From: Candidatus Anderseniibacteriota bacterium | Lineage (GTDB): Bacteria; Patescibacteriota; Andersenbacteria; UBA10190 | Assembly (NCBI GenBank): GCA_040900375.1 | Contig: JBBDZC010000021.1 | Coordinates: 5,258 to 69,257, forward strand | DNA length: 64,000 nt | Reading direction: 5' to 3' | Part shown: piece after piece, positions 1-64,000 of the stretch | Layout of the letters: every line of letters starts with the position of its first letter | Position numbering within the stretch: the first letter of the stretch is position 1 | Program-made: the position numbers and the translations under genes | The notes under the pieces: model-generated | What the model was told of the DNA's origin: nothing | What the model saw: the letters and a program-made list of their open reading frames with translations, nothing else | Database searches by the model: none

Positions 1-542
1 CGGGCACGGCGTACCGGCCGGGTGATATTCTCCGGGCGAAGAATGGTAAGACAATTGAAGTTCTTAATACGGATGCGGAAGGACGGATTACGCTGGCTGA
101 TGCGTTGAGCTATGCGGTGGAGCATCAGCCGAACGCGATTATTGATGTAGCGACCCTGACTGGTGCCTGCATGGTGGCGCTGGGCGAGACGATTGCGGGT
201 TTGTGGAGCAACGATGAGGCTCTCCAGACGGAATTGTTGCAAGCGGCACAAGCTTCTGGGGAAGGACTGTGTGCCTTGCCGCTGCCTGCCGAGTACAAAT
301 CACTGATCAAGAGCCAAGTTGCTGATTTACGCAATCTCTCAGCGTCGCGGTATGGGGGAGCGATCACGGCTGCAATGTTCTTACGCGAGTTTGTAGGAGA
401 GACACCATGGGCTCATCTTGATATCGCTGGGCCCTCGTATATTGACCGGCCATGTATATCATATTATCCGGGCGGCGCCACGGGCTACGGCGTGCGGCTG
501 CTGGCCGAGTACGTCCAGAATTTAACGATTGCCACTACTTAA
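1..542 (+). CDS. pepA: Leucyl aminopeptidase (M17 family), C-terminal part; 5' end lies outside the window
   Basis: Frame 3 translation from window start contains NTDAEGRITLADALSYA (M17 signature NTDAEGRL) and the conserved C-terminal region; stop at 540-542. Confidence 0.85.
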   Translation, partial: GTAYRPGDILRAKNGKTIEVLNTDAEGRITLADALSYAVEHQPNAIIDVATLTGACMVALGETIAGLWSNDEALQTELLQAAQASGEGLCALPLPAEYKSLIKSQVADLRNLSASRYGGAITAAMFLREFVGETPWAHLDIAGPSYIDRPCISYYPGGATGYGVRLLAEYVQNLTIATT

Positions 543-805
543 AGTAAGTTTGATTCGGCAACAAGGGGGGGCGGGAAGATTTGTTTATCAGCGTCGTCGT
601 AAATATAAATGGCGAGGGTGGGACAAGAACGGGCAGCTTCAAGGATAGTGTCCTGGTCGGCGCCTTGGGGATTTGTCACGACGGCTTTGTTTTCGTCGTC
701 GAGGGCAAAAACATCAGGGGCGATAGCTGTACATGTAGCGGCACCAATGCAGATATCTCGTTTTACTTCAATACGCATACTCCGTATATCAACTGCCACC
801 GCCAA
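539..805 (-). CDS. Small single-cluster ferredoxin (likely true start at second ATG ~778)
   Basis: MRIEVKRDICIGAATC...SCPTLAI: Cys ligand pattern and length typical of 3Fe/4Fe-4S ferredoxins. Confidence 0.65.
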   Translation of the reverse strand: MAVAVDIRSMRIEVKRDICIGAATCTAIAPDVFALDDENKAVVTNPQGADQDTILEAARSCPTLAIYIYDDADKQIFPPPLVAESNLL

Positions 806-892
806 ACACCGCTCGTTGAGCGAAAAGCAGTGGGCTTAAGTATAAGAACACTGTCGTCATGGTTATGGCTTCTCGCCTGGTGTTTGGCGGTG
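797..892. repeat. Perfect 14-bp inverted repeat CACCGCCAAACACC / GGTGTTTGGCGGTG separated by about 68 nt
   Basis: Read directly in the 5' region of the minus-strand ferredoxin gene. Confidence 0.5.
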
Positions 893-1009
893 CCGTTCGT
901 GATGAGTGCACGACGAGTCGGGAGGTCAGTGCCAGACAGAATAGTGAGGAAGTTATATTGCGGGGCATAGAGTGTCTTTTGTCAGTTATTTTAACCTATT
1001 ACACTACTT

Positions 1010-1717
1010 TTAAGTAAATTGCTCGGTGTGTAAATGGGCTTCAGGTAGACCGTGTTCACGGAGCATCGCTAGAGTATCTTTGACCATGGCGGGAGTACCA
1101 CAGATATATGCGGCGTGCTCGCTTAGATTTTTGACGCGCCGGGGAGTGACAGCGGTGACTAGTCCTCGCTCGCCTGCCCAGACATCGCTGGGCTCGGAAC
1201 AGACAGGAATGAAGGTGAAGTGAGGGTGAATGTGAGCCAACTCGGTGAACTCGTCATCAAAGAAAAAGTAGTGTTCATCTTGGTTACCAAAGAGGAGCGT
1301 CATGGGCAGCGCTGGGTCGCGCGCGAGTTCAGCTAAAATTTGGGCACGAATGGGGCCAATACCAGAACCGGTGGCAATAAAAAGTAGCGGCCGCTTGGAC
1401 TCATGTTCGACCAAGAAGCGCCCGTAGGGTGACATGAACGTAACAGGGTCACCGGGTGCGAGATTTTGGACAAATTGTGAGGCGACGCCTCCCGGAGAGA
1501 TATCAACGACAAATTCTAAATAAGGATATTGCGGGGGTGTGGCATAGGACAGGGGGCGGCGCTGCTCATTGATGAGAAAACTTGCGTACTGGCCGGGCAG
1601 GTAGGAAACAGGTTTATCACTAATGATTTGTATCACTATTATTTTCGGCGTCAGCTGGTGGTGAGCGGTTAGACGACCTTGTTCAAGACGAGGGATGGCG
1701 ATGGGCTGTTGGAGCAT
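1010..1717 (-). CDS. Ferredoxin-NADP reductase-like FAD/NAD(P)-binding oxidoreductase (start taken at internal MLQQP)
   Basis: RPLSYATPP (RxYS FAD motif), LLFIATGSGIGPIRAQI (NAD-binding GxGxxP); N-terminal 40 aa of the longer ORF are low complexity and overlap the upstream gene. Confidence 0.65.
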   Translation of the reverse strand: MLQQPIAIPRLEQGRLTAHHQLTPKIIVIQIISDKPVSYLPGQYASFLINEQRRPLSYATPPQYPYLEFVVDISPGGVASQFVQNLAPGDPVTFMSPYGRFLVEHESKRPLLFIATGSGIGPIRAQILAELARDPALPMTLLFGNQDEHYFFFDDEFTELAHIHPHFTFIPVCSEPSDVWAGERGLVTAVTPRRVKNLSEHAAYICGTPAMVKDTLAMLREHGLPEAHLHTEQFT

Positions 1718-1736
1718 AGGTCTTTTTAAGGAAGGA

Positions 1737-2237
1737 TTACTTAGTGTTATCGAGTAAACCGGGCTCCCAGCTGGGGTAGGGCCCAGTGTGGTCGGTGCCG
1801 GCGCGGTCGTAGAAAAACGTGAGGACTTGGTGTCCATCAGGGGTCATCAGCTCATAGGTAACACGGGTCTGATGGGTAGGATTATCAGCCGGAGCGACAC
1901 TAATGTTGCCCAAACGCTCGGTTTTCGTGGCATAGTAGGCGCGCAAAGGAGCGAGTAGTTTTTTTTCAAACTCCGGTGTCTGGGAGACGAGGCTGGGGTG
2001 GACCGTTAGTTGCGGCTGGAGAATATCATTTGGGGGGAGTGACGGAGTGAGAACGGGGAGAGGATCAGCCTGACCATGACGCAGCCACGTATTCATGGTT
2101 GCCCAGGAACCACCGCTATCATGCCACAGCAGCCAGCCCACCCCTGCGCATGCGCCCACGGCCACTATAAAAATCAGAGTAGCGACCGAGACAAGGACGC
2201 TACCAGTCTGGGTGGAGGCGGAAGAGGGGGCCGGCAT
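1737..2237 (-). CDS. Hypothetical membrane-anchored protein (N-terminal TM), in the znuCB operon
   Basis: ORF with hydrophobic N-terminus VLVSVATLIFIVAVGACAG; no recognisable domain. Confidence 0.4.
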   Translation of the reverse strand: MPAPSSASTQTGSVLVSVATLIFIVAVGACAGVGWLLWHDSGGSWATMNTWLRHGQADPLPVLTPSLPPNDILQPQLTVHPSLVSQTPEFEKKLLAPLRAYYATKTERLGNISVAPADNPTHQTRVTYELMTPDGHQVLTFFYDRAGTDHTGPYPSWEPGLLDNTK

Positions 2238-2241
2238 AGAT

Positions 2242-3051
2242 TTACGAGCGAGCCGTCAAGGGTTTCAAGGCAAAGGAGAACAGAAAAAGACAGGCGGCGG
2301 TCAACACAATGGTGGGGCCTGAAGGAACATTGAGGAAGGCGCTAGCCACCATCCCGAGTACGGTAGCGACAACACTTAACATGATACTAATGACAAACAT
2401 GGAGGAGAGCGACCAGGCAGTATTTTGGGCGCTCGCGGCGGGAATAACGAGCATAGCAGTCACGAGCACGATCCCAACTAATTTGATCGAGACGGCCACC
2501 ACGGCAGCCAACAGTGTCAATAAGAGTAGTTCGTACCAAAAGACCGGTATGCCTTCAGCGTGAGCCAAGGATTCGTCTACAGCAATAGTAATAAGCGCTT
2601 TGCCTGCCAGCGCTACTAAAGCGATGACGGCCACCGCCAAAACACTGCTCATAATAACGTCGAATCGGCTCACGGTTAAAATATCACCGAAGAGAAAACT
2701 GATTAGGTCAGCTTGATAGCCTTGGGTCTGTTGAATCAAAATTACACCAAGGGCGACGGCAGCGGGGAAAGAAACACCGAGCAAAGTATCGACTGGCAAT
2801 TTAGAAAAGCGGCGAGCCGTGGCAATGCCAGCGGCCACGAGTACCGCAAAGACAATGGCGGCAATAAAGGGATTAAGATTAAGGAGTAGACCGAGTGCCA
2901 GGCCGGTGAGGGCCGAGTGGCTCAAGGCATCAGCAAAAAAAGAGAGGCGACGTAAGACCACGAGCACGCCCAAGATTGCCATTAAAATGCCCAGTAGTAA
3001 GCCCACGAGGAGGGCTCGTTGAAAAAACGGAATGGTTAAAAGCTCAAGCAT
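2242..3051 (-). CDS. znuB: Metal (Zn/Mn) ABC transporter permease, ABC-3 family
   Basis: Polytopic membrane protein with ABC-3 permease signature; immediately downstream of the ATPase gene. Confidence 0.85.
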   Translation of the reverse strand: MLELLTIPFFQRALLVGLLLGILMAILGVLVVLRRLSFFADALSHSALTGLALGLLLNLNPFIAAIVFAVLVAAGIATARRFSKLPVDTLLGVSFPAAVALGVILIQQTQGYQADLISFLFGDILTVSRFDVIMSSVLAVAVIALVALAGKALITIAVDESLAHAEGIPVFWYELLLLTLLAAVVAVSIKLVGIVLVTAMLVIPAASAQNTAWSLSSMFVISIMLSVVATVLGMVASAFLNVPSGPTIVLTAACLFLFSFALKPLTARS

Positions 3052-3063
3052 AGAGAGGCGGAG

Positions 3064-3825
3064 TTAGTGCCTGTGCGTGAAGTGCCTGATAGGCGCACCA
3101 TACATTTGTTGCAGCATTTCATTAGAGAGGACTTCACGGGGTGTACCCGTGCACAGTAATTTACGATTGAGACAGAGTACTTGAGTGGCATACTGCATGA
3201 CAATTTCTAATTCGTGGCTGACGAGAAGCAGGGTTAATTTTTTTTCTTGTTGGATACGTTGTAATAATGTGTAGATTGTTTCCTGACCCTGAACATCAAT
3301 GCCGGCCGAAGGTTCATCCAGAATCAACAGACGAGGTTGGTCCATGAGGCTAAAACCGAGGAGTACGCGCTGCATCTGTCCTCCCGACAGCGTACTGATT
3401 TTATGATCAATGTGATTGGTCATGCCGACCAGGTTCAAGAGCTGCTCCATTCGTTGTTCGTCGATGGCTGACATGCCGAGGATACCCCTGGCCTTGAGGG
3501 CAAACAAACCTCGGACGGTTAGGGGGAATGAGTGATCAAACATTAATTTTTGGGGAATGTATGAGATCAACGGGGCAATCCGGCGGTATTGTTCGTGCGG
3601 TATGCCAAAAATATTAACCCGGCCCCTGGTTTTAGGAATGAGCCGCAGTATAGCCTTTAAAAGAATGGATTTACCCGCGCCATTGGGGCCAATAATTGCC
3701 GTGGTTTGGCCGGTAGGTACAGTAAAGGTTAGTCCTTCGAGAATAGGATGGCCAGCAAGGGTAACCGCTAGATCTTGCGCCTCAATGGCAATTTCAGGCA
3801 GGGGAGTAGGCAGTCGAGAAGACAT
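3064..3825 (-). CDS. znuC: Metal ABC transporter ATP-binding protein
   Basis: Walker A GPNGAGKS, ABC signature LSGGQMQR, Walker B LLILDEP. Confidence 0.85.
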   Translation of the reverse strand: MSSRLPTPLPEIAIEAQDLAVTLAGHPILEGLTFTVPTGQTTAIIGPNGAGKSILLKAILRLIPKTRGRVNIFGIPHEQYRRIAPLISYIPQKLMFDHSFPLTVRGLFALKARGILGMSAIDEQRMEQLLNLVGMTNHIDHKISTLSGGQMQRVLLGFSLMDQPRLLILDEPSAGIDVQGQETIYTLLQRIQQEKKLTLLLVSHELEIVMQYATQVLCLNRKLLCTGTPREVLSNEMLQQMYGAPIRHFTHRH

Positions 3826-3924
3826 AGTTCAACTATACCCTGCTAGTCTGTCCTTGTGCTACCTCGAAAAGATAACTTGTCGTGCTATAGTGAAAGTCTT
3901 ACTAGGGCGAAGCTTTGAATTAGT

Positions 3925-5220
3925 ATGTATCCTCATTTCGGGAAGGGCACAGTGAAATCTGCCAGCCGGCGGCAACGTGTGTTAGTGATCGGCGGCGGTT
4001 ATGCGGGTGTGCGGGTGGCGCGTGACTTAGCGCGGGCCCGACGGCGCGGGGTGCCACTGGAGATAGTCTTAGTCAGCAATGATGGGTTTCATCTCGAAAC
4101 TCCCGCCTTATATGAAGTCGCCACTGCTTATTTGGATCGGGAATCAACTTTGTCGAGTGAGCAGGTGCAAGCGACTGTCTGCGTTGATCTGGCAGAGATC
4201 TTTGCAGAGTTACCAGTAACAATTCAGCGGAAGACAGTGAGTGGTATTGAGACAACCAGTCGCCTGGTGACTTGTCGCGATGCCACCGCGCTTAGTTATG
4301 ACTTGTTAGTGGTTGCCCTAGGAGCTCATGTTGCTACCTATGGCGTGCCGGGAGTCCAAGAGTTTGCCTTTGGGGTGAAGACTCTCCATGAAGCCCTCGA
4401 ATTGCGGCACCATATTGTCCGCCATTTTCTCATGGCAAAAAAACTACCGCCGGAAAAAACTGGTGGCTTGCTTTCCTTTGTCGTCGTGGGTGCCGGCGCC
4501 GCCGGGGTAGAAACGGCAGCGGAACTAGCGGGGCAGGTGTACAAGCTTTGTACTAAATATGGGGTTGCGCTGTCTTGTCCCCGGGTGTCACTTGTCGAAG
4601 CGGGCGAGGATATTTTGCCGGGAGTGGCAGAACCGGTGCGCAAGTTTGCGCGCACGCGCTTACAAAAATTAGGGGTGGAAATTATGACTCATCAGAGAGT
4701 CACAGCGGTCGGCAGTGACCATGTGGTCTTGACTGACGAACGCCGCCTGCCCACGAATGCAGTAATCTGGACGGGCGGACTTGTTATTAATCCAATACTC
4801 TCGGCCGCGGGCTTGCCTGTGCAGCGGTGGGGCGTAGCTTGTGAGAGTTCGTTGCAAGTCGTGGGGCATCCTGATATTTATGCCGCCGGGGATTGTGCGA
4901 TTCCGGTCTCAATACCAGAAAAAATTCCCGCCACGGTGCCGGTTGCCTATACCCAAGCTAAACTCGTGGCGAGTAATATCGTCCGTCAACTACAGGGCAA
5001 GCCCCTGGTATCATATCGCTTCCACAGCCTGGGTGCTCTTATTGCCTTGGGTGGTAAGAGAGCGGTAGCAACTTTACCTGGCAACCGGGGACTGGTTGGC
5101 CGGTGGCCCTGGATAATCAAGCAATTTGTTATGCTCCGCTATTGGCTTGGCTACCTCGCCTGGCATAGGGCCCTGCGCTTTTGGTGGCACCGCGTGGTCG
5201 CCCAAAGTTATAATGACTAG
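3925..5220 (+). CDS. ndh: Type II NADH dehydrogenase (NDH-2) / FAD-dependent pyridine nucleotide-disulfide oxidoreductase
   Basis: Two Rossmann GxGxxG motifs (VIGGGYAG, VVGAGAAGVETAAEL) in NDH-2 arrangement. Confidence 0.8.
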   Translation: MYPHFGKGTVKSASRRQRVLVIGGGYAGVRVARDLARARRRGVPLEIVLVSNDGFHLETPALYEVATAYLDRESTLSSEQVQATVCVDLAEIFAELPVTIQRKTVSGIETTSRLVTCRDATALSYDLLVVALGAHVATYGVPGVQEFAFGVKTLHEALELRHHIVRHFLMAKKLPPEKTGGLLSFVVVGAGAAGVETAAELAGQVYKLCTKYGVALSCPRVSLVEAGEDILPGVAEPVRKFARTRLQKLGVEIMTHQRVTAVGSDHVVLTDERRLPTNAVIWTGGLVINPILSAAGLPVQRWGVACESSLQVVGHPDIYAAGDCAIPVSIPEKIPATVPVAYTQAKLVASNIVRQLQGKPLVSYRFHSLGALIALGGKRAVATLPGNRGLVGRWPWIIKQFVMLRYWLGYLAWHRALRFWWHRVVAQSYND

Positions 5221-5274
5221 TTGGATTATTACCCCCCGTGAGTACTCTCCTGCCGGCAGGGGAGGCGATGGGTT

Positions 5275-7065
5275 GTGTCACTACCCGATCAGGGGAGAGA
5301 TTACTACGGATTTTTACTACCTGGTATACTAAGAGCGATGCCTGACGCTGTTGATGAATCAACTTTGCGAAGTTTAGTTGAGCAAAAGCTGCTCACTGTG
5401 ACCCAAGCGGACGAGATTTTAAAAAAACTAGGAGAAGGGGGAGCCGACCTACACAGTTTGGTGGTTGATAGTGGCTTGATTAAAGATCATGACTTTACGC
5501 AGGTGCAAGCGGCCGTTCTCGGCATGACCTACATTGATTTACGAGCGGTCACCATTCCCCGAGAGCTGCTCAATATTATTCCTGAATCAACGGCGCGGGA
5601 GCACTTGATCGTAGCGTATGAGCAAACGGACAGTGAGTTGAAGCTGGCCATGGTCAATCCCAGTGATCGACAGATTGTCGAGTTTATCCGCAAAAAGGTG
5701 GATATGCCGATTGCGGTTGCCTTGGCGAGCCGCCAGGGGATTATGGCGGCCCTGCAGCAATACCAACAGACCCTGACACTTGAGCTGGAGAATGTGCTCG
5801 CCACGAGTAAGAGCGTGATGACGGAAGCCGATCTCAATAAAGCGGCGGAAGATTTACCGGTCGTGCGCATTACGGACCTCATTTTAAAACATGCTATTTT
5901 ACAGGGCTCATCTGACATCCATATTGAACCGACGGAACAGAACGTGATTGTCCGCTACCGCATTGATGGCATTTTGCATGATGCATTAACGCTTCCCCGG
6001 TATGTGCTCGCGGGTCTGGTGGCGCGGATTAAAGTCTTGAGCCGGTTGAAGATTGATGAGCATCGGCTGCCGCAAGACGGTCGCTTCAAGATTGAAAGTG
6101 AGGATTATAAGATTGCTTTTAGAGTTTCGATCTTACCTGTCTTTGATGGTGAGAAAGTAGTCATGCGTCTCCTGGATGAGTCGGGGCATGGCTTGGGGCT
6201 CGATAGCATTGGCTTGCGCCCGTCAGTCCTAGAAGTGTTTCGCCGTAACATTAACAAACCAAATGGGCTCATTTTAGTCACTGGCCCGACCGGCTCGGGA
6301 AAAACGACCACGCTCTATGCGGCGATGAAAGAGCTAAATCAGGCGGACGTAAACATTAGTACGGTGGAAGATCCAATTGAGTACCGTATGCCGCGCATTA
6401 ATCAGACACAAGTCAATCCTAAGATCGGCCTCACTTTCTCGAACGGCTTACGTTCACTGGTGCGTCAAGATCCCGACATTCTGATGGTCGGTGAAATTCG
6501 CGATGAAGAGACCGCCTCGCTAGCAGTCAATGCGGCGCTCACCGGTCACTTAGTGCTTTCCACGTTGCACACCAATAGTGCGGCCGGGGCCTTGCCGCGC
6601 CTGCTTGATATGAAGGTCGAAGCTTTTCTGGTCGCCTCGACGGTCAATCTCTTGATAGCGCAGCGTCTCGTGCGGCGGTTATGCCAAGAGTGTCGGCGCG
6701 AGCAGAAATTAACGAAGGATGTGGTGACGGAGTTAGCCAAGTCATTTAGTATAGAGACACTGGTGGCGACCTTGGTGCGGGAAGGGGTAGTGGCCGACAA
6801 GCAAGCTCTCGAAGACTTAGTGGTTTATGAAGCGGTTGGTTGTAAGCTGTGCCAGGACGGTTACAAAGGCCGCAGCGGGATCTATGAGTTGTTGGAAATG
6901 ACTGACTCGATTCGCAAGATTATTACTTCCAAGACGACAACGGCCGAACTGGAGGACGCCGCGCGAGCGGAGCAAGGCATGGTCACCATGATTGAAGATG
7001 GTTTTATTAAGGTGGTTGAGGGACAAACGACTATTGAAGAAGTGATGCGTGTTTCCATGGAGTAA
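5275..7065 (+). CDS. pilB: Type IV pilus assembly ATPase PilB (GspE family)
   Basis: N-terminal GSPII_E_N-like region, Walker A GPTGSGKTTT, tetracysteine motif CQECRRE...CKLCQDGY; GTG start with GGAGG 9 nt upstream. Confidence 0.9.
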   Translation: MSLPDQGRDYYGFLLPGILRAMPDAVDESTLRSLVEQKLLTVTQADEILKKLGEGGADLHSLVVDSGLIKDHDFTQVQAAVLGMTYIDLRAVTIPRELLNIIPESTAREHLIVAYEQTDSELKLAMVNPSDRQIVEFIRKKVDMPIAVALASRQGIMAALQQYQQTLTLELENVLATSKSVMTEADLNKAAEDLPVVRITDLILKHAILQGSSDIHIEPTEQNVIVRYRIDGILHDALTLPRYVLAGLVARIKVLSRLKIDEHRLPQDGRFKIESEDYKIAFRVSILPVFDGEKVVMRLLDESGHGLGLDSIGLRPSVLEVFRRNINKPNGLILVTGPTGSGKTTTLYAAMKELNQADVNISTVEDPIEYRMPRINQTQVNPKIGLTFSNGLRSLVRQDPDILMVGEIRDEETASLAVNAALTGHLVLSTLHTNSAAGALPRLLDMKVEAFLVASTVNLLIAQRLVRRLCQECRREQKLTKDVVTELAKSFSIETLVATLVREGVVADKQALEDLVVYEAVGCKLCQDGYKGRSGIYELLEMTDSIRKIITSKTTTAELEDAARAEQGMVTMIEDGFIKVVEGQTTIEEVMRVSME

Positions 7066-7297
7066 TTGCCGGGGCGATTGAGGGATTGTCAGTTCGGTTA
7101 TCGTTGCTCAAGAAAGTCTGTTAAACTAAGCACATTGATTAGTCTTTGAGCTTATTGTATGCCCCGTAGAATCACCTCGATCACCCTCTCGTCTTAAAAT
7201 ATATGGATACAATACCTACCAACCTTATTTGTCAGTCACCGCTTCCTCTCACCGCTGTCCGGCCTACGCCGGACATATCGAGGTAGCTCTACGGGGT

Positions 7298-8515
7298 ATG
7301 CCGATTTATACCTTCCAGGGTCGTAAGGAAACCACCGGTGAGATAGTCTCGGGTATGCGCGAAGCAACTTCGCATGCTGTTCTGGGGCAGGATTTATTAA
7401 CTGAAGGAATTCTCTTAACGCGCTACCAGGAGCAAAAACAGCGACTACCAGGAGCCAGTATTCTCTCGAGTTTTTTCTCACGGGTGCCCATTCTCGAGCG
7501 CGTGCTCTTTGCCCGGTATTTTTCTTTAATGCTTAGAGCGGGTCTCGATGTTAAACAAGCGCTGATGGCCTTAGGGCAGCAGACACGCAGTCGGCCAATG
7601 CGTACGGCTGTGGAATCAATTGTTCAGGGAGTAGATCGCGGCAGTACATTGGCTGATAGCATGGCGGTTTTCCCCCTGGCTTTTCCGGCAATCTTTGTCA
7701 GTTTTGTGCGGGTAGGGGAAACAACCGGCCGTCTTCAGGAAGCTTTGCAAGTCTTGGCGCAACAGTTGCAGAAAGAATATGAGCTGCGACGGGCAGTGCG
7801 GGGAGGATTGATGTATCCGGCCGTGATTCTGACGGCATTGATTGCTGTCGGTTTTGCGATGTTGGTATTCGTTGTGCCCAAACTTGCCGAAGTTTTTGAG
7901 GGCTTCAAGGTAGAGTTACCCCTGCCCACGCGTATTTTAATTGGTCTCGGTGATTTTTTTTCGAGTTATTGGTACCTCGTCATCGCGGGAAGCATCCTGA
8001 GTATTTTTGGCTTGACGTTGCTGCTACGAATTCCTTCTTTTAAAGGCAGCATCCTGCACGCCTTTTTATTTATGCCAATTATCGGACAGATTATGCAGCA
8101 GGTGAATCTGGCGCGCTTTACTCGTAACTTAAGCTCGCTGCTTAAGAGCGGTGTTTCCTTTGTGGAGGCACTCGAAATTTTGGGTGTCAATACCCCTCAT
8201 CCCAGCTATGCTCGGGTCTTTGCGGGAGCGAAGGAACACGTCAAACAAGGTAAATTATTGAGTGACTTTTTGGTTGATTTTAAGCGACTCTTTCCCCCGT
8301 TGGTGGTCAACGTTATTAAAGTGGGCGAAGAAACAGGAGCCCTCGACGAAGTGTTGCAGGAAATTGCACTTTTCTACGAAGGAGAAGTTGATCAGACAAT
8401 GAAGAATTTAACCTCAATTATGGAGCCTGTTTTAATGGTAATTATTGGCTTGGCGGTCGGGGCCTTGGCAATCTCGGTCATCTCGCCCATCTACAATTTA
8501 GTGAACGTTATCTAA
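7298..8515 (+). CDS. pilC: Type IV pilus inner-membrane platform protein PilC (GspF family)
   Basis: Two T2SSF-like repeats and 3 TM segments; start chosen at ATG 7298 (MPIYTFQG...), longer ORF begins with TTG at 7229. Confidence 0.85.
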   Translation: MPIYTFQGRKETTGEIVSGMREATSHAVLGQDLLTEGILLTRYQEQKQRLPGASILSSFFSRVPILERVLFARYFSLMLRAGLDVKQALMALGQQTRSRPMRTAVESIVQGVDRGSTLADSMAVFPLAFPAIFVSFVRVGETTGRLQEALQVLAQQLQKEYELRRAVRGGLMYPAVILTALIAVGFAMLVFVVPKLAEVFEGFKVELPLPTRILIGLGDFFSSYWYLVIAGSILSIFGLTLLLRIPSFKGSILHAFLFMPIIGQIMQQVNLARFTRNLSSLLKSGVSFVEALEILGVNTPHPSYARVFAGAKEHVKQGKLLSDFLVDFKRLFPPLVVNVIKVGEETGALDEVLQEIALFYEGEVDQTMKNLTSIMEPVLMVIIGLAVGALAISVISPIYNLVNVI

Positions 8516-8565
8516 AGTCTGTTAGTTAGTATTTTGCCTCAAGTTTTATGACCGGGAGATGGGTA

Positions 8566-9894
8566 GTGACTAAACGCGCAGCGCATAGGGGCTTTACGAT
8601 CATCGAATTACTCATTGCGACATTTATTATCGGGACGGTCGTGACCGGCCTCTTCGGGCTTTTTGTTTTAAATTTACGCGCGGCGCAAGAAGGCGAGCGG
8701 CGCCTGGTGGCGATTGCGTTGGCAAATGAGCGGGCAGAAATGATTCGCAATTTACCCTACAGCAATGTGGGAACGAGTGGCGGGATCCCGGCCGGCAGTA
8801 TTTTGCAGGAGGAAGTTATTGCCAGGCCCACTTCGACCTACACCGTGCGGACTGATGTTCGCTATGTCGATGACTCTTTTGATGGGACGGCTGGCGGCGC
8901 GCCAAACGATACTGTCAATACTGACTACAAGCAGGCTCGCATTGAAGTGGCGTGGCAGAGTCCCTCGTCGCCTGCTCCTATCCTCTTGGTCATGGTGGTA
9001 GCGCCCCCGGGCGTGGAAGGAGGAGAAGCAGCAGGGACATTGAGCTTCCAAGCCTTAAACGCCGCTGCTGCTGGGATACCCGATGCGAGCTTGCGGATTG
9101 TGAACATGGCAACTAATCCGACGATCGATGTTACGACGAACACGGATAACAACGGTCGCATTCTCTTGCCTGGGCTGCCCGAAAGTGCGGGCAGCTATGA
9201 GCTAACTCTGACTAAGGCAGGCTACACTAGTGAGCAAACATATACTGAAACGGCAACCTTTATTCCTGATACCGACCATGCCCATCTCTCGATGCTCCAA
9301 GGACAGGTGACTCCTAAGACATTTAGTATTGACCTGGTAAGCGAGATGGCGATTGCCACCCAAGACGAAGAGCTGCAGCCGCTGGGTAACATTGCCTACA
9401 GCTTACGTGGGACTAAGACGATTGGTGTTGATGAGACGGAGACACCGGTCTATCGTCTCAATGTCCAAGAGCAAACGAACGCTAGTGGCACAGCGACTCA
9501 CCCTGATATTATCTGGGATAGCTATGATTTTTCTATTGATGGGTTAGCCACCGGCTATGATATCAAAGAGACCAGTATGCTGTTGCCGGCCAAGGTGAAC
9601 CCAGGAGAGCAGGCTGATCTTACCGTGACGCTTGTGCCCCATACACCGATTTCTCTCCATGTGACCGTGGCTACACCCGAGGGGTTGCCCATTGATAACG
9701 CAACCGTCCAGCTGACCCAAGTTGGTTACGACACCACATTAGGGACTGGGGCCTTGGGCCAAGTCCTCTTTACTGACTTGCCCTTTAACGCTGATTATAC
9801 GCTCTCTATTACCGCTCCCGGCTGGCAAGTTTTTAATGAGGTGATAACTGTGACTAATACGACGCGGACACGGGCTGAACTGACTAGCGCATGA
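8566..9894 (+). CDS. Large prepilin-like protein (type IV pilin N-terminus + carboxypeptidase-regulatory-like beta-sandwich domains)
   Basis: Leader M(V)TKRAAHRG|FTIIELLIA with G-1, F+1, E+5 and hydrophobic helix; later NMATNPTIDVTTNTDNNGRILLPGLP...YELTLTKAGY resembles CarboxypepD_reg fold; GTG start at 8566 preferred over ORF-track start 8548. Confidence 0.7.
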   Translation: MTKRAAHRGFTIIELLIATFIIGTVVTGLFGLFVLNLRAAQEGERRLVAIALANERAEMIRNLPYSNVGTSGGIPAGSILQEEVIARPTSTYTVRTDVRYVDDSFDGTAGGAPNDTVNTDYKQARIEVAWQSPSSPAPILLVMVVAPPGVEGGEAAGTLSFQALNAAAAGIPDASLRIVNMATNPTIDVTTNTDNNGRILLPGLPESAGSYELTLTKAGYTSEQTYTETATFIPDTDHAHLSMLQGQVTPKTFSIDLVSEMAIATQDEELQPLGNIAYSLRGTKTIGVDETETPVYRLNVQEQTNASGTATHPDIIWDSYDFSIDGLATGYDIKETSMLLPAKVNPGEQADLTVTLVPHTPISLHVTVATPEGLPIDNATVQLTQVGYDTTLGTGALGQVLFTDLPFNADYTLSITAPGWQVFNEVITVTNTTRTRAELTSA

Positions 9895-10538
9895 GACAGT
9901 TATTTACTAAACGACAGGCCGACTTAACCAGCCAACGGGGCCTGACGGCTCTGGAAATTGTGATTACGGTCATGATTAGCTCTCTACTGATTGCGGCTCT
10001 TTTGCGGTTTATGTCATTCGGTCATCCGCTGGCAAAAACAGCCTATCTTCAAGCGCAATCTACTGACACTGCGCGACTCCAACTCAAACGTATCGCTAAA
10101 CTATTGCGGGAAGCACGCTATGCCGATACGGGTGCCTATCCCTTACTGGAAGTTAGTCCCCAGCGAATCATTTTCTTTGCTAATGCTGATACGGATGCAA
10201 CCACCGAACGTATTCGCTATGAACTCAATGGCACCAACCTGGAGCGAGGTATGGTTAAGCCGAGTGGAGATCCTTTAACCTACGACCTAGCCCAGGAGCA
10301 AGTGACGGTCGTTACCAGCGCCGTGCGTAATGGCAGCGACCCAATCTTTACCTACTATACTGGTGATTATCCGGCTGACCCTACACCGCTCACCCCCACC
10401 GACCTTACCGAGGTGAAGTATATTCAGTTCCGCTTGCTCATTGACGCTGACCCGGCGATTGATCCGCCGGCCATTGAAGTAGTTTCGCAGGTTCAACTAC
10501 GCAACCTTAAAACGAACCTAGGGGAGACAGTCGAGTAA
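9891..10538 (+). CDS. Minor pilin / pseudopilin with prepilin-type N-terminal signal
   Basis: TSQRG|LTALEIVITVMISSLLIA; 4-nt overlap (ATGA) with upstream pilin gene. Confidence 0.7.
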   Translation: MRQLFTKRQADLTSQRGLTALEIVITVMISSLLIAALLRFMSFGHPLAKTAYLQAQSTDTARLQLKRIAKLLREARYADTGAYPLLEVSPQRIIFFANADTDATTERIRYELNGTNLERGMVKPSGDPLTYDLAQEQVTVVTSAVRNGSDPIFTYYTGDYPADPTPLTPTDLTEVKYIQFRLLIDADPAIDPPAIEVVSQVQLRNLKTNLGETVE

Positions 10539-10551
10539 ACGGCACCGGGAC

Positions 10552-11193
10552 TTAAAAGCGAATATTCGTTTGAGGCAGGCGCTGGCGGATTTGCTCTTTA
10601 GCTTGATCGGGGAAAAGATTTTTCGTGAGAGAGAGTTCGCGGAGATTAGTCAAGTTGGCGATCTCTGGCGGCAGATTCTGGAGCTGGTTAGCATCAAGCG
10701 TAAGCCGTTCGAGGTTTGTCAATTGACCAATTTCCGGCGGTAGAATTATTAGTTTGTTGCCGCTCAAAAGCAGTGATCTAAGCTCTGGTAAGTCGCCGAT
10801 CTCGGGGGGGAGCTGGGTGAGGCCTTTAGAGTTTAAATTGAGTGTGACGAGACTGGTAAAACGGTTGATAGTGGGAGGCACGGCTTTGATCGGATCATTC
10901 TCGACGATGTGGCAGACTTTTTCTGGCTCGCGGAGGGCTTGAGCGATGCTCGTGTAAACCTTTTGCGGATCTTCCGTGCAGAACGCTTTAAAAGTTCGCC
11001 CGGTATTGGCCAGCGGCAGGGAGAGGGGTGAGGTCAGCGGTGAGGCAAGAGGAGTATTTAAGGGCCGCTTAAGAGCAAAAGTTATCAAGAAAGAAGCACC
11101 GAGCACAGTCGCTATCACCACGAGGAGAACAACAATGAGCACAGTCGTGTTCACTTTTTTTACGGGAAGCTGGGGGTTGACAGAGAGAGGCAT
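10552..11193 (-). CDS. Membrane-anchored leucine-rich repeat (LRR) protein
   Basis: N-terminal TM then five or more LxxLPPEIGxLxNLxxLxLxxNxL repeats. Confidence 0.75.
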   Translation of the reverse strand: MPLSVNPQLPVKKVNTTVLIVVLLVVIATVLGASFLITFALKRPLNTPLASPLTSPLSLPLANTGRTFKAFCTEDPQKVYTSIAQALREPEKVCHIVENDPIKAVPPTINRFTSLVTLNLNSKGLTQLPPEIGDLPELRSLLLSGNKLIILPPEIGQLTNLERLTLDANQLQNLPPEIANLTNLRELSLTKNLFPDQAKEQIRQRLPQTNIRF

Positions 11194-11330
11194 AGACAGA
11201 AGGAATAACGCTTGTATTGTACGACTAAATTAGAAAGAGTACCAGCGTTCACGAGAGAGAATACTTTTTGGCCGTCACTTGTATACCTGGTCTTAAGTGG
11301 CCAAACGCCTTACAATTATTTCTATCACCT

Positions 11331-11834
11331 ATGTTTCCTTCTCTAGGCCGCTTAGGCAACCGCGGCAGCATTATGCTGTTAGTATTAATTCTCCTTGTCG
11401 TGTTTGTGATCATCATGACCGCTTCCGTCCGTTTCATTGCGCGCCAGTCGACCCAGACTGCCAATCAAGAGCAAGAGGAGCAGGCGTTTGAGATCGCCGA
11501 TGCTGGTATTAACTACACCCTGTGGTTGCTCGATTCCGAGGGCGGCAACTTTACGCCAGAACAGCTTGAGGCAGGACCGGATGGCGGCGGTCCGCCAACG
11601 GCGGATACTGAAAATCACCTCATCCACAATGATCAGAGTGAGCTTATCGGTAGGTTTTCGCTGGATTTTTCCGATGCTGATAACGTGGCGGGAGTTTTAA
11701 CTGTCCGCGCCACGGGCAAAGACGAGATTAAACCCGATCTTTGTCAGGTGATCGAGGCGAAAGTCCAGAAAGATGCTAACGGTGAGTACCGCCTCTATCG
11801 GTGGGACCACTTGGTAGGGTATCCTTGTTCTTAA
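11331..11834 (+). CDS. PilX N-terminal-domain protein (pilus-associated, TM anchored)
   Basis: GSIMLLVLILLVVFVIIMTAS followed by AFEIADAGINYTLWLL, matching the PilX_N pattern also seen in the 14743 gene. Confidence 0.6.
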   Translation: MFPSLGRLGNRGSIMLLVLILLVVFVIIMTASVRFIARQSTQTANQEQEEQAFEIADAGINYTLWLLDSEGGNFTPEQLEAGPDGGGPPTADTENHLIHNDQSELIGRFSLDFSDADNVAGVLTVRATGKDEIKPDLCQVIEAKVQKDANGEYRLYRWDHLVGYPCS

Positions 11835-11853
11835 AGAGACATTAAGGATTATT

Positions 11854-13209
11854 ATGACCCCTTCTCGTTTACGGCACCAACGCGGCTTTTCGCTGGCGGA
11901 GGTAATTATTATGGTCGCCATTGGCACGGTGGTGATCATCGCCCTGGCTATTTTTGTCGGGCGATCATTTACGGTATCACGGGAACAGTTTGAACAGGTA
12001 CGCATCACCGAAGACGGCCGGAAAGAAATGGAGCGCATGAGTGATACTCTGCGTAACGCTAGCTACGTGGACTTAGACGGTAATGGCTACACCATGGATG
12101 TGGGTGAGCAGTGGCTGCAAGTTGGTAAAGAATACGAGATTAGGGTTTTTAGTAATGTTGACATCGATCCGGAAATGGAACTCGTGCGCTATTTTGTTGA
12201 TAGTGCCGAGCCAACCGAGCTTAAGCGAGGAGTGATTGAACCTGATGGTACAGCATATAACTCGCCCGAGAGCATCCAGATACTTTCGCGCAGCGTGCGC
12301 AACTTGCAGCAGGAGACGCCCATTTTTTCTTACTATGATGTCAATGGTGCGGCCCTTGCGCCGCCGGTGAGTGGGGACACACTCAAAGCAGTCGCGCGCG
12401 TTGGCATTGACCTGAAAATAGATATTACGGCGCAGATCCGTCCGGATTCAGCCTTGCTTTACACTGAAGTGTCACCGCGTACTAATCGGTGTTCCGCGTA
12501 TGAGGGATGCACCAGTGGTGCTGGAGATGATAGTGGCGGTACTGGCGGTACGGGTTGTGTTGATCCCGGGGGAGCACAGTTGCCTACCTGGTCGTATAAG
12601 TCGCCATCTTTTGTGGAAGACGCGGGGCAAACCTGTAAGGCGCGGTGCGAGACGGAGGGAAGTACCACCACGTGTCCCTGGTTTGTAACCTTTTCTTGGA
12701 ATGGTGACCCCGAGGGCTATGTGGCCGCCTACTGCTCATGTCAAGAAGCAGTCTACCCAATACCGTTGCCCGACAACCGACAGTACGGTCAGTACACCCA
12801 GTACTACAAAGATCGGTGGAATGGGTGTGTGGCTCAAGGCCAATCGGGTGAAGTATACTGTGATCCAGGGTATGACTTACCCCAAGACGAGCTACGCCCC
12901 TGCGGGTACCAATGTAGTGCTGCTTCCCCTGCACCGAGCCCGAGTGACGTAGCGGTTGATCTTAAAGTCAACAACAGCGATGGGCCAGTTGGTGTAAGTT
13001 ATAACGATTTTGTGACGCTTAGTTGGACTTCAGCAAACGCTACTAGTTGCACGGCGTCTGATGCCTGGTCAGGAACCAAGAGCCCCGAGGGATCAGAGGT
13101 TAACGGGCCATTAACTGATGTCACAACGCCCTATATTTTTACACTTACCTGCACGGGGCCGAGCGGGGAGGCACAAGACAGCGTGACGGTTAATGTTTCT
13201 ATTGTCTAA
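11854..13209 (+). CDS. Large cysteine-rich prepilin-like protein with C-terminal Ig-like domain
   Basis: RHQRG|FSLAEVIIMVAIG class III signal; about 18 Cys between residues 210 and 360; C-terminal beta-sandwich-like region VAVDLKVNNSDGPVGVSY...TLTCTG. Confidence 0.7.
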   Translation: MTPSRLRHQRGFSLAEVIIMVAIGTVVIIALAIFVGRSFTVSREQFEQVRITEDGRKEMERMSDTLRNASYVDLDGNGYTMDVGEQWLQVGKEYEIRVFSNVDIDPEMELVRYFVDSAEPTELKRGVIEPDGTAYNSPESIQILSRSVRNLQQETPIFSYYDVNGAALAPPVSGDTLKAVARVGIDLKIDITAQIRPDSALLYTEVSPRTNRCSAYEGCTSGAGDDSGGTGGTGCVDPGGAQLPTWSYKSPSFVEDAGQTCKARCETEGSTTTCPWFVTFSWNGDPEGYVAAYCSCQEAVYPIPLPDNRQYGQYTQYYKDRWNGCVAQGQSGEVYCDPGYDLPQDELRPCGYQCSAASPAPSPSDVAVDLKVNNSDGPVGVSYNDFVTLSWTSANATSCTASDAWSGTKSPEGSEVNGPLTDVTTPYIFTLTCTGPSGEAQDSVTVNVSIV

Positions 13210-13237
13210 GACCGAGCGGGTGGGGTATAACCTGAAT

Positions 13238-14632
13238 ATGCTGCTGACACAACGAGATTTTTTAGTGCTGGCCGTTTTCATAGGGATTGGCTTGGTGACG
13301 CATTTTTCTGTTCTCGGCTGGCCCGACCAGGTGATCTTTGATGAAGTTCATTTCGGCAAGTTTATTACCGCCTATTGCTGCACGGGCGAGCGCTTTTTCG
13401 ATATTCATCCGCCGCACGCTAAATTACTGATCGCCGGTACAAGCTGGCTGGGCGGTTACCGAGGCGGCTTTGCCTTTGACCATATTGGGCAAGTCTACGA
13501 GGGAGTCCCTATAGCTGCGATGCGCTTTGTGCCAGCGGCGGCGGGGATGATATTGCCGCTGGTGATCTTTGTGGTGATCCGCCAATTAGGCGCATCATTT
13601 GGGGTTGCGTTGGTAGGAGCTGCCGCAGTGCTGCTGGACAACGCGCTGACTATTCAAACTCGGGTGATTGCTTTGGATGGTGTGTTGCTTGTGGCTACGT
13701 TTGGTAGTTTAAGTGCGTACCTAGCGGGTGAGCGAGCTCACGGCTGGCACCAGGCCGGTTATTTCCTGTTGGCGGGGGCTTTAGCGGGGTTGGCAGCCGG
13801 GACAAAGTTTACCGGTTTAGCCGCATTGGGATTACTCGGAGCAATTGTGGTGGTACGTATGTTGCAGCGTATAGACAAACAGACCGTGATGGCTGGCATT
13901 ACTAATGGCTTACTTATTGTGGCCAGCGCGCTGATTGTGTACCTGGCGGGTTGGGTGCTGCATTTTGCACTTTTACCTCTCCCGGGGAGCGGGGATGCTT
14001 TTCATGTGCCTCATAGTTTATTGCCGCCGCAAAGGCCCAATCCCAGTAGTTTCTTGCGAGAAACAGTGGCTCTCCATAAGGTGATGTTTACCGCTAACTA
14101 TAATCTTACCGCGACTCACCCCAATGCGAGTTCATGGTGGAGTTGGCCGCTAATGCAGATGCCCGTATTCTATTGGACGGACACGGCGGGGTTGCGCCAT
14201 ATATATTTTGTCGGTAATCCGGTAGTCTGGTGGGGAGTAACGCTATTATTTGTCGTTGCCGTCTTGGTTTGGATTATTCAGCTCGGCCAGCGCCGGCGCG
14301 AAGCCGCCTCCGGCATTATATGGATTAGTGTCGTTGGCTTTTGCATTGCGATGCTGCCTCTTGTTCGTGTGCCCCGCGCTCTCTTTCTCTATCATTATTT
14401 GACACCGCTTCTCTTTTCGCTGCTAGCGGGACTTGTCTGGCTGGATCGAGAGCTAGCTCGGGTGCGCCTTACGCTAGCGGGGCAGCGGAGACTTATAGTG
14501 GGAGTCTTAGCGGTTCTCCTGGCAGGGTTTTTGTTCATGAGCCCACTGACGTATGGTTTGAAGCTGGGTGAGACCACGCTCGAGAAAGACGCTCGTTTGC
14601 AGACAATACTCTTTTGGTTGCCGGGACCATAA
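13238..14632 (+). CDS. GT39/PMT-family (GT-C fold) dolichyl-phosphate-mannose protein mannosyltransferase-like membrane glycosyltransferase
   Basis: VIFDEVHFGKF...FDIHPPHAKLL matches the PMT loop-1 DE motif; about 10 predicted TM segments. Confidence 0.75.
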   Translation: MLLTQRDFLVLAVFIGIGLVTHFSVLGWPDQVIFDEVHFGKFITAYCCTGERFFDIHPPHAKLLIAGTSWLGGYRGGFAFDHIGQVYEGVPIAAMRFVPAAAGMILPLVIFVVIRQLGASFGVALVGAAAVLLDNALTIQTRVIALDGVLLVATFGSLSAYLAGERAHGWHQAGYFLLAGALAGLAAGTKFTGLAALGLLGAIVVVRMLQRIDKQTVMAGITNGLLIVASALIVYLAGWVLHFALLPLPGSGDAFHVPHSLLPPQRPNPSSFLRETVALHKVMFTANYNLTATHPNASSWWSWPLMQMPVFYWTDTAGLRHIYFVGNPVVWWGVTLLFVVAVLVWIIQLGQRRREAASGIIWISVVGFCIAMLPLVRVPRALFLYHYLTPLLFSLLAGLVWLDRELARVRLTLAGQRRLIVGVLAVLLAGFLFMSPLTYGLKLGETTLEKDARLQTILFWLPGP

Positions 14633-14742
14633 ATTATAGCAGCTAAGGCACAGGCTCACTCTTAGATTCTTGATCTTACCCAAGGAGAGTGGCGAGTGAT
14701 CAGGTATCCCAAGTCTCGTCAGTAGTGTGCTAGGATATACGC

Positions 14743-16128
14743 ATGAGGTCCTTCTTGGCGAGGGGAAGAAGTGCGCGCCGGGGCAGTATTTTGATCATGA
14801 CATTGGTTTTTATGTCAATGTTTGCCGTCATTTTTATTGCCTTATCCGGCTTAGTCAATCGTTCGTACCGGGAGACCGTCTTGCAAGCGCACGACGAGTT
14901 GGCTTTTCAGATCGCGGAGGCAGGACTTAACTATGCCCGGTGGCGCTTGGCACATGAACCCGAAAATTTTTCGGCGGAAAGCAAGACCGTCACTGATCAG
15001 TTTGCTGGTGACTTGGGAACTTATGATCTTACTTTTGATTCACCTATTGAGGGGGGGACCATCACGGTCATTACCGCAGTGGGAAAAACTGCCTCGCAAC
15101 CACTGCGGGAGGTAACGCTGCGCGCGCGGTACGGCATACCTTCGCTGGCCCGGTACGCCTATATTACCAACAGTGATGTTCGCTATGCCGCCGTCATGAG
15201 AGGACCCTTTCACGCCAATGGCGGCATCCGCATGGACGGTACGTCGGATAGTATTGTCCAGAGCGCTAAGACCACTTATACGTGTCGGCCGATCCATGGG
15301 TGTGACAACGAGACAAAGCCGGGCGTCTGGGGTACCGGCGAGATTCAAGAACTCTGGGAATTTCCGGTCACGGCGATTGATTACAATGCCTTAACCAATG
15401 ATTTAGCAACTATGAAAACCATTGCTCAAGAGGCTACTACCTACTACGGCGCCTCGGGAGCGTTTGGCTACCAAATAGTTTTTAATGCTGATAATACGTA
15501 TGCTCTTTACCGGGTGACTCAAAAGACGAGCCCGGTAGATTCGTGTGATTATAACGCCAGTGGGGAGTTTAGCTGCACGAGTCTTTCTCATGATGTGCAA
15601 ACGATGGCGTTGCTCGAGACGAAACCAGTGCCGTCCGGCGGGGTACTTTTTATTGAAGACAACTTGTGGGTGCGGGGAGAAATTAGAGACCGGATTACCG
15701 TCGCGGCGGGGCGGTTTCCGGATTCACCGGCCACGCATGCTGATATTATTACTAACGGTAATATCACGTACGGAGGGGTTAAAGATGGCACACGGGTCTT
15801 TGGCGCCATTGCCCAGCGCAATCTGCTCATTCCTTATTCTGGTGCGCCTGATGTCTTTACCCTTGACGGGGCGTTTATTGCCCAAAAGGGAAAATTTGGA
15901 CGACGTCATTATCCTTCTGGTAGCCATCGCCTGAAAACAAGTATTGATATTTATGGCATGGTGGCCAGCAACTTAGTACCAGGGACCACGTGGACGAGTG
16001 GAGGAACAGTGGTCAGCGGCTACCAGGAGAAAGTACAATCCTATGATCCTAATCTACTTTATAATCCACCCCCTTATTTTCCAACTACGGGTCAGTACGA
16101 ATTTATTTCATGGGAAGAGGAGCAGTAA
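14743..16128 (+). CDS. Large PilX N-terminal-domain protein (pilus-associated)
   Basis: GSILIMTLVFMSMFAVIFIALSG then AFQIAEAGLNYARWRL, paralogous to the N-terminus of the 11331 gene. Confidence 0.6.
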   Translation: MRSFLARGRSARRGSILIMTLVFMSMFAVIFIALSGLVNRSYRETVLQAHDELAFQIAEAGLNYARWRLAHEPENFSAESKTVTDQFAGDLGTYDLTFDSPIEGGTITVITAVGKTASQPLREVTLRARYGIPSLARYAYITNSDVRYAAVMRGPFHANGGIRMDGTSDSIVQSAKTTYTCRPIHGCDNETKPGVWGTGEIQELWEFPVTAIDYNALTNDLATMKTIAQEATTYYGASGAFGYQIVFNADNTYALYRVTQKTSPVDSCDYNASGEFSCTSLSHDVQTMALLETKPVPSGGVLFIEDNLWVRGEIRDRITVAAGRFPDSPATHADIITNGNITYGGVKDGTRVFGAIAQRNLLIPYSGAPDVFTLDGAFIAQKGKFGRRHYPSGSHRLKTSIDIYGMVASNLVPGTTWTSGGTVVSGYQEKVQSYDPNLLYNPPPYFPTTGQYEFISWEEEQ

Positions 16129-16229
16129 GAGATCGATTAGGTCTTGGCCTATGTTACCACCACCAGCAAATGTTATACTAAATGTACACCACTACTTTGG
16201 TGGCCGTCCTACATTGGCATATACTCTAT

Positions 16230-17255
16230 ATGATCGGTATTGATATTTCTGATCGCTCTGTGAAAGTGGTGCGGCTGTCAAATCGGGCTGATCACAAGCT
16301 GCTGACGCACTGTTGGCAGGAAGTCCCTCTCAATGTCATTGAGAAAGGGGTCATTAAAGACACTAAAGTGATGCAAGAAGTGTTGCGTCATGCTCTGCAG
16401 CGGTGCAATTTGAGTTGGGATAGCAAGGATGCCGTGGTGGCTTCAATTCCAGAGACACAATCATTCTTACGGGTGATTGAAATTCCGCTCATGGACGAAA
16501 GCGAGATTGGTGAGGCAATTCAATGGGAAGTGGCTCAGCATATTCCCTTTGGTTTAGAGAATGTCTACATTGATTGGCAACCAATCCATAGCGGTAAACC
16601 GCCGACGCCGGGCCGCCACGAAGTGCTTGTCGGGGCGGCGGAAAAGAGTGTGGTTGATCCTCTCTTGCACGTGCTCGCGACGATTGGTTTAGACATTGCG
16701 GCCTTTGAATTAGAGAGCCAGGCCATTGTCCGGTCGCTGGTTTCGCGTGAACTTGAACAACATCGCGGTCTCCTGATTGTCGATTTGGGTGGCTCGGCAA
16801 CTAATGTGGTTATTTACGACCGGGGAACGATTCGCTTCACCGCCAGTTTACAGAAAGGGTCCTACAGCCTTCTCCACCCGCTCACGCCCACCGAGGCGCA
16901 AGCGGTCACTGGTCCGCCGAAAGAAATTGTGGAAGCGGACCGAGCCATGCTCGCCTCCAAGTTACAAGCTGTGCATGAAGAGTTGGTAATTGAAATTCAG
17001 GGCATTGTAGAGTTTTACAATGGCATTGACACAAACCACCAGGTTAAGGAAATTATCCTCACCGGCGGGGGCGCCAATTTACCCGGTTTCGATCAGGCAG
17101 TACTCAAGTATTTTGATAATGTGCTGGTCCATCGCGGTAATCCATGGGTTAATATCTTGCCTCCCGGGAAGGACGCTCATCCGCCTTTTGGCTTATTAGA
17201 AGCGGTTCATTTCTCCACAGCGCTGGGGTTAGCACTGCGGGCAGCGGTTAAGTAA
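16230..17255 (+). CDS. pilM: Type IV pilus assembly protein PilM (actin-like ATPase), copy 1
   Basis: MIGIDISDRSVKVV start, ASKHA fold motifs (DLGGSATNV, LTGGGANLPG). Confidence 0.85.
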   Translation: MIGIDISDRSVKVVRLSNRADHKLLTHCWQEVPLNVIEKGVIKDTKVMQEVLRHALQRCNLSWDSKDAVVASIPETQSFLRVIEIPLMDESEIGEAIQWEVAQHIPFGLENVYIDWQPIHSGKPPTPGRHEVLVGAAEKSVVDPLLHVLATIGLDIAAFELESQAIVRSLVSRELEQHRGLLIVDLGGSATNVVIYDRGTIRFTASLQKGSYSLLHPLTPTEAQAVTGPPKEIVEADRAMLASKLQAVHEELVIEIQGIVEFYNGIDTNHQVKEIILTGGGANLPGFDQAVLKYFDNVLVHRGNPWVNILPPGKDAHPPFGLLEAVHFSTALGLALRAAVK

Positions 17256-17263
17256 ATCTGGCT

Positions 17264-17800
17264 ATGAAAGAAGAAATAAATTTACTCCCACCAGCTTTTC
17301 AAAAGTTACGACGCCGGCGGATCTACCTGGTGCGTATCGGTGAGCTTATGCGCCGCATTGATTTCGTGATCATTCTCATTGGGATTGTGTTTGTCGCACT
17401 CTACGGTGCTCTTTTTAGTTTGCAGGCTAATTTGGAGCGCAAGCTCGCGGCCGCGGGTACAACCGAGCAAAGCACAGAAGAAAGAGTTCGTTCAGTTAAT
17501 GAGTTGCTGACAGCAGTCCATAGCCGTACTGTGCCGGTGCTACCATGGATGCCGGGGGTAGGGCAAATCATTCAGTTGTTGCCGCCGAGTATTGTGCTGA
17601 CAGAATTAAGATTGGACGAAGTGAAAAATGTTCTCACGATCCAGGGAATATTCTCGGATCGCCAGGCGATTGTTAAGTTTGAGCAAGAGGTGGCAGCTCT
17701 CCCCTGGGTCGAAAAAGTGGAAGCGCCCCTGCGGAATTTTGCCACGGGTGAGAAAACGGAATTTACCTTTACGGTGACTCGTAAAATAAAAAAGCCATGA
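17264..17800 (+). CDS. pilN: PilN-like protein, copy 1
   Basis: N-terminal INLLP motif followed by single TM. Confidence 0.75.
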   Translation: MKEEINLLPPAFQKLRRRRIYLVRIGELMRRIDFVIILIGIVFVALYGALFSLQANLERKLAAAGTTEQSTEERVRSVNELLTAVHSRTVPVLPWMPGVGQIIQLLPPSIVLTELRLDEVKNVLTIQGIFSDRQAIVKFEQEVAALPWVEKVEAPLRNFATGEKTEFTFTVTRKIKKP

Positions 17801-18438
17801 ACACTCTTCTCCAGGCCCGTGAGCGGCGGTTGTTGTTTAACCGGGGATTGGAACTACTGATTATCGTGGTCTTAATTATTGCTTTGTTTTACTTTCGGGA
17901 ACTCATCCATAGTAAGCGCGTCATGGTCTACCAATTGCAACGTCAGCTTGATGAGGCGCCACAATATGCCGCGCAGCAAGTTAGTTTGCGGACGGAGCTG
18001 GAGAAATCAGCCCATGATATTGTCCGGATTGAGTCCTTGCTCGTCCGACGCGAAGCGCTCGGCGATTTTGTTAGCTTATTAGAAAAGCAGGCACGGCAGA
18101 ACAGGGTGACGCTGCGGGTGCCTGACATTAAAGAAGAAATGGTCCTTAGTGCCGAAGGCAAGCCGGTGGCGGCGACCGGGCCGTATCGCGACATTCGTCT
18201 GCAAGTTACCGCGACCGGTGAGCCCAATGACTTACTCCAACTGCTCCATCAATTAGAACACCTGCCGCATGCTGTTCGTTTGCCGGCCTGGAGTATCACC
18301 ACCACTAACACAGCGGTGTTACTTGATCTTCGTCCCCAGGCACCAGTGATCGGACCTGATGGCAAAGAGGTACCAGTGGTGGCTCCTGGGGGATTACTCG
18401 AAGCCACGATGATCTTAACTATTCGCCAAGATTCATGA
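17797..18438 (+). CDS. pilO: PilO-like protein, copy 1
   Basis: Position after pilN with 4-nt overlap; N-terminal TM and coiled-coil region. Confidence 0.55.
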   Translation: MNTLLQARERRLLFNRGLELLIIVVLIIALFYFRELIHSKRVMVYQLQRQLDEAPQYAAQQVSLRTELEKSAHDIVRIESLLVRREALGDFVSLLEKQARQNRVTLRVPDIKEEMVLSAEGKPVAATGPYRDIRLQVTATGEPNDLLQLLHQLEHLPHAVRLPAWSITTTNTAVLLDLRPQAPVIGPDGKEVPVVAPGGLLEATMILTIRQDS

Positions 18439-18797
18439 AGAAAAAACTGCCGGCAATCCGTATCCGCATGGTGGGCGCGAGCCTGGGACGTGCAGCCCGC
18501 GCTGTACCCCAGTATCTGCTCTTTCAACATCCACTAGCAGTGCAGGTAGTGTTACTGCTCGTGGGTATGGGCTTGGGATTATATGTTGTCTTACGGGTAC
18601 TCTTTACTGATCCCACTGAACTCTCACTTGAGGTGTCGCAAAAGATACCGCAGCTTATGACTGAACAGTTAGATGAACTAGAGTTCTGGATCGAAGAACA
18701 GCACGCGGCATTTTCTACGCCCTTACCGCTGGGGACGCGACAATATTTTCAGGTGATTCGGGAGGGGCAAAGCCAGGTGATCCAGGAACCATTTTAG
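18435..18797 (+). CDS. Small single-TM protein, 4th gene of pilMNO module 1 (PilP-like role possible)
   Basis: 4-nt overlap with pilO; hydrophobic segment VVLLLVGMGLGLYVV. Confidence 0.4.
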   Translation: MKKKLPAIRIRMVGASLGRAARAVPQYLLFQHPLAVQVVLLLVGMGLGLYVVLRVLFTDPTELSLEVSQKIPQLMTEQLDELEFWIEEQHAAFSTPLPLGTRQYFQVIREGQSQVIQEPF

Positions 18798-18849
18798 GGG
18801 CTGGGCGTTGCGCCCGCGGATGTCGGTGGTCTAATCCCGTGGTAGTATA

Positions 18850-19911
18850 GTGAATATGATTGGCATTGACATTTCTGATCGGTCGATAAAGGTTGTCGAA
18901 ATTTCCGGAGGGGAAAACCCTAAACTTCGTACGGTCTGTTGGTCGGCACTTAACCCTAATCTTATTCGGCGCGGTATTGTGCAGGATGTGGCGGCTGTGA
19001 TGCAGGGCTTAGAACAGGCGCTCAACAAATGCTCGCCGGTGCCGGTAGAGGGAAAACGAGTGGTGTTATCTATTCCGGAAACACAATCATTTGTACGTGT
19101 CCTGGATTTACCCGCGATGAGTGAACGAGAAATGAATGAAGCAGTGCAGTGGGCGATTCGCCAGCACATCCCGTTTGACTTAGAGCGTGTCTATCTTGAT
19201 TGGCAACCGCTGGCGACATCACAAACTACCCCCACTCACCGCCAAGTGCTTGTGGGTGCGGCCCAGCGCGATGTCATTGATCCGCTGCTCCAAGTAGTGG
19301 ATGCTCTGGGTCTGGAAGTAGCGGCGCTCGAATTAGAAGCCCAGGCGATTGTCCGTTGCCTCTTGCCGCAAAATGCGGCCGATGTCATGGGGGTTTTGCT
19401 GGTTGATTTAGGGGCAACCTCTACGAATGTTATTTTTGTCGATGAAGGGGCAATGCGCTTTACGACAAGTATTCAGCAGGGCGGTGATGACTTAACGCAG
19501 CAGTTGGCGCAAGAGTTCAAACTGCAGCCCACGATTGCGGCGGAGAAAAAAGCTTTAATTGGAGTCCAAACTAATGGTAATGAGGCGCAGATTGCGGCGA
19601 CGCTACGCTCGGCCACGCTGCGTCTGGTCCAGCAAGTCAGTCAAGTGGTCACGGAATATACGTCCCAGTTACAATCATCACAGGGGCTTCGGGCAATTCT
19701 TTTGGCTGGAGGCGCGGCAAATTTACCAGGCTTGGTCAGTATTTTTGCAGAAGTCTTTCCTGGTATACCCGTCCAGCTTGGCAATCCATGGATTAATCTG
19801 ACGATGGGTAATGGCAAGGAGACAAGTCCGCCTCTCTCGAATGCGGATGCGGCGCACTTTACCACGGCGATTGGCCTCGCTCTCCGGTCGTTAGAGTACG
19901 CGCCGCGGTAG
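18850..19911 (+). CDS. pilM: Type IV pilus assembly protein PilM, copy 2
   Basis: About 50 percent identical to copy 1 (IGIDISDRS, IPETQSF, HIPF, VLVGAA, ALELE-QAIVR blocks conserved). Confidence 0.85.
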   Translation: MNMIGIDISDRSIKVVEISGGENPKLRTVCWSALNPNLIRRGIVQDVAAVMQGLEQALNKCSPVPVEGKRVVLSIPETQSFVRVLDLPAMSEREMNEAVQWAIRQHIPFDLERVYLDWQPLATSQTTPTHRQVLVGAAQRDVIDPLLQVVDALGLEVAALELEAQAIVRCLLPQNAADVMGVLLVDLGATSTNVIFVDEGAMRFTTSIQQGGDDLTQQLAQEFKLQPTIAAEKKALIGVQTNGNEAQIAATLRSATLRLVQQVSQVVTEYTSQLQSSQGLRAILLAGGAANLPGLVSIFAEVFPGIPVQLGNPWINLTMGNGKETSPPLSNADAAHFTTAIGLALRSLEYAPR

Positions 19912-19927
19912 ATCTGGATTTTTTACT

Positions 19928-20509
19928 ATGCGTGAAATTAATCTTTTGCCTCCCTCGCGCCGTCAATCCCTGCGGCGGGAAGTGACGTTGGCTTCCATCG
20001 GACGTTTTTTGAGTAGCTTAATGGTCGGTTTAGGCATGCTGACTGTTGGGGCAGTGTTGGCGATGATCGGTTTGTGGATTTTCTTCTATACTGTGGCCGC
20101 GACCAATAATGTTGAGTTTGAGCGGACCATTGCTCAGTATCGTGAGCTGCGAGATGGAATTGCCGAGCAGAATATTTTTCTTAATTACATTTATGGCTTA
20201 GGCACCGGGCGGCAAGTATGGTCTGATTTTTTGCCAGGGTTGTTTACTAGTATTCCTCCCGGTGTGGAGATTGCCACGATGAGTGGGCGATCGGTTATAA
20301 ATGAGGAAGGGGTAGTGGAGAGTACTTTTACTGTTTCAGGGCGGGCCGCGGCGCGTAGTACACTCACCATTTTTGCTGATCGCCTGCGTCTGTTGCCCGA
20401 CGTGGCTCAGGTTGATGCACCCAGTTCTAATTTGATTCAGCGAGAGAACCCACTGTATCGCTTTACCCTGCAGTTAAAAGACAAGATAATTGAGGAGGAA
20501 GAGCTATGA
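19928..20509 (+). CDS. pilN: PilN-like protein, copy 2
   Basis: MREINLLPP motif plus TM. Confidence 0.75.
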   Translation: MREINLLPPSRRQSLRREVTLASIGRFLSSLMVGLGMLTVGAVLAMIGLWIFFYTVAATNNVEFERTIAQYRELRDGIAEQNIFLNYIYGLGTGRQVWSDFLPGLFTSIPPGVEIATMSGRSVINEEGVVESTFTVSGRAAARSTLTIFADRLRLLPDVAQVDAPSSNLIQRENPLYRFTLQLKDKIIEEEEL

Positions 20510-21111
20510 AAGTCTTGGCCCAAACGAGGACCAGCCAACAGTATCAAAAAATCGTACTTCGCTCGATTATGCTGGTTATTTTAATCGTGGCCCAGCCTTT
20601 TCTATGGAGTATGGTTGCAGGTGTAGCCAATCGGGTCCATGCGCAACAGTCACAGAAACAACAGATTATCGATGTGCAGGCCCGCACTGCCCAAATTAGA
20701 GAAATTAATGTCAGCCAGAAAGAATTTCTTGATCAGCTTGATGTGGTGGTACCGCTGGCGGGCTCACTGTCCCAAATTATTGAGCGGCTGGAGCGCTTAG
20801 CCACCGACCGGCAGCTGCGGTTGTCAATTCTTGATATCAAGGAAGATGTTTTGGAGGAAGCAACGGATTTGGAGAATATTCCGGTGCAGCGTTTTCGGAT
20901 TAGCTTGCAGGTTACGGGCACCCCCGCCCAGTTGTTGACCTATATTGATGCGGTGGAGCATGTACAGGAATTGACTATTTTGGAGGACTGGTCCTTTGTG
21001 GCAGCCACGGCCCCGGTTAGTTTCCCGGCTCCGGATGCGGTCTATCCTTATACCGCGACGATGAGCCTTTTATTCTTTTTACAGTCGGAAATCGATGCCG
21101 TCGAAGAGTAA
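20506..21111 (+). CDS. pilO: PilO-like protein, copy 2
   Basis: Position and topology equivalent to copy 1; 4-nt overlap with pilN2. Confidence 0.5.
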   Translation: MKVLAQTRTSQQYQKIVLRSIMLVILIVAQPFLWSMVAGVANRVHAQQSQKQQIIDVQARTAQIREINVSQKEFLDQLDVVVPLAGSLSQIIERLERLATDRQLRLSILDIKEDVLEEATDLENIPVQRFRISLQVTGTPAQLLTYIDAVEHVQELTILEDWSFVAATAPVSFPAPDAVYPYTATMSLLFFLQSEIDAVEE

Positions 21112-21433
21112 ATCATTCCTGATTCGCCTGTTACCCCGCTTTAATACTTTCGGGGCTTTTATCTTCGCCTGGTTGGGCACGGCGATCATGCGCCTGCTAG
21201 TTATTTTTATTGGCGTGTTGCTTCTTGCCTATATGCTGTATCTTAATGTGTGGCAACCGCTGCGCCAGGAGGTAGAATTGCCCCCGGGGGTTACCCCCAC
21301 TAATCCCGAGCTAGATGTTACCCGCTTAAAGGAAATTAATAACCAGCGCTCTCAACGTTTTCAAAGTATCCGTCGTAATTTCGAGACGCGAAATTTTCTG
21401 TTTGTCCCCCAGCAAACTTCAGGAACGCCTTAA
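21095..21433 (+). CDS. Small single-TM protein, 4th gene of pilMNO module 2
   Basis: Hydrophobic segment LLVIFIGVLLLAYMLY; position mirrors 18435 gene. Confidence 0.4.
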   Translation: MPSKSKSFLIRLLPRFNTFGAFIFAWLGTAIMRLLVIFIGVLLLAYMLYLNVWQPLRQEVELPPGVTPTNPELDVTRLKEINNQRSQRFQSIRRNFETRNFLFVPQQTSGTP

Positions 21434-21452
21434 TAGAGAAGAGCGAGCGACC

Positions 21453-21863
21453 ATGTCTCGTGTCCTAGTTTTTGGTACATTTGATCCCTTGCACGAAGGC
21501 CATCATAATTTCTTTAATCAGGCAAAAGCCGAAGGGACACACTTGACTGTCGTAGTGGCCCGCGATAGTCAAGTGCGCGTGCAGAAAGGACGGGAACCCC
21601 ACCAGCCCGAGAGAGAGCGCTTGCAGGCGGTCGCGCGCGCGAGCGCTGTTGATCAAGTCTTGTTGGGAGAAGAAGGTGAGCAGAGCTACGCACTCTTGGG
21701 GCGTCTGGCCTTCGAGGTACTGGCGGTAGGATATGATCAGGAACCGGACGATGCAGAAATTCAGGAGCAACTTCGGGCGTGTGGTAAACAGGCGGTGCGC
21801 TTGGTGAGACTGAAACCATATCAACCAGACATCTATAAGTCATCATACCTACGCAGTAAGTGA
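21453..21863 (+). CDS. Cytidylyltransferase-like nucleotidyltransferase (HxGH superfamily; RibL/TagD-like)
   Basis: VLVFGTFDPLHEGH near the N-terminus; start at ATG 21453. Confidence 0.6.
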   Translation: MSRVLVFGTFDPLHEGHHNFFNQAKAEGTHLTVVVARDSQVRVQKGREPHQPERERLQAVARASAVDQVLLGEEGEQSYALLGRLAFEVLAVGYDQEPDDAEIQEQLRACGKQAVRLVRLKPYQPDIYKSSYLRSK

Positions 21864-21902
21864 TCGGGAGTTTTATGCTTAATCTGCTATCCTAGATCTC
21901 AT

Positions 21903-22235
21903 ATGCCAGCTTCTCTAACTAGTGAGCAACTGCGAGCTGCCTTGCGGACAGTGCTTGATCCGGAACTAGGTTTTTCAATCGTAGATTTGGGCTTAGTCTA
22001 CGCGCTGGACTACGACGGCGCTGGCAATGTGCACATTCTCTTAACCTTGACTACGCCAACATGTCCCCTGCAAGACCACTTCCGACAAGCTATTACTACC
22101 GCTTTACAATCATTGCCGCAGGTACATAATGTTGCTATTGATTTTACTTTTACGCCTCGTTGGAACCTAGAGAAAGCGACCGCCCAAGTGCGGGAAGGAC
22201 TTGCCTTACTCGGCATAGGGACACTGCGGTGGTGA
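21903..22235 (+). CDS. DUF59/MIP18-family Fe-S cluster assembly protein (SufT-like)
   Basis: VLDPELGFSIVDLGLVY...TTPTCPL characteristic of DUF59. Confidence 0.7.
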   Translation: MPASLTSEQLRAALRTVLDPELGFSIVDLGLVYALDYDGAGNVHILLTLTTPTCPLQDHFRQAITTALQSLPQVHNVAIDFTFTPRWNLEKATAQVREGLALLGIGTLRW

Positions 22236-22236
22236 C

Positions 22237-23100
22237 GTGTCTATGACCTACGATCTCCATCTCCATTCCGCGTGCTCGGATGGAGACTTATCTCCCACAG
22301 CCGTCATGGCGGAGGCTGCCGGGCGGGGTCTGGCGGGCGTTAGTTTGACGGACCACAATGGCTTGTGGGGACTTGAGGAAGCGCAAACGGCTGCGGCCGA
22401 GCACGATTTGGTTTTTGTGTCCGGTATTGAGGTGACGGCTCTCTATGGTGCGGCCGATGTGCATATTTTAGGATATAGCCGCAATTTTGCGGCCAAGACG
22501 CTGCGGGCGGGGCTGGCAACAACTCGGGCAGGGTATCGGACGCGGGTGGAAGAGATGGTGGAGCGTTGTCATGCGGCTGGATATCCGCAAGTCTCCTTTG
22601 CCGATATTGTGGCGGACAGAGCTAAGCAGGCCGATCCCTGCTATGTGTCGTATGATGTGGCGCGCAAGCTGACGGAGCACGGTGGCCTCACGCTTGAGCA
22701 AGCTCGGCAACTAACCGTTCGCGGAGGAGCGTGCTATGTACCCTATAGCTCTTGGACCCTGTCACCCGCGGCTGTCGTGGCGCTGCTGCATGAAGCCCAC
22801 GGGATTGCAGTCTTAGCTCATCCTGGTACCGTCGCTTACGAGACCGGCCAAGACACCTTAGATGAGCTGATTGACGGACTAGTAGAGGCCGGTCTCGATG
22901 GCATTGAGGTACATCATCCTTTTCATGATCGGGCATTGGTTGCTGTCTTGCTTGAACGTATTAGGCGAGATAATTTGCTTGTGACGGGTGGTTCAGATTG
23001 GCATGGACCGGGGCGTTTTCACAAAGGCTACTTTGGTCGAAGCGGTATTGATGAGACACAGTTTAGGGTTTTAGCCGAGCGGCTCGAAGAGGTACAGTAG
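22237..23100 (+). CDS. PHP-domain metal-dependent phosphoesterase
   Basis: DLHLHSACSDG...LTDHN...HPG motifs of the PHP family. Confidence 0.75.
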   Translation: MSMTYDLHLHSACSDGDLSPTAVMAEAAGRGLAGVSLTDHNGLWGLEEAQTAAAEHDLVFVSGIEVTALYGAADVHILGYSRNFAAKTLRAGLATTRAGYRTRVEEMVERCHAAGYPQVSFADIVADRAKQADPCYVSYDVARKLTEHGGLTLEQARQLTVRGGACYVPYSSWTLSPAAVVALLHEAHGIAVLAHPGTVAYETGQDTLDELIDGLVEAGLDGIEVHHPFHDRALVAVLLERIRRDNLLVTGGSDWHGPGRFHKGYFGRSGIDETQFRVLAERLEEVQ

Positions 23101-23104
23101 AAGT

Positions 23105-24064
23105 ATGGAATATATTGGGGTTGATGCCGGCGCCACGTGGATTAAAGCGAGCCGCTTTGATGCGACCATGCGGGTGTTAGAGCACGTTAGTATTCCCAGC
23201 GGAGCTGGGACCGGGCCACATGAGTATTTTGCAAGTATTGCGCAAGCTGTAGCGCAGTGCGGACGAGAAAGATTGCCGATTGGTTTAGCGTTACCCGCTG
23301 CCTTAACGCCGGACGGGCAGAAAATTCATTATCTTGTAAATGTAAAGGGATTGGGCGTGGGCAGTGAGGGGATCACTCTCCCGGCAGCCCTTTCTCCCCA
23401 TATGGACGCCGCGCAGGTGGTCGCTGCCAATGATGCCAGTTGTGCGGCCTTAGGCGAATGGGGGTATGGCCAAGGTGGCAGTGATCTGGTTGTGCGCTTG
23501 CTGCACCTTACCTGGGGCACGGGTATTGGGACTGGTTTTGTGAGTAATGGACGGATGCACTATGGCTGGGAAGGAGGCCATCTTCCGGTAGCGCATTCTC
23601 GACCAGCTCCCCTGCCCTGCAATTGCGGCTCCCGCACTGACATTGAGGCATATGCCGCCGTTCCCCATCTGGTAGCGTCTGCGTATGCGCTCTGGCAGGA
23701 GAGAAAAACTCCTACTAGTTTGACGGCTGCTGACTTCGCTGACCGCACTAAAACTTCTTCTATTTTAGTCCAGCACGCAGTCGCCGGTGATGAACTGTGC
23801 CAGCAGGTTTTGCAGCAGGGTATACATGCCCTGGCGCAGGGCCTGGCGGCCATGGCAGTGATTGCGTACCCGACGGTGGTAACGATTGGCGGGGCGATGA
23901 TGAGCCATGAGTGGCTGCTGCCGCGACTACACCAGGCAATTGCCAGTGGCAATGAGGGCCTGGCAGCAGTGGTGCTGCCGCCAACAATGGTGTCGCAAGC
24001 GAAGCTTGGTAATGATGCGGGCATGACTGGGGCAGCAATGCTCGCCCGATCGCGCTTTGGTTAA
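23105..24064 (+). CDS. ROK-family sugar kinase / transcriptional regulator-like
   Basis: IGVDAGATWIKA N-terminus, ROK zinc motif CNCGSRTDIEAYAA. Confidence 0.7.
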   Translation: MEYIGVDAGATWIKASRFDATMRVLEHVSIPSGAGTGPHEYFASIAQAVAQCGRERLPIGLALPAALTPDGQKIHYLVNVKGLGVGSEGITLPAALSPHMDAAQVVAANDASCAALGEWGYGQGGSDLVVRLLHLTWGTGIGTGFVSNGRMHYGWEGGHLPVAHSRPAPLPCNCGSRTDIEAYAAVPHLVASAYALWQERKTPTSLTAADFADRTKTSSILVQHAVAGDELCQQVLQQGIHALAQGLAAMAVIAYPTVVTIGGAMMSHEWLLPRLHQAIASGNEGLAAVVLPPTMVSQAKLGNDAGMTGAAMLARSRFG

Positions 24065-24160
24065 AAGGAATTACGTTAAGAAAAAAGCCCCCCTCCGCTT
24101 TTTTTCATTCGCTCGAGTAGGGCGAAGGAAAGTAAGGGGAGAGAGGCTGGTCGCGGTACG

Positions 24161-24325
24161 CTACTCATCATGCTGCAGATGGTGAACTTTTTCACGAAGT
24201 TCTTCGTCTGTGGCATGGACGAGTTGCTCGGTGGGGATGAGTCCGAAGAGCGTATCTTCGAGTTCGTCGCGAGTCATTCTGTTGACGATCTCATCATCCA
24301 AGGCTCGCATCAGGGGCTCTGACAT
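24161..24325 (-). CDS. Small acidic hypothetical protein (54 aa)
   Basis: ATG at 24325 preceded on the coding strand by GGAGG with 5-nt spacer. Confidence 0.35.
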   Translation of the reverse strand: MSEPLMRALDDEIVNRMTRDELEDTLFGLIPTEQLVHATDEELREKVHHLQHDE

Positions 24326-24533
24326 GGTGTCCTCCAGGTCTCTCGTGCCCGGTATCGGGGGGGCACGGGGAGAGAGGGGCCGAGGGAGGGGCCGAAGGGA
24401 AAGTCCTGGCCTCACGTTCGAACAGCTGATAGTTCTTGAGAGTGTCCTCCAAGACTTTGTTCAGCTGCTGCCGGCGGGCCAGCGCATCAGGATGAGTGCT
24501 AAAACTACTTTGCGGTTGGGGGGCAGGGGTCAT
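24294..24533 (-). CDS. Small hypothetical protein (79 aa)
   Basis: ATG preceded by GGAG with 6-nt spacer; overlaps downstream small ORF by about 30 nt. Confidence 0.35.
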   Translation of the reverse strand: MTPAPQPQSSFSTHPDALARRQQLNKVLEDTLKNYQLFEREARTFPSAPPSAPLSPCPPDTGHERPGGHHVRAPDASLG

Positions 24534-24555
24534 AGTGTCTCCATTCGCCGGGGGA

Positions 24556-24744
24556 TTACTGCACCAAACGGGCCAAGATTTTGAATGCGTCCGAGCTGGG
24601 GTGCAAACTTATCGGTACCTTAAACTCGGGGTTGAAGGTGGGGTCGCGCGCTGCTTTGCACCGAGCCATTTCTTCCAGCTCCGCCACTGTGCGCGGAGAT
24701 TGCGCGCTGGATGCGGGGTCGGAACTCGGCCACACGGCGGTCAT
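24556..24744 (-). CDS. Small hypothetical protein (62 aa)
   Basis: ATG at 24744 preceded by AGGAGG with 5-nt spacer (ORF track starts 2 codons earlier at GTG). Confidence 0.35.
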   Translation of the reverse strand: MTAVWPSSDPASSAQSPRTVAELEEMARCKAARDPTFNPEFKVPISLHPSSDAFKILARLVQ

Positions 24745-24987
24745 GGGCACCTCCTTGTCAGGATAGGTTAAGAAGGAACGGGAGTAACAGGGATAAGGAC
24801 ATTATAGCATTACGGAGTATGATAGTGTATGACAACTTATCCACAATTGTCAATCCCGTTAGAGGTAAGCCGCTCCAAGCGGCTGCCGCCGTCCTGTTTT
24901 GAGGAGGAGAGCGGATCTCTAACGGGATCAACTGTAGTTAGAGACAAAGTCGTTCTACTCTATTGTATGGCTTCGACCACGGAGTTT

Positions 24988-25845
24988 TTAAGGAGAGCCT
25001 TGTTTTTGCCAATGCTTGAGTACTTGTTCGTACACGTCGGGTGTGGATACGTCGAACCATTGTCCCTCAAAGGGATAGCCGTAGAGACGCCCCTGCTCGA
25101 TTAGTTCGGGGAAAATGTCTCGTTCAAGGGATAGTTCCCCTCGCTTTTTGGTGATGAAATTAAAGACACTGGGATTGAGCGCCGCATAACCGGCGAACAC
25201 GAGGCGCGAGACGTCACTACTAATGACTGGCTTCTCGGAAAATTCAACCACCCGGGTGCCGCGCAGCCGTACGGCCCCATAGGCGGAGGGGTCAGCCACC
25301 GAAGTCAACGCAATAGTCCCGACAGCGGCTTTTAAATTTTGGTGAGCTTGGAGGAACTCAGTGAGATCGAGTTCCACTAAGACGTCACCGTAGAGGACGA
25401 GAAATGGGGCGTTACCCAGATACGGCTGACTAGCGCGCAGGGCCCCGCCCGTGCCCGAGGGCTTTTTCTCTTCCACGTAGGTAATGCGGACGCCCCATTT
25501 AGAGCCATCGCCAAAATGTTCTTTAATCTTGGTGGCCAAATGGCTGATAGTCATAATGATCTCGGTAATACCATATTTGCGGAGGAGCTCAATGCTGTAT
25601 TCCAGCAGCGGCCGACCATTGACGGGAATGAGCGGTTTAGGAATTTCATAGGTAAAGGGACGCATTTTAGTACCCTCACCACTGGCAAGAATGACTGCTT
25701 GTTTCGTTTCGGTGTGCAGGGTGCGGGAGAGGAGGACTTCGAGGGCGTGCGAACGGTTACGAATCCGGTGGTGGTCAATCATGCGGTCGAGCCCTCGCAG
25801 GAGGTCATCACGAATTGTTACCGTTATGCGTTCTCGTTGAGCCAT
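24988..25845 (-). CDS. Sugar-1-phosphate nucleotidyltransferase with N-terminal ribbon-helix-helix (CopG/Arc-like) domain
   Basis: ITVTIRDDLLRGLDRMI...NRSHALEVLL (RHH pattern) then AVILASGEGTKMRPFT..KPLIPV (GxGTRxxP NTP-transferase motif) and left-handed beta-helix-free catalytic core. Confidence 0.7.
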   Translation of the reverse strand: MAQRERITVTIRDDLLRGLDRMIDHHRIRNRSHALEVLLSRTLHTETKQAVILASGEGTKMRPFTYEIPKPLIPVNGRPLLEYSIELLRKYGITEIIMTISHLATKIKEHFGDGSKWGVRITYVEEKKPSGTGGALRASQPYLGNAPFLVLYGDVLVELDLTEFLQAHQNLKAAVGTIALTSVADPSAYGAVRLRGTRVVEFSEKPVISSDVSRLVFAGYAALNPSVFNFITKKRGELSLERDIFPELIEQGRLYGYPFEGQWFDVSTPDVYEQVLKHWQKQGSP

Positions 25846-25969
25846 AGGCTTTTTTAGGGTAACACCTTTACCGAACAAAAGGGAAACCCTTTGCTCTTTA
25901 AGGAGGCGCGGGCGCTGCTTTAGATACGCCTATTTGCTCGTCTCTGGACATCTGCGATACGATACAGAG

Positions 25970-26674
25970 ATGATTGAAGACTCAAGGTCGTCGTTTAATG
26001 TCGGTTTAGCGGTGGCGATTGTCCTGGCGGGCGGGATTGTCGCCCTAGCAGTATATTTTGCCCAGGAAAACCGACAGCCGATTGCTTCCGAGTCAGGAGT
26101 GATGCTATCCGAAGTTGCCGGGACCCAAGACGAGCCTATTGTGGTCACGATAGAAGAAGATGATCCGGTGCTGGGAGTAGCGGATGCACCAGTGACGATC
26201 GTGGAGTTTTCTGATTTCGAGTGTCCCTACTGTCGACAATTTCACCAAACCACCTTCCGTCAATTGCGCGAGACGTATATTGATTCAGGCAAGGCTCGTT
26301 TCGTACACAAGGATTTTCCGTTGAGCCAAATTCATCCCCAGGCGCAAGCGGCTGCCGCGGCAGCATACTGTGCGGGCCGACAAGGCCAGTTCTGGGAGTA
26401 CGCCGAGAAACTTTATGCTCCTGAAGCAGTCTTGGATAAGGCAGCCCTGGAGCAGTATGCCCAAGCTCTGACCTTAGATACGACAGCTTTTACCACTTGT
26501 CAGGAGGAGTCAGGCACAGAGGAGAAAATTACTCGGAATGCGCGGGCCGCGATTGCGGCCGGGGTAACAGGCACGCCCGCGTTTGTGGTTAATGGAGTAT
26601 TAATCGAAGGTGCTCTGCCCCTAGCTCAATTTACGGCTACCATTGAGGCGGCCCTGCGTCAGGCACAAGAATAA
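25970..26674 (+). CDS. Membrane-anchored DsbA-family thiol:disulfide oxidoreductase
   Basis: N-terminal TM, thioredoxin-fold active site FECPYCRQF. Confidence 0.75.
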   Translation: MIEDSRSSFNVGLAVAIVLAGGIVALAVYFAQENRQPIASESGVMLSEVAGTQDEPIVVTIEEDDPVLGVADAPVTIVEFSDFECPYCRQFHQTTFRQLRETYIDSGKARFVHKDFPLSQIHPQAQAAAAAAYCAGRQGQFWEYAEKLYAPEAVLDKAALEQYAQALTLDTTAFTTCQEESGTEEKITRNARAAIAAGVTGTPAFVVNGVLIEGALPLAQFTATIEAALRQAQE

Positions 26675-26685
26675 TCGGTATTGCT

Positions 26686-27627
26686 ATGGAAGAAGTTATT
26701 ATCCTGCCGGCGGGGGTTTCCTTTGCCATTCTGGCTTTTTTACTAAGTTTGCTACCCGCGGGGCTTTTCTTGTGGGTCTGGTATTTACGTCGCCATGATC
26801 GCCCGGTACCGACTTCGGCAGTTCTCACGGGGTTGTTTGTTGGCGCTTGTATTGTCATTCCCGCCTTCTATTTGGAAACCGAGGCGAAAGATCTTTGGCA
26901 AACTCTTTCTCCCGCTACTGTCCACAATTTTGATGGTGCCCTGCTGCCGCTGCAAAGCCCGCTTGATATTTTGCTGCCGGCCGTGGGCACGTTTGTGATT
27001 GTGGCGACGGTGGAGGAGGGGTTACGCTTCTTAGCCTTGTGGTGGTGGTTTCGCCGGAGCCGGGCAATTGACCAGGTTTTTGACGGCTTAGTAGTTGGTT
27101 TAGCCGCTGGCCTGGGATTTGCCACGCTGGAAAATACCTTATATTTCCTCGACCTTATTCAGCGCGGCAATTTCGACACGCTCATCTTTGTCTTTTTCTT
27201 ACGGTTTTTGATCTCGACGCTCGCCCACATTAGCTTCGGTGGGATTATGGGTGTCTTAATTGCTCGCGGGGTCTTTGCTGTGTACCGTCCGTCGCGCCAG
27301 CTCATCCAGGCATTTTTGCTGCCTTGGTTCGTGCACGGTCTCTTTGATTTACTCTTGGGCATTAACTTAAGCATGTACGCTGTGATTATTCTTGTGCCGC
27401 CGCTGGCAGTACTTATCTTGTGGAGCACACGCCGAGAGTTCTTTGTGATCAATCGCCAGGGCAGTACGTTGCTGGTGAATCAGCGCGCTCCAGAGACGAG
27501 CGAGGCGAAGCTCATGCAAGACTTCTTTAAGCAGTTTGACTCGCCATGGAATGTGCACGCGCCCTGGCTACGAGAAAAACGCCTCCGGCGGACATTGTTA
27601 CGTCATCTCGAAAGTAATGCGCCATAG
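26686..27627 (+). CDS. PrsW-family intramembrane metalloprotease
   Basis: Polytopic; VATVEEGLRF (EExxK/R), FLISTLAHISFGG (FxxxH), FVHGLFDLLLG (HxxxD). Confidence 0.65.
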   Translation: MEEVIILPAGVSFAILAFLLSLLPAGLFLWVWYLRRHDRPVPTSAVLTGLFVGACIVIPAFYLETEAKDLWQTLSPATVHNFDGALLPLQSPLDILLPAVGTFVIVATVEEGLRFLALWWWFRRSRAIDQVFDGLVVGLAAGLGFATLENTLYFLDLIQRGNFDTLIFVFFLRFLISTLAHISFGGIMGVLIARGVFAVYRPSRQLIQAFLLPWFVHGLFDLLLGINLSMYAVIILVPPLAVLILWSTRREFFVINRQGSTLLVNQRAPETSEAKLMQDFFKQFDSPWNVHAPWLREKRLRRTLLRHLESNAP

Positions 27628-28033
27628 TCTTCGCGTGGTTTGGGCCTTGGCCGGCATTATTATACTGCTCTTATTGTTGCTGATGATATTGCAAGTGGGC
27701 GGTATTGCGATTCGCGGTGTTGGTGGCCCGGCTGACGCGATTACCTTTACCCTTTCCGAGCCGCTCCTGCGCGGGGTTCCCTTAACACTCCAGTGGCAGG
27801 GTGGGGCCACGGATGCGGCTTACGAAGTCCTGATTCTCTGGTATGACGATGAGGGCGACGAAGTGATGGTGGGCAAGGCCGGAATCAATGAACAGCGCGC
27901 GCGAGTGGTTTTGCCTTGTACGACGGTGGGGGATACCGGGACACTGGCGCTGGTTAATCGGGAGACCCAAGAAATTGTGGCGCGGGAATCATTAACCCTT
28001 CTGCCGGCCGGGGCAGAGTGTCTGTTGCGGTAA
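27617..28033 (+). CDS. Hypothetical membrane-anchored protein
   Basis: Start at MRHSL with poly-Leu TM; overlaps PrsW stop by 11 nt. Confidence 0.4.
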   Translation: MRHSLRVVWALAGIIILLLLLLMILQVGGIAIRGVGGPADAITFTLSEPLLRGVPLTLQWQGGATDAAYEVLILWYDDEGDEVMVGKAGINEQRARVVLPCTTVGDTGTLALVNRETQEIVARESLTLLPAGAECLLR

Positions 28034-28054
28034 GGCTACCGGATCGTAGCTGTT

Positions 28055-28981
28055 TTAGAGTTGGGTGAAGTAAGCGATCGTTTTGGTTAACCCGTCAGAG
28101 AGGGTAGTAGTAGGTTGCCACTTTAAGATTTCTTGAGCGAGGCTGATGTCGGGCTGGCGTTGTTTAGGGTCATCAGCGGGCAGATCATGGTGCTCAAGCG
28201 AGGATGAGGAATGAGCAAGCGCAATAATCTGCTCCGCCAGGGCTTTAACGGAAATCTCTTCGGGGTTGCCGAGGTTAATCGGGCCGGTCGTTTGCTCTTG
28301 CTCCATCATCGCGATGAGGCCCTCGATTAAGTCATCAACATAGCAAAAGGAACGAGTTTGGTTACCTTCACCGTAGAGCGAGAGTGGTTTATGATGAAGG
28401 GCTTGGACAATAAAGTTGCTGACTACGCGACCGTCTTGAGGGTGCATGCGCGGGCCGTAGGTATTAAAGATCCGAGCAATGCGTACGTCTACCTTATTCT
28501 GGCGGTGGTAATCCATGCAGAGCGTTTCCGCCACGCGTTTGCCCTCGTCGTAGCAGCTCCGGATACCGACAGGATTAACATTACCCCAGTAAGATTCTGG
28601 TTGTGGATGCACTTCTGGATCGCCGTAGACCTCCGAGGTGGAAGCTTGCAGCAGACGAGCTTTATTTTTCTTGGCGAGGCCGAGCATATTGACCATGCCG
28701 ACAGTGGAAGTTTTGATGGTGCGGATAGGGTTGAACTGGTAGTGAACGGGCGACGCGGGACAGGCGAGGTTGTAAATCTGTTCCGCCTCGAGGTTTAACG
28801 GTTCAATAATGTCGTGGCGGTGTAACTCAAACTGCGAGTGCTTCAGTAAATGAGCAATGTTGCGTTCCTGACCGGTGAAGAAATTGTCGACGCAGATAAC
28901 ATGGTGGCCTCGTTCAATGAGACGGTCACAAAGGTGGCTGCCGAGAAAGCCGGCGCCCCCCGTGACGATAATTTTTTTCAT
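28055..28981 (-). CDS. UDP-glucuronate decarboxylase (UDP-xylose synthase), SDR family
   Basis: [21 protein letters not shown]...DNFFTG, YxxxK catalytic region; UXS-like throughout. Confidence 0.85.
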
Positions 28982-29073
28982 ACGAATAGCAATTTACAAG
29001 CGGTGATTAGTAACTAGGGATATGTCCATAATACTCCCGAGATTGCTATACTTCCTACTATGGATTACCCCTT

Positions 29074-29487
29074 ATGGCAATACCGATGGCGGAACTGACT
29101 GATGCAAACCAGGCCCGCGTGCTTGGGCTGCGCTGGTTTCTGGTGGCGGTATGGATGGCGCTCATCTGGTATGCTTCGGCGCAGCCGGATTTACACTCGG
29201 GTCTCGCGCAAGATTTTCTGCTGCGCAAAATCGCTCACCTACTGGAATTTGCTGTCTTAACCGGACTCGTGCAGCGAGCGATTTTCCCTGTATATCCGCG
29301 GCACTTCTTAGTCGGCGCTTTGCTATGGGCACTGACCTATAGTGTCATTGACGAGTGGCACCAAACAAGCGTGCCGGGGCGTATGGGCACGCTGCAGGAT
29401 GTCGGTGTTGATTTTATAGGGATTGGGGCGGCCACTCTCGGGCGCCTAGGGTATACCCGCTTCCTTAAGCGGCGGGAGTTTTCTTAA
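29074..29487 (+). CDS. VanZ-like family membrane protein
   Basis: Size, TM pattern and conserved RKIAHLLEF/ DEWHQ region. Confidence 0.55.
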   Translation: MAIPMAELTDANQARVLGLRWFLVAVWMALIWYASAQPDLHSGLAQDFLLRKIAHLLEFAVLTGLVQRAIFPVYPRHFLVGALLWALTYSVIDEWHQTSVPGRMGTLQDVGVDFIGIGAATLGRLGYTRFLKRREFS

Positions 29488-29842
29488 TCGGAAGCTTAGC
29501 GGTAGCAATCATCACAATTTCTTTGAAAATTTCGGGGTGCTCCGCGGCAATTTGCGCGAGTACCTTGCGGTCGAGCTCACTGTGGTAGAGCTTTAAGCCG
29601 TGGAGCAACTGGGAGTACGTCACGCCGTGAGCGCGGGCGGCCGCGTTAATGCGGACGTGCCAGAGTTGGCGAAAGGCACTCTTTTTCTTCCGGCGGTCGT
29701 AGTAGGCGTGCTGGCCAGCTTTAAGGACGGCCTCTTTTGCCAGCTTGAAGACACTCTTGCGGCGGCCCCGAAAACCTTTGGCCCGCTTGAGCCACTTCTT
29801 GTGGCGGCGGTGTTTAGCAATACTGCGAACAGCTCGTGGCAT
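29465..29842 (-). CDS. rplT: 50S ribosomal protein L20
   Basis: MPRAVRSIAKHRRHKKWLKRAKGFRG... Confidence 0.9.
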   Translation of the reverse strand: MPRAVRSIAKHRRHKKWLKRAKGFRGRRKSVFKLAKEAVLKAGQHAYYDRRKKKSAFRQLWHVRINAAARAHGVTYSQLLHGLKLYHSELDRKVLAQIAAEHPEIFKEIVMIATAKLPIKKTPAA

Positions 29843-29846
29843 GGGG

Positions 29847-30041
29847 TTAGTTATACGGCAGTAAGCGGGTGATGCGGCCAAGGTCAGTCCTGTCCACGCT
29901 CTGACCCCCGTGTTTGTCCCGGGTATCTTTGCCAGTGTCACGGGCGTTAAAGTGCGCTTGACCCACGTGACGGTGTTGCACTTTGCCTTTTCCGGAAAAG
30001 TAAAAACGCTTCTTGGCAGCTTTTTTAGTCTTTTGCTTCAT
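29847..30041 (-). CDS. rpmI: 50S ribosomal protein L35
   Basis: MKQKTKKAAKKRF...HRH...LLPYN; between infC and rplT. Confidence 0.85.
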   Translation of the reverse strand: MKQKTKKAAKKRFYFSGKGKVQHRHVGQAHFNARDTGKDTRDKHGGQSVDRTDLGRITRLLPYN

Positions 30042-30084
30042 AGTGACCATTAGACGTCCACGATAGATTATGTGTGCCGCTCTG

Positions 30085-30657
30085 TCAAATACTCTCGGCT
30101 TTGTCAGCCCGGGTACGGGCCAGGACAACCGAGAGACTATTAGGTGATTTACTGATACCGCCTTCTTGGGTAGCACCGCCGGGCACCATGGTGATAAATT
30201 CCCGCATTTTTTGCTCGGCCATATTGACGCGACCTTTTTCCCGGCCGCGCAGGCGCATCTCTAGTTTCACTTTATTGCCGTCGTGCAGGAACTGCTCGGT
30301 TTGGCGCAGACGAATTTCCCAATCATGCTCGCCAGTTTTAAAACCAATGCGAATCCCTTTAATTTCCCCGCCTTTGCTCTTCACTTTTTGCTTGGCATCT
30401 TTCTTGCGCTTTTCGTACATGTGCTTGCCTAAGTCCATGATGCGCGCGACCGGGGGGGAGGCCTTCTCGGCCACCATCACCAAATCAGTCGCCGCGTCAT
30501 TGGCGCGCTGCTTGGCTTCGGCGGTACTCACCACGCCGAGTTGTTCGCCGGCCACGCCAATCAAGCGTACCTCGGGTACTCTAATTTCATCATTGGCGGG
30601 CGGCCGCTTGATTTGTGGTTTGGGACGGCTGCGAAAGCGCCGTCGGCGACTGGGCAT
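30085..30657 (-). CDS. infC: Translation initiation factor IF-3
   Basis: NDEIRVPEVRLIGVAGEQLGVVS...PPVARIMDLGKHMYE; conserved infC-rpmI-rplT order. Confidence 0.9.
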   Translation of the reverse strand: MPSRRRRFRSRPKPQIKRPPANDEIRVPEVRLIGVAGEQLGVVSTAEAKQRANDAATDLVMVAEKASPPVARIMDLGKHMYEKRKKDAKQKVKSKGGEIKGIRIGFKTGEHDWEIRLRQTEQFLHDGNKVKLEMRLRGREKGRVNMAEQKMREFITMVPGGATQEGGISKSPNSLSVVLARTRADKAESI

Positions 30658-30789
30658 AGTAAGTTATCAGAATTTATTTAAAAGATGCGCGGGGACTTTA
30701 GCGCAAGAATACAGTAGATTGTTTTGCCATTATAAGCAACTATAAAGGAGGCCTGGCTGGTACTGTCATGCTGGTCAGCGCCAGCGACT

Positions 30790-31239
30790 ATGAAGTCACT
30801 TGCCTACAACAAACGCGCGGTCTTCGACTACAAAATCCTTGAAAAATTCGAGGCGGGCTTGGTGTTGCTCGGCACCGAAGTAAAATCTGTCCGCGCCGGT
30901 AACATGAAACTGCGCGGGGCGTTCGTAACGATGCACGGCGACGAGGCGTTTTTAACTAATGCCACCATTCCGCCCTGGCAACCAGCCAACACTCCCGAAT
31001 CATACGACCCCGAGCGGCCCCGCCGCCTGTTGCTTAAGAAAGAAGAGCTCAAGCAGCTTCTCGGCACGCGCCGCGCCGGTGGATTGACAATAATACCAAT
31101 TCGTGTTTATAATAAAGGTCCCCATTTGAAGCTAGAAATTGCGCTCGCCCGGGGCAAAAAACAGCACGATAAAAAGCAGCAGAAAAAAGAACGTGACATT
31201 CAGCGGGATGTTGATAGAGTGTTACGAGGAAAGGAGTAG
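30790..31239 (+). CDS. smpB: SsrA-binding protein SmpB
   Basis: NKRAVFDYKILEKFEAGLVLLGTEVKSVR...ARGKKQHDKKQQ. Confidence 0.9.
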   Translation: MKSLAYNKRAVFDYKILEKFEAGLVLLGTEVKSVRAGNMKLRGAFVTMHGDEAFLTNATIPPWQPANTPESYDPERPRRLLLKKEELKQLLGTRRAGGLTIIPIRVYNKGPHLKLEIALARGKKQHDKKQQKKERDIQRDVDRVLRGKE

Positions 31240-31430
31240 GTTCTTTTCAACTTTCTTTTCTTCTGGTAGATATCACAGATTGTTTAAAGAAAAATATCAC
31301 GCAGGCCACGCGGGCATGGTGCTCTGCTAAAAGCAGAGCGAGCGTGGCCGAGTGTTAAGCGGCACTTTTCTCGCCGGGAAACGTGACCGCGTCTTTTCGT
31401 AAATAATCTGGGGTATCTAACCCTCTTACC

Positions 31431-31834
31431 GGGCATGCTAGGCCTCGATAGGGTGTTGTTTCAACAATCAGCGTGTCGTGAGTAGTGAATTGGCTCACGC
31501 AAATCTCTTAATTCACAATTGGTACGTGCAAACCTTACCCAGCGCGTGAAGACCGCTTTTGCTAACGCATTTGCGTTCCCTTCATTTGCGCCTGTTGTGG
31601 CCTAATCGCCACAACCATCGCTACCCAAAAGCCTCGGTTGGCGTAGCGGTGATATATTAGAGGCTTGAGAAAGTAACGCCGAGTGTCGTTACTACCTGAC
31701 CTGCACACCACTCTCGCGATGACAAAATATTTGCTTATTTTTTCTTGTCATAGCGATTCTCACCCAAATAAGCTACGCACGTAGAAACTTGTTGTGGCGC
31801 ATTCTACACGGCGGTTCAATTCCGCCCATGTCCA
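31431..31834 (+). ncRNA. ssrA: tmRNA (ssrA), about 404 nt; CCA not encoded
   Basis: 5' GGGCATG pairs with 3' CATGTCC (G-U at position 3); 5' region CUAGGCCUCGAUAGGG resembles the E. coli AUUCUGGAUUCGACGGG; T-arm GGCGG-TTCAATT-CCGCC before the acceptor 3' strand; adjacent to smpB; candidate tag frame GCT AAC GCA ... GTG GCC TAA (ANAFAFPSFAPVVA). Confidence 0.6.
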
Positions 31835-31836
31835 CT

Positions 31837-31980
31837 CTTCGACTCGGCGCTAAGGCGCCTCGCTCAGAGTAAACCCTTCGCTCTTAGAAAGCTTTCTCGT
31901 ATTAAGAAAGCTTTTTTGGTATGCGCCGAGACGAAGAACCCTGAGCGAAGTGCTGAGGCACGAAGTCGAAGGGCCTCGCT
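31837..31980. repeat. Imperfect long inverted repeat flanking the tmRNA terminator
   Basis: CTTCGACTCGGCGC (31837-50) vs GCGCCGAGACGAAG (about 31923-36); GGCGCCTCGCT / GGGCCTCGCT direct copies. Confidence 0.4.
31868..31918 (+). terminator. Candidate rho-independent terminator after tmRNA
   Basis: AGAAAGCTTTCT palindrome then AAGAAAGCTTTTTTGG. Confidence 0.4.
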
Positions 31981-32065
31981 AAACTTCTTACAAAACAATA
32001 CTGGGTTCAGAAAGATTTTTCGATGTGTCCTGAATCATTAAATAAATTCTTGCTATAGTAGAATA

Positions 32066-32320
32066 ATGTCCTGGTATATCTATATTGCCCAAGCTCGCAC
32101 CGGCAGATACTACGTCGGCATAACCACTGAACCTGAGCGACGGATTCAAGACCATAACCAAGGCAAGGGCGCTCGCATGGCAGTTAATCAAGGACCATTT
32201 AGATTAGTGTACACATCACCCGCTCTCCTAAATCAATCCGTTGCCCGAAAACGAGAGATTCAGATTAAAGGTTGGAGTCGATCAAAGAAGATAAAGTTAA
32301 TTAACGGTGAGTTGGTGTAA
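32066..32320 (+). CDS. GIY-YIG nuclease-family protein (YhbQ/UPF0213-like)
   Basis: WYIYIAQARTGRYYVGITTEPERRIQDHN. Confidence 0.75.
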   Translation: MSWYIYIAQARTGRYYVGITTEPERRIQDHNQGKGARMAVNQGPFRLVYTSPALLNQSVARKREIQIKGWSRSKKIKLINGELV

Positions 32321-32374
32321 CTCCTGGCAAAGCCTTCCGCAACAAGCGGTTCATCTAATAAAAGTACCTGACCC

Positions 32375-32400
32375 CTTTATTCTCTTTATTCTCTTTATTC
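32375..32400. repeat. Tandem 9-nt repeat CTTTATTCT x3
   Basis: Directly read at 32375-32400. Confidence 0.6.
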
Positions 32401-32630
32401 GACCCGCAAAGTTGATGTCGTGACCGTCTCCCTTGAAGAGGCCAATCTGCTTCACAATGCCCTTTTCATCGCTAAGGGCATATTTTTCTATCAGAGGGAA
32501 GGTAAACATAAAATATACTGGTATGTAAGGTTTACAGTACACTCTTTGCTGGTAGCGGATCAACTATACCAGTAAAAAGGTGTAAATATGGCTCTAAAAA
32601 GCCGTAAAATAGCACTATCAACCACTGGCT

Positions 32631-32659
32631 ATTGACAAAATGACCATTTGGGAGTATCA
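32631..32659 (+). promoter_or_regulatory. Sigma-70-type promoter TTGACA-N17-TATCAT
   Basis: Consensus -35 and near-consensus -10 with 17-nt spacer, about 90 nt upstream of the 32751 ORF. Confidence 0.5.
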
Positions 32660-32750
32660 TTTAGCGTTCTGGATAGTTCCTTCCACTGGCAGGCCGTAGG
32701 TTTAGCACGTTGCTAGACAGGCGGTAGGCCACATACCCCACAGGTGTCAC
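32660..32750 (+). promoter_or_regulatory. Structured leader element, copy 1
   Basis: CACTGGCAGGCCGTAGG - hairpin GTTTAGCA/TGCTAGAC - AGGCGGTAGGCCAC, then ATG. Confidence 0.5.
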
Positions 32751-33074
32751 ATGTTTAGCAAGGACGATCTAACGAATGCGCCCGAGGACGAGTTGTGCGG
32801 CGCGATCACTATTGTTCTCGAGGACTTCAAGAAAAGCTCTCAATATCATCTGATGATCAATCAGTCGCATGAGAGTGACTGGACCTTGGGTGCCCGCTTT
32901 GAGGAACACCTTGCGGCGCTGCATATCAAGGAAGCTTATCGGGTGCTGTGCGTGCTCGTGGCTGAGTATCGACGGCGCGGCCTGTCCCTACCGGACAACG
33001 TGAATGCCGACTTGAAGCGCAACGTCGCGCTCAAGGAGACCGACATCGATGTCGCCTATCGCTGCCTTGTGTAG
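32751..33074 (+). CDS. Hypothetical protein (107 aa)
   Basis: ORF following leader copy 1; no recognisable domain. Confidence 0.5.
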   Translation: MFSKDDLTNAPEDELCGAITIVLEDFKKSSQYHLMINQSHESDWTLGARFEEHLAALHIKEAYRVLCVLVAEYRRRGLSLPDNVNADLKRNVALKETDIDVAYRCLV

Positions 33075-33100
33075 ATTGCTGCTGGTGTGCTGTATGCACA

Positions 33101-33239
33101 GGGTGAGTACCATGAAATCTCACCACTTTCTTTTCTCTGATCTCGGAAGAGGTCGTAGGTGAGAAGGTTCTTTTCACCGGCAGGCCGTAGACTGCGTGCG
33201 TTACGCAGTAAGCGGTAAGCCAACACGGGAGGTACTGCA
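33101..33239 (+). promoter_or_regulatory. Structured leader element, copy 2
   Basis: GTGAG-TACCATGAAAT-CTCAC hairpin, then GGTTCTTTTCACCGGCAGGCCGTAG - hairpin ACTGCGT/ACGCAGT - AAGCGGTAAGCCAAC, GGGAGG, ATG. Confidence 0.5.
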
Positions 33240-33509
33240 ATGTACATTCACTACATCCAGTTCAATGGCAGCTCCACCTATCGCCTCTATATCGGCCCGT
33301 TCGATACCGAGGTGCAGGCCGAGGTCTTCAAGCAGCGCATGGTGCGTACCCGCGAGAGCTCACCGCATCTCACGATGCAAGGGGTCGCTCTTGAGATCGC
33401 GCCGGGCATTGACGGTCGTTGGGGTGTCGTTACTCCCGATCAGTTCAAGGGCTTCTGCGTGTTCGATATGAACACCGAGCGGGAGGTCAATGTCCCGCTG
33501 GCCGACTAA
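33240..33509 (+). CDS. Hypothetical protein (89 aa; weak SPOR-like pattern YRLYIGPFDTEVQAEVF)
   Basis: ORF following leader copy 2. Confidence 0.5.
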   Translation: MYIHYIQFNGSSTYRLYIGPFDTEVQAEVFKQRMVRTRESSPHLTMQGVALEIAPGIDGRWGVVTPDQFKGFCVFDMNTEREVNVPLAD

Positions 33510-33533
33510 CTGATCAAACGGTGTGCATAGCAC

Positions 33534-33677
33534 GAGGCGAGTACCGTAAAATCTCGCCACCTTTCCTAATGCAAGCTCACAAGAGATTGTATCAGGAAAG
33601 GTTCTTTTCACTGGCAAGCCGTAAGTCCGACGCGGTGTCGGATAGGCGGTAGGTCACTACTCGAAAGAGGTGCTGCA
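33534..33677 (+). promoter_or_regulatory. Structured leader element, copy 3
   Basis: GCGAG-TACCGTAAAAT-CTCGC hairpin, CCTTTCCT...AGGAAAGG hairpin, GGTTCTTTTCACTGGCAAGCCGTAAG - hairpin TCCGAC/GTCGGA - TAGGCGGTAGGTCAC, AGAGGTG, ATG. Confidence 0.5.
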
Positions 33678-34127
33678 ATGGCACGTCCACGCAGTGAGTT
33701 TCTAGGTTCGCTCGGCAAGCTGTTCTCCATCTTCAAGAAGGTGGCGGACGCGGTGCTGGAACTGGGTGGTAGTGATGACGACATTATCCGTATCAACACG
33801 GATGAAGTTCTCGCTACCAACATCGCCTATCTACTTCTCGCATCGAGAACGCGAGGTGACCTCCGCGGTGGTTTCGGCGGCACGCTAGTTGCCGTACGCA
33901 ATCCACTCACAGGTGACCTCATCCGTGTCGGCGAGCCCTTCTATGTGAAGCCGGTGGGGTCTCCTCTCGGCAAACGCGCGTGGGGCGTGGTGACCAAGAT
34001 ACGTCCACCGTCATCAGACCCTCTCGATAGATCTCTAAGCATCAGCTACCCCTTCATCGGTCACGGAGGAGAAGCTGAGCTCTCTGACCTCGGCACGTTC
34101 GGCTTCAACGAGATTGAGAAGCAATAA
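33678..34127 (+). CDS. Hypothetical protein (149 aa)
   Basis: ORF following leader copy 3. Confidence 0.5.
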   Translation: MARPRSEFLGSLGKLFSIFKKVADAVLELGGSDDDIIRINTDEVLATNIAYLLLASRTRGDLRGGFGGTLVAVRNPLTGDLIRVGEPFYVKPVGSPLGKRAWGVVTKIRPPSSDPLDRSLSISYPFIGHGGEAELSDLGTFGFNEIEKQ

Positions 34128-34136
34128 CAGACACTC

Positions 34137-34172
34137 ACCGGCGATCTGGCAACAGGTCGCCGTTTTCTTTCG
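34137..34172 (+). terminator. Rho-independent terminator
   Basis: CGGCGATC-tggcaaca-GGTCGCCG stem (one G-U) followed by TTTTCTTTC. Confidence 0.5.
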
Positions 34173-34402
34173 CGCGGCCGCCCCGTTACTACTTACTAAC
34201 TATTACTATCTTATTCTCTGTATGTGTTCTTACTGGCTGAGAGAACCCACCTTTTCGCCGACCCCTATTTTACCCCTTCCTAACCCCGCCGCAGCGTATT
34301 CCTGCATATTTTGGCTCTCTGACGCGTGATATTCGAGTTGCGGCGCCCAGTCCAATACGGTATCAAGAAAGCGGTTCCAGTTTTCTGACAAGATGTCCAC
34401 TA

Positions 34403-34423
34403 TTTGTGATAAGTTATCACAAA
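34403..34423. promoter_or_regulatory. Perfect 21-bp palindrome TTTGTGATAA-G-TTATCACAAA (candidate operator)
   Basis: Read directly; 34 nt upstream of the 34457 ATG. Confidence 0.5.
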
Positions 34424-34456
34424 TCAAAAACTGTTCACCAGTTTGGAGAACAAGCA

Positions 34457-34657
34457 ATGGCTATTTCAACAGAAAGACGCAACGAGATTGCATGGCAGTA
34501 CTTGGTCTTCCAGATTCGAGAAGCTGGGCTACATCACACGAACTTCGACTCTCCCGACACAAGACAAAAAATCCGTGTGACCGCAGGGAAAATTGGAGTT
34601 TCTTTTGAAGAAGCGATGGAGTTTGTCAAAGCAGTCCTTGCCGAAACCAAAGATTAG
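34457..34657 (+). CDS. Small hypothetical protein (66 aa)
   Basis: ATG with GGAGAA 6 nt upstream; ORF track's longer 34406 start would read through the palindrome. Confidence 0.45.
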   Translation: MAISTERRNEIAWQYLVFQIREAGLHHTNFDSPDTRQKIRVTAGKIGVSFEEAMEFVKAVLAETKD

Positions 34658-34671
34658 TTATCGCATGTGTC

Positions 34672-34720
34672 AGAACCCCTTCACCATAACTGGTGAGTGC
34701 ATTAAGGGTTCTTTTTCTTT
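34672..34720 (+). terminator. Rho-independent terminator
   Basis: AGAACCC ... GGGTTCT stem followed by TTTTTCTTT. Confidence 0.55.
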
Positions 34721-34847
34721 GGTCAGTATGGTATAGAAATCCTGGACTTCGGCATAGAGAGGTTCCAAGAATTTTCCTTCATGTCCACTATTATCTAAAA
34801 TACTTCTTCTCGTTGACCGGCTAGTGATCCCGGTATAGAAAGAAGGC

Positions 34848-35420
34848 ATGGCAAAGCGCGCGTTTATTGTGCATGGTTGGGACGGCTATCCAGAAGAAGG
34901 TTGGTTTCCCTGGATGAAGCGCGAGCTCGAACAAAGAGATTTTGTTGTCGCGGTGCTGAGTATGCCTGATCCAGCGGTGCCAACAATTGACGCCTGGGTT
35001 GGACACCTGGCACAGATTGTGGGAGAGCCAGATGAGCAAACATATTTTTTAGGTCACAGCATTGGGTGCCAGGCGATTCTGCGGTATGTAGCCTCGATAA
35101 GCGGCCGAAAAATTGGTGGCATTGTGTTAGTGGCTGGTTTTTTGGAGCTTAAGAAACTGGAGACGGACGAGGAGGAGACGATTGCCCGGCCGTGGCTGAC
35201 AACCCCTATTGATTTTAAACAGGTGCAGCAAGCGACACGTAATATTACCGTTATTCTCTCTGACAATGATGCTTGGGTGCCGCTTGCAAGAAACACAGCG
35301 CTTTTTAAACAGCACCTTAATCCTCGTATTATCGTTGAGCACGAGAAAGGGCACTATAGCGGGAGCGATGGTATTACCGAACTACCAGCAGCGCGCGACG
35401 CGGTGGTGCAGGATAACTAA
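34848..35420 (+). CDS. Alpha/beta hydrolase (YdeN/RBBP9-like serine hydrolase)
   Basis: IVHGWDG, nucleophile elbow GHSIG, size about 190 aa. Confidence 0.7.
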   Translation: MAKRAFIVHGWDGYPEEGWFPWMKRELEQRDFVVAVLSMPDPAVPTIDAWVGHLAQIVGEPDEQTYFLGHSIGCQAILRYVASISGRKIGGIVLVAGFLELKKLETDEEETIARPWLTTPIDFKQVQQATRNITVILSDNDAWVPLARNTALFKQHLNPRIIVEHEKGHYSGSDGITELPAARDAVVQDN

Positions 35421-35504
35421 ACTTTCTTGCACGACGATACGTTTATTGGGGGAGGAAATATTTTGTATGAACCCGGTGTATGGTATGGTTGAGGGAGCAC
35501 CTTA

Positions 35505-36530
35505 GTGATGAAGTACACCAAGTTACAAATTCGGTTCTTTTTAAGCTTGCTGTTTGGCATCAGCGTCTTAGCCTTCTTTGTTTTTCGGCCGTACCTGGGA
35601 GCCGTGGTTTTGGCGGCAACTTTTGCCGTTATTTTTTATCCTCTCTATCGCCGGATTTTAGGGTTAGTTGGCGGGCGTGAGAACGTGGCAGCGACTCTGA
35701 CGACGGTTTGTGTACTTCTCGTTGTCTTTGTGCCTTTTATACTGTTTGGCATACAGATTTTTCGGGAGGCGCAGTTACTCTATGGCCATGTGACTGGTGC
35801 GCCATTTGATTTTTCGATAGCGATTCCTTCCCAGATTGAAGATCAGGTGCAAGCACTTACCCCGCGCTTTTCTCTCGACGTGGATCAATATGTTCGGCAG
35901 GGGGTGGAGTGGCTCCTGCAGCACATTGGCTCTATCTTCTCCAGTGTAGCCAAACTAGTCTTAAACATCTTTTTAAGTTTGTTCACTCTCTACTATCTGC
36001 TGCGTGATGGACGCAAGCTCAAGCAGAAGATCATGAGCTTAAGTCCGCTGCAAGATCAGCATGACCAACAGATTTTTAGCCGGCTGGAAGTAGCAGTCAA
36101 TTCGGTTATCCGGGGATCGCTGATGATCGCTCTCCTGCAGGGAATTGTTACCGGGATTGGCTTGGCGCTGTTCGGCGTGCCGAATGCTGCCTTGTGGGGA
36201 AGCGTCACGGTTTTGGCAGCGTTAATCCCCACGGTGGGCACATCGGTTGTCCTCGCACCAGCCATTGCCTATCTCTTTTTTACCGGCCACGCGGTGGCAA
36301 GTGCGGGCCTATTGGGATGGGGCGTAGTGGCCGTGGGCCTGATTGATAATTTACTTGGTCCTCGTCTCATCAATCGTGGTATCAAATTGCACCCGCTGCT
36401 GATCTTACTGGCGGTTCTGGGGGGCTTAGGGTTTTTTGGTCCAATTGGCTATATCTTAGGGCCGCTCGTTATTAGTCTCTTGTTTGCCTTGCTGGATATC
36501 TATCCGCTCGTCATGCGTAAGAGCACGTAA
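35505..36530 (+). CDS. AI-2E family transporter (UPF0118 permease)
   Basis: 8-TM topology and conserved central region typical of AI-2E/PerM family. Confidence 0.75.
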   Translation: MMKYTKLQIRFFLSLLFGISVLAFFVFRPYLGAVVLAATFAVIFYPLYRRILGLVGGRENVAATLTTVCVLLVVFVPFILFGIQIFREAQLLYGHVTGAPFDFSIAIPSQIEDQVQALTPRFSLDVDQYVRQGVEWLLQHIGSIFSSVAKLVLNIFLSLFTLYYLLRDGRKLKQKIMSLSPLQDQHDQQIFSRLEVAVNSVIRGSLMIALLQGIVTGIGLALFGVPNAALWGSVTVLAALIPTVGTSVVLAPAIAYLFFTGHAVASAGLLGWGVVAVGLIDNLLGPRLINRGIKLHPLLILLAVLGGLGFFGPIGYILGPLVISLLFALLDIYPLVMRKST

Positions 36531-36541
36531 TTTGGTAATAG

Positions 36542-36569
36542 TTGAAAAAATATTTTTTTTGTTTATAGT
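36542..36569 (+). promoter_or_regulatory. Candidate promoter TTGAAA-N16-TATAGT
   Basis: Upstream of 36621 ORF which has GGAGGAG RBS. Confidence 0.45.
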
Positions 36570-36620
36570 AAAAGTCGGTGACGTTTGTTCCTTGTTATCA
36601 CACCTAGGCGGAGGAGTAGT

Positions 36621-36875
36621 ATGAGAACTACTAATTTCTACCATGGTGATTTCACGATTGAGCTCCAACCCGGGGTTTCGCTGTTGCAGATCCCCCAGCA
36701 TGTCACGCTTATTGATCGCAAAATTGTGGTCAAGAACGGCACCTGGGAGAGAGTCCACGGCGGCATCTACTTCTTGTGTGGCAGTACGCCGTTCACGCTG
36801 TTGACGGCACAAATCTTTTCTATCCGCGACAGCACGGGCGAGATACTCTATGAGTCTGCCGTGGCTAAAGTATAG
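36621..36875 (+). CDS. Small hypothetical protein (84 aa)
   Basis: ATG with strong GGAGGAG SD. Confidence 0.5.
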   Translation: MRTTNFYHGDFTIELQPGVSLLQIPQHVTLIDRKIVVKNGTWERVHGGIYFLCGSTPFTLLTAQIFSIRDSTGEILYESAVAKV

Positions 36876-36916
36876 ACGCCCTTACCGACACGCCAGGTCA
36901 ATTTTTTCTCACCTGA

Positions 36917-36961
36917 CCCTGCAGTAAGGCAACACTTACCCAGGGTCTTTTCTTTTTCTCT
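36917..36961 (+). terminator. Rho-independent terminator
   Basis: GACCCTG...CAGGGTC stem (inner GTAAG/CTTAC) followed by TTTTCTTTTTC. Confidence 0.55.
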
Positions 36962-36991
36962 TTTGCTCACAGGCCACGCTATACTCCATCT

Positions 36992-37633
36992 ATGATTGCC
37001 GCAGTATTATTTGATGTTGACGGTACGCTCTTGGACGCTCGGGAGTTTATTTTCCAGGCGTTTGAGCATGTCTTTACCATGCATCACTTGCCGGCAGTTG
37101 CCCGGCAGCAGCTCGCACTTATTAGTGGAAAACCACTCGAAGAATGCTATCGGCTTTTGGCACCCCAGCTTGACACGGCATTGCTCTGCCAGGAACACCG
37201 CATGTTTCAGGAGCAGCACTTTAATCTCTTGCAGCCCTTTCCTCATACCGTGGTTACCCTGCAGCAACTGCAAGCCCGCGGTATTGCAACCGCCGCCATT
37301 ACTAATCGTCGGCAGAGTGGCGTGCAGAGTTTGGCGCATACCGGAGTTTTAGATTATCTCACGGTAGTTATTACTGGTGATGATGTCACCAAGCTTAAGC
37401 CTGATCCGGAAGGTCTCTTCAAGGCACTCGAAGTTTTGCAGGTGGCGCCAACGGCAGCCGCGATGGTGGGTGATACCGATGCCGATATTCTTGCGGGCAA
37501 GCGGGCGGGGATAAAGACAATCGGAGTGACGTATGGGTTTTTTGCGGCGGCAGACTTGCAGGCGGCGGCACCCGATGTTGTGGTGGACGATATTGCTGAC
37601 ATTATAGCGGTAGTAACAAAGCATCTGACATGA
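36992..37633 (+). CDS. HAD-IA family hydrolase (phosphoglycolate phosphatase/beta-phosphoglucomutase-like)
   Basis: LFDVDGTL motif I, AITNR motif II, MVGDTDADILAGKRAG motif III/IV. Confidence 0.8.
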   Translation: MIAAVLFDVDGTLLDAREFIFQAFEHVFTMHHLPAVARQQLALISGKPLEECYRLLAPQLDTALLCQEHRMFQEQHFNLLQPFPHTVVTLQQLQARGIATAAITNRRQSGVQSLAHTGVLDYLTVVITGDDVTKLKPDPEGLFKALEVLQVAPTAAAMVGDTDADILAGKRAGIKTIGVTYGFFAAADLQAAAPDVVVDDIADIIAVVTKHLT

Positions 37634-37682
37634 AATAAAAAGCACATTGCCTGATTAGAGGCAATGTGCGCGAGGGGGAATG

Positions 37683-38051
37683 TCACGAGGGAACGGGTAC
37701 ATCCGCATCATGAAAAATTTCGAACGTGATAATGACCGCCCTGGCGATAGCCCCGATGGTCATATTTCGAGAGCAGGCATTGTTCCGGAGTGTATTATAG
37801 GCGCAGGACTCATCCATCTTGCCAAATTTCATAAGTAAGCTCTTGGCTTGCTCCACAAATGGGCGATCAGCAATCCTTTGCCGTAGCTTCTCGTTTTCCT
37901 GGTTAACGTTTTTACAGTCTTGGGCGACATTGGCTTGCGCCTGCTTGAGCTGTCTCACTTCTTGCCACAGCTTCGCGATTTCTTGCTGAAGCGCTCGGAT
38001 TAGCGGTGACGCTGGATCAGCAGACAATGTCGTTAGGTCAGATGCTGACAT
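37683..38051 (-). CDS. ANTAR-domain protein (RNA-binding antitermination regulator) with N-terminal coiled coil
   Basis: VEQAKSLLMKFGKMDESCAYNTLRNNACSRNMTIGAIARAVI matches ANTAR three-helix pattern; start at ATG 38051 with AAGGAG RBS. Confidence 0.65.
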   Translation of the reverse strand: MSASDLTTLSADPASPLIRALQQEIAKLWQEVRQLKQAQANVAQDCKNVNQENEKLRQRIADRPFVEQAKSLLMKFGKMDESCAYNTLRNNACSRNMTIGAIARAVIITFEIFHDADVPVPS

Positions 38052-38220
38052 ACTCATCTCCTTCATGCAGCGGCTCATACCAAACCTATTCTTGGTGCTC
38101 TCCACCATGGAGAGCGGTGAAAAGTGCAGATCAGCCACCCGTTACTACTGTGCGGTACTCTATTCAATAATGTTTTTAAAAATTAGTCAAGCGCGGTGTT
38201 CTATAATACTATCAGAGGTA

Positions 38221-39198
38221 ATGAGCTCCACGAGTAACCAAGCGGCTCGGAATATTCCTCTGGCGGTGCGCTCACCAGCGGCCCCGATCTTGGAGCCGCG
38301 AACTGGTGAGCAGTATTGGTGGGAGCGTCACGGCACGTTTAATCCGGGTGTAGCGGAGTATCAGAAAAATATTATTCTTCTATACCGGGCCTATGATGAT
38401 TTTCGTATCTCGCGCCTGGGCTTGGCCAATAGTCAGGATGGGGTACATTTTACTCGCTATGATCACCCGGCAATTGATACCAACCCGGATGATCCTCATG
38501 AGCGCCTTGGGATCGAAGACTCCCGGATTACACAACTGGGATCAACTTACTATATTGTCCACACGTCAGCATCCTACCATCGCATTGGCGATAAGAAGGA
38601 TGTCAGAGGTGTGAGAGATTATATTCCCTGGCGGGTACGGATTGGGATGCACAGTACGGAAGACTTTCATTCATTCCAGCATTGGGGAGTAATCTTGCCG
38701 GACGTGCCGGCGAAAAATGCCTGTCTCTTGCCGGAAAAAATTCAGGGCTCTTTTGGGCTCTATTACCGCGAACACGAAGATACACGGGATATCTTAAAGT
38801 TAACCTATACCAAGGACTTCAAACACTGGTCACCGGCGAGCGTGGTGGAGTGGCCGGCAGCAGCCGAGTGGCAGCGCTTTAAATTTGGCATAGGTTCACA
38901 ACCACTTGCCACGCCCCACGGCTTTTTAACGGTGTACCATGCGGTTGATGAGTCACAGGTGTATCGACTAGGCCTTCTTCTCTTAAGCCGAGAAGACCCA
39001 GCGCATATTCTCTGGCATAGTAATCCGATTCTTGAACCAGAGATGCCTTATGAGCGAGAAGGATACGTACCGAATGTGGTGTATACCTGCGGCGCGCTTA
39101 TTCGGGGGCAGGAGCTATGGGTATACTATGGGGCGGCTGACCGAGTAATTGGACGAGCGGTGGTGCCGCTGCACGATATTTGGAGAAATAATTCTTAA
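38221..39198 (+). CDS. GH130-family glycoside phosphorylase/glycosidase-like protein
   Basis: NPGVAEY..LLYRAYDD..LGLANSQDGVHF..EDSRITQLGSTYYIVHTS beta-propeller GH130 blocks; TATAAT -10 at about 38202. Confidence 0.7.
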   Translation: MSSTSNQAARNIPLAVRSPAAPILEPRTGEQYWWERHGTFNPGVAEYQKNIILLYRAYDDFRISRLGLANSQDGVHFTRYDHPAIDTNPDDPHERLGIEDSRITQLGSTYYIVHTSASYHRIGDKKDVRGVRDYIPWRVRIGMHSTEDFHSFQHWGVILPDVPAKNACLLPEKIQGSFGLYYREHEDTRDILKLTYTKDFKHWSPASVVEWPAAAEWQRFKFGIGSQPLATPHGFLTVYHAVDESQVYRLGLLLLSREDPAHILWHSNPILEPEMPYEREGYVPNVVYTCGALIRGQELWVYYGAADRVIGRAVVPLHDIWRNNS

Positions 39199-39210
39199 CT
39201 CTTCGCCACT

Positions 39211-40239
39211 ATGAGAACTAGAGAGAAGCTGCGGGTAGCGATGCTGGCACCAATTGCCTGGCGCACGCCACCTAACCATTATGGTCCGTGGGAGCAAGTC
39301 ACCTCGCTTATTACCGAGGGCTTGGTTAAAGAAGGAGTAGATGTGACACTCTTTGCCACCAAAGATTCAGTGACGACGGCGCAACTGCGGGCTGTCTGCC
39401 CCACGGGCTACGAGAATAATAAAAAATTAGATCAGCCGGTGTGGCTGGCATTACATGTCTCTGAAGTTTTTGAGCACGCTGATGAATTTGATATTATTCA
39501 TAGTCATCTCGATGTTCTGCCGCTCTCTTACTCGCGGTTAGTGGATACACCACTGGTGACCACTATTCATGGATTTCCCTCGCTGCAAAGCCCGATAGTG
39601 TACCGCAAATACAATGGTCAGGCTTTCTATGTCGCCATTAGTGATGCTAACCGTCACCCTGATTTAACGTATGTTGCCACTGTGCACCACGGTATCAATC
39701 TTAATGATTTTTCTTTCCGCGCTGATCCCGATGACTACCTGATCTTTTTTGGCCGGATTCATCACGACAAGGGGACGGCTGAGGCAATTGAAATTGCCCG
39801 GCAGGCGGGTTGCCGGCTGATAATAGCGGGACTGATTCAGGATACAGCGTACTATCAAGAGCAAGTTGAACAGCGTCTCGATGGTAAAAATGTGGTGTAC
39901 GAAGGGAACGTGGGACCAGAAAAGCGCAATGAACTGCTCAGTGGAGCGAGAGCACTATTGCACCCTATTAATTTTGATGAGCCGTTTGGGCTCTCGGTCA
40001 TTGAAGCGATGGCTTGTGGCACGCCGGTGATCGCATTTAACCGCGGCAGCATGCCGGAACTCATTGAGGAGGGCGTAACTGGCTATCTCGTACCAAATGT
40101 TGACGAGGCGGTGCGGGCGGTGGAGAAGCTGCCAGAGCTTAACCGGGAAGAGTGCCGCCGGCGAGCGGAACGGCGCTTTGGTGTGGAGCGGATGGTGGCA
40201 GACTACCTGAAGGTGTATGCACAGATTCTAGGGCGTTAA
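39211..40239 (+). CDS. Glycosyltransferase family 4
   Basis: EPFGLSVIEAMACGTPVIA (EX7E region). Confidence 0.8.
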   Translation: MRTREKLRVAMLAPIAWRTPPNHYGPWEQVTSLITEGLVKEGVDVTLFATKDSVTTAQLRAVCPTGYENNKKLDQPVWLALHVSEVFEHADEFDIIHSHLDVLPLSYSRLVDTPLVTTIHGFPSLQSPIVYRKYNGQAFYVAISDANRHPDLTYVATVHHGINLNDFSFRADPDDYLIFFGRIHHDKGTAEAIEIARQAGCRLIIAGLIQDTAYYQEQVEQRLDGKNVVYEGNVGPEKRNELLSGARALLHPINFDEPFGLSVIEAMACGTPVIAFNRGSMPELIEEGVTGYLVPNVDEAVRAVEKLPELNREECRRRAERRFGVERMVADYLKVYAQILGR

Positions 40240-41437
40240 CTGATTGGGTAGCGTGATTATTATTGAGGACAGTGCGGAAGAGATTGAGGTGACTCTGGGC
40301 CACGTTTGGCCAGGTCATCAGGCGGCCATACTGGTAAGCTTTTTTCTCAATCCGCTGCCTTTTATCGGGATGTTGCCAGAGGTCAATCACGGCGGCGGCA
40401 ATGGCGTGGGGGTCTTTAAAGGGAACAATGATACCGCGCTCGTCCGCTAAAACTTCACGGGCATAAATATAGGGAGTGGAAATACACGCCTTACCGGCCC
40501 CAATGGCATAGGCTAAAGCCCCTGAAGTAACCTGCTCGGGATCGAGGTAGGGCGTGATATAGATATCTAGTGTTTTGAGCCAGTCAATTAATTCCTTGAG
40601 CGGTAAGTAGGAATTAACAAAGCGGACATTATTTTTTATGCCGAGCTCGCGCGCTCGTTTCTTAAGGTAATTGCGGTACTGCTCGCCTTCGGAGCGCAAA
40701 AGGTTAGGGTGAGTTTGGCCAATGACCGTGTAGAGTACCCGAGGATTTTTTTGGGCAATGAGCGCGACTGCTTCCAGGGCATATTCAATGCCTTTGTTTG
40801 GTGAGAGTAAATTAATATTACCGAGCACGAGACGATCAGTCAGTTGCCGTTTTTTCTTATGGCCCTCGACGGAGTTAAAGGGAAGATCAGGAACGCCGTG
40901 GGGTATCACCACAATTTTTTCTCGAGGAATGCCGTAATTTTGCACCAGTTTTTGGGCAACGTTTTCCATCATAACAACGATAGCTTGAGACTTTGCAGCA
41001 ATGCGCTTTAAAATCTCGCCGTATTTAGTTTGGCTGTTTTCCACGATTGTATGAAAGGTGGTAATCAGCGGGCGTTCAAGGGCTTCAACAAAATGCACGA
41101 TATATTCCCCGCCTTCGCCTCCAAATAGACCAAATTCATGTTGGAGCGATACTAAATCTGCCCGCGATTGATTGACATATTCGGCAGCCGCGAGGTAGCT
41201 CCCCAGTTCGTTGTCAGTCATTTTAAATTTCGCTTCCCAGGGGTACTCAATGGTGTCATCCGGATCATTGATGACTAGAATTTCCGCTAGAGAGTAAGAG
41301 TTGAGCAAGTTAATCGCGTTAGTGAGGTCTTTAGTGTACGTGGCAATACCGCATTTACGAGGGATGTAGGAGGAGATATAAATAACATTAAGGGGTTGTT
41401 GTTGCAGGTTGAGAGCTTGTTCAAAATTCTTTGTCAT
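40139..41437 (-). CDS. Glycosyltransferase family 4 (large, sucrose-synthase-like GT-B)
   Basis: GT4 C-terminal domain; 3' end overlaps the convergent GT4 gene by about 100 nt. Confidence 0.75.
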   Translation of the reverse strand: MTKNFEQALNLQQQPLNVIYISSYIPRKCGIATYTKDLTNAINLLNSYSLAEILVINDPDDTIEYPWEAKFKMTDNELGSYLAAAEYVNQSRADLVSLQHEFGLFGGEGGEYIVHFVEALERPLITTFHTIVENSQTKYGEILKRIAAKSQAIVVMMENVAQKLVQNYGIPREKIVVIPHGVPDLPFNSVEGHKKKRQLTDRLVLGNINLLSPNKGIEYALEAVALIAQKNPRVLYTVIGQTHPNLLRSEGEQYRNYLKKRARELGIKNNVRFVNSYLPLKELIDWLKTLDIYITPYLDPEQVTSGALAYAIGAGKACISTPYIYAREVLADERGIIVPFKDPHAIAAAVIDLWQHPDKRQRIEKKAYQYGRLMTWPNVAQSHLNLFRTVLNNNHATQSVNALESVHTPSGSLPPSAPHQSAVPLAGGTLPG

Positions 41438-41441
41438 AGTC

Positions 41442-42536
41442 TTAGTATACTTTAAGAATTGTGAGCATTGTCTGGGCAATGACTGGTGGGGCATACATTG
41501 CTGTCACGTGATCGCGGGCCGCGTGCCCCATCTTTTCCCGCCGGGCCGGATTAGTCAGGAGCAACTTGAGGTAACCGGCCAGATCGTTGATGTCAGCCCG
41601 GAGCGTATTGGTGGCCGGCGCCGGGCGGGCGAGGAAACCGGTTTTCTCATGGAGCACCGTTTCAGTTAGCGCATTAGCAGCAATTGCAATCACGGGCTTG
41701 CCGCACATTTGCGCTTCAATAAACGGTAAACCGAATCCTTCGCGCCGCGAGGGAGCCACATAGAGGTCACAGGTATTCATCAAGCCCCGCATGAAGACTT
41801 GCGAAAATTCTCCCACGATATAACGGATGCGATGATCGATACCTAATTTTTTCGCCAATGTTAGTTCGGCCTGTGAATAAGAAAAACTTGTAGCTGACGG
41901 CCATGTTTTGATCATGTAGACCCATGGGATGTCGCTAGCGGTCTGGCCAAGGGCCGTGATGACTTCTTGAGCTCCCTTGCTTGTGGCATCACCACCGGTG
42001 GTGAATAGGATGGGAATACCAGCTTGTTTAAGTTTTACGAGATCATATTGGAGTGGTAGGTCAACCGTTGCATGCGCCGGAGAAATAAGTTGTAAAAATG
42101 ATTCGAGTTCGGCGGCCGCTAACGGGTGCCAAAATTCGGGGTCAACTGCTTCGGGAACGACAGTGAGCAGCTCTTCCTTAATGCCTTGCGCGACGAAAGT
42201 TTTCTTACAATGCTCGCTGGGGGTGAGAATCACGGGTAGTTTGTTATACTTGGCGACGTGTTCGCCACCCGCGCCATCAGCGACAAGCCAGGGAATAGTG
42301 GGTAGTTTTAATTCGTGAGGGGCGGCTACCAGGAGAGAGTAATCGTGCCAGTCACCCACACTGATGACAAAGTCAGGATTCAACTCTCCCAACACCTCGC
42401 GATAATTTTTAGCCTCGCCCATTTTGACAATCTGGTTGGGAACAGCCAGTTGCGTAAAACCCTTGGCCAGTGCGTCGGCTTGATTTAAGAAACTATAACC
42501 GTGCTCGGCGGGAGCAACAATGATGGCAATTTTCAT
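41442..42536 (-). CDS. Glycosyltransferase family 4
   Basis: MKIAIIV..., EGFGLPFIEAQMCGKPVIA. Confidence 0.8.
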   Translation of the reverse strand: MKIAIIVAPAEHGYSFLNQADALAKGFTQLAVPNQIVKMGEAKNYREVLGELNPDFVISVGDWHDYSLLVAAPHELKLPTIPWLVADGAGGEHVAKYNKLPVILTPSEHCKKTFVAQGIKEELLTVVPEAVDPEFWHPLAAAELESFLQLISPAHATVDLPLQYDLVKLKQAGIPILFTTGGDATSKGAQEVITALGQTASDIPWVYMIKTWPSATSFSYSQAELTLAKKLGIDHRIRYIVGEFSQVFMRGLMNTCDLYVAPSRREGFGLPFIEAQMCGKPVIAIAANALTETVLHEKTGFLARPAPATNTLRADINDLAGYLKLLLTNPARREKMGHAARDHVTAMYAPPVIAQTMLTILKVY

Positions 42537-42724
42537 ACGTGTCCTCAAGTGTCGAAACTAAAAAACACCTTTCCCCTACAATAACGAGGCAAGGGTGTCA
42601 GCAGTTAAAGTGTGTATCGACGAATTGTGGTACAGTTACTTCCCACGATTCGATGCCAGCTAAAGCCAAATCACTGCTGGGCTAAGCCTTGACAGGTGAG
42701 TAGGATGATACTATAAAATAGCCG

Positions 42725-43861
42725 ATGACGCAAGTTTTTCCTGCTATGTCTCCCGCTGCTTCTTTACATGCCTATCCTTTATTGAACCATTTTAAAACCA
42801 TGATGGGTCCCTATGGCTTGTACCAGCATGCTACCAGTCGTGTGCCGCTCTTGAGGGAAGGATATTGCACGGATGACAATGCCCGGGCGGTGCAAGTCTT
42901 AGTTCACCTGCGCTCGTTGATGGCGATAGAGGAGCGAGGACTTGTGGATCAATTTCTGGAGCGCTGCTGGCAGTTTCTTCGTGAAGCGCGAACGGGTGCG
43001 GGCGAGTACCTTAATTTTCGCTCGGCGCAGGGTGGGTGGCTACCAACGGGTGTTTCTGATGATATGTATGCCCGGCTCATCCGTACCTTTGTCACTGTTT
43101 TGATGCACGATGGAACAGCTGCTCGCCGCCAACAAGCGCAGGAAATGTTGACAGAACTACTGGTTGCACTGCCGCGACTGCAAGCACCACGAGCGTGGGC
43201 AGAAATACTATTGAGCTTAGCCAGTCTACCGATAGAACTTCAACAATCTCTCGCAGCGAAGTCGATCATCAGCCATGGTTTGGAATTTTTGCATCGTTTG
43301 TGGCAGCACCAAGCTTCAGCGGCCTGGCCATGGTTTGAGCTAAAAATGACCTATGCTAATGCGCTGTTGCCTCATGGATTGCTCGCTGGCTTGCGAGTCG
43401 CGCCGCAAACAACATATGAAGAAATTTTGCACCAAAGTGCTCAATTTCTGATTAAGACCACTATTCCCCAGGAAATTTTTATTCCGATCGGCAGCGTTGG
43501 CTGGTATGAAAAAGGAGGAGAGCCTTCCCAAGATAATCAACAACCAATCGAGGCGGGCACTATGTTTGATTTCTTGATTGACTACTATCGCTCCTTTCCC
43601 CAGCGGGTGACAGTGGCGCAGGTTACTGCTCCTTACCTGTGGTTCTATGGTTACAATACTCACCGCCTCGCCCTGGTTGATCCTATGACAGGGGCCAGTT
43701 TTGATGGTCTTTTTCGCCATGGTCCTAATAAAAATTGCGGGGCGGAATCTTTACTGGCTTATTTGTGGGCGGAGATTTTACTCCAGCAAGCACCACCCGC
43801 TATGCGTGAGGTAGCCACACTTAAGAGAAGTGAATTTGTTTCTTCTTCAGACTTGACTTAA
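42725..43861 (+). CDS. Hypothetical protein, possibly alpha/alpha-toroid glycoside-hydrolase-like
   Basis: Long ORF; REGYCTDDNARAV region; no firm family assignment. Confidence 0.4.
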   Translation: MTQVFPAMSPAASLHAYPLLNHFKTMMGPYGLYQHATSRVPLLREGYCTDDNARAVQVLVHLRSLMAIEERGLVDQFLERCWQFLREARTGAGEYLNFRSAQGGWLPTGVSDDMYARLIRTFVTVLMHDGTAARRQQAQEMLTELLVALPRLQAPRAWAEILLSLASLPIELQQSLAAKSIISHGLEFLHRLWQHQASAAWPWFELKMTYANALLPHGLLAGLRVAPQTTYEEILHQSAQFLIKTTIPQEIFIPIGSVGWYEKGGEPSQDNQQPIEAGTMFDFLIDYYRSFPQRVTVAQVTAPYLWFYGYNTHRLALVDPMTGASFDGLFRHGPNKNCGAESLLAYLWAEILLQQAPPAMREVATLKRSEFVSSSDLT

Positions 43862-43877
43862 GGGAAGTCTCGGCAGA

Positions 43878-44615
43878 CTACTGGGTTGGCACGGGTTCGC
43901 TGTAGATACGGACGTTATCAATCCAGCCATCAAACGCGTTGGAGTTGCTGTTATAGCCGCGCCCTACGTCCCAATTGGCGGCGACAAAATTAGGCGAGGT
44001 GACTGTCTGCTGCGCTACTATTTTAGCGTCAACATACAAGCGCGCCGTTGTGCCATCGTGAGTGGCAACAATGTGTTGCCAGCGATTAAGGAGAACGCTG
44101 TTATTAGGTGACCCAATCGATACGGAAGATGACAGGAAGACCCTATAGGCAGTGCCCTGGCGGGCTAGGCGAGGGAATGTTCCACTGCCGCCAGCATTTT
44201 GCTTGCCTAAGAAGATATCTAAGCCGGCCAAGGTATGGGGATACACCCAAGCTTCGAGGGTGTAGGTGTTACCGATTGCCGGCACGCCGGTAAAACGCAC
44301 GCTATCGTTTGAACCATCGAAGTTAAGTCCCTTGGTGTTGTTAATGCCATCAACTACTGTAGCGCCGCTGATAGTGCCGGTTTGACTAGCGCGGCAGGTA
44401 TCGGGAGTGGTGCCAGAAGTAACCGTATTAAAATCCCAGACGCCAATACAGTTGTTGACAAGGGTGCGATAGATTTGGCCGCTGTAAGCATAGAGACTGG
44501 CGAGACGCGCACGCTCCCGCGAACCGTAGACCGCCACAATAACGACGGTGACGAGGATACCCATTAAACCGACAACAATCAGGATCTCAATCAGGGTGAA
44601 ACCAGTTTTTTTCAT
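43878..44615 (-). CDS. Type IV prepilin fused to a concanavalin A-like lectin/LamG domain
   Basis: MKKTG|FTLIEILIVVGLMGIL class III signal; C-terminal LNFDGSNDSVRF...YTLEAWVYP...WQHIVATHDG...FDGWIDNVRIYS LamG/ConA-like blocks. Confidence 0.75.
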   Translation of the reverse strand: MKKTGFTLIEILIVVGLMGILVTVVIVAVYGSRERARLASLYAYSGQIYRTLVNNCIGVWDFNTVTSGTTPDTCRASQTGTISGATVVDGINNTKGLNFDGSNDSVRFTGVPAIGNTYTLEAWVYPHTLAGLDIFLGKQNAGGSGTFPRLARQGTAYRVFLSSSVSIGSPNNSVLLNRWQHIVATHDGTTARLYVDAKIVAQQTVTSPNFVAANWDVGRGYNSNSNAFDGWIDNVRIYSEPVPTQ

Positions 44616-44802
44616 GTCAGAGACACCAGATTTTTTAGGAGAACGCTAAGTAGTATAGCATAGTTGGATTAAGAAACGCTCGCGCTTAGGAGGCCCGCGG
44701 TCTGATACTCATTGTTGTGGCTTCTTTGTGCGGTGCCCTCTATACCGCACTGCGTGGGGAGTAAGGTTTTGCTTTAGCCGTGCTTATATTATCGTTAAGA
44801 GT

Positions 44803-46506
44803 ATGATGAATCTTAAGCAGAGCTTATCCCGCGACATTACCGAGGGCATCAAGGCAGCGCAAGCGAGCGGGGCGCTGCCAAAAATCACGCATGAATTGAC
44901 GGTGGTGGTAGAACATCCGGAAAACCCAGAGTGGGGCGACTATGCTTCGCCGGTGGGTCTTACCCTCACGAAAGAGCTGCAGCACAGCCCCCTCGAGATT
45001 GTGGCGGCGATTGCCAAGCACATGCCCAAAAAAGAATATATTGGCAAAATGGAGGCGGTGGCGCCTGGCTTTCTCAATATCCGCTTAAATCCAGGATGGC
45101 TCACAGCGCGTCTTGATGATTTAATTGAGCAAGATCTTTGTGCCGACACGAGTGTCGGTCAGGGCAAGCGTATCAATCTTGAGTTTATCTCGGCTAATCC
45201 GACCGGGCCGATGACGCTTGGTAATGCCCGGACGGCGTTTAGCGTTGATACCCTAGCAAACGTCTTGGCCTGCGCCGGGTATAACGTGACGCGCGAATAT
45301 TATATTAATGATGCCGGTGCCCAGATTAAGAAGTTAGGGGAATCAGTCGTGCGACGGATTTTGCAGGCGCAAGGAGAGACGGTGGAATTTCCGGAAACCT
45401 TATACCAGGGCGACTATATTAAAGACGTGGCTACCACGGTGGCTGAAGCCTGGCGGGAAAACGAGAGTAAGGAATTTGATGCGACTGATCTTGATAATGA
45501 ATCCTTGCTGGCCGTCGTTAGTCAGCAGGCGATGGAGCTTCTGTTTGCAGCGATTCGAGAGACGGTGACCCAGGATTTACGCATTGCTTTTGATATCTGG
45601 ACATCGGAACAAACACTGCGGCGATCAGGGGTGATTGAGCGTGCGCTCGAGCGGTTACGCCAACAGGACGCCACCTATACCAAAGACGGGGCAGAATATT
45701 TGCGGACGACTAAGTTTGGTGATACGGAGGACCGGGTACTGGTGAAAAAGGATGGTGAATACGCCTACATCGCGCCCGACATCGGCTATCACCAAGATAA
45801 GTACAACCGTGGCTTTGATCTCATTTTCACTTTTGTGGGACCTGATCATCAGGGGCATGCGCCAAAGCTTTTGGCTGCCATGCAAGCGTTGGGCAATGAC
45901 GTCAGCAAGTTTAAGATTGTGACCAGCGGGTGGATGCGATTTTTGAGCGACGGCAAGCCAGTTAAGCTCTCGAAGCGAGCGGGCACGATTGTCACACCCC
46001 AGGATTTAATTAAAGAGGTGGGCTATGATGCGGCCCGCTTCTTTATGGTGCAGCGAGCACTGCCAGGTCACATGGATTTTGATTTAGATTTAGCGCGGGA
46101 ACACAGTGAGCGTAACCCGGTTTACTATATTCAATATGCATTCGTTCGCCTCCAGTCAATTATTCGCCGAGCGAAGGAGGAAGGATTCATTGAATCAGTT
46201 GGGGAAGAGATTATTTTAACCAGCCGCGCCCAACTTACCCATACCGTGGAACTTCACTTGCTCCGCCATCTCTACCAGTTTCCGGAAATCATTGCTGACA
46301 TCGCGCGCAGTTTTGAAGTCCAGGGATTAGCCTACTATGCCCTGGAGCTGGCGAGGAGTATCCACATATTTTACAAGCATGCGCCGGTGTTGGCCGCCGG
46401 TGACAAAACCTTGATTGCGAGCCGTCTGCAATTAGTGTTAGCTGCTCGTAAAGTGTTAGGCACCAGCTTAGATCTCTTGGGGATTAGTAAACCGGATGTA
46501 ATGTGA
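44803..46506 (+). CDS. argS: Arginyl-tRNA synthetase
   Basis: Class I HIGH-like region, anticodon-binding DALR C-terminus (MVQRA...YIQYAFVRL). Confidence 0.9.
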   Translation: MMNLKQSLSRDITEGIKAAQASGALPKITHELTVVVEHPENPEWGDYASPVGLTLTKELQHSPLEIVAAIAKHMPKKEYIGKMEAVAPGFLNIRLNPGWLTARLDDLIEQDLCADTSVGQGKRINLEFISANPTGPMTLGNARTAFSVDTLANVLACAGYNVTREYYINDAGAQIKKLGESVVRRILQAQGETVEFPETLYQGDYIKDVATTVAEAWRENESKEFDATDLDNESLLAVVSQQAMELLFAAIRETVTQDLRIAFDIWTSEQTLRRSGVIERALERLRQQDATYTKDGAEYLRTTKFGDTEDRVLVKKDGEYAYIAPDIGYHQDKYNRGFDLIFTFVGPDHQGHAPKLLAAMQALGNDVSKFKIVTSGWMRFLSDGKPVKLSKRAGTIVTPQDLIKEVGYDAARFFMVQRALPGHMDFDLDLAREHSERNPVYYIQYAFVRLQSIIRRAKEEGFIESVGEEIILTSRAQLTHTVELHLLRHLYQFPEIIADIARSFEVQGLAYYALELARSIHIFYKHAPVLAAGDKTLIASRLQLVLAARKVLGTSLDLLGISKPDVM

Positions 46507-46727
46507 GGCGAGACTTATCATTAAAAGAATTATGCTTTACCCTTTACGTTTTTCGTTCTAAACTTAAATTCCTATGCTCTGTAATACAACATCGCTAAGG
46601 CTTGTCTTATCTGGCAGCTCGTCCACGGGGAAGCAAGAACTTTGGTCAATGAGACTGATGTTTATTTTTAAGACTGATGTTGCATCGGCAAGCTTGAGAG
46701 CTGCCGAGCGATGTTGATATACAGGGT

Positions 46728-47387
46728 ATGCGCATTGGGATTGATGCTCACATTATTCTGCCGCAGCACAAGCGGTATGATCCACGGATTGCCCGGTATA
46801 CCGAGCAGCTAATTAATAATATTTTGGAGGCTGACGGCAACGAGGAACATACTTGGGTGCTCTTTTTCGATGAGCGTATGAAGGATACGGCAAAGTTCAA
46901 ACGGAAAAACGTAGAAATTAAACACTTTCCTTTCATTCAGTACCGCACGTACTTACCAGTGGTGTATTCGCACATGCTCATTTCCGCTTTTTTGCGTTCA
47001 GCCCGTCTCGATGTCTTTCACTCGCCGGAGGGACTAATTCCGTTTGTGTATCCGGGTAAGATTGTCACCACCTTTCACTATGTTCCCCGCGGTGAGAGCG
47101 AAAGTAACTTGTTTGTTCGGACTTTTATGCTCGGCGCGCGCGCGGCCTTTGCGCAGCTGTGCCGCCGGGCGCGGCGGATTATTGTTAGCAAGCGCAGCGA
47201 CAAAAAGTTGCTGGTGGAGCGGCACAAGTACCCAGAAGAACACATAGTAGTTATGGAAGAGGAGGATATGGAACGGGTGGATTGGCCCAAACGTATTAAA
47301 GAATTACTGCATGTTTATGATGAGGTCGTCACCGAAAAGACAGCCCGTAAGAAGAAAGAAAAGCTTAAGAAAAAGGCTGTTTCCTGA
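46728..47387 (+). CDS. Truncated glycosyltransferase-like protein (GT4 N-terminal-like) with Lys-rich tail
   Basis: MRIGIDAHIIL and RRIIVSKRSDKKLLVE resemble GT4 segments but EX7E region absent. Confidence 0.4.
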   Translation: MRIGIDAHIILPQHKRYDPRIARYTEQLINNILEADGNEEHTWVLFFDERMKDTAKFKRKNVEIKHFPFIQYRTYLPVVYSHMLISAFLRSARLDVFHSPEGLIPFVYPGKIVTTFHYVPRGESESNLFVRTFMLGARAAFAQLCRRARRIIVSKRSDKKLLVERHKYPEEHIVVMEEEDMERVDWPKRIKELLHVYDEVVTEKTARKKKEKLKKKAVS

Positions 47388-47459
47388 AGGGGGCTTAAGG
47401 GCGGGGAACGCGGCAAACTGCTTCACGTTTTGCTTGTTTCGCCGTACGCTTGAAGGCAC

Positions 47460-50456
47460 ATGACACCATCTGCTTCCAAGGCGGCCTTTGCCGATGTCGT
47501 GGCGGGGGTCGACAGCGATGCGCTCGAGCGAGAGATTTTATCGTTCTGGGATACAGAAAATATTTTTGCGGAATCCCTCGCCCAGACTGAGCAGGGACCA
47601 CTCTATATCTTTTATGACGGGCCGCCGTATGCCACGGGCAAGCCGCACTACGGGCACATTCTCCAGTCAGCAATTAAGGATACGGTCCTGCGGTATAAGA
47701 CGATGCGGGGTTACCATGTACCGCGCCGTGTCGGGTGGGATTGCCATGGACTGCCGGTAGAAACATTAGTTGAGAAAGAGCTTGGTATTACCAGCAAGCA
47801 AGAGATTGAACGGCTGGGGATTGCGGAATTCAATGCACATTGTCGGGCAGTCGTATTTCGCTATATTAAAGAATTTACGACAACTCTGCAGCGAATTGGC
47901 CGCTGGGCTGATTATGACAATGCCTATGCCACGCTTAATCAAGACTACATGGAGTCAGAGTGGTGGGTCTTTAAACAATTGTGGGATAAGGGTCTAGTCT
48001 ATAAAGCGTTTCGCTCAACACCATACTGTATCCGTTGCGCTACACCTCTTTCTAATTTTGAAGTTTCTAGCAACTACCAGGAGACGCAAGATACGGCAAT
48101 CTATGTCCTCCTTAAAGTAGTGGGGAGAGAAAATCTTTACTTGGCTGTTTGGACAACCACACCCTGGACTCTGCCAGGGAATGTGGCAGTCGCAATTAAT
48201 CCTGACCTTTCGTATGTGGTTGTTGAGCACGAAGATAAGAACATAATTGTTGCTCAAGAAAGGGTATCGGAAGTGTTCGATAAAAAAGGCCTCAATCAAG
48301 CACTGCTTAGCTTGCAGGAACTCACTACTTTATCATATGAACCCCTCTATAATTTCTTACCAGCGGCGGGGGCTTACCGAGTAGTGGAAAGCGAGCATGT
48401 CACGAGTGACGACGGGACCGGTTTAGTCCATATTGCCCCGGCCTTTGGTGAAGAAGATTTTGTGGTAGCCAAAAATAATAGTTTGCCGACGCTGCGAACA
48501 GTTGATCCCCACGGTAACTTCATTCCCGAGGTTACGCTGTGGGCGGGAAAGAATATCTTTGCGGTTAACCAGGAGATTATTGTCGAGTTAGAGCAGCGTG
48601 GACTTCTGCTTAGACAAGAGTCTTTTCGCCATAGCTACCCTTTTTGCTGGCGTTGCGATCAGCCGCTCATTTACTATGCACTCGATACTTGGTTTATTCG
48701 CGTGGAAGAACTCAAAGAACGCATGCTCAAGATTAATGAAAAGATTGACTGGACGCCGAAGCATGTTCAGCACGGCCGTTTTGGTAAAGGCATTGTCGCC
48801 GCTCCTGATTGGGCAGTCTCGCGGAATCGTTACTGGAGCGTCCCGCTGCCGATATGGGAGTGTGATGCCTGTAGTCGCCGCGTGTGTTTGGGCAGTGTGG
48901 CAGAACTGCAGGAGCTTAGTGGTCAACACGATATTCCTGATCTTCATCGGCCCCTGGTTGATACCTTTACCTGGCCATGTGGAGCGGCGCTGGGCGCTGA
49001 TGGCACAACTCCTGAAATCTGCGAGGGCACTATGAGACGGACACCGGAGGTGCTTGATGTGTGGTTTGATTCAGGGGCCATGCCGTATGCGCAGTGGCAC
49101 TACCCATTTGAGCGAAAAGAATTTGTCGAGCAAGGATACCCGGCGGATTTTATTGCCGAGAGCATTGAAATGACCCGTGCCTGGTTTTATGTCTTGCATG
49201 TCTTAGCGACAGCGCTAACTCAAGAAGACATTGGTTTAGGTGTTGATCAGCCAGCGTTTAAACACGCCATTGCCTCGGGCCTCATTTTTGCGGAGGATGG
49301 CAAGAAGCTTTCCAAAAAGCTTAAAAATTATCCGGAAATTGAACCTACTCTCGAGCGGTATGGGGCTGATACGCTACGCTTTTATTTACTGGCAAGTACT
49401 AGCCTAGGGGAGCCGTACCGATTTTCCGAGAAAGACCTTAAGCAGGTACAACGGGCGTTCTATATGACGCTCTGGAATGTATATAGCTTCTTTGTCCGCT
49501 ACGCCAATACGCATGCCTGGCGTTCCAGTAAGCGGCGCCGGGCGAGCACCCACCTTCTTGATCAATGGATCCGAGCGCGGCTGGCACAGTTCGAGCGAGA
49601 GGTAACGCAGCACTTGGAAGAGTATACGATTGACCAGGCCGCTCGGGCTTTCTTAGGCTACAGTGATGACTTGAGTAATTGGTACGTGCGCCGTTCTCGG
49701 TCGCGATTTCAAAAACCAGTCTCGCGGGCAGCGGCGGATGAAGCTTTTGCGACGCTCTACGAAGTGTTAACCCGCACGGCGGTGGTCCTGGCCCCTTTTA
49801 TGCCGTTTGTGAGCGAAGCAATATATCGCAATTTGGCGGGACAAAAGCCAGCCCAGGGCAAAAAGACTTCGGTGCACTTGGCGGCGTGGCCAAAAGCGGC
49901 GGCTAGCAAGAATCGGGAGAAAACTGTTTTAGAGGACATGCGGCATGTCCGGGAAATTGTTTCCCAGGGGCTAGCGCTACGGGCGCAGGCAGGTATTAAG
50001 GTGCGGCAGCCTTTAGCAGAACTGGCGGTGAGCGGAAAATCACTCGGGGAAGAATTGACCGAGATGATCCGGGATGAGGTTAACGTCAAGGCAGTTTCGT
50101 ACCAGTCAGTTGTCCCGCAAGAGGGTTGGTTAGTGGCCGCGTCACGCGAGGAAGAACAGATAGGCTTGGATACGCGCCTGACTCCCGCATTGCGTCACGA
50201 AGGTTATGCCCGAGAAATTATTCGCTACGGGCAGGTACTTCGCAAAGAAGCTAACTATGCTCTCAATGACCGGATTATCGTTAAGGCGGAAACTACCGAC
50301 CAAGACCTACAAGCCGTCTTGGCCGCATATGGTTCAGATATTAGAGAAGCCTTGCAAGCCGAGACCATCGAAGTTATCGGGGACAATTATGATGTGGAGC
50401 GGGTAATCAAAATTGATAGCAAAACAGTAACCCTCGCAGTACGTCGGGCGTCGTAA
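47460..50456 (+). CDS. ileS: Isoleucyl-tRNA synthetase (type 2, no C-terminal zinc-finger)
   Basis: HYGH (HIGH), KKLSKKLKN (KMSKS), editing CP1 insertion; C-terminus lacks Cys cluster. Confidence 0.9.
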   Translation: MTPSASKAAFADVVAGVDSDALEREILSFWDTENIFAESLAQTEQGPLYIFYDGPPYATGKPHYGHILQSAIKDTVLRYKTMRGYHVPRRVGWDCHGLPVETLVEKELGITSKQEIERLGIAEFNAHCRAVVFRYIKEFTTTLQRIGRWADYDNAYATLNQDYMESEWWVFKQLWDKGLVYKAFRSTPYCIRCATPLSNFEVSSNYQETQDTAIYVLLKVVGRENLYLAVWTTTPWTLPGNVAVAINPDLSYVVVEHEDKNIIVAQERVSEVFDKKGLNQALLSLQELTTLSYEPLYNFLPAAGAYRVVESEHVTSDDGTGLVHIAPAFGEEDFVVAKNNSLPTLRTVDPHGNFIPEVTLWAGKNIFAVNQEIIVELEQRGLLLRQESFRHSYPFCWRCDQPLIYYALDTWFIRVEELKERMLKINEKIDWTPKHVQHGRFGKGIVAAPDWAVSRNRYWSVPLPIWECDACSRRVCLGSVAELQELSGQHDIPDLHRPLVDTFTWPCGAALGADGTTPEICEGTMRRTPEVLDVWFDSGAMPYAQWHYPFERKEFVEQGYPADFIAESIEMTRAWFYVLHVLATALTQEDIGLGVDQPAFKHAIASGLIFAEDGKKLSKKLKNYPEIEPTLERYGADTLRFYLLASTSLGEPYRFSEKDLKQVQRAFYMTLWNVYSFFVRYANTHAWRSSKRRRASTHLLDQWIRARLAQFEREVTQHLEEYTIDQAARAFLGYSDDLSNWYVRRSRSRFQKPVSRAAADEAFATLYEVLTRTAVVLAPFMPFVSEAIYRNLAGQKPAQGKKTSVHLAAWPKAAASKNREKTVLEDMRHVREIVSQGLALRAQAGIKVRQPLAELAVSGKSLGEELTEMIRDEVNVKAVSYQSVVPQEGWLVAASREEEQIGLDTRLTPALRHEGYAREIIRYGQVLRKEANYALNDRIIVKAETTDQDLQAVLAAYGSDIREALQAETIEVIGDNYDVERVIKIDSKTVTLAVRRAS

Positions 50457-50508
50457 GTGCTATTGGTAAAAATTAGGTTACTCGCTTGCCGACCAGGCGA
50501 AAAAATCA

Positions 50509-51297
50509 GTGATGCGGTATACTACACTCATGATGCGGCGGGAAAAGATTCATGCCCTGATCCTGGCACGGAAAAATAGCGGCGAGGCTGACCGCTTTTT
50601 GACGCTATTCACGCGTGATTATGGGTTGCTGCGGGTGGTGGCTAAAGGTGTGCGTAAAATTCCCTCACGGCGGGGTGGCCACCTTGAGCCGCTGACGCAC
50701 GCCCTCGTCATTATTTCAGGAGGACCGGGTCATTACTTTTTAGCGGCGGTGGAGACCCAGCACGAACATCTAACTTTACGCCGTGATACTGTGGCCCGGG
50801 CTCATGCCCAGACTTTAGCTCATCTGCCTATTTACCTCTTTGAAGAAGCGGAAGTGAATGCGACATTATTTGATGCTGTTCACCATGCGTGGCAGATTTT
50901 GCCTGACTTAGAGATTGCCAAACAGCAAACACTGGTGACTGCTGTGACGCTCCATGCCTTGCGGTGTGCCGGGCTCATGCCGGACCTGGCCGCCTGCCAA
51001 GCATGTGGAGTGCAGCAACCAACTGATGCAGTAATTATGGATGCCCGGGGCGGCGGGTGGCGCTGTCTGCCGTGTCTCACCAGCTTGTCGGGGACACGGC
51101 TGTCGCTTTCTCCACGACTACTCAAGGCGGTCCGTTTTATTGCGCGCTATCCCGAGCGAGCGCTGCAGGTCCGCCTGGCGGCTGAAGAAAGCCAGCAAAT
51201 TGGGGCGACCATTCAGGAATATGTTGAGCATACTATTGGCAAATCTCTACTCTCCCCGCCCGCGCCGCTCTTGACGCCACTGCTATATGCCCAGTGA
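50509..51297 (+). CDS. recO: DNA repair protein RecO
   Basis: OB-fold N-terminus and C-terminal CxxC...CxxC zinc motif. Confidence 0.8.
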   Translation: MMRYTTLMMRREKIHALILARKNSGEADRFLTLFTRDYGLLRVVAKGVRKIPSRRGGHLEPLTHALVIISGGPGHYFLAAVETQHEHLTLRRDTVARAHAQTLAHLPIYLFEEAEVNATLFDAVHHAWQILPDLEIAKQQTLVTAVTLHALRCAGLMPDLAACQACGVQQPTDAVIMDARGGGWRCLPCLTSLSGTRLSLSPRLLKAVRFIARYPERALQVRLAAEESQQIGATIQEYVEHTIGKSLLSPPAPLLTPLLYAQ

Positions 51298-53329
51298 GAA
51301 GAAGGGGCTACCAGTACCCGCCGATTCTCAACCGGGCGAGGGCAAGCCTCCGTTACCGGGTAATTTAACCACGCCTCCTGGTCAGTCCGAAGAAGCAGTG
51401 TTGAGCCAGCTCAAGCGGGAGTTATACGCCCGAGATGAATCAAAGACGATTACTAATCGGGGTGAGGAATTGCACCACCTCGGCATTCGCCGACAAGTGT
51501 TGCCACCAGCGATAGTGAGCAAGGAAGAGCCAACAGTTGCTTTTGAAAGTTTGATAACTAAGCGAGCCAAACGCCGCCGCCGCGTATTGCTGGGCGCGGG
51601 CGGCATTAGCTTGCTCATTTTTTTGTTTGGCAGCGCGGTGGCGGGAACGTTGTGGTACCGCCTGCGCCAGACGGTGAAGCAAGAACAAATTAGAGTAGAG
51701 CTGACCGCGCCGACCGAGTTTACGACTGGCGAAACGATTACCTACCGGGCACAGTTGCGCAATGATAGTTATGTTGATTGGGAAAATGTGGAGCTAGTTT
51801 TTGAACCGCCCCGAGGCTTTCGCTACCGCGAGAGTTCGCACGAGCTACAGCGCAATAATAAGCAATATACGGCAACCTTGAACACGCTGGCGAGCGGGCA
51901 AGAGGCGACGGTCGAGATCAATGGTCAGTTGCTGGGGGAGCATAATGCTTCACTGGTAGCCCGGGCGGAAGTAGTCTTTACGCCAAAGAATTTTCCGAGC
52001 GGGCGATTTACGAAATCAACCTTGGCGACGACGGTGATTACTTTGGTGCCCATTGATGTAGCGATTGATGCGACTGATGAAGCCCAGAGTGGCGAACGTC
52101 TACTGGTCACCGTGCAGGTACGTAACAATAGTCCCAATACTTTAGAAGGAGCATACCTTAGGATCAACCCTGCCCCAGGGATGGAAGTTGCCCCGGAAGA
52201 TGCGCAATTCTCCCCAGGGTTTTCGGTGGTTGATTCGCGGTGGGAACTGGGAGTGCTCGAGCCGCTCGCGAATGTTCAGCGCCAACTTGTAGTTTATGTC
52301 GAGGGCGAGCCGAGCGAGCGGCGGACACTCGATGTCGAGTTGGGCATTCAAGACGGTGAGGAGGAGTTTATTCAACGCTCGGTAGCCCACTTAATCACTA
52401 TCACCGCTTCTGCTTTGGCGGTTGAGCAAGTCTACAATGATCAGAGTAACTCGCTGATCGTTACTCCTGAAGAGCGAATTAGCGGCGTGATCCGTTACAC
52501 GAATATTGGCACCGGAGGACTTAAAAATGTGGTCATTAAGGTAGCTTTTGAAGGAACGGGCATTGATCCGGCTTCGCTGCGGCTACCGGCTGGAGCCTAT
52601 GACCCAACTACGCGCACAATTACCTGGACGGCTGCTTCTGTGTCGGCGCTGGCGACAGTGCAGCCGCGCCAGGAAGGGTCAGTGTCGTACGAGTTTCAGA
52701 TTCTCCCCGCGGCTGGTTTTCCGACGTCCGGAGATGACGCGAAAAATAATGTGCTGACAGCAATCGCCACAATTGATAGTCCGGATTTAATTACCCCGAC
52801 TGGGCAGCAGCGTAACTTAGTCTCTGATCGGTCAGTTTTATCAATTGCCACGACACTCTCATTGGAGACGGATGCTTTCTATGATGATGGTCGCCTCGGC
52901 ATTGAAAGTAGTGGACCCTTGCCGCCACGAGCCGGGGAACAAACAACGTATACACTCCGTTTTCGTTTAGGCTCGACACTCAATGATATGGGTGACGTAA
53001 AGCTTGTTGCTGTTCTGCCAGATGGAGTGCGGTATATGGATAAAATATATAAGACGGCCGGCGAAGTCACGTTTAACGAGCGCACCGGCGAGATCATTTG
53101 GACGCTGCCGACTTTAGCTGGTCTGACCGCGCGCGCGCTACCAGGGGAGGAACTTCAAGCCCAAATTGCCATTACCCCGGCTGAACACCAACGCGGCCAA
53201 AGCATTACTTTCCTTAACCGTTTGACGGCTGAAGGCACTGATCTCTTTACGGAAAATTCAATTCAGACCCAGATAACAAGCTTCCCCACAACCGAGACCG
53301 CTGTGAGGAATAAAGGCACGGTCGAGTAG
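51287..53329 (+). CDS. Large membrane-anchored surface protein with repeated beta-sandwich (DUF11/CARDB-like) domains
   Basis: Cytoplasmic N-terminus, basic stop-transfer RRRR + TM, then about 550 aa repetitive extracellular region; 11-nt overlap with recO. Confidence 0.5.
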   Translation: MPSEKKGLPVPADSQPGEGKPPLPGNLTTPPGQSEEAVLSQLKRELYARDESKTITNRGEELHHLGIRRQVLPPAIVSKEEPTVAFESLITKRAKRRRRVLLGAGGISLLIFLFGSAVAGTLWYRLRQTVKQEQIRVELTAPTEFTTGETITYRAQLRNDSYVDWENVELVFEPPRGFRYRESSHELQRNNKQYTATLNTLASGQEATVEINGQLLGEHNASLVARAEVVFTPKNFPSGRFTKSTLATTVITLVPIDVAIDATDEAQSGERLLVTVQVRNNSPNTLEGAYLRINPAPGMEVAPEDAQFSPGFSVVDSRWELGVLEPLANVQRQLVVYVEGEPSERRTLDVELGIQDGEEEFIQRSVAHLITITASALAVEQVYNDQSNSLIVTPEERISGVIRYTNIGTGGLKNVVIKVAFEGTGIDPASLRLPAGAYDPTTRTITWTAASVSALATVQPRQEGSVSYEFQILPAAGFPTSGDDAKNNVLTAIATIDSPDLITPTGQQRNLVSDRSVLSIATTLSLETDAFYDDGRLGIESSGPLPPRAGEQTTYTLRFRLGSTLNDMGDVKLVAVLPDGVRYMDKIYKTAGEVTFNERTGEIIWTLPTLAGLTARALPGEELQAQIAITPAEHQRGQSITFLNRLTAEGTDLFTENSIQTQITSFPTTETAVRNKGTVE

Positions 53330-53433
53330 GCGAGACAGCAATTCATTATTCACCAAGCTCAACTTTTGGTGCTTGACGGGGGTGAGAGATCACCCTACGT
53401 ATAACAAATACCTTATATAGTAGAGAAGGTACT

Positions 53434-54579
53434 ATGTTTTCATTTCAGGTGAAGAAACAATTAGGCGAGGCACGCTTCAGTGTGCTCACGACCCCGCATG
53501 GCAGTATTCCAGGACCGTTTTTTCAATTTGTCGCTACTCAAGCTGCTATTCGCGGCATGGTTTTTACTGAAGATCTGCAAAAGCTCGGGGTAGATATATT
53601 ATTAGCCAATACCTATCACCTACACTTACGACCCGGAGAAGATATTGTGGCTGCCGCGGGCGGCCTTCATGAATTTATGCAGTGGGAGCGGCCGATCACG
53701 ACTGATTCGGGCGGCTACCAAGTATTTAGCCTAGGTACACAGGTTACGGTAGATCCTGGCGGTGTGACCTTTCGCTCACCGCGCAGTGGCGACCTGGTTC
53801 GCTTCACACCCGAGAGCACCATGCAGATGCAAGCGAAATTAGGGGCGGATATCATCATGCCGCTCGATGTGTGCACGCCTTATGGGGCATCACTGCCGGA
53901 GGTAGCCCGCGCGGTGGAGCAGACGACCGAGTGGGCAAAGCGTTGCCAGCTTGAGCATGAACGTCTCCAGTCAGGACGGCCGTTTCCCCAAGTGGTATAT
54001 GGAATTGTGCAGGGAGGAGTATATCCTGACTTACGGGAAAAAAGCGCGGCTAGTTTACGCGAGTTAAACTTTTTCGGCTATAGCATTGGTGGGGAGCTGC
54101 GGGATCAAGATGACTACATGGTAGAAGAGGGAGTGTTGATGACGACTCCTCATTTACCAGCAGATAAACCCCGGTATCTGATGGGCTCTGGTGCCCCCGA
54201 AGATATCGTCAGAGCCGTGCGGGCAGGGATTGATCAATTTGACTGTGTGTTACCGGTGCGTAACGCCCGCCACGGGAAAGTGTATATGGATCTTAACACG
54301 ACAGAATTAATTGCTTGTCTACGTGATCCCGCACGGCCGGTTGAGCCCGCGCGTTTGTATACCGCCCACGATATGCGCAAGAGTATCTATGCGCGGGACT
54401 TCTCCGTTTTCTCGCCGGCTAACCCGGCCACTGAACGCGCTTACAGTCGAGCGTATGTGCACCACCTCTTGCGCGCCGAACCACTGTCTGGCGTGAGGCT
54501 GACGGTGCTCCATAATATCCATTTTTATGTGCAACTCCTGCAGGCGATACGCCAGACAATTGAGGCTTACGGCTCGTAA
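53434..54579 (+). CDS. tgt: Queuine tRNA-ribosyltransferase
   Basis: LANTYHL...TDSGGYQVFSL and zinc site region. Confidence 0.9.
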   Translation: MFSFQVKKQLGEARFSVLTTPHGSIPGPFFQFVATQAAIRGMVFTEDLQKLGVDILLANTYHLHLRPGEDIVAAAGGLHEFMQWERPITTDSGGYQVFSLGTQVTVDPGGVTFRSPRSGDLVRFTPESTMQMQAKLGADIIMPLDVCTPYGASLPEVARAVEQTTEWAKRCQLEHERLQSGRPFPQVVYGIVQGGVYPDLREKSAASLRELNFFGYSIGGELRDQDDYMVEEGVLMTTPHLPADKPRYLMGSGAPEDIVRAVRAGIDQFDCVLPVRNARHGKVYMDLNTTELIACLRDPARPVEPARLYTAHDMRKSIYARDFSVFSPANPATERAYSRAYVHHLLRAEPLSGVRLTVLHNIHFYVQLLQAIRQTIEAYGS

Positions 54580-54612
54580 TATGGACGATAAGGGCTGTGC
54601 TATACTGGCGCT

Positions 54613-55164
54613 ATGCCCCTAGAAGTGCCGCGCCATAGCCCATCACTGGCTACGTCCCCGCCCAAGAGCGGCGAGCGGAGCGAGTCTGTGCCAGCCCATA
54701 CCTGGGCTGCGCGGCATAAACCTAGTTTTTCCGAGCGTCTCTTAGAGCGAGGGCCGTGGTATTCCGAGCGAAAGCGGCGGCGCAGCAGCTATATTAAGGA
54801 AACTTATAAGCCGGCCCGCAGTAATTTTAAAAAAGGGAAAGACCGGCAGCGTCAGCAGTTGGACAGAACACTAGAATTGAAACAGCGCGACATTGACCGC
54901 AAATGGCGTGTGCCAGCTTTACAGGAACGCTTGAAACAGGAGCGTAATCCGCGCACGCGTGAACGAGTGGCGCGTGATCTTGCGCATGCCCAAGAGCGAG
55001 CCCAGGAGGAATACGGACGATTTGCTAAAGATCAGGAGCAGGCGCACACGTTGTGGCTTAGGACAACGGAGCGAGGACTATACCAACAAAAAGAGGAAGC
55101 TTTTCGGACGATCACGCGAGACATGAATACCATGTGGCGCACGATGCATACTGATGAAGAATGA
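54613..55164 (+). CDS. Highly charged (Arg/Glu-rich) hypothetical protein
   Basis: ORF only. Confidence 0.4.
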   Translation: MPLEVPRHSPSLATSPPKSGERSESVPAHTWAARHKPSFSERLLERGPWYSERKRRRSSYIKETYKPARSNFKKGKDRQRQQLDRTLELKQRDIDRKWRVPALQERLKQERNPRTRERVARDLAHAQERAQEEYGRFAKDQEQAHTLWLRTTERGLYQQKEEAFRTITRDMNTMWRTMHTDEE

Positions 55165-55389
55165 GGCAAGGGCAGGGCTTGCGCTTTACTGGCGCACATA
55201 GTTAAATACGGTGATATTTGCTAAGTTGTTGAAGAGCTGCCTATGTGTACGTCACTGCCCACCATGGAAACAATTGTCACTCTAGCGAAGCATCGGGCCC
55301 CAGTAGTACCTGCCCGTCCGGCAGGCGGGGAACCTACTTGGTTCACTACAGGGCTCGCTCGGCTTAAAGTATTATAGAGGAATTGCTAT

Positions 55390-56769
55390 ATGGCTGACAT
55401 AGAAATGGAAAAAATCGTTGCGCTTGCTAAACACCGCGGCTTTATTTTTCCTGGCTCGGAAATTTATGGCGGGCTGGCAAATAGTTGGGATTATGGTCCG
55501 CTGGGAACCCTGCTTAAGAATAATTTACGGGATGCTTGGTGGAAGTTTTTTGTGCAGCAGCGCCGTGATATGGTAGGGCTTGATGCGGCAATCTTAATGA
55601 ATCCAGAGGTATGGAAGGCTTCGGGCCATGTCGCTAACTTTAATGATCCGCTCATTGATTGTAAGTCGTGTCAGACTCGTTGGCGGGCTGATACACTGCT
55701 CGCCCAGCAGGCGCCCGAGATTACAGTGGCAGGCCTTAGTTTTGCCGATTTGCAAAAACTTTTTGCCGGGCGGGCATTCAAGTGCCCGCAGTGCGGGGCG
55801 AACGATTTTACCGAGGTGCGCCGCTTTAATTTATTATTTGAAACTTCGCTTGGCGTGGTAGAGGGGCAGAAGCAGACTATTTTTCTGCGGGGCGAGCTCG
55901 CCCAGGCGATGTTTGTTGATTTCAAGCGGGTGATGGAATCGATGCGCAAGCAACTGCCTTTTGGCATTGCCCAGGTGGGCCGCGTATTCCGTAATGAAAT
56001 TACCCCCGGTAACTTTATCTACCGGACGTTGGAGTTTGATTTAATGGAGTTCGAATATTTTATCGCGGCGGAGAATTGGCAGGAAATGTTTGATTACTGG
56101 CTAGAGCGGATGCAGCACTGGGCGGTTGTTGAAGTGGGGCTGACGGCCGCGCGCTTGCGCGTGCGCGAGCATCAACCTCATGAGCTCGCCCATTATTCCT
56201 CCCGGACTGCGGATATTGAGTACGAAACACCGTTTGGCTGGAAAGAGCTTTTTGGTTTAGCCTACCGCGGGGATTTTGACCTCAAGAACCATGCCGAGAA
56301 AAGCGGACAAGATTTGCAGGTGCTTGATCCAAAGTCAGGAGAAAAATACTATCCTCATGTGGTGGAACCGACCTTTGGTTTAACGCGGCTGGTGCTCATG
56401 ACACTTCTTGATGCTTATCACGAGGAGGAGGTCGAGGGGCAACTACGAGTGGTGTTGCGCTTCAAGCCGCAACTCGCGCCATATCAAGTCGCCATCCTTC
56501 CCCTTTCAAAGAAAGAAGAGCTCATGAAGGTGGCGCTGCCATTGGCCGATGAGTTGAGCCGGGTCATGAGCGTTGACTATGATGTGACGCAATCAATTGG
56601 CAAACGGTACCGCCGCCAAGATGAAATTGGCACACCTTATTGCGTGACGATTGATTTTGCCACACTGCAGGATGATCAGGCGACGGTGCGCGAGCGAGAC
56701 TCGATGAAGCAGGAGCGGATTGCCTTATCCCAGATCGCCTCGTATTTGCACGATAAGCTTCGGTCGTAA
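55390..56769 (+). CDS. glyQS: Glycyl-tRNA synthetase (class II, alpha2 homodimer type)
   Basis: HRGFIFPGSEIYGGLANSWDYGPLG and class II motifs. Confidence 0.9.
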   Translation: MADIEMEKIVALAKHRGFIFPGSEIYGGLANSWDYGPLGTLLKNNLRDAWWKFFVQQRRDMVGLDAAILMNPEVWKASGHVANFNDPLIDCKSCQTRWRADTLLAQQAPEITVAGLSFADLQKLFAGRAFKCPQCGANDFTEVRRFNLLFETSLGVVEGQKQTIFLRGELAQAMFVDFKRVMESMRKQLPFGIAQVGRVFRNEITPGNFIYRTLEFDLMEFEYFIAAENWQEMFDYWLERMQHWAVVEVGLTAARLRVREHQPHELAHYSSRTADIEYETPFGWKELFGLAYRGDFDLKNHAEKSGQDLQVLDPKSGEKYYPHVVEPTFGLTRLVLMTLLDAYHEEEVEGQLRVVLRFKPQLAPYQVAILPLSKKEELMKVALPLADELSRVMSVDYDVTQSIGKRYRRQDEIGTPYCVTIDFATLQDDQATVRERDSMKQERIALSQIASYLHDKLRS

Positions 56770-56818
56770 AGATCTTTACGTAATTTATTTACTCTTTACT
56801 CAAGAATCCCGGAGACCT

Positions 56819-58099
56819 ATGAAAAATTTTCCTCTTACCGAAAAAAAGCTACCGGGAGGTTTGCGCACCGTGCTGCTGCCCCGCCAGGAAGGACAGACGG
56901 TCACTTTTCTCGTCCTGATTGGCGTGGGCTCACGGTATGAAACGCCGCGGCAATCAGGCCTTTCTCATTTCTTAGAACACATGTTTTTTAAAGGCACACA
57001 ACGGCGGCCCACGACGAAGGAAATTGCCGAGGCGATTGAGAACGTCGGTGGAGAATTTAATGCTTTTACTAGCGAGGAATATACCGGTTACTATGTCAAA
57101 GTTGCGGCCGAATATTTAGAACAGGGAGCCGAGGTAGTTTCGGATATTTTACTGCGTCCACTTTTTCCCCAAGTAGAGATTGATCGAGAACGAGGAGTGA
57201 TCACTGAAGAGATTCGTATGTATACCGACACGCCGATGCGGCACATTTGGCATCTATGGCAAGAGGCGTTGTTTGGCGCGCATCCTCTCGGGCGGCGGAT
57301 TGATGGCACGCTGGAGACAGTCGGAACATTTATGCGGAAAGACTTTCTGCAGTACACACAGCGGCACTATCACACCGAAAATGCCGTGGTGGCCGTAGCG
57401 GGTAAGTTTGCGGAAAAACAAACCGAGCAACTGCTCAAGGAACTCTTAGCGCCCTTGGCGCGGGGCAAAGAGACTTCACCGAAAACAGTGCCGAAGCGAC
57501 TACCGCAACGGCGTTTTCTTAATGAATACCGAAAATCACTGGACCAAACACACATGATTGTGGGTGTCCCCGGGCTCTCGTTGACTGACCCGCGCCGCTG
57601 GGCAGCAGAATTATTAGCAACGATTCTCGGTGCCGGGATGAGTAGCCGCCTCTTCATTCAGGTGCGGGAGCGGCACGGGTTGGCCTATGCTGTGCGGACG
57701 AGTACCGAGAGCTACACTGATGCGGGTGCCGTAGCCACTCAAGCAGGCGTGCGGACGGATAAGGCGGATTTTGCCTTACGGCTGATTTTGCAGGAATACG
57801 ATCGGATAATGCAGGAGAAGGTCACAGCGGACGAACTGGCTAAAGCTAAGCAGATGCTCCGGGGGAGAATGGTCATTGACCTGGAGGAAACCAATACGCT
57901 GGCCTTGTTTGCTGGTCTCCAAGAATTGCTGACGCAGCGGATTGATACACCAACGACCATGTGGGAAAAAATAGAGGCAGTTACACCCGAGCAGATCCAG
58001 ACGGTGGCGCAGGCACTGCTGGCGCCGACACAGCGAGTGGCAGTGCTCCTAGGTCCGCAAAAATCAACTAAAGAGTTTAGTAAACAACTTGGTCTCTAA
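56819..58099 (+). CDS. M16-family (insulinase-like) zinc peptidase
   Basis: HFLEH inverted zincin motif (HxxEH); start at ATG 56819 with GGAG upstream. Confidence 0.8.
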   Translation: MKNFPLTEKKLPGGLRTVLLPRQEGQTVTFLVLIGVGSRYETPRQSGLSHFLEHMFFKGTQRRPTTKEIAEAIENVGGEFNAFTSEEYTGYYVKVAAEYLEQGAEVVSDILLRPLFPQVEIDRERGVITEEIRMYTDTPMRHIWHLWQEALFGAHPLGRRIDGTLETVGTFMRKDFLQYTQRHYHTENAVVAVAGKFAEKQTEQLLKELLAPLARGKETSPKTVPKRLPQRRFLNEYRKSLDQTHMIVGVPGLSLTDPRRWAAELLATILGAGMSSRLFIQVRERHGLAYAVRTSTESYTDAGAVATQAGVRTDKADFALRLILQEYDRIMQEKVTADELAKAKQMLRGRMVIDLEETNTLALFAGLQELLTQRIDTPTTMWEKIEAVTPEQIQTVAQALLAPTQRVAVLLGPQKSTKEFSKQLGL

Positions 58100-58105
58100 C
58101 TGATA

Positions 58106-59158
58106 TTGATCCGTATGCCTTCCCAACGAATCAGTGCTGATATTACTTCTGGCACTATTCTCCGTACGATCTTAATTCTACTGGGTTTCTGGTTTCTCTA
58201 TGTTATCTCGGACATTCTCTTGATGCTCTTTGCGGCAGTCGTCATAAGTTCCGCCATTGAGCCAATTGCTAACTACTTCCAGTATTATCGTCTGCCCCGG
58301 GCGTTATCGGTAGCCGTGGTGTATTTACTGTTGCTCCTCGTCTTGTCGGGCACGGTTACGCTTCTCGTTCAACCCTTGACCGAACAAATTACGCAGCTCG
58401 CGCTGGCTATCCCCCACCTGGTAGCTAACTTAAGTCACTTGATTTCCTTTGTTCCCCAGTTTGATCAACAGGCAGTCACAGTCGCGCTCCAGGAAGGGCT
58501 GTTGCGCCTCGGGCAAAACTTGGCGAATGTGGGGTTGAATGTGATCCAGCAAACTCGCTCACTCTTTTCTGGCATTTTTACCTTGTTGTTCATTTTTATT
58601 CTTGCTTTCTATTTAGTGGTCGAAAAAGATGCCCTCAAAAAATTTGCCCGACTGATTACCCCTCGTGAACACCTGCCTTACATTGAACGGTCGATTGAGC
58701 GAGCACAGCGCAGTATTGGCCGGTGGGTGCTGGCCCAATTGGCGTTAGCGCTGATTATTGGAGTCGTCGTGGGCTTAGGGCTTTGGCTTATGGGCATTAA
58801 GTATGCTCTAGTGCTAGGGCTGCTAGCGGGGATATTAGAAATTGTGCCGGTTATCGGGCCGGTTATTGCCGCTATTCCGGGAGTGCTCGTGGGCTTGGCG
58901 CAATCCTGGGTCATTGGCGTCGCCGCTCTGATTTTTTACATCGTGGTACAACAGTTAGAAAATAACCTGCTGGTACCGACAATTATGCGCCGCGCCATTG
59001 GCTTGAACCCTCTCGTGACAATTATTGCTATTCTATTGGGTGCGCGCCTGGCTGGTGTGGCAGGCGTGATTCTCTCCGTGCCCATGGCCGCGATTATCAG
59101 TATTTTCCTTTCTGACCTTTTTGCAGCGCCCGCGATTGAGGATGAACTGCCCGGGTAG
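58106..59158 (+). CDS. AI-2E family transporter, second copy
   Basis: Topology and conserved blocks shared with 35505 gene. Confidence 0.75.
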   Translation: MIRMPSQRISADITSGTILRTILILLGFWFLYVISDILLMLFAAVVISSAIEPIANYFQYYRLPRALSVAVVYLLLLLVLSGTVTLLVQPLTEQITQLALAIPHLVANLSHLISFVPQFDQQAVTVALQEGLLRLGQNLANVGLNVIQQTRSLFSGIFTLLFIFILAFYLVVEKDALKKFARLITPREHLPYIERSIERAQRSIGRWVLAQLALALIIGVVVGLGLWLMGIKYALVLGLLAGILEIVPVIGPVIAAIPGVLVGLAQSWVIGVAALIFYIVVQQLENNLLVPTIMRRAIGLNPLVTIIAILLGARLAGVAGVILSVPMAAIISIFLSDLFAAPAIEDELPG

Positions 59159-59160
59159 GT

Positions 59161-59619
59161 TCAGGATATTTGCTGCAGTACTAAACTTACAGCAAGACCA
59201 CTCAAGAGTGCCTGCGAGACAAGACCGCGGAGGGGATCGGTAGTTTCTAGTTGGAGAGCGTCATGCCAGGTGGCGGCAGGAGCAGCCCATCCCAGCCATT
59301 TTTTGCGCGGGGCGGCTCGTAACTTTTCATAAAGCTGCTGTAGAACGTCAGGCAGGTTGCCACCGATGATCGCCGCCAGGACTGGCAGCGTCCAGATGTC
59401 GCTGCCTACTACTAACCCGGCGATGACCAGGCCGCTGCCGATATCAAGGGCAACAAGAAGGTAAAAAATACCCCGCCGCAATTGATCATGGAATAAATTC
59501 CAGTGCAGCAAGCTGTCGCACAAAAAATGCCCGACCACCGCGGCGAGAAAAATCAACAATGGTTGTTCCAAGTAGTAAGCCAGCGGCAAACTAATTAAAG
59601 TATGCGCAAGGGAGAGCAT
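59161..59619 (-). CDS. Hypothetical integral membrane protein
   Basis: 4 predicted TM segments; no known domain. Confidence 0.45.
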   Translation of the reverse strand: MLSLAHTLISLPLAYYLEQPLLIFLAAVVGHFLCDSLLHWNLFHDQLRRGIFYLLVALDIGSGLVIAGLVVGSDIWTLPVLAAIIGGNLPDVLQQLYEKLRAAPRKKWLGWAAPAATWHDALQLETTDPLRGLVSQALLSGLAVSLVLQQIS

Positions 59620-59686
59620 AGGGTAAATTCGCTAATCAACTATATTTTAGTATAGTTGAGACAGCCACAACTCTAAAGGTACCTCT

Positions 59687-60463
59687 ATGATTGACTCCCA
59701 TGCTCATGTCATGTTTGATACTTTTGCACCCGATCGACCCGCGGTTGTCAAGCGTGCCCGCGCGGCGGGGGTGAAGTGGATTGAGATCGGCACTGATATA
59801 GACTCGAGTAAGAAAGCTGTTGCTTTTGCTCAAAAACATGAGGGAGTTTGGGCAACAGTGGGCGTTCACCCCAGTGACTATGCCGAGTTATCGGAGGCAG
59901 GATGGCAAGAGCTAGAGCAATTACTGCAACACGACAAGGTGATGGCGGTGGGTGAGGTCGGCTTGGATTTTTACCGAGGGGGACAGTTAGAAGAGCAACT
60001 GCCAATTCTCAAGCGATTTTTAGATCTAGCAACGAAGCACCATCTGCCGGTTGTCTTTCATGTCCGTGATGGCAAGGAAAGTGCCCATGAACCGATGATT
60101 ATGTTTTTGCACTCGCTGGCTCGAGAGCAGCGCCCGCGCGGCGTGATGCACACTTTTAGCGGTAACCAGACGCAAGCGTATGCCTACCTTGATCTTGGCA
60201 TGTACCTTTCTTTTTCAGGAGTGGTGACATTTAAAAATTCCGGGGTTGTGGCCGATATTGCCCGGACTATGCCCCTGGAGCGCGCGCTCATTGAAACTGA
60301 TTGCCCCTTTTTAGCACCCGAGCCTTACCGGGGCAAACGAAATGAGCCAGCGTACCTAACCTACGTGGCAAGCAAAATTGCGGCATTACGGCAGATACCG
60401 ACCGCCGAGGTGGAAAGGATCACCGAAGAAAATACACGGTCTCTCTTTAAGCTGGCGACATAA
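59687..60463 (+). CDS. tatD: TatD-family metal-dependent hydrolase (DNase)
   Basis: MIDSHAHV, GEVGLDFY, conserved His/Asp/Glu ligands. Confidence 0.85.
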   Translation: MIDSHAHVMFDTFAPDRPAVVKRARAAGVKWIEIGTDIDSSKKAVAFAQKHEGVWATVGVHPSDYAELSEAGWQELEQLLQHDKVMAVGEVGLDFYRGGQLEEQLPILKRFLDLATKHHLPVVFHVRDGKESAHEPMIMFLHSLAREQRPRGVMHTFSGNQTQAYAYLDLGMYLSFSGVVTFKNSGVVADIARTMPLERALIETDCPFLAPEPYRGKRNEPAYLTYVASKIAALRQIPTAEVERITEENTRSLFKLAT

Positions 60464-60523
60464 ATTCCCGCCGGGAGGAAAGAAGCTTAAGCCACTCTTT
60501 CAGAAATAGTGTATAGTAGGAAT

Positions 60524-61831
60524 ATGTTGCGAACAATTATAGAACAGAAAGTATCAACTCCTCAATCCTACGTGCCGTTGGCAGCCCGCATGCGGCCGCG
60601 CAGCCTCGGCGAATACGAGGGCCAAGAAAAGGTGCTGGGACCAGGTACGCCGCTGCGGCGCGCTATCGAGCAGGGCAGCGCCGGCTCGCTTATTTTATGG
60701 GGACCACCGGGCATTGGAAAAACAACATTGGCTGAAATTATTGCGCTTAATATGACCGCCACGGTCGAGCGCGTGAGTGCTGTGACCGCGGGGGTCAAAG
60801 ATTTGAAAGAGATTATCGGCCGTGCGCAAGCGTGGCGAAAGATTAACAAGCGCACCGTGCTCATTGTGGATGAAATCCACCGGTTTAATAAGCTCCAGCA
60901 GGATGTCCTTTTGCCGCACGTGGAAGAGGGCTTAATCACTTTACTGGGGGCCACCACCGAAAATCCCTACTTTGAGGTGATTGCCGCGTTAGTATCACGA
61001 GCAGAAGTGGTCCGTCTCGAGGCACTAAAGGAACAGGACATAGCGGCAATCGTGGCTCGTGCGTTACTTGAGGCTCACCGTGGACTGGGCGGGCAAAAGA
61101 AGTTGGGTCAAGCGGCGCAGGCAACATTGCTTCAGATTGCCGGCGGCGACGCGCGGCGAGCTCTCAATATTCTGGAGCGGGCCGCGCTGGCCAGTGATAA
61201 AAAAATGATTACGGAGCAAGAGGTACAGGGCGCTGCGCAGCAACGGGTAGTCCAGTATGATAAGGCCGGTGATGCACACTATGATACTATCTCGGCATTT
61301 ATTAAGAGTATGCGTGGCTCTGATCCGGATGCCGCACTCTTCTACCTTTTCCGGATGTTGGCGGCTGGTGAAGATCCCAAGTTTATTATGCGGCGCATGC
61401 TGATTTTTGCCTCCGAAGATATTGGTAATGCCGATCCCCATGCCTTAATGCTGGCTAGCGCCGCAGCCGCGACTCTGGAGTGGGTGGGGTTGCCAGAAGC
61501 AGAATTTGCGCTTGCCCATGCCGCTACCTATTTAGCGGCTGCGCCCAAAAGCAACAGTGTCACCCTCGCGAAAGAGGCCGCGAAGGTTGATGTTATGCGG
61601 CACGGTAATGCGGTGCCGCCTGATCATCTAACCCTCGCACCGGTGGCAGGTCTTAAAAAACACGGCAAGGGGGTAGGGTATAAATATCCGCATGATTATC
61701 CGGGGAATATTGTTGCCCAACAATATCGGCCCACTGTTATTCAAGATCATCTCTACTACGAGCCGGGAGAAGAAGGATTTGAAAGAGAGGTAAAGCGGCG
61801 GGTAGCCCAGGCACGAGCCTTGTTGCACTAG
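60524..61831 (+). CDS. rarA: Replication-associated recombination protein A (AAA+ ATPase RarA/MgsA)
   Basis: PLAARMRP N-terminus, Walker A GPPGIGKTTLA, Walker B LIVDEIHRFNK, MgsA C-terminal helical domain. Confidence 0.85.
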   Translation: MLRTIIEQKVSTPQSYVPLAARMRPRSLGEYEGQEKVLGPGTPLRRAIEQGSAGSLILWGPPGIGKTTLAEIIALNMTATVERVSAVTAGVKDLKEIIGRAQAWRKINKRTVLIVDEIHRFNKLQQDVLLPHVEEGLITLLGATTENPYFEVIAALVSRAEVVRLEALKEQDIAAIVARALLEAHRGLGGQKKLGQAAQATLLQIAGGDARRALNILERAALASDKKMITEQEVQGAAQQRVVQYDKAGDAHYDTISAFIKSMRGSDPDAALFYLFRMLAAGEDPKFIMRRMLIFASEDIGNADPHALMLASAAAATLEWVGLPEAEFALAHAATYLAAAPKSNSVTLAKEAAKVDVMRHGNAVPPDHLTLAPVAGLKKHGKGVGYKYPHDYPGNIVAQQYRPTVIQDHLYYEPGEEGFEREVKRRVAQARALLH

Positions 61832-61912
61832 GGCTGGGTAACGCACTCGGGTCTCTATTTACCCAGGCTCGCTTAAACTATAAGTGAAGAGTAGAGTATA
61901 TTGTTAGGAAAT

Positions 61913-64000
61913 ATGGAAAGTTATAATCCCCAGGTACTTGAGCCAAAGTGGCAGCAGTATTGGTTGGATAATCGGCTTTTTGCCGCTGCCGACGACACTC
62001 ATAAGAAGAAAATGTATGTTCTCGACATGTTTCCGTATCCTTCCGGTGATGGTCTACATGTCGGCCACGCAAAAATTTATACTGCTTCGGATATTGTGGC
62101 GCGTTATTTGCGCATGAAGGGTTTCAATGTCCTGCATCCTACCGGTTGGGATGCCTTCGGGTTGCCCACCGAGAATTCAGCTATTAAGCTGGGCATTCAT
62201 CCCGCCGAGCTCACGAAGCGTAATGTGGCTCGTTTTCGTCAGCAAATGCAGCGACTCGGGCTTTCCTATGACTGGGAGCGAGAAATCAATACGACTGATC
62301 CCCAGTACTATAAGTGGACCCAGTGGATATTTTTACGTCTCTATAAAATGGGTTTGGCGTATGAAGCCACGGTACCCATCAACTGGTGTCCCAGCTGCTT
62401 GACTGGACTGGCTAACGAAGAGGTGGTTGACGGCAAATGTGAACGCTGCGGCACTGCGGTAGAGCAGCGGCCGCTACGTCAGTGGATGTTGCGTATTACT
62501 CGGTATGCCGATCAATTGCTCCAGGGGTTAGGCGGGCTGGATTGGCCGCAGTTTATCATTGAATTGCAACAGAACTGGATTGGCCGCAGTGAGGGAGCAG
62601 AAATTATCTTTACACTGGATCAATCCAGCGCCGTTAACCCTCAAGCGATGGCAGAAAAACTGACCATTAAAGTGTTTACTACCCGCCCCGAAACTATTTA
62701 TGGGGCGACCTATGTTGTGGTAGCGCCGGAGCATCCTTTAGTGGGAGTGATTACGACGCCCCAGCAGCGCGAAGCCGTTACTACGTATGTGGCCCAAACC
62801 AAGCAGCGAACCGAGGTCGAGCGGACCGATGTCACGAAAGAGAAAACAGGAGTTTTTACAGGAGCATACGTTTTGCATCCCTTAACTCATGAACCTTTGC
62901 CGGTGTGGGTGGCGGACTATGTGCTCCTAGCCTACGGCACGGGCGCGATTATGGCTGTGCCCGCGCATGACGAACGCGACTTTGCCTTTGCCACAAAATA
63001 CAACTTGCCCATTGTGCAGGTTATTTCTCCTGTGCTCGGCAAAGACCAAGCCGAGCTGCCTTATAGCGGTGATGGCGTGCTTATTAATTCCGATCAAAGC
63101 GATGGGCAGGAGGTTGCGGCAGGACGACAGATGATTATGGGTCTATTGCAGCAGCGGGCGGTGGCGCAAAAGGCAGTTATCTATAAACTGCGCGACTGGG
63201 TATTTTCTCGGCAGCGTTATTGGGGAGAACCAATACCGCTTATTCATTGTAAAAAATGTGGCGTAGTGCCCGTACCCGAAAAAGATTTGCCGGTGGAATT
63301 GCCACCGATCGATACCTATCAACCAACAGGGACAGGCGAGTCACCACTGGCGGCAATTGAATCGTGGGTGCAAGTTAAGTGTCCAACCTGTCCGAATATT
63401 GCTCGCCGCGAAACTAACACGATGCCGCAGTGGGCTGGTTCGTCCTGGTATTTCTTGCGCTACACTGATCCTCATAATAAGCAAGCCTTGGCGGCGCCGG
63501 AAAAAATGCAGTGGTGGCTACCGGTGGATGTCTATATGGGAGGAGCCGAACACGCGGTCTTGCATTTGCTCTATGCGCGATTTTGGATTAAGGCGCTGCG
63601 GGATGCCGGGGTGATATCGCTGACAGAGCCATTCTCTCGTCTGCGCAGTGTGGGTTTAGTGATGGGCGAAGATGGACAGAAGATGAGCAAATCGCGGGGA
63701 AATGTAGTTAACCCAGATGAGGTGGTTGCCCAGTATGGCGCGGATACTCTACGCCTCTATGCTATGTTCATGGGTCCTTTTTCGGCGTCGGGAGCGTGGA
63801 ATACGGGCAGTATTGCTGGGGTGCACCGTTTCTTAAAGCGAGTGTGGCAGACAGTTTTGCGCCTGGCGGAAAACTCGGAGCCAGGACCGGAAACCACGAC
63901 CGACCTCGAAGTTTTACTTCAGCAAACAATTAAGCGCGTGTCAGAAAACACCGAGAATTTTAAGTTTAATACGGCTATTGCGGCTCTCATGGAATTCCAT
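61913..64000 (+). CDS. leuS: Leucyl-tRNA synthetase, N-terminal about 695 aa; continues past window end
   Basis: [21 protein letters not shown] (HIGH), zinc CxxC region and editing domain; open reading frame runs to position 64000. Confidence 0.9.

Follow-up and report, generated by a model that had tools for sequence, protein, structure and literature searches.

The locus at positions 5275-21433 of the window, the whole 64-kb stretch of DNA that was analysed, raises the question of what is assembled from pilus genes that include several very large prepilins, two PilMNO sets and a glycosyltransferase gene. We consider it probable that this region is the main type IV pilus (T4P) operon, T4aP-like and secretin-less, with a minor-pilin trio, two modules and a GT39 enzyme which would act on the pilus. 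Judging by 100% matches of its proteins to entries annotated as Candidatus Andersenbacteria (WEA04_04820 in the case of ppC451), the window comes from a MAG of this CPR/Patescibacteria group, an ultrasmall bacterium. Secretin-less pili of CPR bacteria have already been published, so that the locus is of interest as a variant and does not represent a new system. Less usual are the embedded protein O-mannosyltransferase (PMT) gene and the presence of a second, paralogous set of pilus parts of old origin; the initial annotation had taken the PMT and the two PilMNO sets to be incidental, but we found both to be distinctive and conserved.

All the genes named in the initial annotation lie at the positions it gave and on the forward strand, with the exception of the LRR gene on the reverse strand (Table 1). 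Its identification of pilB, pilC and two pilM genes was borne out by the Pfam matches, each PilM being followed by a PilN-like, a PilO-like and a small single-TM ORF; the PilN and PilO assignments depend on sub-threshold matches together with synteny and paralogy.

Table 1. Features of the pilus operon and of one unlinked prepilin gene, with the evidence for each.
Feature	Position	Strand	Evidence
PilB-type pilus extension ATPase	5275-7065	+	Pfam T2SSE E 9e-130 plus MshEN
PilC platform protein	7229-8515	+	Two T2SSF repeats, E 1.4e-56
ppA, 448-aa modular prepilin (G/FTIIE)	8548-9894	+	N_methyl, 2x CarboxypepD_reg, SpaA-like match
ppB, 215-aa prepilin (G/LTALE)	9891-10538	+	Glu+5, profile, paralogy to ppC451
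Membrane-anchored LRR protein with Pro/Ser/Thr-rich linker, accessory	10552-11193	-	LRR_14, LRR_4, LRR_8 matches
X188, small PilX/GspK-like cap pilin, module 2, 188 aa, no Glu+5	11268-11834	+	PilX_N 24.6 bits
ppC451, module-2 prepilin (G/FSLAE), 451 aa	11854-13209	+	N_methyl, AF2 model, Foldseek
GT39 protein O-mannosyltransferase (PMT), bacterial type, no MIR domain	13193-14632	+	PMT E 2.5e-36, PMT_4TMC E 5e-35
X461, PilX/ComZ-like cap pilin, 461 aa	14743-16128	+	Homologues, AF2 model, Foldseek
PilM1	16182-17255	+	PilM_2 E 3e-32; TIGR01175 passed
PilN1	17264-17800	+	PilN E 6e-4, sub-threshold, plus synteny/paralogy
PilO1	17797-18438	+	GspM/T2SSM_b E 9e-6 and 7e-4, sub-threshold, plus synteny/paralogy
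s120, small single-TM protein, module 1	18435-18797	+	
PilM2	18850-19911	+	PilM_2 E 2e-44
PilN2	19928-20509	+	Sub-threshold matches, synteny and paralogy
PilO2	20506-21111	+	Sub-threshold matches, synteny and paralogy
s112, small TM protein, module 2	21095-21433	+	
Cytidylyl/adenylyl-transferase-like gene	21402-21863	+	CTP_transf_like E 2.6e-15
245-aa prepilin (MKKTG/FTLIE), LamG/ConA-like domain	43878-44615	-	Motif scan; Laminin_G_3 E 4e-21 plus N_methyl

Among about 88 related loci the CPR-wide core order was PilB, PilC, a large modular prepilin, a prepilin of about 200 aa, a PilX-like protein of about 450 aa and PilM-PilN-(PilO). The order PilB-PilC-ppA-ppB-X461-PilM-PilN(-PilO) was found in Andersenbacteria, Kerfeld-, Portnoy-, Falkow-, Woese-, Nealson- and Kuenenbacteria, and at least 589 species representatives matched. 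Because hundreds of homologues occur in conserved synteny, the features of the locus are far beyond chance. The CPR MAG source, this recurrence across CPR lineages and the published CPR pili without PilQ also agree with the proposal of a secretin-less, CPR-type pilus. In this clade the cytidylyl/adenylyl-transferase-like gene always comes after the operon: it stands behind PilO or behind the small ORF in L001-L005, L007-L015, L082, L083 and L086, the contig of L006 stopping too early to judge.

Homology identifies PilB as the extension ATPase and PilC as the membrane platform, and PilM, PilN and PilO as a cytoplasmic and membrane alignment complex. The true start of PilB is probably a downstream Met, and its sequence contains a CxxC...CxxC tetracysteine motif. 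Its best NCBIfam match was the type IV-A PilB family TIGR02538 (556 bits, under the equivalog cutoff), with scores of 527 bits on GspE, 251 on ComGA and 175 on PilT.

Minor pilins and the two modules

Four class III prepilins had been counted in the operon. A six-frame motif scan of 5275-21433 found only three N-terminal G/[FL]xxxE signals, all canonical, in the proteins of 448, 215 and 451 aa; the probable fourth, the 245-aa protein with a LamG_3 domain, lies 22 kb outside this interval. In ppA, prealbumin-like and CarboxypepD_reg domains accompany an N-terminus which is weakly PilV/ComGE/GspH-like, and its place after PilC is kept in most related loci covering the region (63 ORFs matched across loci). 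Glu+5 is kept in 56 of 61 members of the ppB family and is conserved in the ppA family as well. The ppB family profile matched the N-termini of type IV pilins in the PDB (E 7e-5), and ppB is a paralogue of the N-terminal domain of ppC451 (E 4e-20). The model of ppC451 matched XcpW (5BW0; Foldseek E 1e-4, prob 1.0), a GspJ/XcpW-like fold, and we therefore infer that ppB is a GspJ/PilW-class minor pilin. Within the pilin domain (residues 14-206) the ppC451 model is moderately confident; elsewhere it is poor (pLDDT 55.8), with no model for 210-384 and a beta-sandwich at 386-449. This corresponds to a layout of a ppB-like pilin domain, a 14-Cys region and a C-terminal beta-sandwich of a type common to PKD/FN3/lamin-tail surface proteins. 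The C-terminal add-ons of the initial annotation are thus present, as two CarboxypepD_reg domains in the 448-aa protein and the Cys-rich region and sandwich in the 451-aa protein.

The third member of the trio, X461, consists of a long N-terminal helix and a large beta-solenoid. It had no Pfam match, but 705 homologues were found, the top 120 of which share 55-73% identity, together with 1541 representative clusters, and Glu at +5 was never seen in the family. The AF2 model (pLDDT 86.8) shows a helix and a small sheet, many short strands in a long row and a terminal strand that is conserved; how the solenoid is inserted is read solely from the order of these elements. In Foldseek the top PDB match was ComZ (6QVI, E 1e-10), a local match with a TM of about 0.3 and 12% identity, followed by an ice-binding beta-helix; a search of the PDB with the X461 sequence profile found nothing and no sequence similarity to ComZ. 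Two PilX_N proteins had been annotated. X188 falls just under the PilX_N cutoff (24.6 vs 25.5 bits) and matches the GspK N-terminus (E 4e-4), and its homology to the N-terminus of X461 stands (38% identical, BLASTP E 7e-16). X461 is, by homology, a PilX/GspK/ComZ-like subunit which carries a beta-solenoid. The large proteins fall into the GspJ/PilW-like and PilX/ComZ-like minor-pilin classes, and this homology shows the large "prepilins" to be core minor pilins (tip or primer subunits), as had been suggested, and not filament-forming major pilins.

Following the established minor-pilin model of T2SS and T4P, the ppA-ppB-X461 trio would gather on PilC as a priming complex, nucleate the polymerisation of a major pilin encoded elsewhere and come to lie at the tip of the pilus, where X461 would be the cap. 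ComZ is a tip DNA receptor (PMC6561018). By analogy the tip may bind DNA, and for one module the likeness to ComZ tends to favour such a tip; alternatively or in addition, host surfaces may be bound by the decorated subunits.

The second module comprises X188, ppC451, PilM2N2O2 and s112 and is an old paralogous set: M1/M2 are 42% identical, N1/N2 24% and O1/O2 22%, and in a neighbour-joining tree without support values PilM2 forms the sister clade to PilM1. The synteny of the module-1 alignment genes (16182-18797) is kept in all related loci. X188/ppC451 homologues occur together with M2N2O2 in the window, L004, L005, L011, L014, L082, L083, L086 and L088, and both are absent from L001, L007-L009 and L012; no locus with discordant module-2 pilins and M2N2O2 was seen among the related loci compared, although these counts are phylogenetically non-independent. 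Module 2 stands alone in L083 and is fused to module 1 in many relatives. The pairing of module 1 is not strict, as L086 and L088 combine M1N1O1 with a different four-gene minor-pilin set replacing ppA/ppB/X461. Most likely, two alternative priming and alignment sets would share one PilB/PilC motor and build two pilus types.

The protein O-mannosyltransferase

The PMT, in which the DE motif is conserved (loop-1 "FDEVHFG"), aligned to the yeast Pmt1/Pmt4 structures at E about 1e-45. Among the Andersenbacteria-like loci L001-L015, all those whose sequence covers the position (12/15) have the PMT gene in their T4P operon, as do L082, L083 and L086-L088, and it was absent from the 66 other CPR loci compared. 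No earlier report of a GT39 gene in a pilus operon was found in literature searches, and no polyprenyl-phosphate-mannose synthase gene was found near the PMT gene. The enzyme most likely O-mannosylates Ser/Thr residues of pilins or pilus-associated proteins at the outer face of the membrane; candidate sites would be the Pro/Ser/Thr-rich linkers present in ppC451 and in the LRR protein, homologues of which are carried in the same insert by L011 and L014.

It is possible, though we think it the less probable reading, that the PMT is a general envelope glycosyltransferase which happens to lie in the operon and has no pilus protein as its substrate. Many secreted proteins are modified by actinobacterial PMTs. 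PMTs with 46-47% identity were found on contigs from outside the CPR that carry no pilus genes, one of these next to GtrA and a GT2; the enzyme family is therefore not intrinsically tied to pili. However, the gene lies between pilin genes, with overlaps or short spacers, and it has stayed there in each of three different operon architectures found in the clade. In small CPR genomes such conservation within an operon would usually mean a shared function, and the linkers offer potential substrates. We therefore prefer a PMT which acts on the pilus.

Pilus, competence apparatus or secretion system

As had been proposed, none of the ORFs of the window was found to encode PilT, PilD (A24 peptidase) or a secretin; short or overlapping ORFs outside the Pfam run were read by eye or were too short for these proteins. 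PilT was likewise not found in a span of about 10 kb around the related loci. Its lack would suit an operon whose sole product is a short pseudopilus for competence (a ComG-like machine for DNA uptake) and not an extended adhesive or motile pilus, but we regard this as unlikely. PilMNO is present here, and ComG operons are not known to contain it; PilB scored higher on type IV-A PilB than on ComGA; and the domains which decorate the subunits (CarboxypepD_reg, Cys-rich, Ig-like), like the neighbouring LRR gene, look adhesive. The conserved cap X461 does resemble the Thermus competence pilin ComZ, and com genes occur in CPR bacteria, Saccharibacteria being naturally competent; in Saccharibacteria, however, T4P are essential even where comEC is dispensable (PMC10187176), and competence is unaffected by T4P-2 (PMC11623550). 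CPR genomes contain PilB/C/M/N/O/D/T without PilQ, and PilT is widespread elsewhere in these genomes (PMC6744442).

An unusually thick pilus of giant pilins, with the 215-461-aa proteins as major filament subunits, is very doubtful. The operon has no small pilin gene, and Gly/Ala/Ser/Thr make up an elevated 33-37% of ppA, ppC451 and X461 but only 29% of ppB. Against this, X461 combines the lack of Glu+5 with a bulky solenoid, the fold and family assignments are minor-pilin classes, and three different pilins in fixed order and single copy are found, as in priming complexes. Major pilins are often unlinked, and an unlinked prepilin does exist in the window, the LamG prepilin. The solenoid shape of ComZ has been argued to fit only at the tip (PMC6561018). 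With the trio as a primer, the LamG prepilin is a candidate filament subunit and thus one candidate for the major pilin which would be polymerised on it; its homologues adjoin ppA-ppB-X461 in the Woesebacteria-type loci L048, L062, L071, L075 and L081.

Minor pilins of T4P are homologous to those of T2SS, so Gsp resemblances (ppB/ppC451 to GspJ, X188 to the GspK N-terminus, PilO1 to GspM) are expected. A type II secretion-like pseudopilus (Gsp system) is highly improbable despite the high PilB score on GspE, as the window is without GspD secretin, GspC and GspL, PilM stands in GspL's place, and CPR cells have neither an outer membrane nor PilQ (PMC6744442).

Comparison with known systems

The CPR pili known from the Saccharibacteria T4P-1/T4P-2 study (PMC11623550) and the CPR survey (PMC6744442) likewise have PilB/PilC/PilM/PilN/PilO without a secretin, several pilin-like genes bearing elaborate additional domains, large "PilX" proteins which have no canonical PilD signal and more than one pilus module per cell, the two T4P of Saccharibacteria having large PilX proteins. 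In TM7x, every pilus comes with a PilB, PilC and PilMNO of its own, and PilT and PilD are carried by locus one, whereas the window has one PilB/PilC followed by two PilMNO sets with neither PilT nor PilD near the operon. The parts consulted of the Saccharibacteria study mention no GT39 gene. That study found pilins to be poorly conserved across CPR, while the ppA-ppB-X461 trio is conserved in many CPR lineages.

ComZ (PMC6561018) and cyanobacterial PilX (bioRxiv 10.64898/2026.02.12.705559) share with X461 a pilin-like N-terminal helix, a small sheet, the lack of Glu5 and a large ice-binding-protein-like beta-solenoid, and are proposed tip caps. There is no detectable sequence similarity, the structural match is local and the DNA-binding residues are unalignable, and Thermus and cyanobacteria are diderms with secretins. 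In cyanobacteria, too, two minor-pilin sets prime two filament types from shared machinery; the parts consulted of the preprint mention a common machinery pool and no set-specific PilMNO, whereas PilMNO is doubled here. GspI-GspJ-GspK and PilV-PilW-PilX are also fixed small sets of pilin-like genes beside motor genes, with one GspJ-like member and one larger member without Glu5, all matches of the window to these families being below curated cutoffs. Module 1 has three subunits, not four as in complexes of that type, and the subunits are far larger and bear CarboxypepD_reg, beta-solenoid, Cys-rich and Ig-like decorations.

Polytopic membrane glycosyltransferase genes also occur among pilin genes in the case of P. 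aeruginosa TfpW and TfpO/PilO and Neisseria PglL. From its family, the PMT would similarly use a lipid-phosphate-linked sugar donor at the outer face of the membrane, but it is a GT39 enzyme (PMT and PMT_4TMC) and not a Wzy_C-type oligosaccharyltransferase or an arabinosyltransferase, and its gene lies amid minor-pilin genes and not after the major pilin. It has the PMT and PMT_4TMC domains and the loop-1 DE motif in common with actinobacterial and eukaryotic GT39 enzymes (yeast Pmt1/Pmt2, PDB 6P25), is without the MIR domain like other bacterial PMTs, and differs from these enzymes in its genomic context.

Pilus operon, motor and neighbouring genes

ORF listing, translation and scans against Pfam and NCBIfam resolved positions 5275-21433 into a nearly continuous row of plus-strand genes. 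These encode, in order, PilB, PilC, the prepilins ppA and ppB, an LRR membrane protein (minus strand), the PilX-like protein X188, the prepilin ppC451, a GT39 protein O-mannosyltransferase (PMT), the PilX-like protein X461, and two PilM-PilN-PilO sets, each ending in a small protein (s120 and s112). As is usual within an operon, several adjacent genes share 4-17 nt. X461 and ppC451 are 100% matches to the hypothetical proteins WEA04_04830 and WEA04_04820 of a Candidatus Andersenbacteria MAG; the NCBI taxonomy assigns Andersenbacteria to the Parcubacteria group of Patescibacteria/CPR.

Features of the pilus operon and of the surrounding window
Feature	Position	Strand	Length	Evidence or remarks
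PilB, extension ATPase	5275-7065	+		T2SSE E 9e-130, MshEN, CxxC...CxxC tetracysteine motif
PilC, platform	7229-8515	+		two T2SSF repeats, E 1.4e-56
ppA			448 aa	signal G|FTIIE; N_methyl, two CarboxypepD_reg, SpaA-like stretch
ppB			215 aa	signal G|LTALE
LRR membrane protein	10552-11193	-		within row, between ppB and X188
X188			188 aa	PilX_N-like
ppC451			451 aa	signal G|FSLAE; 14 Cys
PMT (GT39)	13193-14632			PMT E 2.5e-36, PMT_4TMC E 5e-35; both over curated cutoffs
X461			461 aa	no Pfam match
PilM1-PilN1-PilO1	16182-18438
s120			120 aa	single-TM protein ending set 1 (18435-18797)
PilM2-PilN2-PilO2	18850-21111
s112			112 aa	single-TM protein ending set 2 (21095-21433)
Cytidylyl/adenylyl-transferase-like gene	21402-21863			small; overlaps s112
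Mannose-related genes	24988-25878(-), 38065-39198, 39211-42548
DsbA/thioredoxin-like protein	25934-26674			adjoins PrsW protease
SmpB	30790-31239
tmRNA	31431-31837			Rfam 87.8 bits
GIY-YIG-like ORF	32066-32320		84 aa
AI-2E family transporters	35505-36530, 58106-59158			paralogues
LamG-domain prepilin	43878-44615	-	245 aa	class III signal; outside pilus interval
DUF11-repeat protein	51287-53329		680 aa	N-terminal membrane anchor

The top NCBIfam match of PilB was the type IV-A PilB model TIGR02538, at 556 bits (under the equivalog cutoff of 676), as against 251 bits on the ComGA profile. PilM1 passes TIGR01175 (142 bits, cutoff 133) and PilM2 matches PilM_2 (E 2e-44), and the PilN and PilO calls are based on sub-threshold matches, paralogy and position alone. 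The initial annotation had placed four class III prepilins in this locus. A six-frame signal scan recovered three of them inside the interval; the fourth is the LamG-domain prepilin, which lies 22 kb away.

We found no PilT, no prepilin peptidase PilD (A24) and no secretin domain (PilQ/GspD) in the window, where Pfam was run on most ORFs of ≥ 110 aa and the ends were read by eye; the few unscanned ORFs are short or overlap called genes. There was also no second T2SSE ORF within about 10 kb in related loci. PilD is reported to be widespread across CPR and PilQ was not found in them, so that a window without a secretin is what would be expected (PMC6744442).

Several other genes of the window should be noted. 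Throughout the clade, the last pilus gene is always succeeded by a small cytidylyl/adenylyl-transferase-like gene (L001-L005, L007-L015, L082, L083 and L086 among the loci fetched for comparison); its best matches are heptose-1-phosphate adenylyltransferase and glycerol-3-phosphate cytidylyltransferase domains, and it may have a role in pilin or envelope modification. The 680-aa DUF11-repeat protein is probably another surface protein. The two paralogous AI-2E family transporters are no more than 23 kb apart. ARAGORN called no tRNA or tmRNA in the window, although Rfam detects a tmRNA. After SmpB and the tmRNA, about 3 kb (to 34800) are nearly without long ORFs, the GIY-YIG-like ORF being the exception, and an element that once integrated beside the tmRNA gene may have left this region behind.

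Large prepilins and PilX-like proteins as minor-pilin classes

We annotated 81 related loci using the window proteins as queries. A core order of PilB, PilC, a ppA-like large prepilin, a ppB-like prepilin of about 200 aa, an X461-like protein, PilM, PilN and, in some cases, PilO recurred in Andersen-, Kerfeld-, Portnoy-, Falkow-, Woese-, Nealson- and Kuenenbacteria, among others. The giant prepilins are therefore part of a fixed syntenic trio beside the motor genes rather than a quirk of this genome. X461 had 705 homologues, among which the top 120 were 55-73% identical; at E ≤ 1e-3 it matched 1541 representative clusters, and GTDB species representatives carried homologues in at least 589 loci. 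A PilB-PilC-ppA-ppB-X461-PilM operon of this CPR type also occurs in several MAG records titled "uncultured Gammaproteobacteria" or "uncultured Candidatus Saccharibacteria" (L018, L020, L024 and others); these titles look like placeholder or wrong taxonomy and were not taken as taxonomy.

The class III signal is kept across the ppA and ppB families, with Glu at position +5 in 56 of 61 ppB members and in most ppA members. Members of the X461 family share a conserved N-terminus, G-[GS]-x-L-[IV]-M-T-L-V-F, and the commonest residues at their position +5 are L, M, F, A, T or V, with Glu not among them (77 members). A confident AlphaFold2 model of X461 built on a 26-sequence alignment (pLDDT 86.8, pTM 0.75) predicts a 60-residue N-terminal helix (12-71), a sheet of four strands (79-131), an extended series of short strands and a conserved end strand (453-460); the order of four strands, solenoid and terminal strand, read from predicted secondary-structure elements only, would fit a solenoid inserted ahead of the final pilin strand.

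The Thermus competence pilin ComZ binds double-stranded DNA and the partner pilin PilA2. ComZ was also the only protein to give significant Foldseek matches to X461 in the PDB (6QVI, three chains, E 1e-10, prob 1.0), the next match being the ice-binding beta-helix 4NU2 (E 0.01). The global TM-score is low, at about 0.3, identity is 12% and the ComZ lysines are not alignable. A search of the X461 family profile against PDB sequences gave nothing meaningful, which leaves the fold comparison as the informative one. Owing to the low TM-score and the lack of a sequence match, our claim is one of shared architecture and not of demonstrated orthology: as modelled, X461 has, like ComZ, a pilin-like helix without Glu5 and a large beta-solenoid. 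In Thermus thermophilus, ComZ has a pilin fold with an inserted beta-solenoid, does not carry the usual pilin motifs, binds DNA and was argued to fit solely at the pilus tip (PMC6561018). Cyanobacterial PilX proteins share this design, and it has been proposed that they are tip plugs (bioRxiv 10.64898/2026.02.12.705559); in Saccharibacteria, PilX-type proteins that are large and carry no PilD signal have been reported (PMC11623550).

The model of ppC451 was poor overall (pLDDT 55.8), and a reading of its Cys-rich region from the model was dropped for this reason. The N-terminal pilin domain of ppC451 nevertheless matched the GspJ pseudopilin XcpW (E 1e-4, prob 1.0, TM 0.65 on target). ppB is paralogous to this domain (27% identical across 215 aa; E 4e-20), as X188 is to the N-terminus of X461 (E 7e-16). 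Weak NCBIfam matches linked ppA to PilV/ComGE/GspH, ppB and ppC451 to a prepilin-peptidase-dependent protein, X188 to GspK and PilO1 to GspM. Taken together, the folds of X461 and ppC451, the paralogies and these weak matches assign the large proteins to the core minor-pilin classes. Core minor pilins form the priming and tip complex in type II secretion systems and type IV pili.

Membrane-bound thiol-disulfide oxidoreductases are enriched in CPR and have been proposed to fold pilins (PMC6744442), which makes the DsbA/thioredoxin-like protein of the window relevant to the Cys-rich ppC451 and to the 68-Cys ppA' of L083.

Two PilMNO modules and a GT39 mannosyltransferase

The genes of the operon fall into module 1 (ppA, ppB, X461, PilM1-PilN1-PilO1 or M1N1O1, and s120) and module 2 (X188, ppC451, PilM2-PilN2-PilO2 or M2N2O2, and s112). 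Identity between the paralogues is 42% for M1/M2, 24% for N1/N2 and 22% for O1/O2, s120 and s112 have no detectable similarity, and in a neighbour-joining tree M1 and M2 form sister clades inside the Andersenbacteria group. These identities and the separate clades rule out a recent tandem duplication, and by sequence the two PilMNO sets are old paralogues.

Among the related loci, module 1 occurs by itself (ppA-ppB-PMT-X461-M1N1O1) in L001, L007-L010 and L012, both modules are fused as in the window in L002-L005, L011, L013-L015 and L082, and L083 has module 2 only (PilB-PilC-ppA'-x-X188-ppC451-PMT-M2N2O2-s112). L086 and L088 have the module-2 pilins and both PilMNO sets, with ppA, ppB and X461 swapped for a different four-gene minor-pilin set. 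The latter (L086:4784-7868(-) and L088:4957-8818) comprises three Glu+5 prepilins of about 160-300 aa and a PilX_N-like protein of 413 or 559 aa. Given this third kind of cassette, the stretch from PilC to PilM behaves like a site of cassette exchange.

X188/ppC451-type pilins and M2N2O2 were both present in 9 loci and both absent in 5 fully covered loci, with 0 discordant; among loci that are phylogenetically related, this is only suggestive of a pairing. A strict one-to-one pairing of M1N1O1 with ppA/ppB/X461 is ruled out by L086 and L088, which use the other four-gene set, and the module 1 pairing is looser than that of module 2. Secreted beta-propeller/WD40-like proteins are encoded in or beside two module-2 pilus operons (L083:5524-6813 and L088:515-1825); they are reminiscent of the published beta-propeller tip proteins PilX2 and PilY1.

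PMT aligned to the yeast Pmt1, Pmt2 and Pmt4 structures (E about 1e-45), with the catalytic loop-1 DE motif intact ("VIFDEVHFGKF" vs "VVFDEVHFGGF" in yeast Pmt1; 6P25_A, E 4e-45). As in bacterial PMTs there is no MIR domain, and Pfam found solely PMT-family domains, with no Wzy_C or O-antigen-ligase domain. The gene lies among the pilin genes in all Andersenbacteria-like loci covering the position (12 of L001-L015, together with L082, L083 and L086-L088) and is absent within 10 kb in 66 other CPR loci. At least 25 more PMT homologues are on contigs equal in size to contigs bearing X461 homologues, and a metagenome scan with PMT gave a single locus. Two homologues at 46-47% identity were found on non-CPR-looking contigs without pilus genes (L084 and L085), which hints at horizontal transfer between CPR and other bacteria; one of these contigs carries reverse-TCA and hydrogenase-maturation genes and the other is labelled Gallionellaceae and carries GtrA and GT2. 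From its distribution across the clade and in non-CPR relatives, PMT looks to have been acquired and then fixed in this lineage's pilus operon.

As acceptor sites, the Pro/Ser/Thr-rich linkers of ppC451 and of the LRR protein are plausible candidates. The mannose-related genes of the window include a nucleotidyltransferase whose best match is mannose-1-phosphate guanylyltransferase (sub-threshold), a GH130 beta-1,2-mannobiose-phosphorylase-like enzyme and three GT4 glycosyltransferases, and these could feed a GT39 donor pathway. No GT2 Ppm1-like protein or polyprenyl-phosphate-mannose synthase was found in the window. The nearest precedents are enzymes of other families, namely Pseudomonas TfpW and TfpO and Neisseria PglL. 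The literature searched yielded no description of a GT39 within a pilus operon, or of the pilin glycosylation chemistry that such a gene, fixed in one lineage, would predict.

Proposed model and comparison with known systems

CPR, which account for much of bacterial diversity, live attached to other cells; pili belong to the few systems enriched in them and are essential in Saccharibacteria. Homology shows that the locus encodes components of a type IVa-like pilus: prepilins, an alignment complex, a platform and an extension ATPase. In the model that we propose, PilD encoded elsewhere would process the minor pilins, which would gather on PilC as a priming complex capped by X461 or X188, both without Glu5. 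Below this complex a major pilin from outside the operon, for which the LamG prepilin is a candidate, would polymerise and so carry it to the pilus tip. DNA capture may be the task of module 1, with its ComZ-like cap, and attachment to host surfaces that of module 2, which has a Cys-rich/Ig-like pilin and an LRR neighbour. PMT would mannosylate exposed Ser/Thr on some pilus proteins as they exit the membrane.

We put forward tentatively, as a possibility that we consider rather doubtful as a whole, that Andersenbacteria use one PilB/PilC motor with two co-evolved cassettes, each with its own cap, minor pilins and PilM-PilN-PilO-small-protein set, to build two functionally different pili, one with a ComZ-like solenoid tip for DNA and one with a Cys-rich/Ig-like adhesin tip, the pilins being mannosylated by GT39. 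If true, no earlier example would exist of pilin glycosylation by a PMT-type system, or of alignment complexes that each serve their own priming complex. The separable modules offer a natural experiment on whether PilMNO is matched to particular priming complexes, and the CPR-wide minor-pilin trio with its ComZ-like cap provides concrete targets for tests of DNA or host seizure.

The "Pam pilus" of a 2026 CPR preprint was set aside, as its donor-strand-exchange Ig-like pilins and chaperone-usher-like factors are unrelated to the locus. Compared with type II secretion, the locus has PilM in place of GspL, no GspD secretin, GspC or GspL was found in it, and likeness to GspM is only weak and comes from PilO1. 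The ComG competence pseudopilus of monoderms consists of ComGA/ComGB and ComGC-GG and has no PilMNO, whereas two PilMNO sets are present here. Parallels exist in the two pili of Saccharibacteria (PMC11623550) and in the two minor-pilin sets of cyanobacteria; our locus differs in that the doubling is confined to the PilMNO layer. Type IV pili that have PilB/C/M/N/O but no secretin are already known as a hallmark of CPR (PMC6744442), so the basic picture is unchanged; the locus is set apart by the GT39 gene kept in the operon across the clade and by a separable second module that brings its own PilMNO.

Follow-up and report, generated by a model that had tools for sequence, protein, structure and literature searches.

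A protein O-mannosyltransferase (PMT) gene is inserted in the minor-pilin operon of Andersenbacteria-type Patescibacteria, between the PilW-like and PilX-like genes. Our identification of this gene, found in the 64-kb stretch of DNA analysed here (the window), as encoding a full-length, bacterial-type GT39 protein O-mannosyltransferase is solid. The best-supported inference for its function, to which we give somewhat better than even chances, is that the enzyme O-mannosylates pilus proteins, and sugar-coated pili are the likeliest purpose of a PMT embedded in such an operon. When we searched the literature on Patescibacteria/CPR, pili, glycosylation, mannosyltransferases, GT39 and Andersenbacteria, we found no publication that places a PMT among pilus genes, which agrees with the statement in the initial annotation that a pilin role for a PMT was undescribed. 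O-mannosylation of pilus proteins would be a variant on pilin-linked GT-C glycosylation for which we found no earlier description.

A bacterial-type GT39 enzyme

The initial annotation had placed the start of the gene at position 13238. This is the second in-frame ATG (M16) and not the start of the maximal ORF, which runs from 13193 to 14632 on the + strand, encodes 479 aa, and overlaps the end of the upstream prepilin gene, including its stop codon, by 17 nt. The sequence GGGTGGGG lies 11-18 nt 5' of the ATG at 13238, and a start at this position agrees with the N-terminus of homologs (query coverage ~96%).

Two Pfam families cover most of the protein: PMT (PF02366) at aa 31-249, with E = 2.5e-36 and 125.9 bits (cutoff 22.7), and PMT_4TMC (PF16192) at aa 287-464, with E = 5.2e-35 and 121.2 bits (cutoff 32.4). 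Judged by these profile scores, both matches are far above chance. A phmmer search against the PDB matched the fungal proteins Pmt4, Pmt1 and Pmt2 with E = 1e-46 to 1e-25. Neither Wzy_C nor any other family besides PMT and PMT_4TMC was matched in Pfam at E <= 0.01, and NCBIfam gave no match. A MIR domain is likewise absent by Pfam and by the phmmer alignment to ScPmt1, in which query aa 274-283 span a gap over ScPmt1 residues 309-529. Because the MIR-less form is the bacterial architecture, this absence is no bar to GT39 membership. The two motifs quoted in the initial annotation, VIFDEVHFGKF and DIHPPHAKLL, are both found in the translation, at aa 47-57 and aa 70-79, respectively.

An AF2 model of the protein (pLDDT 83, pTM 0.88) has ~11 TM helices; the initial annotation had given about 10. 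Foldseek gave TMq values of 0.83-0.84 to Pmt4 and Pmt1 (9i5k_A, 6p25_A), compared to at most 0.53 for AglB, PglB, ArnT and STT3 (AglB, PglB and ArnT 0.46-0.53; ArnT 0.46). Pfam, PDB phmmer, Foldseek, and the intact DE motif and other essential residues therefore agree on the PMT/GT39-type GT-C identity that had been proposed. A PMT_2/ArnT-like enzyme is ruled out by the domain scores for PMT and PMT_4TMC and by the fold scores. A pseudogene or fragment is ruled out by the full-length ORF with all conserved residues intact.

Four residues that are essential in the Mycobacterium tuberculosis enzyme MtPMT (D74, D176, R441 and Y444) correspond to D77, D189, R649 and F652 of ScPmt1 (PMC12331936), and their counterparts in the window PMT, by phmmer alignment, are D50, D162, R395 and F398. 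The catalytic Asp-Glu, which the initial annotation had left to a closer alignment, is present: D50-E51 in VIFDEVHFG align with ScPmt1 D77-E78 and are invariant in 80 relatives, a set for which one of the retrieval patterns itself included the DE motif. Residues D162, R395 and F398 are kept in 79-80 of the same 80 relatives. Also present are the Rx2-aromatic motif and the beta-hairpin of the fourth external loop (residues 327-337 in the AF2 model), which in MtPMT line the peptide groove (PMC12331936). The PMT fold, together with the topology established for MtPMT, places the active site on the outer side of the cytoplasmic membrane.

By residue conservation the enzyme is apparently catalytically competent. 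We thus regard it as very improbable that the product lacks activity or has only a structural part in the membrane, for example as an accessory of the pilus machinery that has the PMT fold and transfers no sugar. A reader inclined to that reading could point to the lack of a donor synthase gene nearby in Andersenbacteria (described below) and to one relative (L085) whose PMT gene is split into two ORFs. However, the essential residues, together with many other family-invariant residues, are strictly kept in all 32 of 32 pilus-linked PMT copies, and the window ORF is full length and 96% covered by homologs.

A pilus operon with an inserted PMT gene

The PMT gene and the pilus genes around it are arranged in the window as follows.

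5275..7065, + strand: PilB-type assembly ATPase (Pfam T2SSE, E = 9e-130, plus MshEN)
7229..8515, + strand: PilC-type platform protein (Pfam T2SSF, E = 1.4e-56)
8548..9894, + strand: PilV-like prepilin pre448, a core minor pilin with CarboxypepD_reg domains (Pfam N_methyl and CarboxypepD_reg)
9891..10538, + strand: PilW-like prepilin pre215, a core minor pilin (GLTALE signal; weak PRK10557 match)
10552..11193, - strand: LRR protein with a membrane anchor, whose gene interrupts the operon in the window (Pfam LRR_14, LRR_4, LRR_8)
11268..11834, + strand: PilX_N/GspK-like accessory minor pilin X188 (PilX_N, E = 2.6e-5; weak GspK match)
11854..13209, + strand: Cys-rich accessory prepilin pre451 (N_methyl, E = 5e-4; GFSLAE signal; PRK10557, E = 3.5e-6)
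13238..14632, + strand: bacterial-type GT39 protein O-mannosyltransferase, PMT plus PMT_4TMC without MIR (Pfam, PDB phmmer, AF2/Foldseek, residues)
14743..16128, + strand: highly conserved PilX-like protein X461, the usual gene 3' of PMT (similarity to the PilX_N region of X188)
16182..18797, + strand: first module of PilM, PilN-like, PilO-like and small-protein genes (PilM_2, E = 3e-32; order kept in related loci)
18850..21433, + strand: second, tandem module of PilM, PilN-like, PilO-like and small-protein genes (ORFs; order kept in related loci)

Prepilin pre448 is conserved across CPR pilus loci and carries a GFTIIE class III signal, a TIGR02532 match and a weak PilV match. LRR matches like those of the interrupting gene occur also in loci L011, L025 and L042. 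The PilX_N score of X188 (24.6 bits) falls just under the 25.5-bit Pfam cutoff. The gene immediately upstream of PMT had been described as a giant Cys-rich prepilin; pre451 is Cys-rich (14 Cys) but, at 451 aa, not giant, and it has a short SAASPAPSPSD linker ahead of its C-terminal domain. Similarly, the downstream gene had been called a PilX_N gene, but X461 itself has no significant Pfam PilX_N match and no Pfam family. Its N-terminus does resemble the PilX_N region of X188 (ORF 11268..11834; 38% identity over 76 aa, E = 2e-9 by BLASTP), and 7 of 22 orthologs have weak PilX_N matches in Pfam. The X461 ortholog alignment has a mean column identity of 60%, and more than 517 relatives occur in metagenomes. 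A search of the PDB with an X461-type profile returned nothing at E <= 1, and a single-sequence AF2 model was unusable (pLDDT 36.6). Counterparts of the second tandem module contain PilM_2 in loci L001, L003, L004 and L006. A promoter and terminator scan of the 5-22 kb region was uninformative, with counts not above those of shuffled controls and no terminator between PMT and its neighbours.

The order PilB-PilC-pilins-PMT-PilX-like-PilMNO, with PilMNO present twice in the window, is kept in Logan, NCBI and JGI contigs. Among GTDB species representatives, the PMT gene occupies this position in 27 of the 28 informative Andersenbacteria-type genomes, with PMT identities of 40-64%. Median intergenic gaps are 46 nt on the 5' side of PMT and 41 nt on the 3' side, and several loci have overlaps of 4 or 10 nt. 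The reciprocal view gives the same picture, with a PMT directly 5' of Andersen-type PilX-like genes in 11 contigs. Thus the assignment of the gene to the pilus locus, made initially from the window, is upheld by a position that is conserved lineage-wide with operon-like spacing. Extra large Cys-rich pilin-like genes often accompany the PMT in these loci.

The core pilus operon is also found, minus the PMT, in related CPR lineages, and in these loci a PilX-like gene comes directly after the pre215-type PilW-like gene. From this we conclude that the PMT is a lineage-specific insertion. In sequence the window PMT is closer to PMTs from Myxococcota, Bdellovibrionota and Pseudomonadota that are uncharacterised (43-49% identity) than to the studied actinobacterial enzymes, and the gene is probably of non-CPR origin. 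All informative loci keep PMT and pilus genes together except in two cases. Lineage L098/L103 has the PilX-like-PilMNO genes with no adjoining PMT, whereas the Andersenbacteria locus L015 retains the PMT with the whole pilus cluster gone and the same flanking genes (cupredoxin-like and CTP_transf_like) in place.

Locus L015 makes an exclusively pilin-dedicated role for the PMT doubtful, and it also favours a different reading of the operon, in which the enzyme is a general housekeeping protein O-mannosyltransferase for many exported proteins, its location is an accident of where the gene landed, and pilins are not preferred acceptors. In L015 the PMT remains at the same chromosomal site, next to a cupredoxin-like gene whose product has its own long S/T/P linker. 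Furthermore, the characterised bacterial PMTs, which are actinobacterial, are general enzymes (PMC11727336, PMC12331936), and most other Patescibacteria PMTs are apparently general as well, since they reside among housekeeping genes (ThrRS, MiaA, MiaB, GatB); we have counted both points against a pilin role. Three observations nevertheless make us consider such a general enzyme rather unlikely. First, the intra-operon site is kept down to 40% PMT identity, with overlapping genes or very short gaps. Second, PMT genes have come to adjoin pilus genes independently in other CPR lineages: L076 has a PMT-PilB pair separated by a 41-nt gap, L065 has a PMT that adjoins pilins and a PilX-like gene, and the Parcubacteria loci L081 and L086 have the order PMT-GT2-(2 genes)-PilMNO. 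The third observation, an enrichment of linker proteins in the PMT-carrying loci, is presented in the following section. The two readings overlap, in that a general PMT could still mannosylate pilins.

Candidate acceptors and sugar donor

The initial annotation named two Ser/Thr-rich stretches as possible acceptor sites. Both exist, SPAPSPS in the 451-aa prepilin (aa 358) and TNTTRTR in the 448-aa prepilin (aa 436), but they are short and not conserved, and the pilins of the window reach a maximum of 50% S/T/P in any 20 aa. Core pilins (PilV-, PilW- and PilX-like) are not Ser/Thr-enriched in loci with a PMT compared to loci without one and, if anything, contain slightly less; composition therefore does not mark the core pilins as acceptors, a result in keeping with the general-enzyme reading.

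A different result was obtained with other proteins of the locus. Long (PS/PT)n linkers, taken as 20-aa stretches of which S/T/P make up 75% or more, were seen in proteins of the pilus locus in 11 of 32 PMT-carrying loci and in 1 of 50 PMT-free loci (Fisher p = 8e-5), a comparison in which, as with the synteny, the PMT-carrying pilus loci all belong to one clade and are not phylogenetically independent. The proteins with these linkers are accessory pilus-locus proteins. Actinobacterial GT39 enzymes heavily mannosylate linkers of the (Pro-Ser/Thr)n type (PMC11727336).

A search of the 64-kb window with six PMT-neighbouring GT2 proteins as phmmer queries (E <= 10) identified no GT2, and the same six queries revealed no GT2 donor synthase of the Ppm1 type within 10 kb in any Andersenbacteria locus. 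Pfam and NCBIfam annotation of ~35 other window ORFs yielded GT4s, a GH130 and sugar-nucleotide enzymes, but no GT2. The window NTP_transferase most resembles mannose-1-phosphate guanylyltransferase, with a score under the cutoff. Elsewhere such pairings do occur: a GT2 adjoins the PMT in Parcubacteria L081 and L086, the L081 protein having a GtrA/DPMS transmembrane domain, and in non-CPR relatives with no pilus genes nearby the PMT is paired with a GT2 in 11 of 49 loci. In 22 of these 49 loci its partner is an uncharacterised multi-TM protein of ~620 aa, which belongs to no Pfam family and is absent from the window.

To our knowledge, all characterised GT39 enzymes modify proteins. This is one of several points against the reading that the window protein is a GT-C enzyme with a non-protein acceptor (a glycolipid or a cell-wall polymer), like ArnT-like PMT_2 enzymes, and has no protein substrate. 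The matches are strong and specific to PMT and PMT_4TMC rather than PMT_2, the TMq is 0.83 to Pmt1/Pmt4 versus 0.46 to ArnT, and the peptide-groove elements (the Rx2-aromatic motif and the hairpin at 327-337) are present. We therefore consider a non-protein acceptor improbable, even though GT-C enzymes combine one fold and lipid-linked donors with many acceptor types (PMC11127046), the protein acceptor of the window PMT is predicted rather than demonstrated, and the pairings of non-CPR PMTs with a GT2 or the ~620-aa multi-TM protein resemble three-component glycan modification.

Proposed role and significance

If the PMT acts on pilus proteins as we propose, it would be co-transcribed with the pilin genes and would use a polyprenyl-phosphate-sugar donor to transfer a hexose, most likely mannose, to Ser/Thr residues in unfolded Pro/Ser/Thr-rich segments of pilus proteins that have been inserted by Sec and are still membrane-anchored, prior to assembly. 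The expected products are O-mannosylated pilus tip or accessory proteins, and other exported proteins are probably substrates as well. A more detailed evolutionary account, which we offer tentatively and at somewhat less than even chances, is that an Andersenbacteria ancestor took a GT39 gene from non-CPR bacteria into its minor-pilin operon, and that tip and accessory pilins, many of them with (Pro-Ser/Thr)n linkers, are O-mannosylated as a result.

Type IV pili have the best support as host-contact organelles of CPR/Patescibacteria, and the glycosylation of these pili has so far been guessed only from predictors (PMC11623550). Although prokaryotic GT39 proteins are reported in thousands of bacterial genomes, work on them has been confined to Actinobacteria, in which it is still unclear what benefit they bring (PMC11727336). 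Studies of the PMT/GT39 family as a whole have to date dealt with fungi, animals and Actinobacteria. The pilus-operon PMT offers a concrete substrate set for a non-actinobacterial PMT. If our proposal is correct, it would give the first example of an O-mannosylated type IV pilus and, for PMTs other than those of Actinobacteria and eukaryotes, the first defined cellular role. PMT would then be the third enzyme family for pilin O-glycosylation, after TfpW-type GT-C enzymes and the PilO/PglL O-oligosaccharyltransferases. Mannosylation of the pili might also help to determine how episymbiotic, ultrasmall bacteria recognise their hosts or evade phages. Sister CPR lineages that have the same pilus operon with and without a PMT provide a natural comparison for the effect of such mannosylation, and an existing co-expression platform in pmt-null C. 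glutamicum makes the question approachable without culturing Andersenbacteria.

Comparison with known systems

Among the closest known enzymes are the actinobacterial GT39 proteins (M. tuberculosis Rv1002c/MtPMT, S. coelicolor Pmt and C. glutamicum Cg_1014), which, like the window PMT, consist of PMT plus PMT_4TMC with ~11 TM helices and no MIR domain, and which share with it the DE motif, a second Asp in external loop 2 and the Rx2-aromatic motif in external loop 5. Based on this likeness, a polyprenyl-phosphate-mannose donor is expected for the window enzyme too, and the preference of the actinobacterial enzymes for Pro/Ser/Thr-rich unfolded segments of exported proteins may be attributed to it by analogy. 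The window PMT differs in its CPR/Patescibacteria host and in its place within a minor-pilin operon for type IV pili, whereas those actinobacterial enzymes that have been studied act on many exported proteins; the window PMT also has no adjacent or nearby Ppm1, as searched in the window and within 10 kb in Andersenbacteria loci.

Fungal Pmt1, Pmt2 and Pmt4 (PDB 6P25, 9E61, 9I5K) are the best matches (E = 1e-46, TMq 0.83-0.84), and the catalytic loop VxFDEVHFG is nearly identical between them and the window PMT. In contrast, they have a luminal MIR domain, and the window protein has no counterpart of Pmt1 residues ~310-528. Bacterial polyprenyl phosphate would also replace dolichyl phosphate in the donor.

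Three-component periplasmic glycosylation systems combine a GtrB-type GT2, a flippase and a GT-C enzyme. A GT2 adjoins PMT relatives in non-CPR bacteria and in Parcubacteria L081 and L086, and with the GtrA/DPMS domain of the L081 protein this points to a GT2 as the expected donor-synthase partner. Unlike three-component systems, the window and the Andersenbacteria loci have no neighbouring GT2 or flippase, and the acceptor of the window PMT is presumably protein rather than polysaccharide.

The pilin glycosylation enzymes encoded beside pilin genes include the GT-C arabinofuranosyltransferase TfpW of P. aeruginosa and the O-oligosaccharyltransferases TfpO/PilO and Neisseria PglL. All are polytopic membrane enzymes that take their sugar from a lipid-linked donor and attach it in O-linkage to Ser/Thr residues of pilins at the outer surface of the cytoplasmic membrane, as the window PMT would. 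The window PMT resembles these systems in having a glycosyltransferase gene within a pilin locus that is conserved across relatives (27 of 28 informative Andersen-clade GTDB loci), but the likeness lies in where the gene is placed and does not extend to homology. In Pfam the protein matched only PMT and PMT_4TMC and no Wzy_C, and in NCBIfam it matched nothing. Pilin Araf glycosylation is mentioned in PMC11127046. The window PMT would transfer a monosaccharide from polyprenyl-P-Man, whereas PilO and PglL use an undecaprenyl-PP-oligosaccharide and TfpW uses decaprenyl-P-Araf. Finally, the PMT gene of the window lies among the minor pilins and not next to a major pilin gene.

The pilus cluster and the place of the PMT gene within it

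The gene at 13238-14632, which encodes a GT39 protein O-mannosyltransferase (PMT), belongs to a + strand cluster of type IV pilus genes.

Genes of the window pilus cluster (position, strand, product)
5275-7065, +, PilB
7229-8515, +, PilC
8548-9894, +, PilV-like prepilin with CarboxypepD_reg domains
9891-10538, +, PilW-like prepilin
10552-11193, -, LRR protein
11268-11834, +, PilX_N/GspK-like protein
11854-13209, +, Cys-rich prepilin, 14 Cys
13238-14632, +, PMT
14743-16128, +, PilX-like protein, 461 aa
16182-21433, +, two tandem PilM/N-like/O-like/small-protein modules (16182-18797; 18850-21433)

The tandem duplication is kept in most Andersenbacteria-type loci; some loci have a single module. 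The membrane-anchored LRR protein, on the opposite strand amid the pilin genes, has a Pro/Leu/Ser-rich stalk, and LRR matches occur in three other pilus loci (L011, L025, L042). No small major pilin was found in the cluster. The only protein of the window with a class III signal outside it is a 245-aa prepilin at 43878-44615 (-), with a perfect GFTLIE signal and a Laminin_G_3 domain; it lies far from the cluster, adjoins ArgRS, and is possibly a lectin-like or major pilin. Downstream of the cluster are a DsbA-like thioredoxin (25934-26674), which would fit Cys-rich pilins, and a PrsW-family protease (26686-27627); the pair recurs in L001, and PrsW also in L004 and L006. Farther on, a tmRNA (Rfam RF00023, 87.8 bits) lies directly 3' of an SmpB-like ORF (30790-31239 and 31431-31837), and beyond it the window at 32-35 kb has low coding density, with short ORFs only.

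Family, fold and catalytic residues

The maximal ORF, 13193..14632 (+), encodes 479 aa. The initial annotation began the gene at 13238, the second in-frame ATG, and this remains the likelier start, giving a predicted CDS of 13238..14632 (464 aa), because a purine-rich GGGTGGGG lies 11-18 nt 5' of it and homologs' N-termini begin where it would place that of the PMT.

By every sequence and fold criterion tested, the predicted protein is a GT39 member, as initially proposed. First, Pfam models PMT (PF02366; E = 2.5e-36, aa 31-249) and PMT_4TMC (PF16192; E = 5.2e-35, aa 287-464) match far over threshold, and no NCBIfam model matches. Second, a search of all PDB sequences returned only fungal enzymes, namely Pmt4 (9i5k, E = 1.3e-46; 9e61, E = 2.3e-44), Pmt1 (6p25_A, E = 4.1e-45) and Pmt2 (E = 1e-25). 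Third, an AlphaFold2 model built from a 21-sequence alignment is confident (pLDDT 83.1, pTM 0.88), with approximately 11 transmembrane helices, a beta-hairpin (residues 327-337) and the helix pair expected in external loop 1; its Foldseek TMq is 0.83-0.84 against Pmt4/Pmt1, but only 0.46-0.53 against other GT-C enzymes (AglB, PglB, ArnT, STT3). Because residues ~310-528 of yeast Pmt1 (ScPmt1) are skipped between the two aligned blocks, the luminal MIR domain carried by eukaryotic PMTs is absent, as it is from bacterial PMTs.

Mutagenesis of the Mycobacterium tuberculosis enzyme (MtPMT) identified D74, D176, R441 and Y444 as essential, equated with D77, D189, R649 and F652 of ScPmt1 (PMC12331936), and both D65 and E66 of the DE motif of the Corynebacterium glutamicum enzyme are likewise required (PMC11727336). 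Counted through the PDB alignment, these map to D50(-E51), D162, R395 and F398. The DE motif, whose absence had been named beforehand as fatal to the proposal, is thus present as D50-E51 on alignment to ScPmt1. All five residues are invariant in the 21-sequence alignment. They are also kept in 79-80 of 80 relatives, a count that for D50/E51 partly reflects selection, because the DE motif formed part of one of the two retrieval patterns, and that for D162, R395 and F398 is unaffected. R111 aligns with R138 of ScPmt1, a residue important for Pmt1 activity. We conclude from these residues that the PMT is an intact enzyme. An inactive protein or a non-protein acceptor we consider unlikely. MtPMT has a cytosolic N-terminus and catalytic loops outside (PMC12331936), a topology that places the active site of the window PMT on the outer side of the membrane.

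Conservation of the PMT-pilus linkage

A PMT scan across GTDB, with a single genome for each species, yielded 80 loci, whose six-frame ORFs were searched with the window pilus proteins. In a neighbor-joining tree, 28 loci and the window make up a single clade of Andersenbacteria-type PMTs. The closest homologs (identity at most 64%) and related contigs are labeled Candidatus Andersenbacteria or Patescibacteria, and many TPA records of the clade are labeled 'uncultured Candidatus Saccharibacteria'; NCBI ranks the group as phylum Ca. Anderseniibacteriota, within the Parcubacteria group. Similarity of genes and shared synteny suggest that the window belongs to this lineage.

The location in a pilus locus, claimed from the window sequence, holds across this clade: the PMT lies inside the pilus cluster in 27 of 28 informative loci, counting L085, where it is split into two ORFs, and setting aside L029, an uninformative 2.2-kb contig. 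Contigs whose PMTs are 45-60% identical share the window order, PilB-PilC-pilins-PMT-(~460-aa protein)-PilM. Gaps to the flanking pilus genes are short (median 46 nt upstream, 41 nt downstream), with overlaps of 4 or 10 nt in several loci. Because more pilin sets lie 3' of it in L042 and L010, the PMT of these loci too is flanked by pilin genes. Either a pseudogene or an assembly error could explain the split PMT (L085:9992-11493; 330 and 240 aa), which unrelated genes separate from the PilW-like gene.

Context was also tested from the PilX-like neighbor, a member of a large family (more than 517 JGI metagenome relatives). The PMT lies directly upstream of Andersen-type PilX-like genes (54-64% identity) in 11 contigs; accessory pilins, PilX_N-like and Cys-rich, are frequent companions of the PMT. 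In at least 50 contigs from other lineages of the candidate phyla radiation (CPR; PilX-like 33-43% identity) that carry PilB-PilC-PilV-like-PilW-like-PilX-like, no PMT is present. Because the core operon of other lineages lacks it, the PMT represents an insertion specific to this lineage, placed between the PilW-like and PilX-like genes of an operon found across the CPR. The PilX-like protein (loci L087-L166) is itself the most conserved pilin-like component (60% mean column identity, 22 orthologs; 33-43% identity across other CPR lineages), with a C-terminal motif, YDPNLLYxPPPYFPT...F(I/L)SWEE, and neither a Pfam family nor a PDB relative. Its relatives follow PilV-like and PilW-like genes, except in L098/L103 (one lineage), where unrelated genes precede PilX-like-PilMNO; L088, at a contig end, has a gene for a (Thr-Pro)n-linker protein upstream of PilX-like.

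One Andersenbacteria locus (L015:9442-11723) keeps the PMT and lacks all pilus genes. The PMT is flanked there by a cupredoxin-like gene, which elsewhere precedes PilB (L006), and a CTP_transf_like gene, which elsewhere follows the pilus cluster (L001; window 21402-21863); this locus is a natural deletion of the cluster. Such a layout argues for a benefit of the PMT even where this cluster is absent, or else for relocation of the pilus genes. In the cupredoxin-like protein, a membrane anchor is followed by a long S/T/P-rich linker. Such a locus would suit a general enzyme without pilin preference, a reading that we consider possible but less likely, given an otherwise conserved position among pilus genes.

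Origin and other lineages

Andersen-clade PMTs are 43-49% identical to those of Myxococcota, Bdellovibrionota, Nitrospirales and Pseudomonadota MAGs, but only 31-38% identical to other Patescibacteria PMTs, and they cluster with the non-CPR set in the neighbor-joining tree, which carries no support values. We infer that an Andersen ancestor probably acquired the gene horizontally.

The distant Patescibacteria PMTs lie mostly among housekeeping genes, and 5 of ~20 such loci have pilus genes nearby: multi-TM protein-PMT-PilB-PilC with a 41-nt PMT-PilB gap (L076); prepilin, PilX-like and prepilin genes, a minus-strand gene, then PMT (L065); divergent PilB/PilC 3.7 kb away (L082); and PMT-GT2-RuvX-DedA-PilM-N-O (L081, L086). 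Although the numbers are small, this is more than chance placement in a ~1 Mb genome would lead us to expect.

In 49 loci no pilus genes lie nearby; most of these come from non-CPR relatives, the others from other Patescibacteria. A GT2 adjoins the PMT in 11 of them and a multi-TM protein in 22, the latter in non-CPR phyla and several Patescibacteria. This ~620-680-aa family (L005:8122-9993; L020:5693-7540 (-); L076:7883-9934; ~20 other loci) has no Pfam match, and the window lacks it; its members may act with bacterial PMTs as a partner or as a second GT-C.

Donor supply and candidate acceptors

The GT39 donor is polyprenyl/dolichyl-phosphate-mannose, made by a Ppm1/DPM1-type GT2. No such GT2 was found in the 64-kb window, nor within 10 kb of the PMT in any Andersen locus. 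The PMT-adjacent GT2 of L081 carries a GtrA/DPMS transmembrane domain, and other CPR genomes have multiple 'dolichol-phosphate mannosyltransferase' annotations (PMC6031116, PMC4736985). Sugar-nucleotide enzymes are present in the window, and one of them, an NTP_transferase, is closest to mannose-1-phosphate guanylyltransferase, at a score well below cutoff. The window also encodes a GH130 protein that is similar to beta-1,2-mannobiose phosphorylase, at 226 bits and thus under the NCBIfam cutoff, and that adjoins three GT4 glycosyltransferases, with a GT4 fragment nearby (38065-42548 and 46728-47387), a group whose predicted functions indicate mannoside metabolism.

The Ser/Thr stretches initially named as acceptors exist but are short, no 20-residue segment of the window pilins exceeding 50% S/T/P, and core pilins of PMT-carrying lineages show no Ser/Thr enrichment over PMT-free ones. 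Long linkers of the (Pro-Ser/Thr)n type, with an S/T/P content of 75% or more across 20 aa (e.g. SPTPSPSPSPSPSGSPSPSP), occur in pilus-locus proteins of 11/32 PMT-carrying versus 1/50 PMT-free loci (Fisher p = 8e-5; 4.8 and 5.1 candidate ORFs per locus), an enrichment that amounts to one evolutionary observation repeated, because the PMT-carrying loci are one clade, and two thirds of these loci lack such linkers. Actinobacterial GT39 enzymes load inter-domain linkers of this kind with tens of hexoses (PMC11727336), and MtPMT is proposed to recognize proline-rich motifs via a hairpin in its fourth external loop (PMC12331936).

Proposed role and comparison with known systems

The GT39 fold, intact catalytic residues and conserved, tightly spaced position inside the operon lead us to favor, by a modest degree, pilus proteins as PMT substrates. 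The gene would be co-transcribed with those for minor and accessory pilins, and its product, with polyprenyl-phosphate-mannose as donor, would mannosylate Ser/Thr in unfolded segments of pilus proteins that are rich in Pro/Ser/Thr. The transfer would take place at the external side of the membrane, during or after Sec insertion and prior to assembly. Further substrates are probable, such as the linker-bearing cupredoxin-like protein of L015.

Neither a PMT at a pilus locus nor O-mannosylated pilins turned up in our literature search, and a recent paper on Saccharibacteria pili predicts O-glycosylation sites computationally only. The system matters because it suggests concrete substrates for PMTs from outside the Actinobacteria and because CPR pilus operons with and without a PMT form a natural contrast. 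Glycosyltransferases encoded at pilin loci include TfpW, TfpO/PilO and PglL. The arrangement of the window PMT is functionally similar to theirs, but the protein shows no sequence relationship with these enzymes and would draw on another donor.

Follow-up and report, generated by a model that had tools for sequence, protein, structure and literature searches.

The window analysed here is a 64-kb stretch of DNA from an uncultured Candidatus Andersenbacteria (CPR/Patescibacteria) bacterium, and it contains a type IV pilus (T4P) operon with two PilM-PilN-PilO-X modules, X being a small membrane protein. The modules, inner-membrane alignment units that link the pilus motor with the filament, occupy positions 16230-21433 as two consecutive, co-directional groups of four genes in the same order, just as the first-pass annotation had described them. 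The genes of the operon are as follows.

5275..7065, + strand: PilB-type assembly ATPase, first gene of the operon (Pfam T2SSE 433 bits, plus MshEN)
7229..8515, + strand: PilC platform protein (Pfam T2SSF 190 bits, two repeats)
8548..9894, + strand: pil448, set A pilin (class III signal RG/FTIIELL; Ig-like CarboxypepD_reg/SpaA domains)
9891..10538, + strand: pil215, set A minor pilin and paralogue of pil451 (signal RG/LTALEIV)
11268..11834, + strand: PilX188, set B PilX-like pilin (signal RG/SIMLLVL, no Glu5; Pfam PilX_N 24.6 bits, just below the cut-off of 25.5 bits)
11854..13209, + strand: pil451, set B pilin (signal RG/FSLAEVI; variable C-terminal region)
13193..14632, + strand: PMT-family membrane glycosyltransferase (Pfam PMT 125.9 bits, PMT_4TMC 121.2 bits)
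14743..16128, + strand: Y461, set A pilin of 461 aa (PilX_N-like pilin helix, then a beta-rich domain)
16230..17255, + strand: PilM1, cytoplasmic protein of actin-like ATPase fold, module 1 (TIGR01175 141.6 bits, cut-off 133; PF11104 112.6 bits)
17264..17800, + strand: PilN1 (EINLLPP at the N-terminus, one TM helix, external domain)
17797..18438, + strand: PilO1, PilO/GspM-like bitopic protein (below threshold with T2SSM_b, 19.9 bits, and with NCBIfam GspM, 25.5 bits)
18435..18797, + strand: X1, bitopic protein of 120 aa, fourth member of module 1 (alignment of orthologues)
18856..19911, + strand: PilM2 (TIGR01175 181.7 bits, PF11104 152.3 bits; start taken as ATG 18856, the ORF list having GTG 18850)
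19928..20509, + strand: PilN2 (REINLLPP motif)
20506..21111, + strand: PilO2 (O2 family profile against M. xanthus PilO 3jc8, E 0.002)
21095..21433, + strand: X2, bitopic protein of 112 aa, diverged paralogue of X1 (alignment of orthologues; hhalign against X1)

PilB, PilC and the PMT glycosyltransferase are each present once, and no second PilB or PilC was found within the 64 kb. The operon has neither a secretin nor PilP. Orthologues of PilB are the first gene of the operon in loci with both modules, with module 1 only and with module 2 only alike, and the glycosyltransferase is likewise common to dual and single-module loci.

Two divergent copies of an ancestral module

Both PilM copies exceed the curated cut-offs of TIGR01175 and PF11104, and the AF2 model of a 59%-identical PilM2 orthologue is best matched by solved PilM structures (5eou; 2ych with a TM-score of 0.86). 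The PilN and PilO proteins of the window itself fall under the Pfam gathering cut-offs (PilN1 scores 20.2 bits against 22.8), and their probable identities are supported at the level of the families: Pfam PilN is matched at E ≤ 0.01 by 24 of the 36 N1/N2 orthologues, and Pfam PilO by 7 of 24 PilO1 orthologues (best 1.2e-7) and by 5 of 22 for PilO2. The INLLP motif reported earlier for both PilN copies forms part of an N-terminal EINLLPP that opens each protein and is nearly identical between them. The 4-nt gene overlaps, initially taken as a general feature, hold at three of the six intra-module junctions (N1/O1, O1/X1 and N2/O2); O2 and X2 overlap by 17 nt, and M and N are separated by gaps of 8 nt in module 1 and 16 nt in module 2. 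Between the modules lies a gap of 58 nt.

Pairwise BLASTP gives an identity of 42% for M1 and M2 (E 2e-98), lower than the about 50% first estimated, and the blocks IGIDISDRS, IPETQSF, HIPF, VLVGAA and ELE.QAIVR on which that estimate drew are all present in the alignment. Values for the other pairs are 24% for N1 and N2 (E 8e-10) and 22% for O1 and O2 (E 7e-7), while X1 against X2 is not significant (E 0.72). When the families of orthologues are compared with hhalign, copy 1 and copy 2 match with a probability of 99.8% for N, 99.3% for O and 63% for X (E 7e-5, over the full length). At the DNA level the similarity between the modules is limited to a 150-nt patch of 69% inside pilM, and GC and GC3 are homogeneous.

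The X proteins, bitopic and of about 110 aa, have no Pfam family, no lipobox and no beta-sandwich domain. X1 has a basic N-terminus, then a single TM helix and, outside the membrane, a segment of ~55 aa with a conserved L..ID.LE.WIE helix, and 32 relatives of it were found among 1.84 billion representatives. In 15 outgroup loci a single-TM ORF of 90-112 aa follows PilO, and a profile comparison of X2 with this outgroup X yields a probability of 52% (E 1.4e-4). Since single-copy relatives thus also have X after PilO, the four-gene module is ancestral, X included.

The PilM phylogeny, which the first-pass annotation had proposed for dating the duplication, shows it to be ancient. With 23 single-copy PilMs as outgroup, M1, M2 and the group of M1 plus M2 each receive an NJ bootstrap of 100; a single doubling of the module took place at the base of the Andersenbacteria. 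Both copies have stayed intact since, under equal constraint. For M, the median identity among orthologues is 0.53 in both modules; in modules 1 and 2, respectively, it is 0.29 and 0.31 for N, 0.24 and 0.25 for O, and 0.22 and 0.24 for X, and dN/dS is about 0.03-0.3 in both wherever dS could be estimated. About 30 related contigs have kept the two modules, and the dual state predominates and has long been stable. The PilM1 clade has a 9-aa deletion, fixed clade-wide, with loss of the GGDxLT motif.

Paired pilins and reciprocal loss

The tandem duplication of PilM, PilN, PilO and X is real, but as a description of the locus it was too narrow. Profile comparisons indicate that the doubling extends to two minor-pilin genes, with pil215 paired with pil451 (hhalign probability 99.9%, E 2e-36, 191 columns) and PilX188 with the N-terminal 130 aa of Y461 (99.5%, E 7e-23). 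These pairs are interleaved upstream of the modules and are not in tandem. The operon thus holds set A (pil448, pil215, the ComZ-like Y461 and M1N1O1X1) and set B (PilX188, pil451 and M2N2O2X2), which surround the single PilB, PilC and PMT glycosyltransferase.

The two sets of pilins differ in character. Those of set A do not vary in length and show 49-58% identity, with medians of 49% for pil448, which comes after PilC in module-1-only and dual loci, and 58% for Y461, whose gene lies directly upstream of PilM1. Those of set B range from 152 to 859 aa and are 33-34% identical, the orthologues of pil451 alone covering 224 to 859 aa (median identity 33%). The AF2 model of Y461 has a pLDDT of 91.3, and a Foldseek search of the PDB returned ComZ (6qvi; E 6.9e-12, probability 1.0, TM 0.29) as its top hit and sole strong fold match; sequence searches of the PDB gave no match, and the likeness to ComZ is at the level of the fold only. 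ComZ has been proposed as the DNA receptor at the pilus tip in Thermus (PMC6561018).

In ten distinct contigs a single module accompanies an intact PilB/PilC operon. They are nested among dual lineages, and their remaining genes have dN/dS values of 0.02-0.2. One subclade, with bootstraps of 98 in the M1 tree, 100 in the M2 tree and 100 in the PMT+CTP tree, combines dual loci (L019, L021), module-1-only loci (L028/29/32, L030/31/68) and module-2-only loci (L017/18/22), and a further module-1-only locus (L027) falls outside it. Every single-module locus with upstream coverage has the matching pilins only and no mismatch was seen, a pattern that corresponds to only about 3-4 independent events of co-loss. 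PilX188 is missing in every module-1-only locus with such coverage, Y461 is missing in all three module-2-only loci, and the fully covered one of these, L022, is without pil215. Genomes can lose either set and retain the other together with PilB and PilC.

Readings of the doubled module

Each module seems to go with tip pilins of its own. We favour the reading, to which we assign a probability of about one half, that two alignment complexes, used as alternatives, supply one common motor with two sets of tip pilins and so produce two kinds of filament; that two pilus types might share one PilB/PilC had already been suggested. The N-terminal (I/L)NLLP peptide of each PilN would bind the PilM of the same module, and outside the membrane PilN would pair with its own PilO, and X. 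These complexes would dock onto the PilB-PilC motor as alternatives, each recruiting its own priming or tip pilins. Filament A would consist of invariant pilins with a ComZ-like beta-solenoid tip, a candidate DNA receptor, and filament B of length-variable, fast-evolving pilins, probably with an adhesive role. This reading is favoured because either module has been lost reciprocally together with its matching pilins, and because co-variation is slightly stronger within the modules than between them. The mirror-tree analysis, a form of the co-evolution check suggested at the outset, gave partial correlations of 0.20 within modules and 0.05-0.08 between modules, values that gene adjacency can inflate, and the genomic partition ranked first among the eight possible ones.

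Several further observations touch on the two-filament reading. On its side are the distinct character of the pilin sets with the ComZ-like fold of Y461, and the natural PilM2-PilN2 fusions of relatives (L019/L058, 543 aa; P0104, 541 aa), which arose independently twice and couple M2 and N2 physically; such fusions were seen for module 2 only, M and N being separate genes in the window. On the other side, two loci (L006 and L025) have both modules without set B pilins and one (L014) has both without Y461 or pil215, so that a module can be retained where the locus lacks its 'cognate' pilins. A 1.8-kb contig (L074) reads M1-N1-X1-M2, without O1.

The absence of O1 beside N1 and X1 would be sensible if O2 can substitute for it, as would be expected if M1N1O1X1 and M2N2O2X2 co-assembled into one machine serving all pilins, for example with N1O1 dimers alternating with N2O2 dimers in the cage and with both PilM proteins in one ring. 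Cross-binding of N1 and N2 to either PilM is plausible, given that their PilM-binding motifs are almost identical, and the distances of M1 and M2 co-vary (partial r 0.29), which may indicate a mixed ring or nothing more than common partners. That both modules belong to one operon, where gene junctions are short or overlap (X1 and M2 by 4 nt in L008 and L011, among other relatives), implies co-expression, and the long stability of the majority dual state is also in line with a heteromeric platform. However, co-variation within modules exceeds that between them, and the strong constraint on the ten single-module contigs means that a mixed state is not obligatory. As module-1-only and module-2-only genomes both exist, either module can function on its own, and this speaks against a mixed platform being obligatory; this form of the earlier suggestion is disfavoured, and we consider co-assembly in general, such as a facultative mixture, unlikely, if worth keeping in mind.

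It is rather improbable that each module has its own ATPase and platform protein elsewhere in the genome, the shared operon reflecting gene order only. In Saccharibacteria TM7x, each of two T4P loci does encode PilB, PilC, PilM, PilN and PilO (PMC11623550), but here a single PilB-PilC pair heads the operon in the window and in relatives, dual or single-module, the window has no further copy of either, and CPR genomes are small. We give still less credence to undifferentiated redundancy, in which both modules do the same job for dosage or robustness and single-module genomes have dropped a spare. Although either module is dispensable and conservation is equal, intact persistence across a phylum-level lineage at 42/24/22% identity under symmetric purifying selection would be unexpected, and the clade-wide deletion in M1, the sharply different pilin sets and the coupling of losses to matching pilins also speak against it. 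A recent or decaying duplicate, for which split ORFs in MAGs (O1 in L009, O2 in L011) and the missing O1 of L074 could be cited, is scarcely credible and is refuted by the relatives' loci, in which both modules are intact as in the window, by dN/dS well under 1, by the reciprocal monophyly of M1 and M2 and by the near-complete loss of DNA similarity.

Comparison with known pilus systems

The order M-N-O is that of the type IVa PilM-PilN-PilO(-PilP) systems of P. aeruginosa, M. xanthus and T. thermophilus (5eou, 2ych, 3jc8), and the likeness includes PilM scores above cut-offs, an M2-orthologue model that fits the solved PilM fold best, a PilN in which one TM helix comes after the (I/L)NLLP motif, and a bitopic PilO/GspM-like PilO. 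In contrast to those systems, the Andersenbacteria module occurs twice in one operon, without secretin or PilP, and its fourth gene encodes the X protein. In GspL of type II secretion, PilM-like and PilN-like domains are joined in one protein, and Gram-positive T4P have PilM-PilN fusions; the PilM2-PilN2 fusions of Andersenbacteria relatives mimic this arrangement. In Myxococcus xanthus, alternative minor-pilin/PilY1 clusters reportedly prime one T4aP machine, so several paralogous priming or tip sets are workable with one shared motor, but there the tip sets alone are multiplied and PilMNOPQ is single.

In Thermus thermophilus, two filament types are attributed to a single T4P machine (PMC13039148, PMC7203116), and ComZ, a large beta-solenoid pilin and proposed DNA receptor, belongs with PilA2 to the competence tip (PMC13039148, PMC7203116, PMC6561018). 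A shared motor with two filaments would resemble our favoured reading, and the modelled fold of Y461 resembles ComZ, which makes it a candidate DNA receptor only. A single PilMNO serves both pili in Thermus, whereas in Andersenbacteria the alignment module itself is doubled. Our literature searches found no description of a single PilB/PilC operon with two alignment modules, in keeping with the initial impression that the arrangement is unusual. The closest reported case is that of Saccharibacteria TM7x, also a CPR bacterium, which has paralogous PilM1N1O1 and PilM2N2O2, several pilin sets and two pili with different functions (PMC11623550). Its two sets occupy different loci, and each locus has a PilB and a PilC of its own, whereas the sets of Andersenbacteria share one operon and a single PilB-PilC.

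Operon layout and extent of the doubling

The pilus genes form a long co-directional string on the + strand, with one minus-strand LRR gene within it. Their order is PilB, PilC, pil448, pil215, the LRR gene, PilX188, pil451, the membrane glycosyltransferase PMT, the pilin Y461, module 1 (M1N1O1X1), module 2 (M2N2O2X2) and a cytidylyltransferase, where X is the small bitopic protein encoded after PilO. The features referred to below are the following:

pil448, + strand, pilin with CarboxypepD_reg/SpaA-like domains
10552–11193, − strand, LRR protein gene, which splits the run of pilin genes
PilX188, + strand, PilX_N-like pilin
13193–14632, + strand, PMT, dolichyl-phosphate-mannose protein mannosyltransferase-like
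14743–16128, + strand, Y461, pilin of 461 aa with a PilX_N-like N-terminus, directly upstream of PilM1
16230–21433, + strand, the two PilM-PilN-PilO-X modules
25934–26674, + strand, DsbA/thioredoxin_4 protein gene near the pilus operon
31431–31837, + strand, tmRNA gene (Rfam RF00023, 87.8 bits)
43878–44615, − strand, pilin-like gene of 245 aa, N-terminus MKKTGFTLIEILIV, distant from the operon

The LRR gene looks like a genome-specific insertion, because relatives such as L005 and L045 carry no gene at that position. PMT recurs in the pilus operon of every Andersenbacteria locus and is a candidate enzyme for O-glycosylation of pilins, and the 245-residue protein is a possible major pilin. Thiol-disulfide oxidoreductases of the DsbA/thioredoxin_4 type are enriched in CPR bacteria and have been linked to pilin folding (PMC6744442). 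ARAGORN returned no tRNA or tmRNA over the window. The window derives from a Candidatus Andersenbacteria MAG. The PilM2 protein deposited at NCBI (P0001, 100% identical) starts two codons downstream of the GTG, and X1 likewise has a 100% identical counterpart there.

Pairwise BLASTP of the M, N and O pairs, together with profiles of the N, O and X families, confirms the two modules described in the first-pass annotation, which are a real and conserved feature. The PilM copies are 42% identical (E = 2e-98), lower than the initial estimate of about 50%, and identities fall to 24% for PilN (E = 8e-10) and 22% for PilO (E = 7e-7); for X1 and X2, BLASTP gave no identity value (E = 0.72). Profile–profile comparison of the orthologue families returned probabilities of 99.8% for N, 99.3% for O and 63% for X, the last with an E-value of 7e-5 over the full length. 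The 4-nt gene overlaps noted earlier are present at three junctions but not elsewhere, and the INLLP motif reported for both PilN copies is indeed there, as EINLLPP in N1 and REINLLPP in N2.

Both PilM copies match TIGR01175 over their full length (141.6 bits for M1 and 181.7 bits for M2, cut-off 133) as well as PF11104 (112.6 and 152.3 bits, cut-off 27), and both contain the phosphate-1 (GIDISDRSxK), phosphate-2 (VDLGxxxTN) and adenosine (GGxANLPG) motifs. PilM2 is predicted to be an actin-like ATPase fold nearest to the solved PilM structures: the AF2 model of P0104, a protein 59% identical to M2, has pLDDT values >90 over its PilM part, and its best PDB matches are PilM 5eou (E = 2.5e-27) and 2ych (TM = 0.86, r.m.s.d. 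= 2.9), with FtsA ranking behind. In all 38 M1-clade proteins, actin-fold subdomain 2B is nine residues shorter and has no GGDxLT motif (residues ~205–235 of PilM1, window about 16840–16935). Both the nine residues and the motif are kept in M2 and in 23 PilMs of the outgroup, the single-copy loci of other Parcubacteria/Paceibacteria-type genomes, which marks M1 as the derived copy in sequence.

PilN1 and PilN2 have an N-terminal cytoplasmic motif followed by one TM helix. The motif is of the (I/L)NLLP type in 21 of 27 N1 orthologues, the others reading INLLS or INVLS, and in all 22 N2 orthologues. The window's copies score 20.2 bits (N1) and 14.5 bits (N2) against Pfam PilN PF05137, for which the gathering score is 22.8, and 24 of 36 N1/N2 orthologues match this family at E ≤ 0.01 (best 4.4e-7). 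O1 scores 19.9 bits against T2SSM_b (cut-off 21.7) and 25.5 against GspM (cut-off 60), and O2 has no match to the PilO/GspM models PF04350, PF10741 and NF040576. Pfam PilO is matched by 7/24 O1 and 5/22 O2 orthologues; against the solved PilO structure 3jc8 the O1 and O2 family profiles give E-values of 0.089 and 0.002, and a match to 2rjz has E = 0.068.

The paralogous doubling extends beyond the modules to two pilin pairs, as shown by profile–profile comparison of pil215 with pil451 (99.9%, 191 columns) and of PilX188 with the N-terminal 130 residues of Y461 (99.5%). PilB and PilC occur once each in the 64-kb window, and one of each heads every related locus that extends far enough upstream to show them. 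The modules are shown to belong to two sets of accessory genes, paralogous to each other and grouped around one PilB, one PilC and one PMT: set A (pil448, pil215, Y461 and module 1) and set B (PilX188, pil451 and module 2). A promoter and terminator scan of positions 5000–22500 gave counts within shuffle expectation, and there is therefore no evidence of separate transcription of the two modules.

The fourth module gene and the Y461 pilin

In X1 and X2 a basic N-terminus leads into a single TM helix, beyond which lie only about 50 external residues that include one conserved helix; neither protein matches a Pfam family. Searched exhaustively with HMMER against 1.84 billion representative proteins, X1 has 32 relatives at E ≤ 1e-3, all of them small and none an informative fusion; a mixed profile of X1, X2 and outgroup sequences returned just five proteins. 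An unannotated ORF of 90–112 aa, encoding a bitopic protein (L033, L035, L038, L041, L078–L080 and others), directly follows PilO in outgroup loci with a single M-N-O; in 15 such loci it has the same layout of basic N-terminus, one TM helix and short external helix. Its profile matches X1 with 64% probability (E = 6e-5) and X2 with 52% (E = 1.4e-4). A small single-TM ORF also follows PilO in the single-module loci that were checked. These occurrences indicate that the four-gene module is ancestral, and X looks like a conserved fourth component, outside all profile libraries, that is present in single-copy Parcubacteria pilus operons too. We considered PilP as an identity for X and rejected it, as X has neither the lipoprotein signal and C-terminal, secretin-binding beta-sandwich domain of PilP nor a Pfam match. 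No secretin gene is found in the locus.

Y461 has no Pfam domain, and some of its orthologues carry the JGI label ‘PilX’. Its AF2 model (pLDDT 91.3) shows a long pilin helix at residues 11–71 followed by an all-beta region. In the PDB, just the three chains of ComZ (6qvi) match it at E ≤ 0.001, with E-values from 6.9e-12 to 5e-10, a probability of 1.0 and low global TM values (0.26–0.31). A profile of 37 Y461 orthologues does not match ComZ among PDB sequences, and sequence-level membership of the ComZ family was rejected for this reason. The ComZ-like layout of pilin helix and beta domain is a fold-level lead from the model, short of membership. ComZ itself is a beta-solenoid competence pilin of Thermus that has been proposed as a tip DNA receptor (PMC6561018).

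Age, constraint and reciprocal loss

With a PilM alignment as query, two collection scans recovered 41 loci from genomes and 50 from metagenomes; their ORFs were annotated by phmmer and by orthologue-derived HMMs. Both modules stand in tandem, with the X1-to-M2 junction, on about 30 distinct Andersenbacteria contigs. In a neighbour-joining tree of 98 PilM sequences, the M1 clade and the M2 clade each have a bootstrap of 100, as does the separation of M1+M2 from the 23 single-copy PilMs; the doubling thus happened once, long ago, at the base of the Andersenbacteria lineage. Similarity between the modules at the DNA level is confined to one 150-nt patch of 69% in pilM, and GC and GC3 are uniform over the operon. 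On these two grounds, a recent tandem duplication and a recent horizontal acquisition of one module were both rejected.

Median orthologue identities in modules 1 and 2 are 0.53 and 0.53 for PilM, 0.29 and 0.31 for PilN, 0.24 and 0.25 for PilO, and 0.22 and 0.24 for X. Values of dN/dS range from 0.02 to 0.3 where dS is unsaturated; as dS is saturated for most dual-locus pairs, this comparison relies on close pairs and on dN and identity. Exceptions to intactness are split ORFs of O1 in L009 and of O2 in L011, and the absence of O1 from L074. To judge from their sequences, both modules are shown to be ancient and equally constrained, with no decay in either copy. The first-pass annotation had named a copy disabled, or absent from all close relatives, as the sign of a recent degenerate duplicate; the equal identities, the low dN/dS and the roughly 30 dual contigs speak against either. 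Some local rearrangements were observed. In L001/L016 (12581–13132) and L050 (2236–2619) PilO2 directly follows PilM2, and in L001/L016 PilN2 lies after the cytidylyltransferase gene, so that module 2 is rearranged. The short metagenome contig L074 (1–1811) reads M1-N1-X1-M2, with N1 and X1 overlapping by 4 nt.

Module 1 stands alone on seven distinct contigs (L027, L028, L029, L030, L031, L032 and L068) in the order PMT-Y461-M1-N1-O1-X, after which comes the cytidylyltransferase, except in L027, where the next genes downstream take its place. Module 2 stands alone in three loci (L017, L018 and L022), as PMT-M2-N2-O2-X-cytidylyltransferase. Except for L027, which is placed elsewhere in the M1 tree, the single-module genomes fall in one subclade (bootstrap 98 in the M1 tree, 100 in the M2 tree and 100 in a PMT and cytidylyltransferase tree), and the dual genomes L019 and L021 are interspersed among them. 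The single-module states are secondary and represent reciprocal losses.

The pilins follow the modules in these losses. All module-1-only loci with upstream coverage (L027, L029, L030, L032 and L068) read PilB-PilC-pil448-pil215-PMT-Y461-M1N1O1X and lack PilX188 and pil451. L022, the module-2-only locus with full coverage, has the order PilB-PilC-large pilin-PilX-like-pil451-like-PMT-M2N2O2X and lacks pil215 and Y461; L017 and L018 are consistent with it within their covered stretch. No mismatched combination of module and pilins occurs among single-module loci with upstream coverage, a pattern that represents three or four independent events only. Modules are kept without matching pilins in the locus in L006 and L025, which lack set B pilins, and in L014, which lacks Y461 and pil215. 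Gene content shows that either set suffices alone in some lineages. The set A pilins are constant in length and conserved about as well as the motor (median identity 0.58 for Y461 against 0.59 for PilC), and those of set B vary from 152 to 859 aa with identities of 0.33–0.34. The outgroup locus L083 carries PilC and pil448-like, pil215-like and Y461-like genes followed by M and N, and the ancestral order has therefore been kept by set A.

Pairing within each module was also examined. PilM2 and PilN2 are fused in two independent natural cases of ~540 aa each, L019 9923–11554 (the same sequence as L058) and P0104, with 3 and about 12 residues, respectively, before the LNLLP motif, giving a GspL-like architecture. 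In the P0104 model the linker, the LNLLP segment and the PilN ectodomain have pLDDT values <50, because the alignment for the PilN half comprised only three sequences. The existence of the fusions lends indirect support to a putative binding of the N-terminal PilN peptide by PilM. Distance-matrix co-variation, controlled for a neighbouring housekeeping gene and the other module genes, averages 0.20 within modules and 0.05–0.08 between them, a weak test in which adjacency may inflate the values. Of the eight ways in which the four paralogue pairs can be split, the one found in the genome scores best; M1 and M2 co-vary at 0.29.

Two alignment modules and a proposed shared motor

We propose that each module would assemble its own complex, that the two complexes would dock as alternatives on the shared motor, and that each would admit its own priming and tip pilins, giving two filament types. 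The modelled ComZ-like tip suggests DNA capture as the role of set A, and for set B the variable pilins point to an adhesive role. Taken jointly, and with a chance that we put at about one in four, the alignment subcomplex would be a specificity adaptor, in which paralogous PilM-N-O-X choose the priming/tip complex and filament for one PilB-PilC motor; module 1 with its invariant ComZ-like tip would form a DNA-capture pilus, module 2 a fast-evolving adhesive pilus for host or surface, and X would be an unrecognised fourth core component of monoderm/CPR machines. Alternatively, both modules may enter mixed assemblies facultatively. A second motor may also be encoded elsewhere in the genome; a separate PilB and PilC for each PilMNO set is absent from the 64-kb window and from the related loci that extend to the head of the operon. 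An obligate mixed platform of both modules is contradicted by the reciprocal losses of either one.

If the specificity-adaptor reading is true, the module 1 pilus would supply a receptor for DNA, which is missing from most CPR genomes. The locus bears on two questions, by what means a type IV pilus machine selects from several pilin sets and what role PilMNO has beyond scaffolding. The reciprocal losses amount to a deletion experiment by evolution in both directions, with the single-module genomes as natural knock-outs, and together with the doubled module they make this locus of the Andersenbacteria well suited as a natural test of whether PilMNO(X) confers pilin specificity. It offers paired paralogues, a candidate DNA receptor among CPR pilins, a fourth module protein that is conserved but unannotated, and single-module genomes; as the organisms are uncultured, tests would have to be heterologous or computational.

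CPR pili have been described as comprising PilB, PilT, PilC, PilM, PilN, PilO and PilD with no secretin, and ComEA was detected in 31% of CPR genomes only (PMC6744442). Thermus has one PilMNO for its two pili (PMC13039148), and in TM7x each of two loci encodes a PilB/C/M/N/O set of its own (PMC11623550). Neither the X protein nor two alignment modules behind one PilB/PilC are described in the open-access full-text literature searched. The known multiplications concern the tip sets in Myxococcus, the pilins in Thermus and the entire system in TM7x, whereas here it is the alignment module, together with two tip pilins, that is doubled for one motor.
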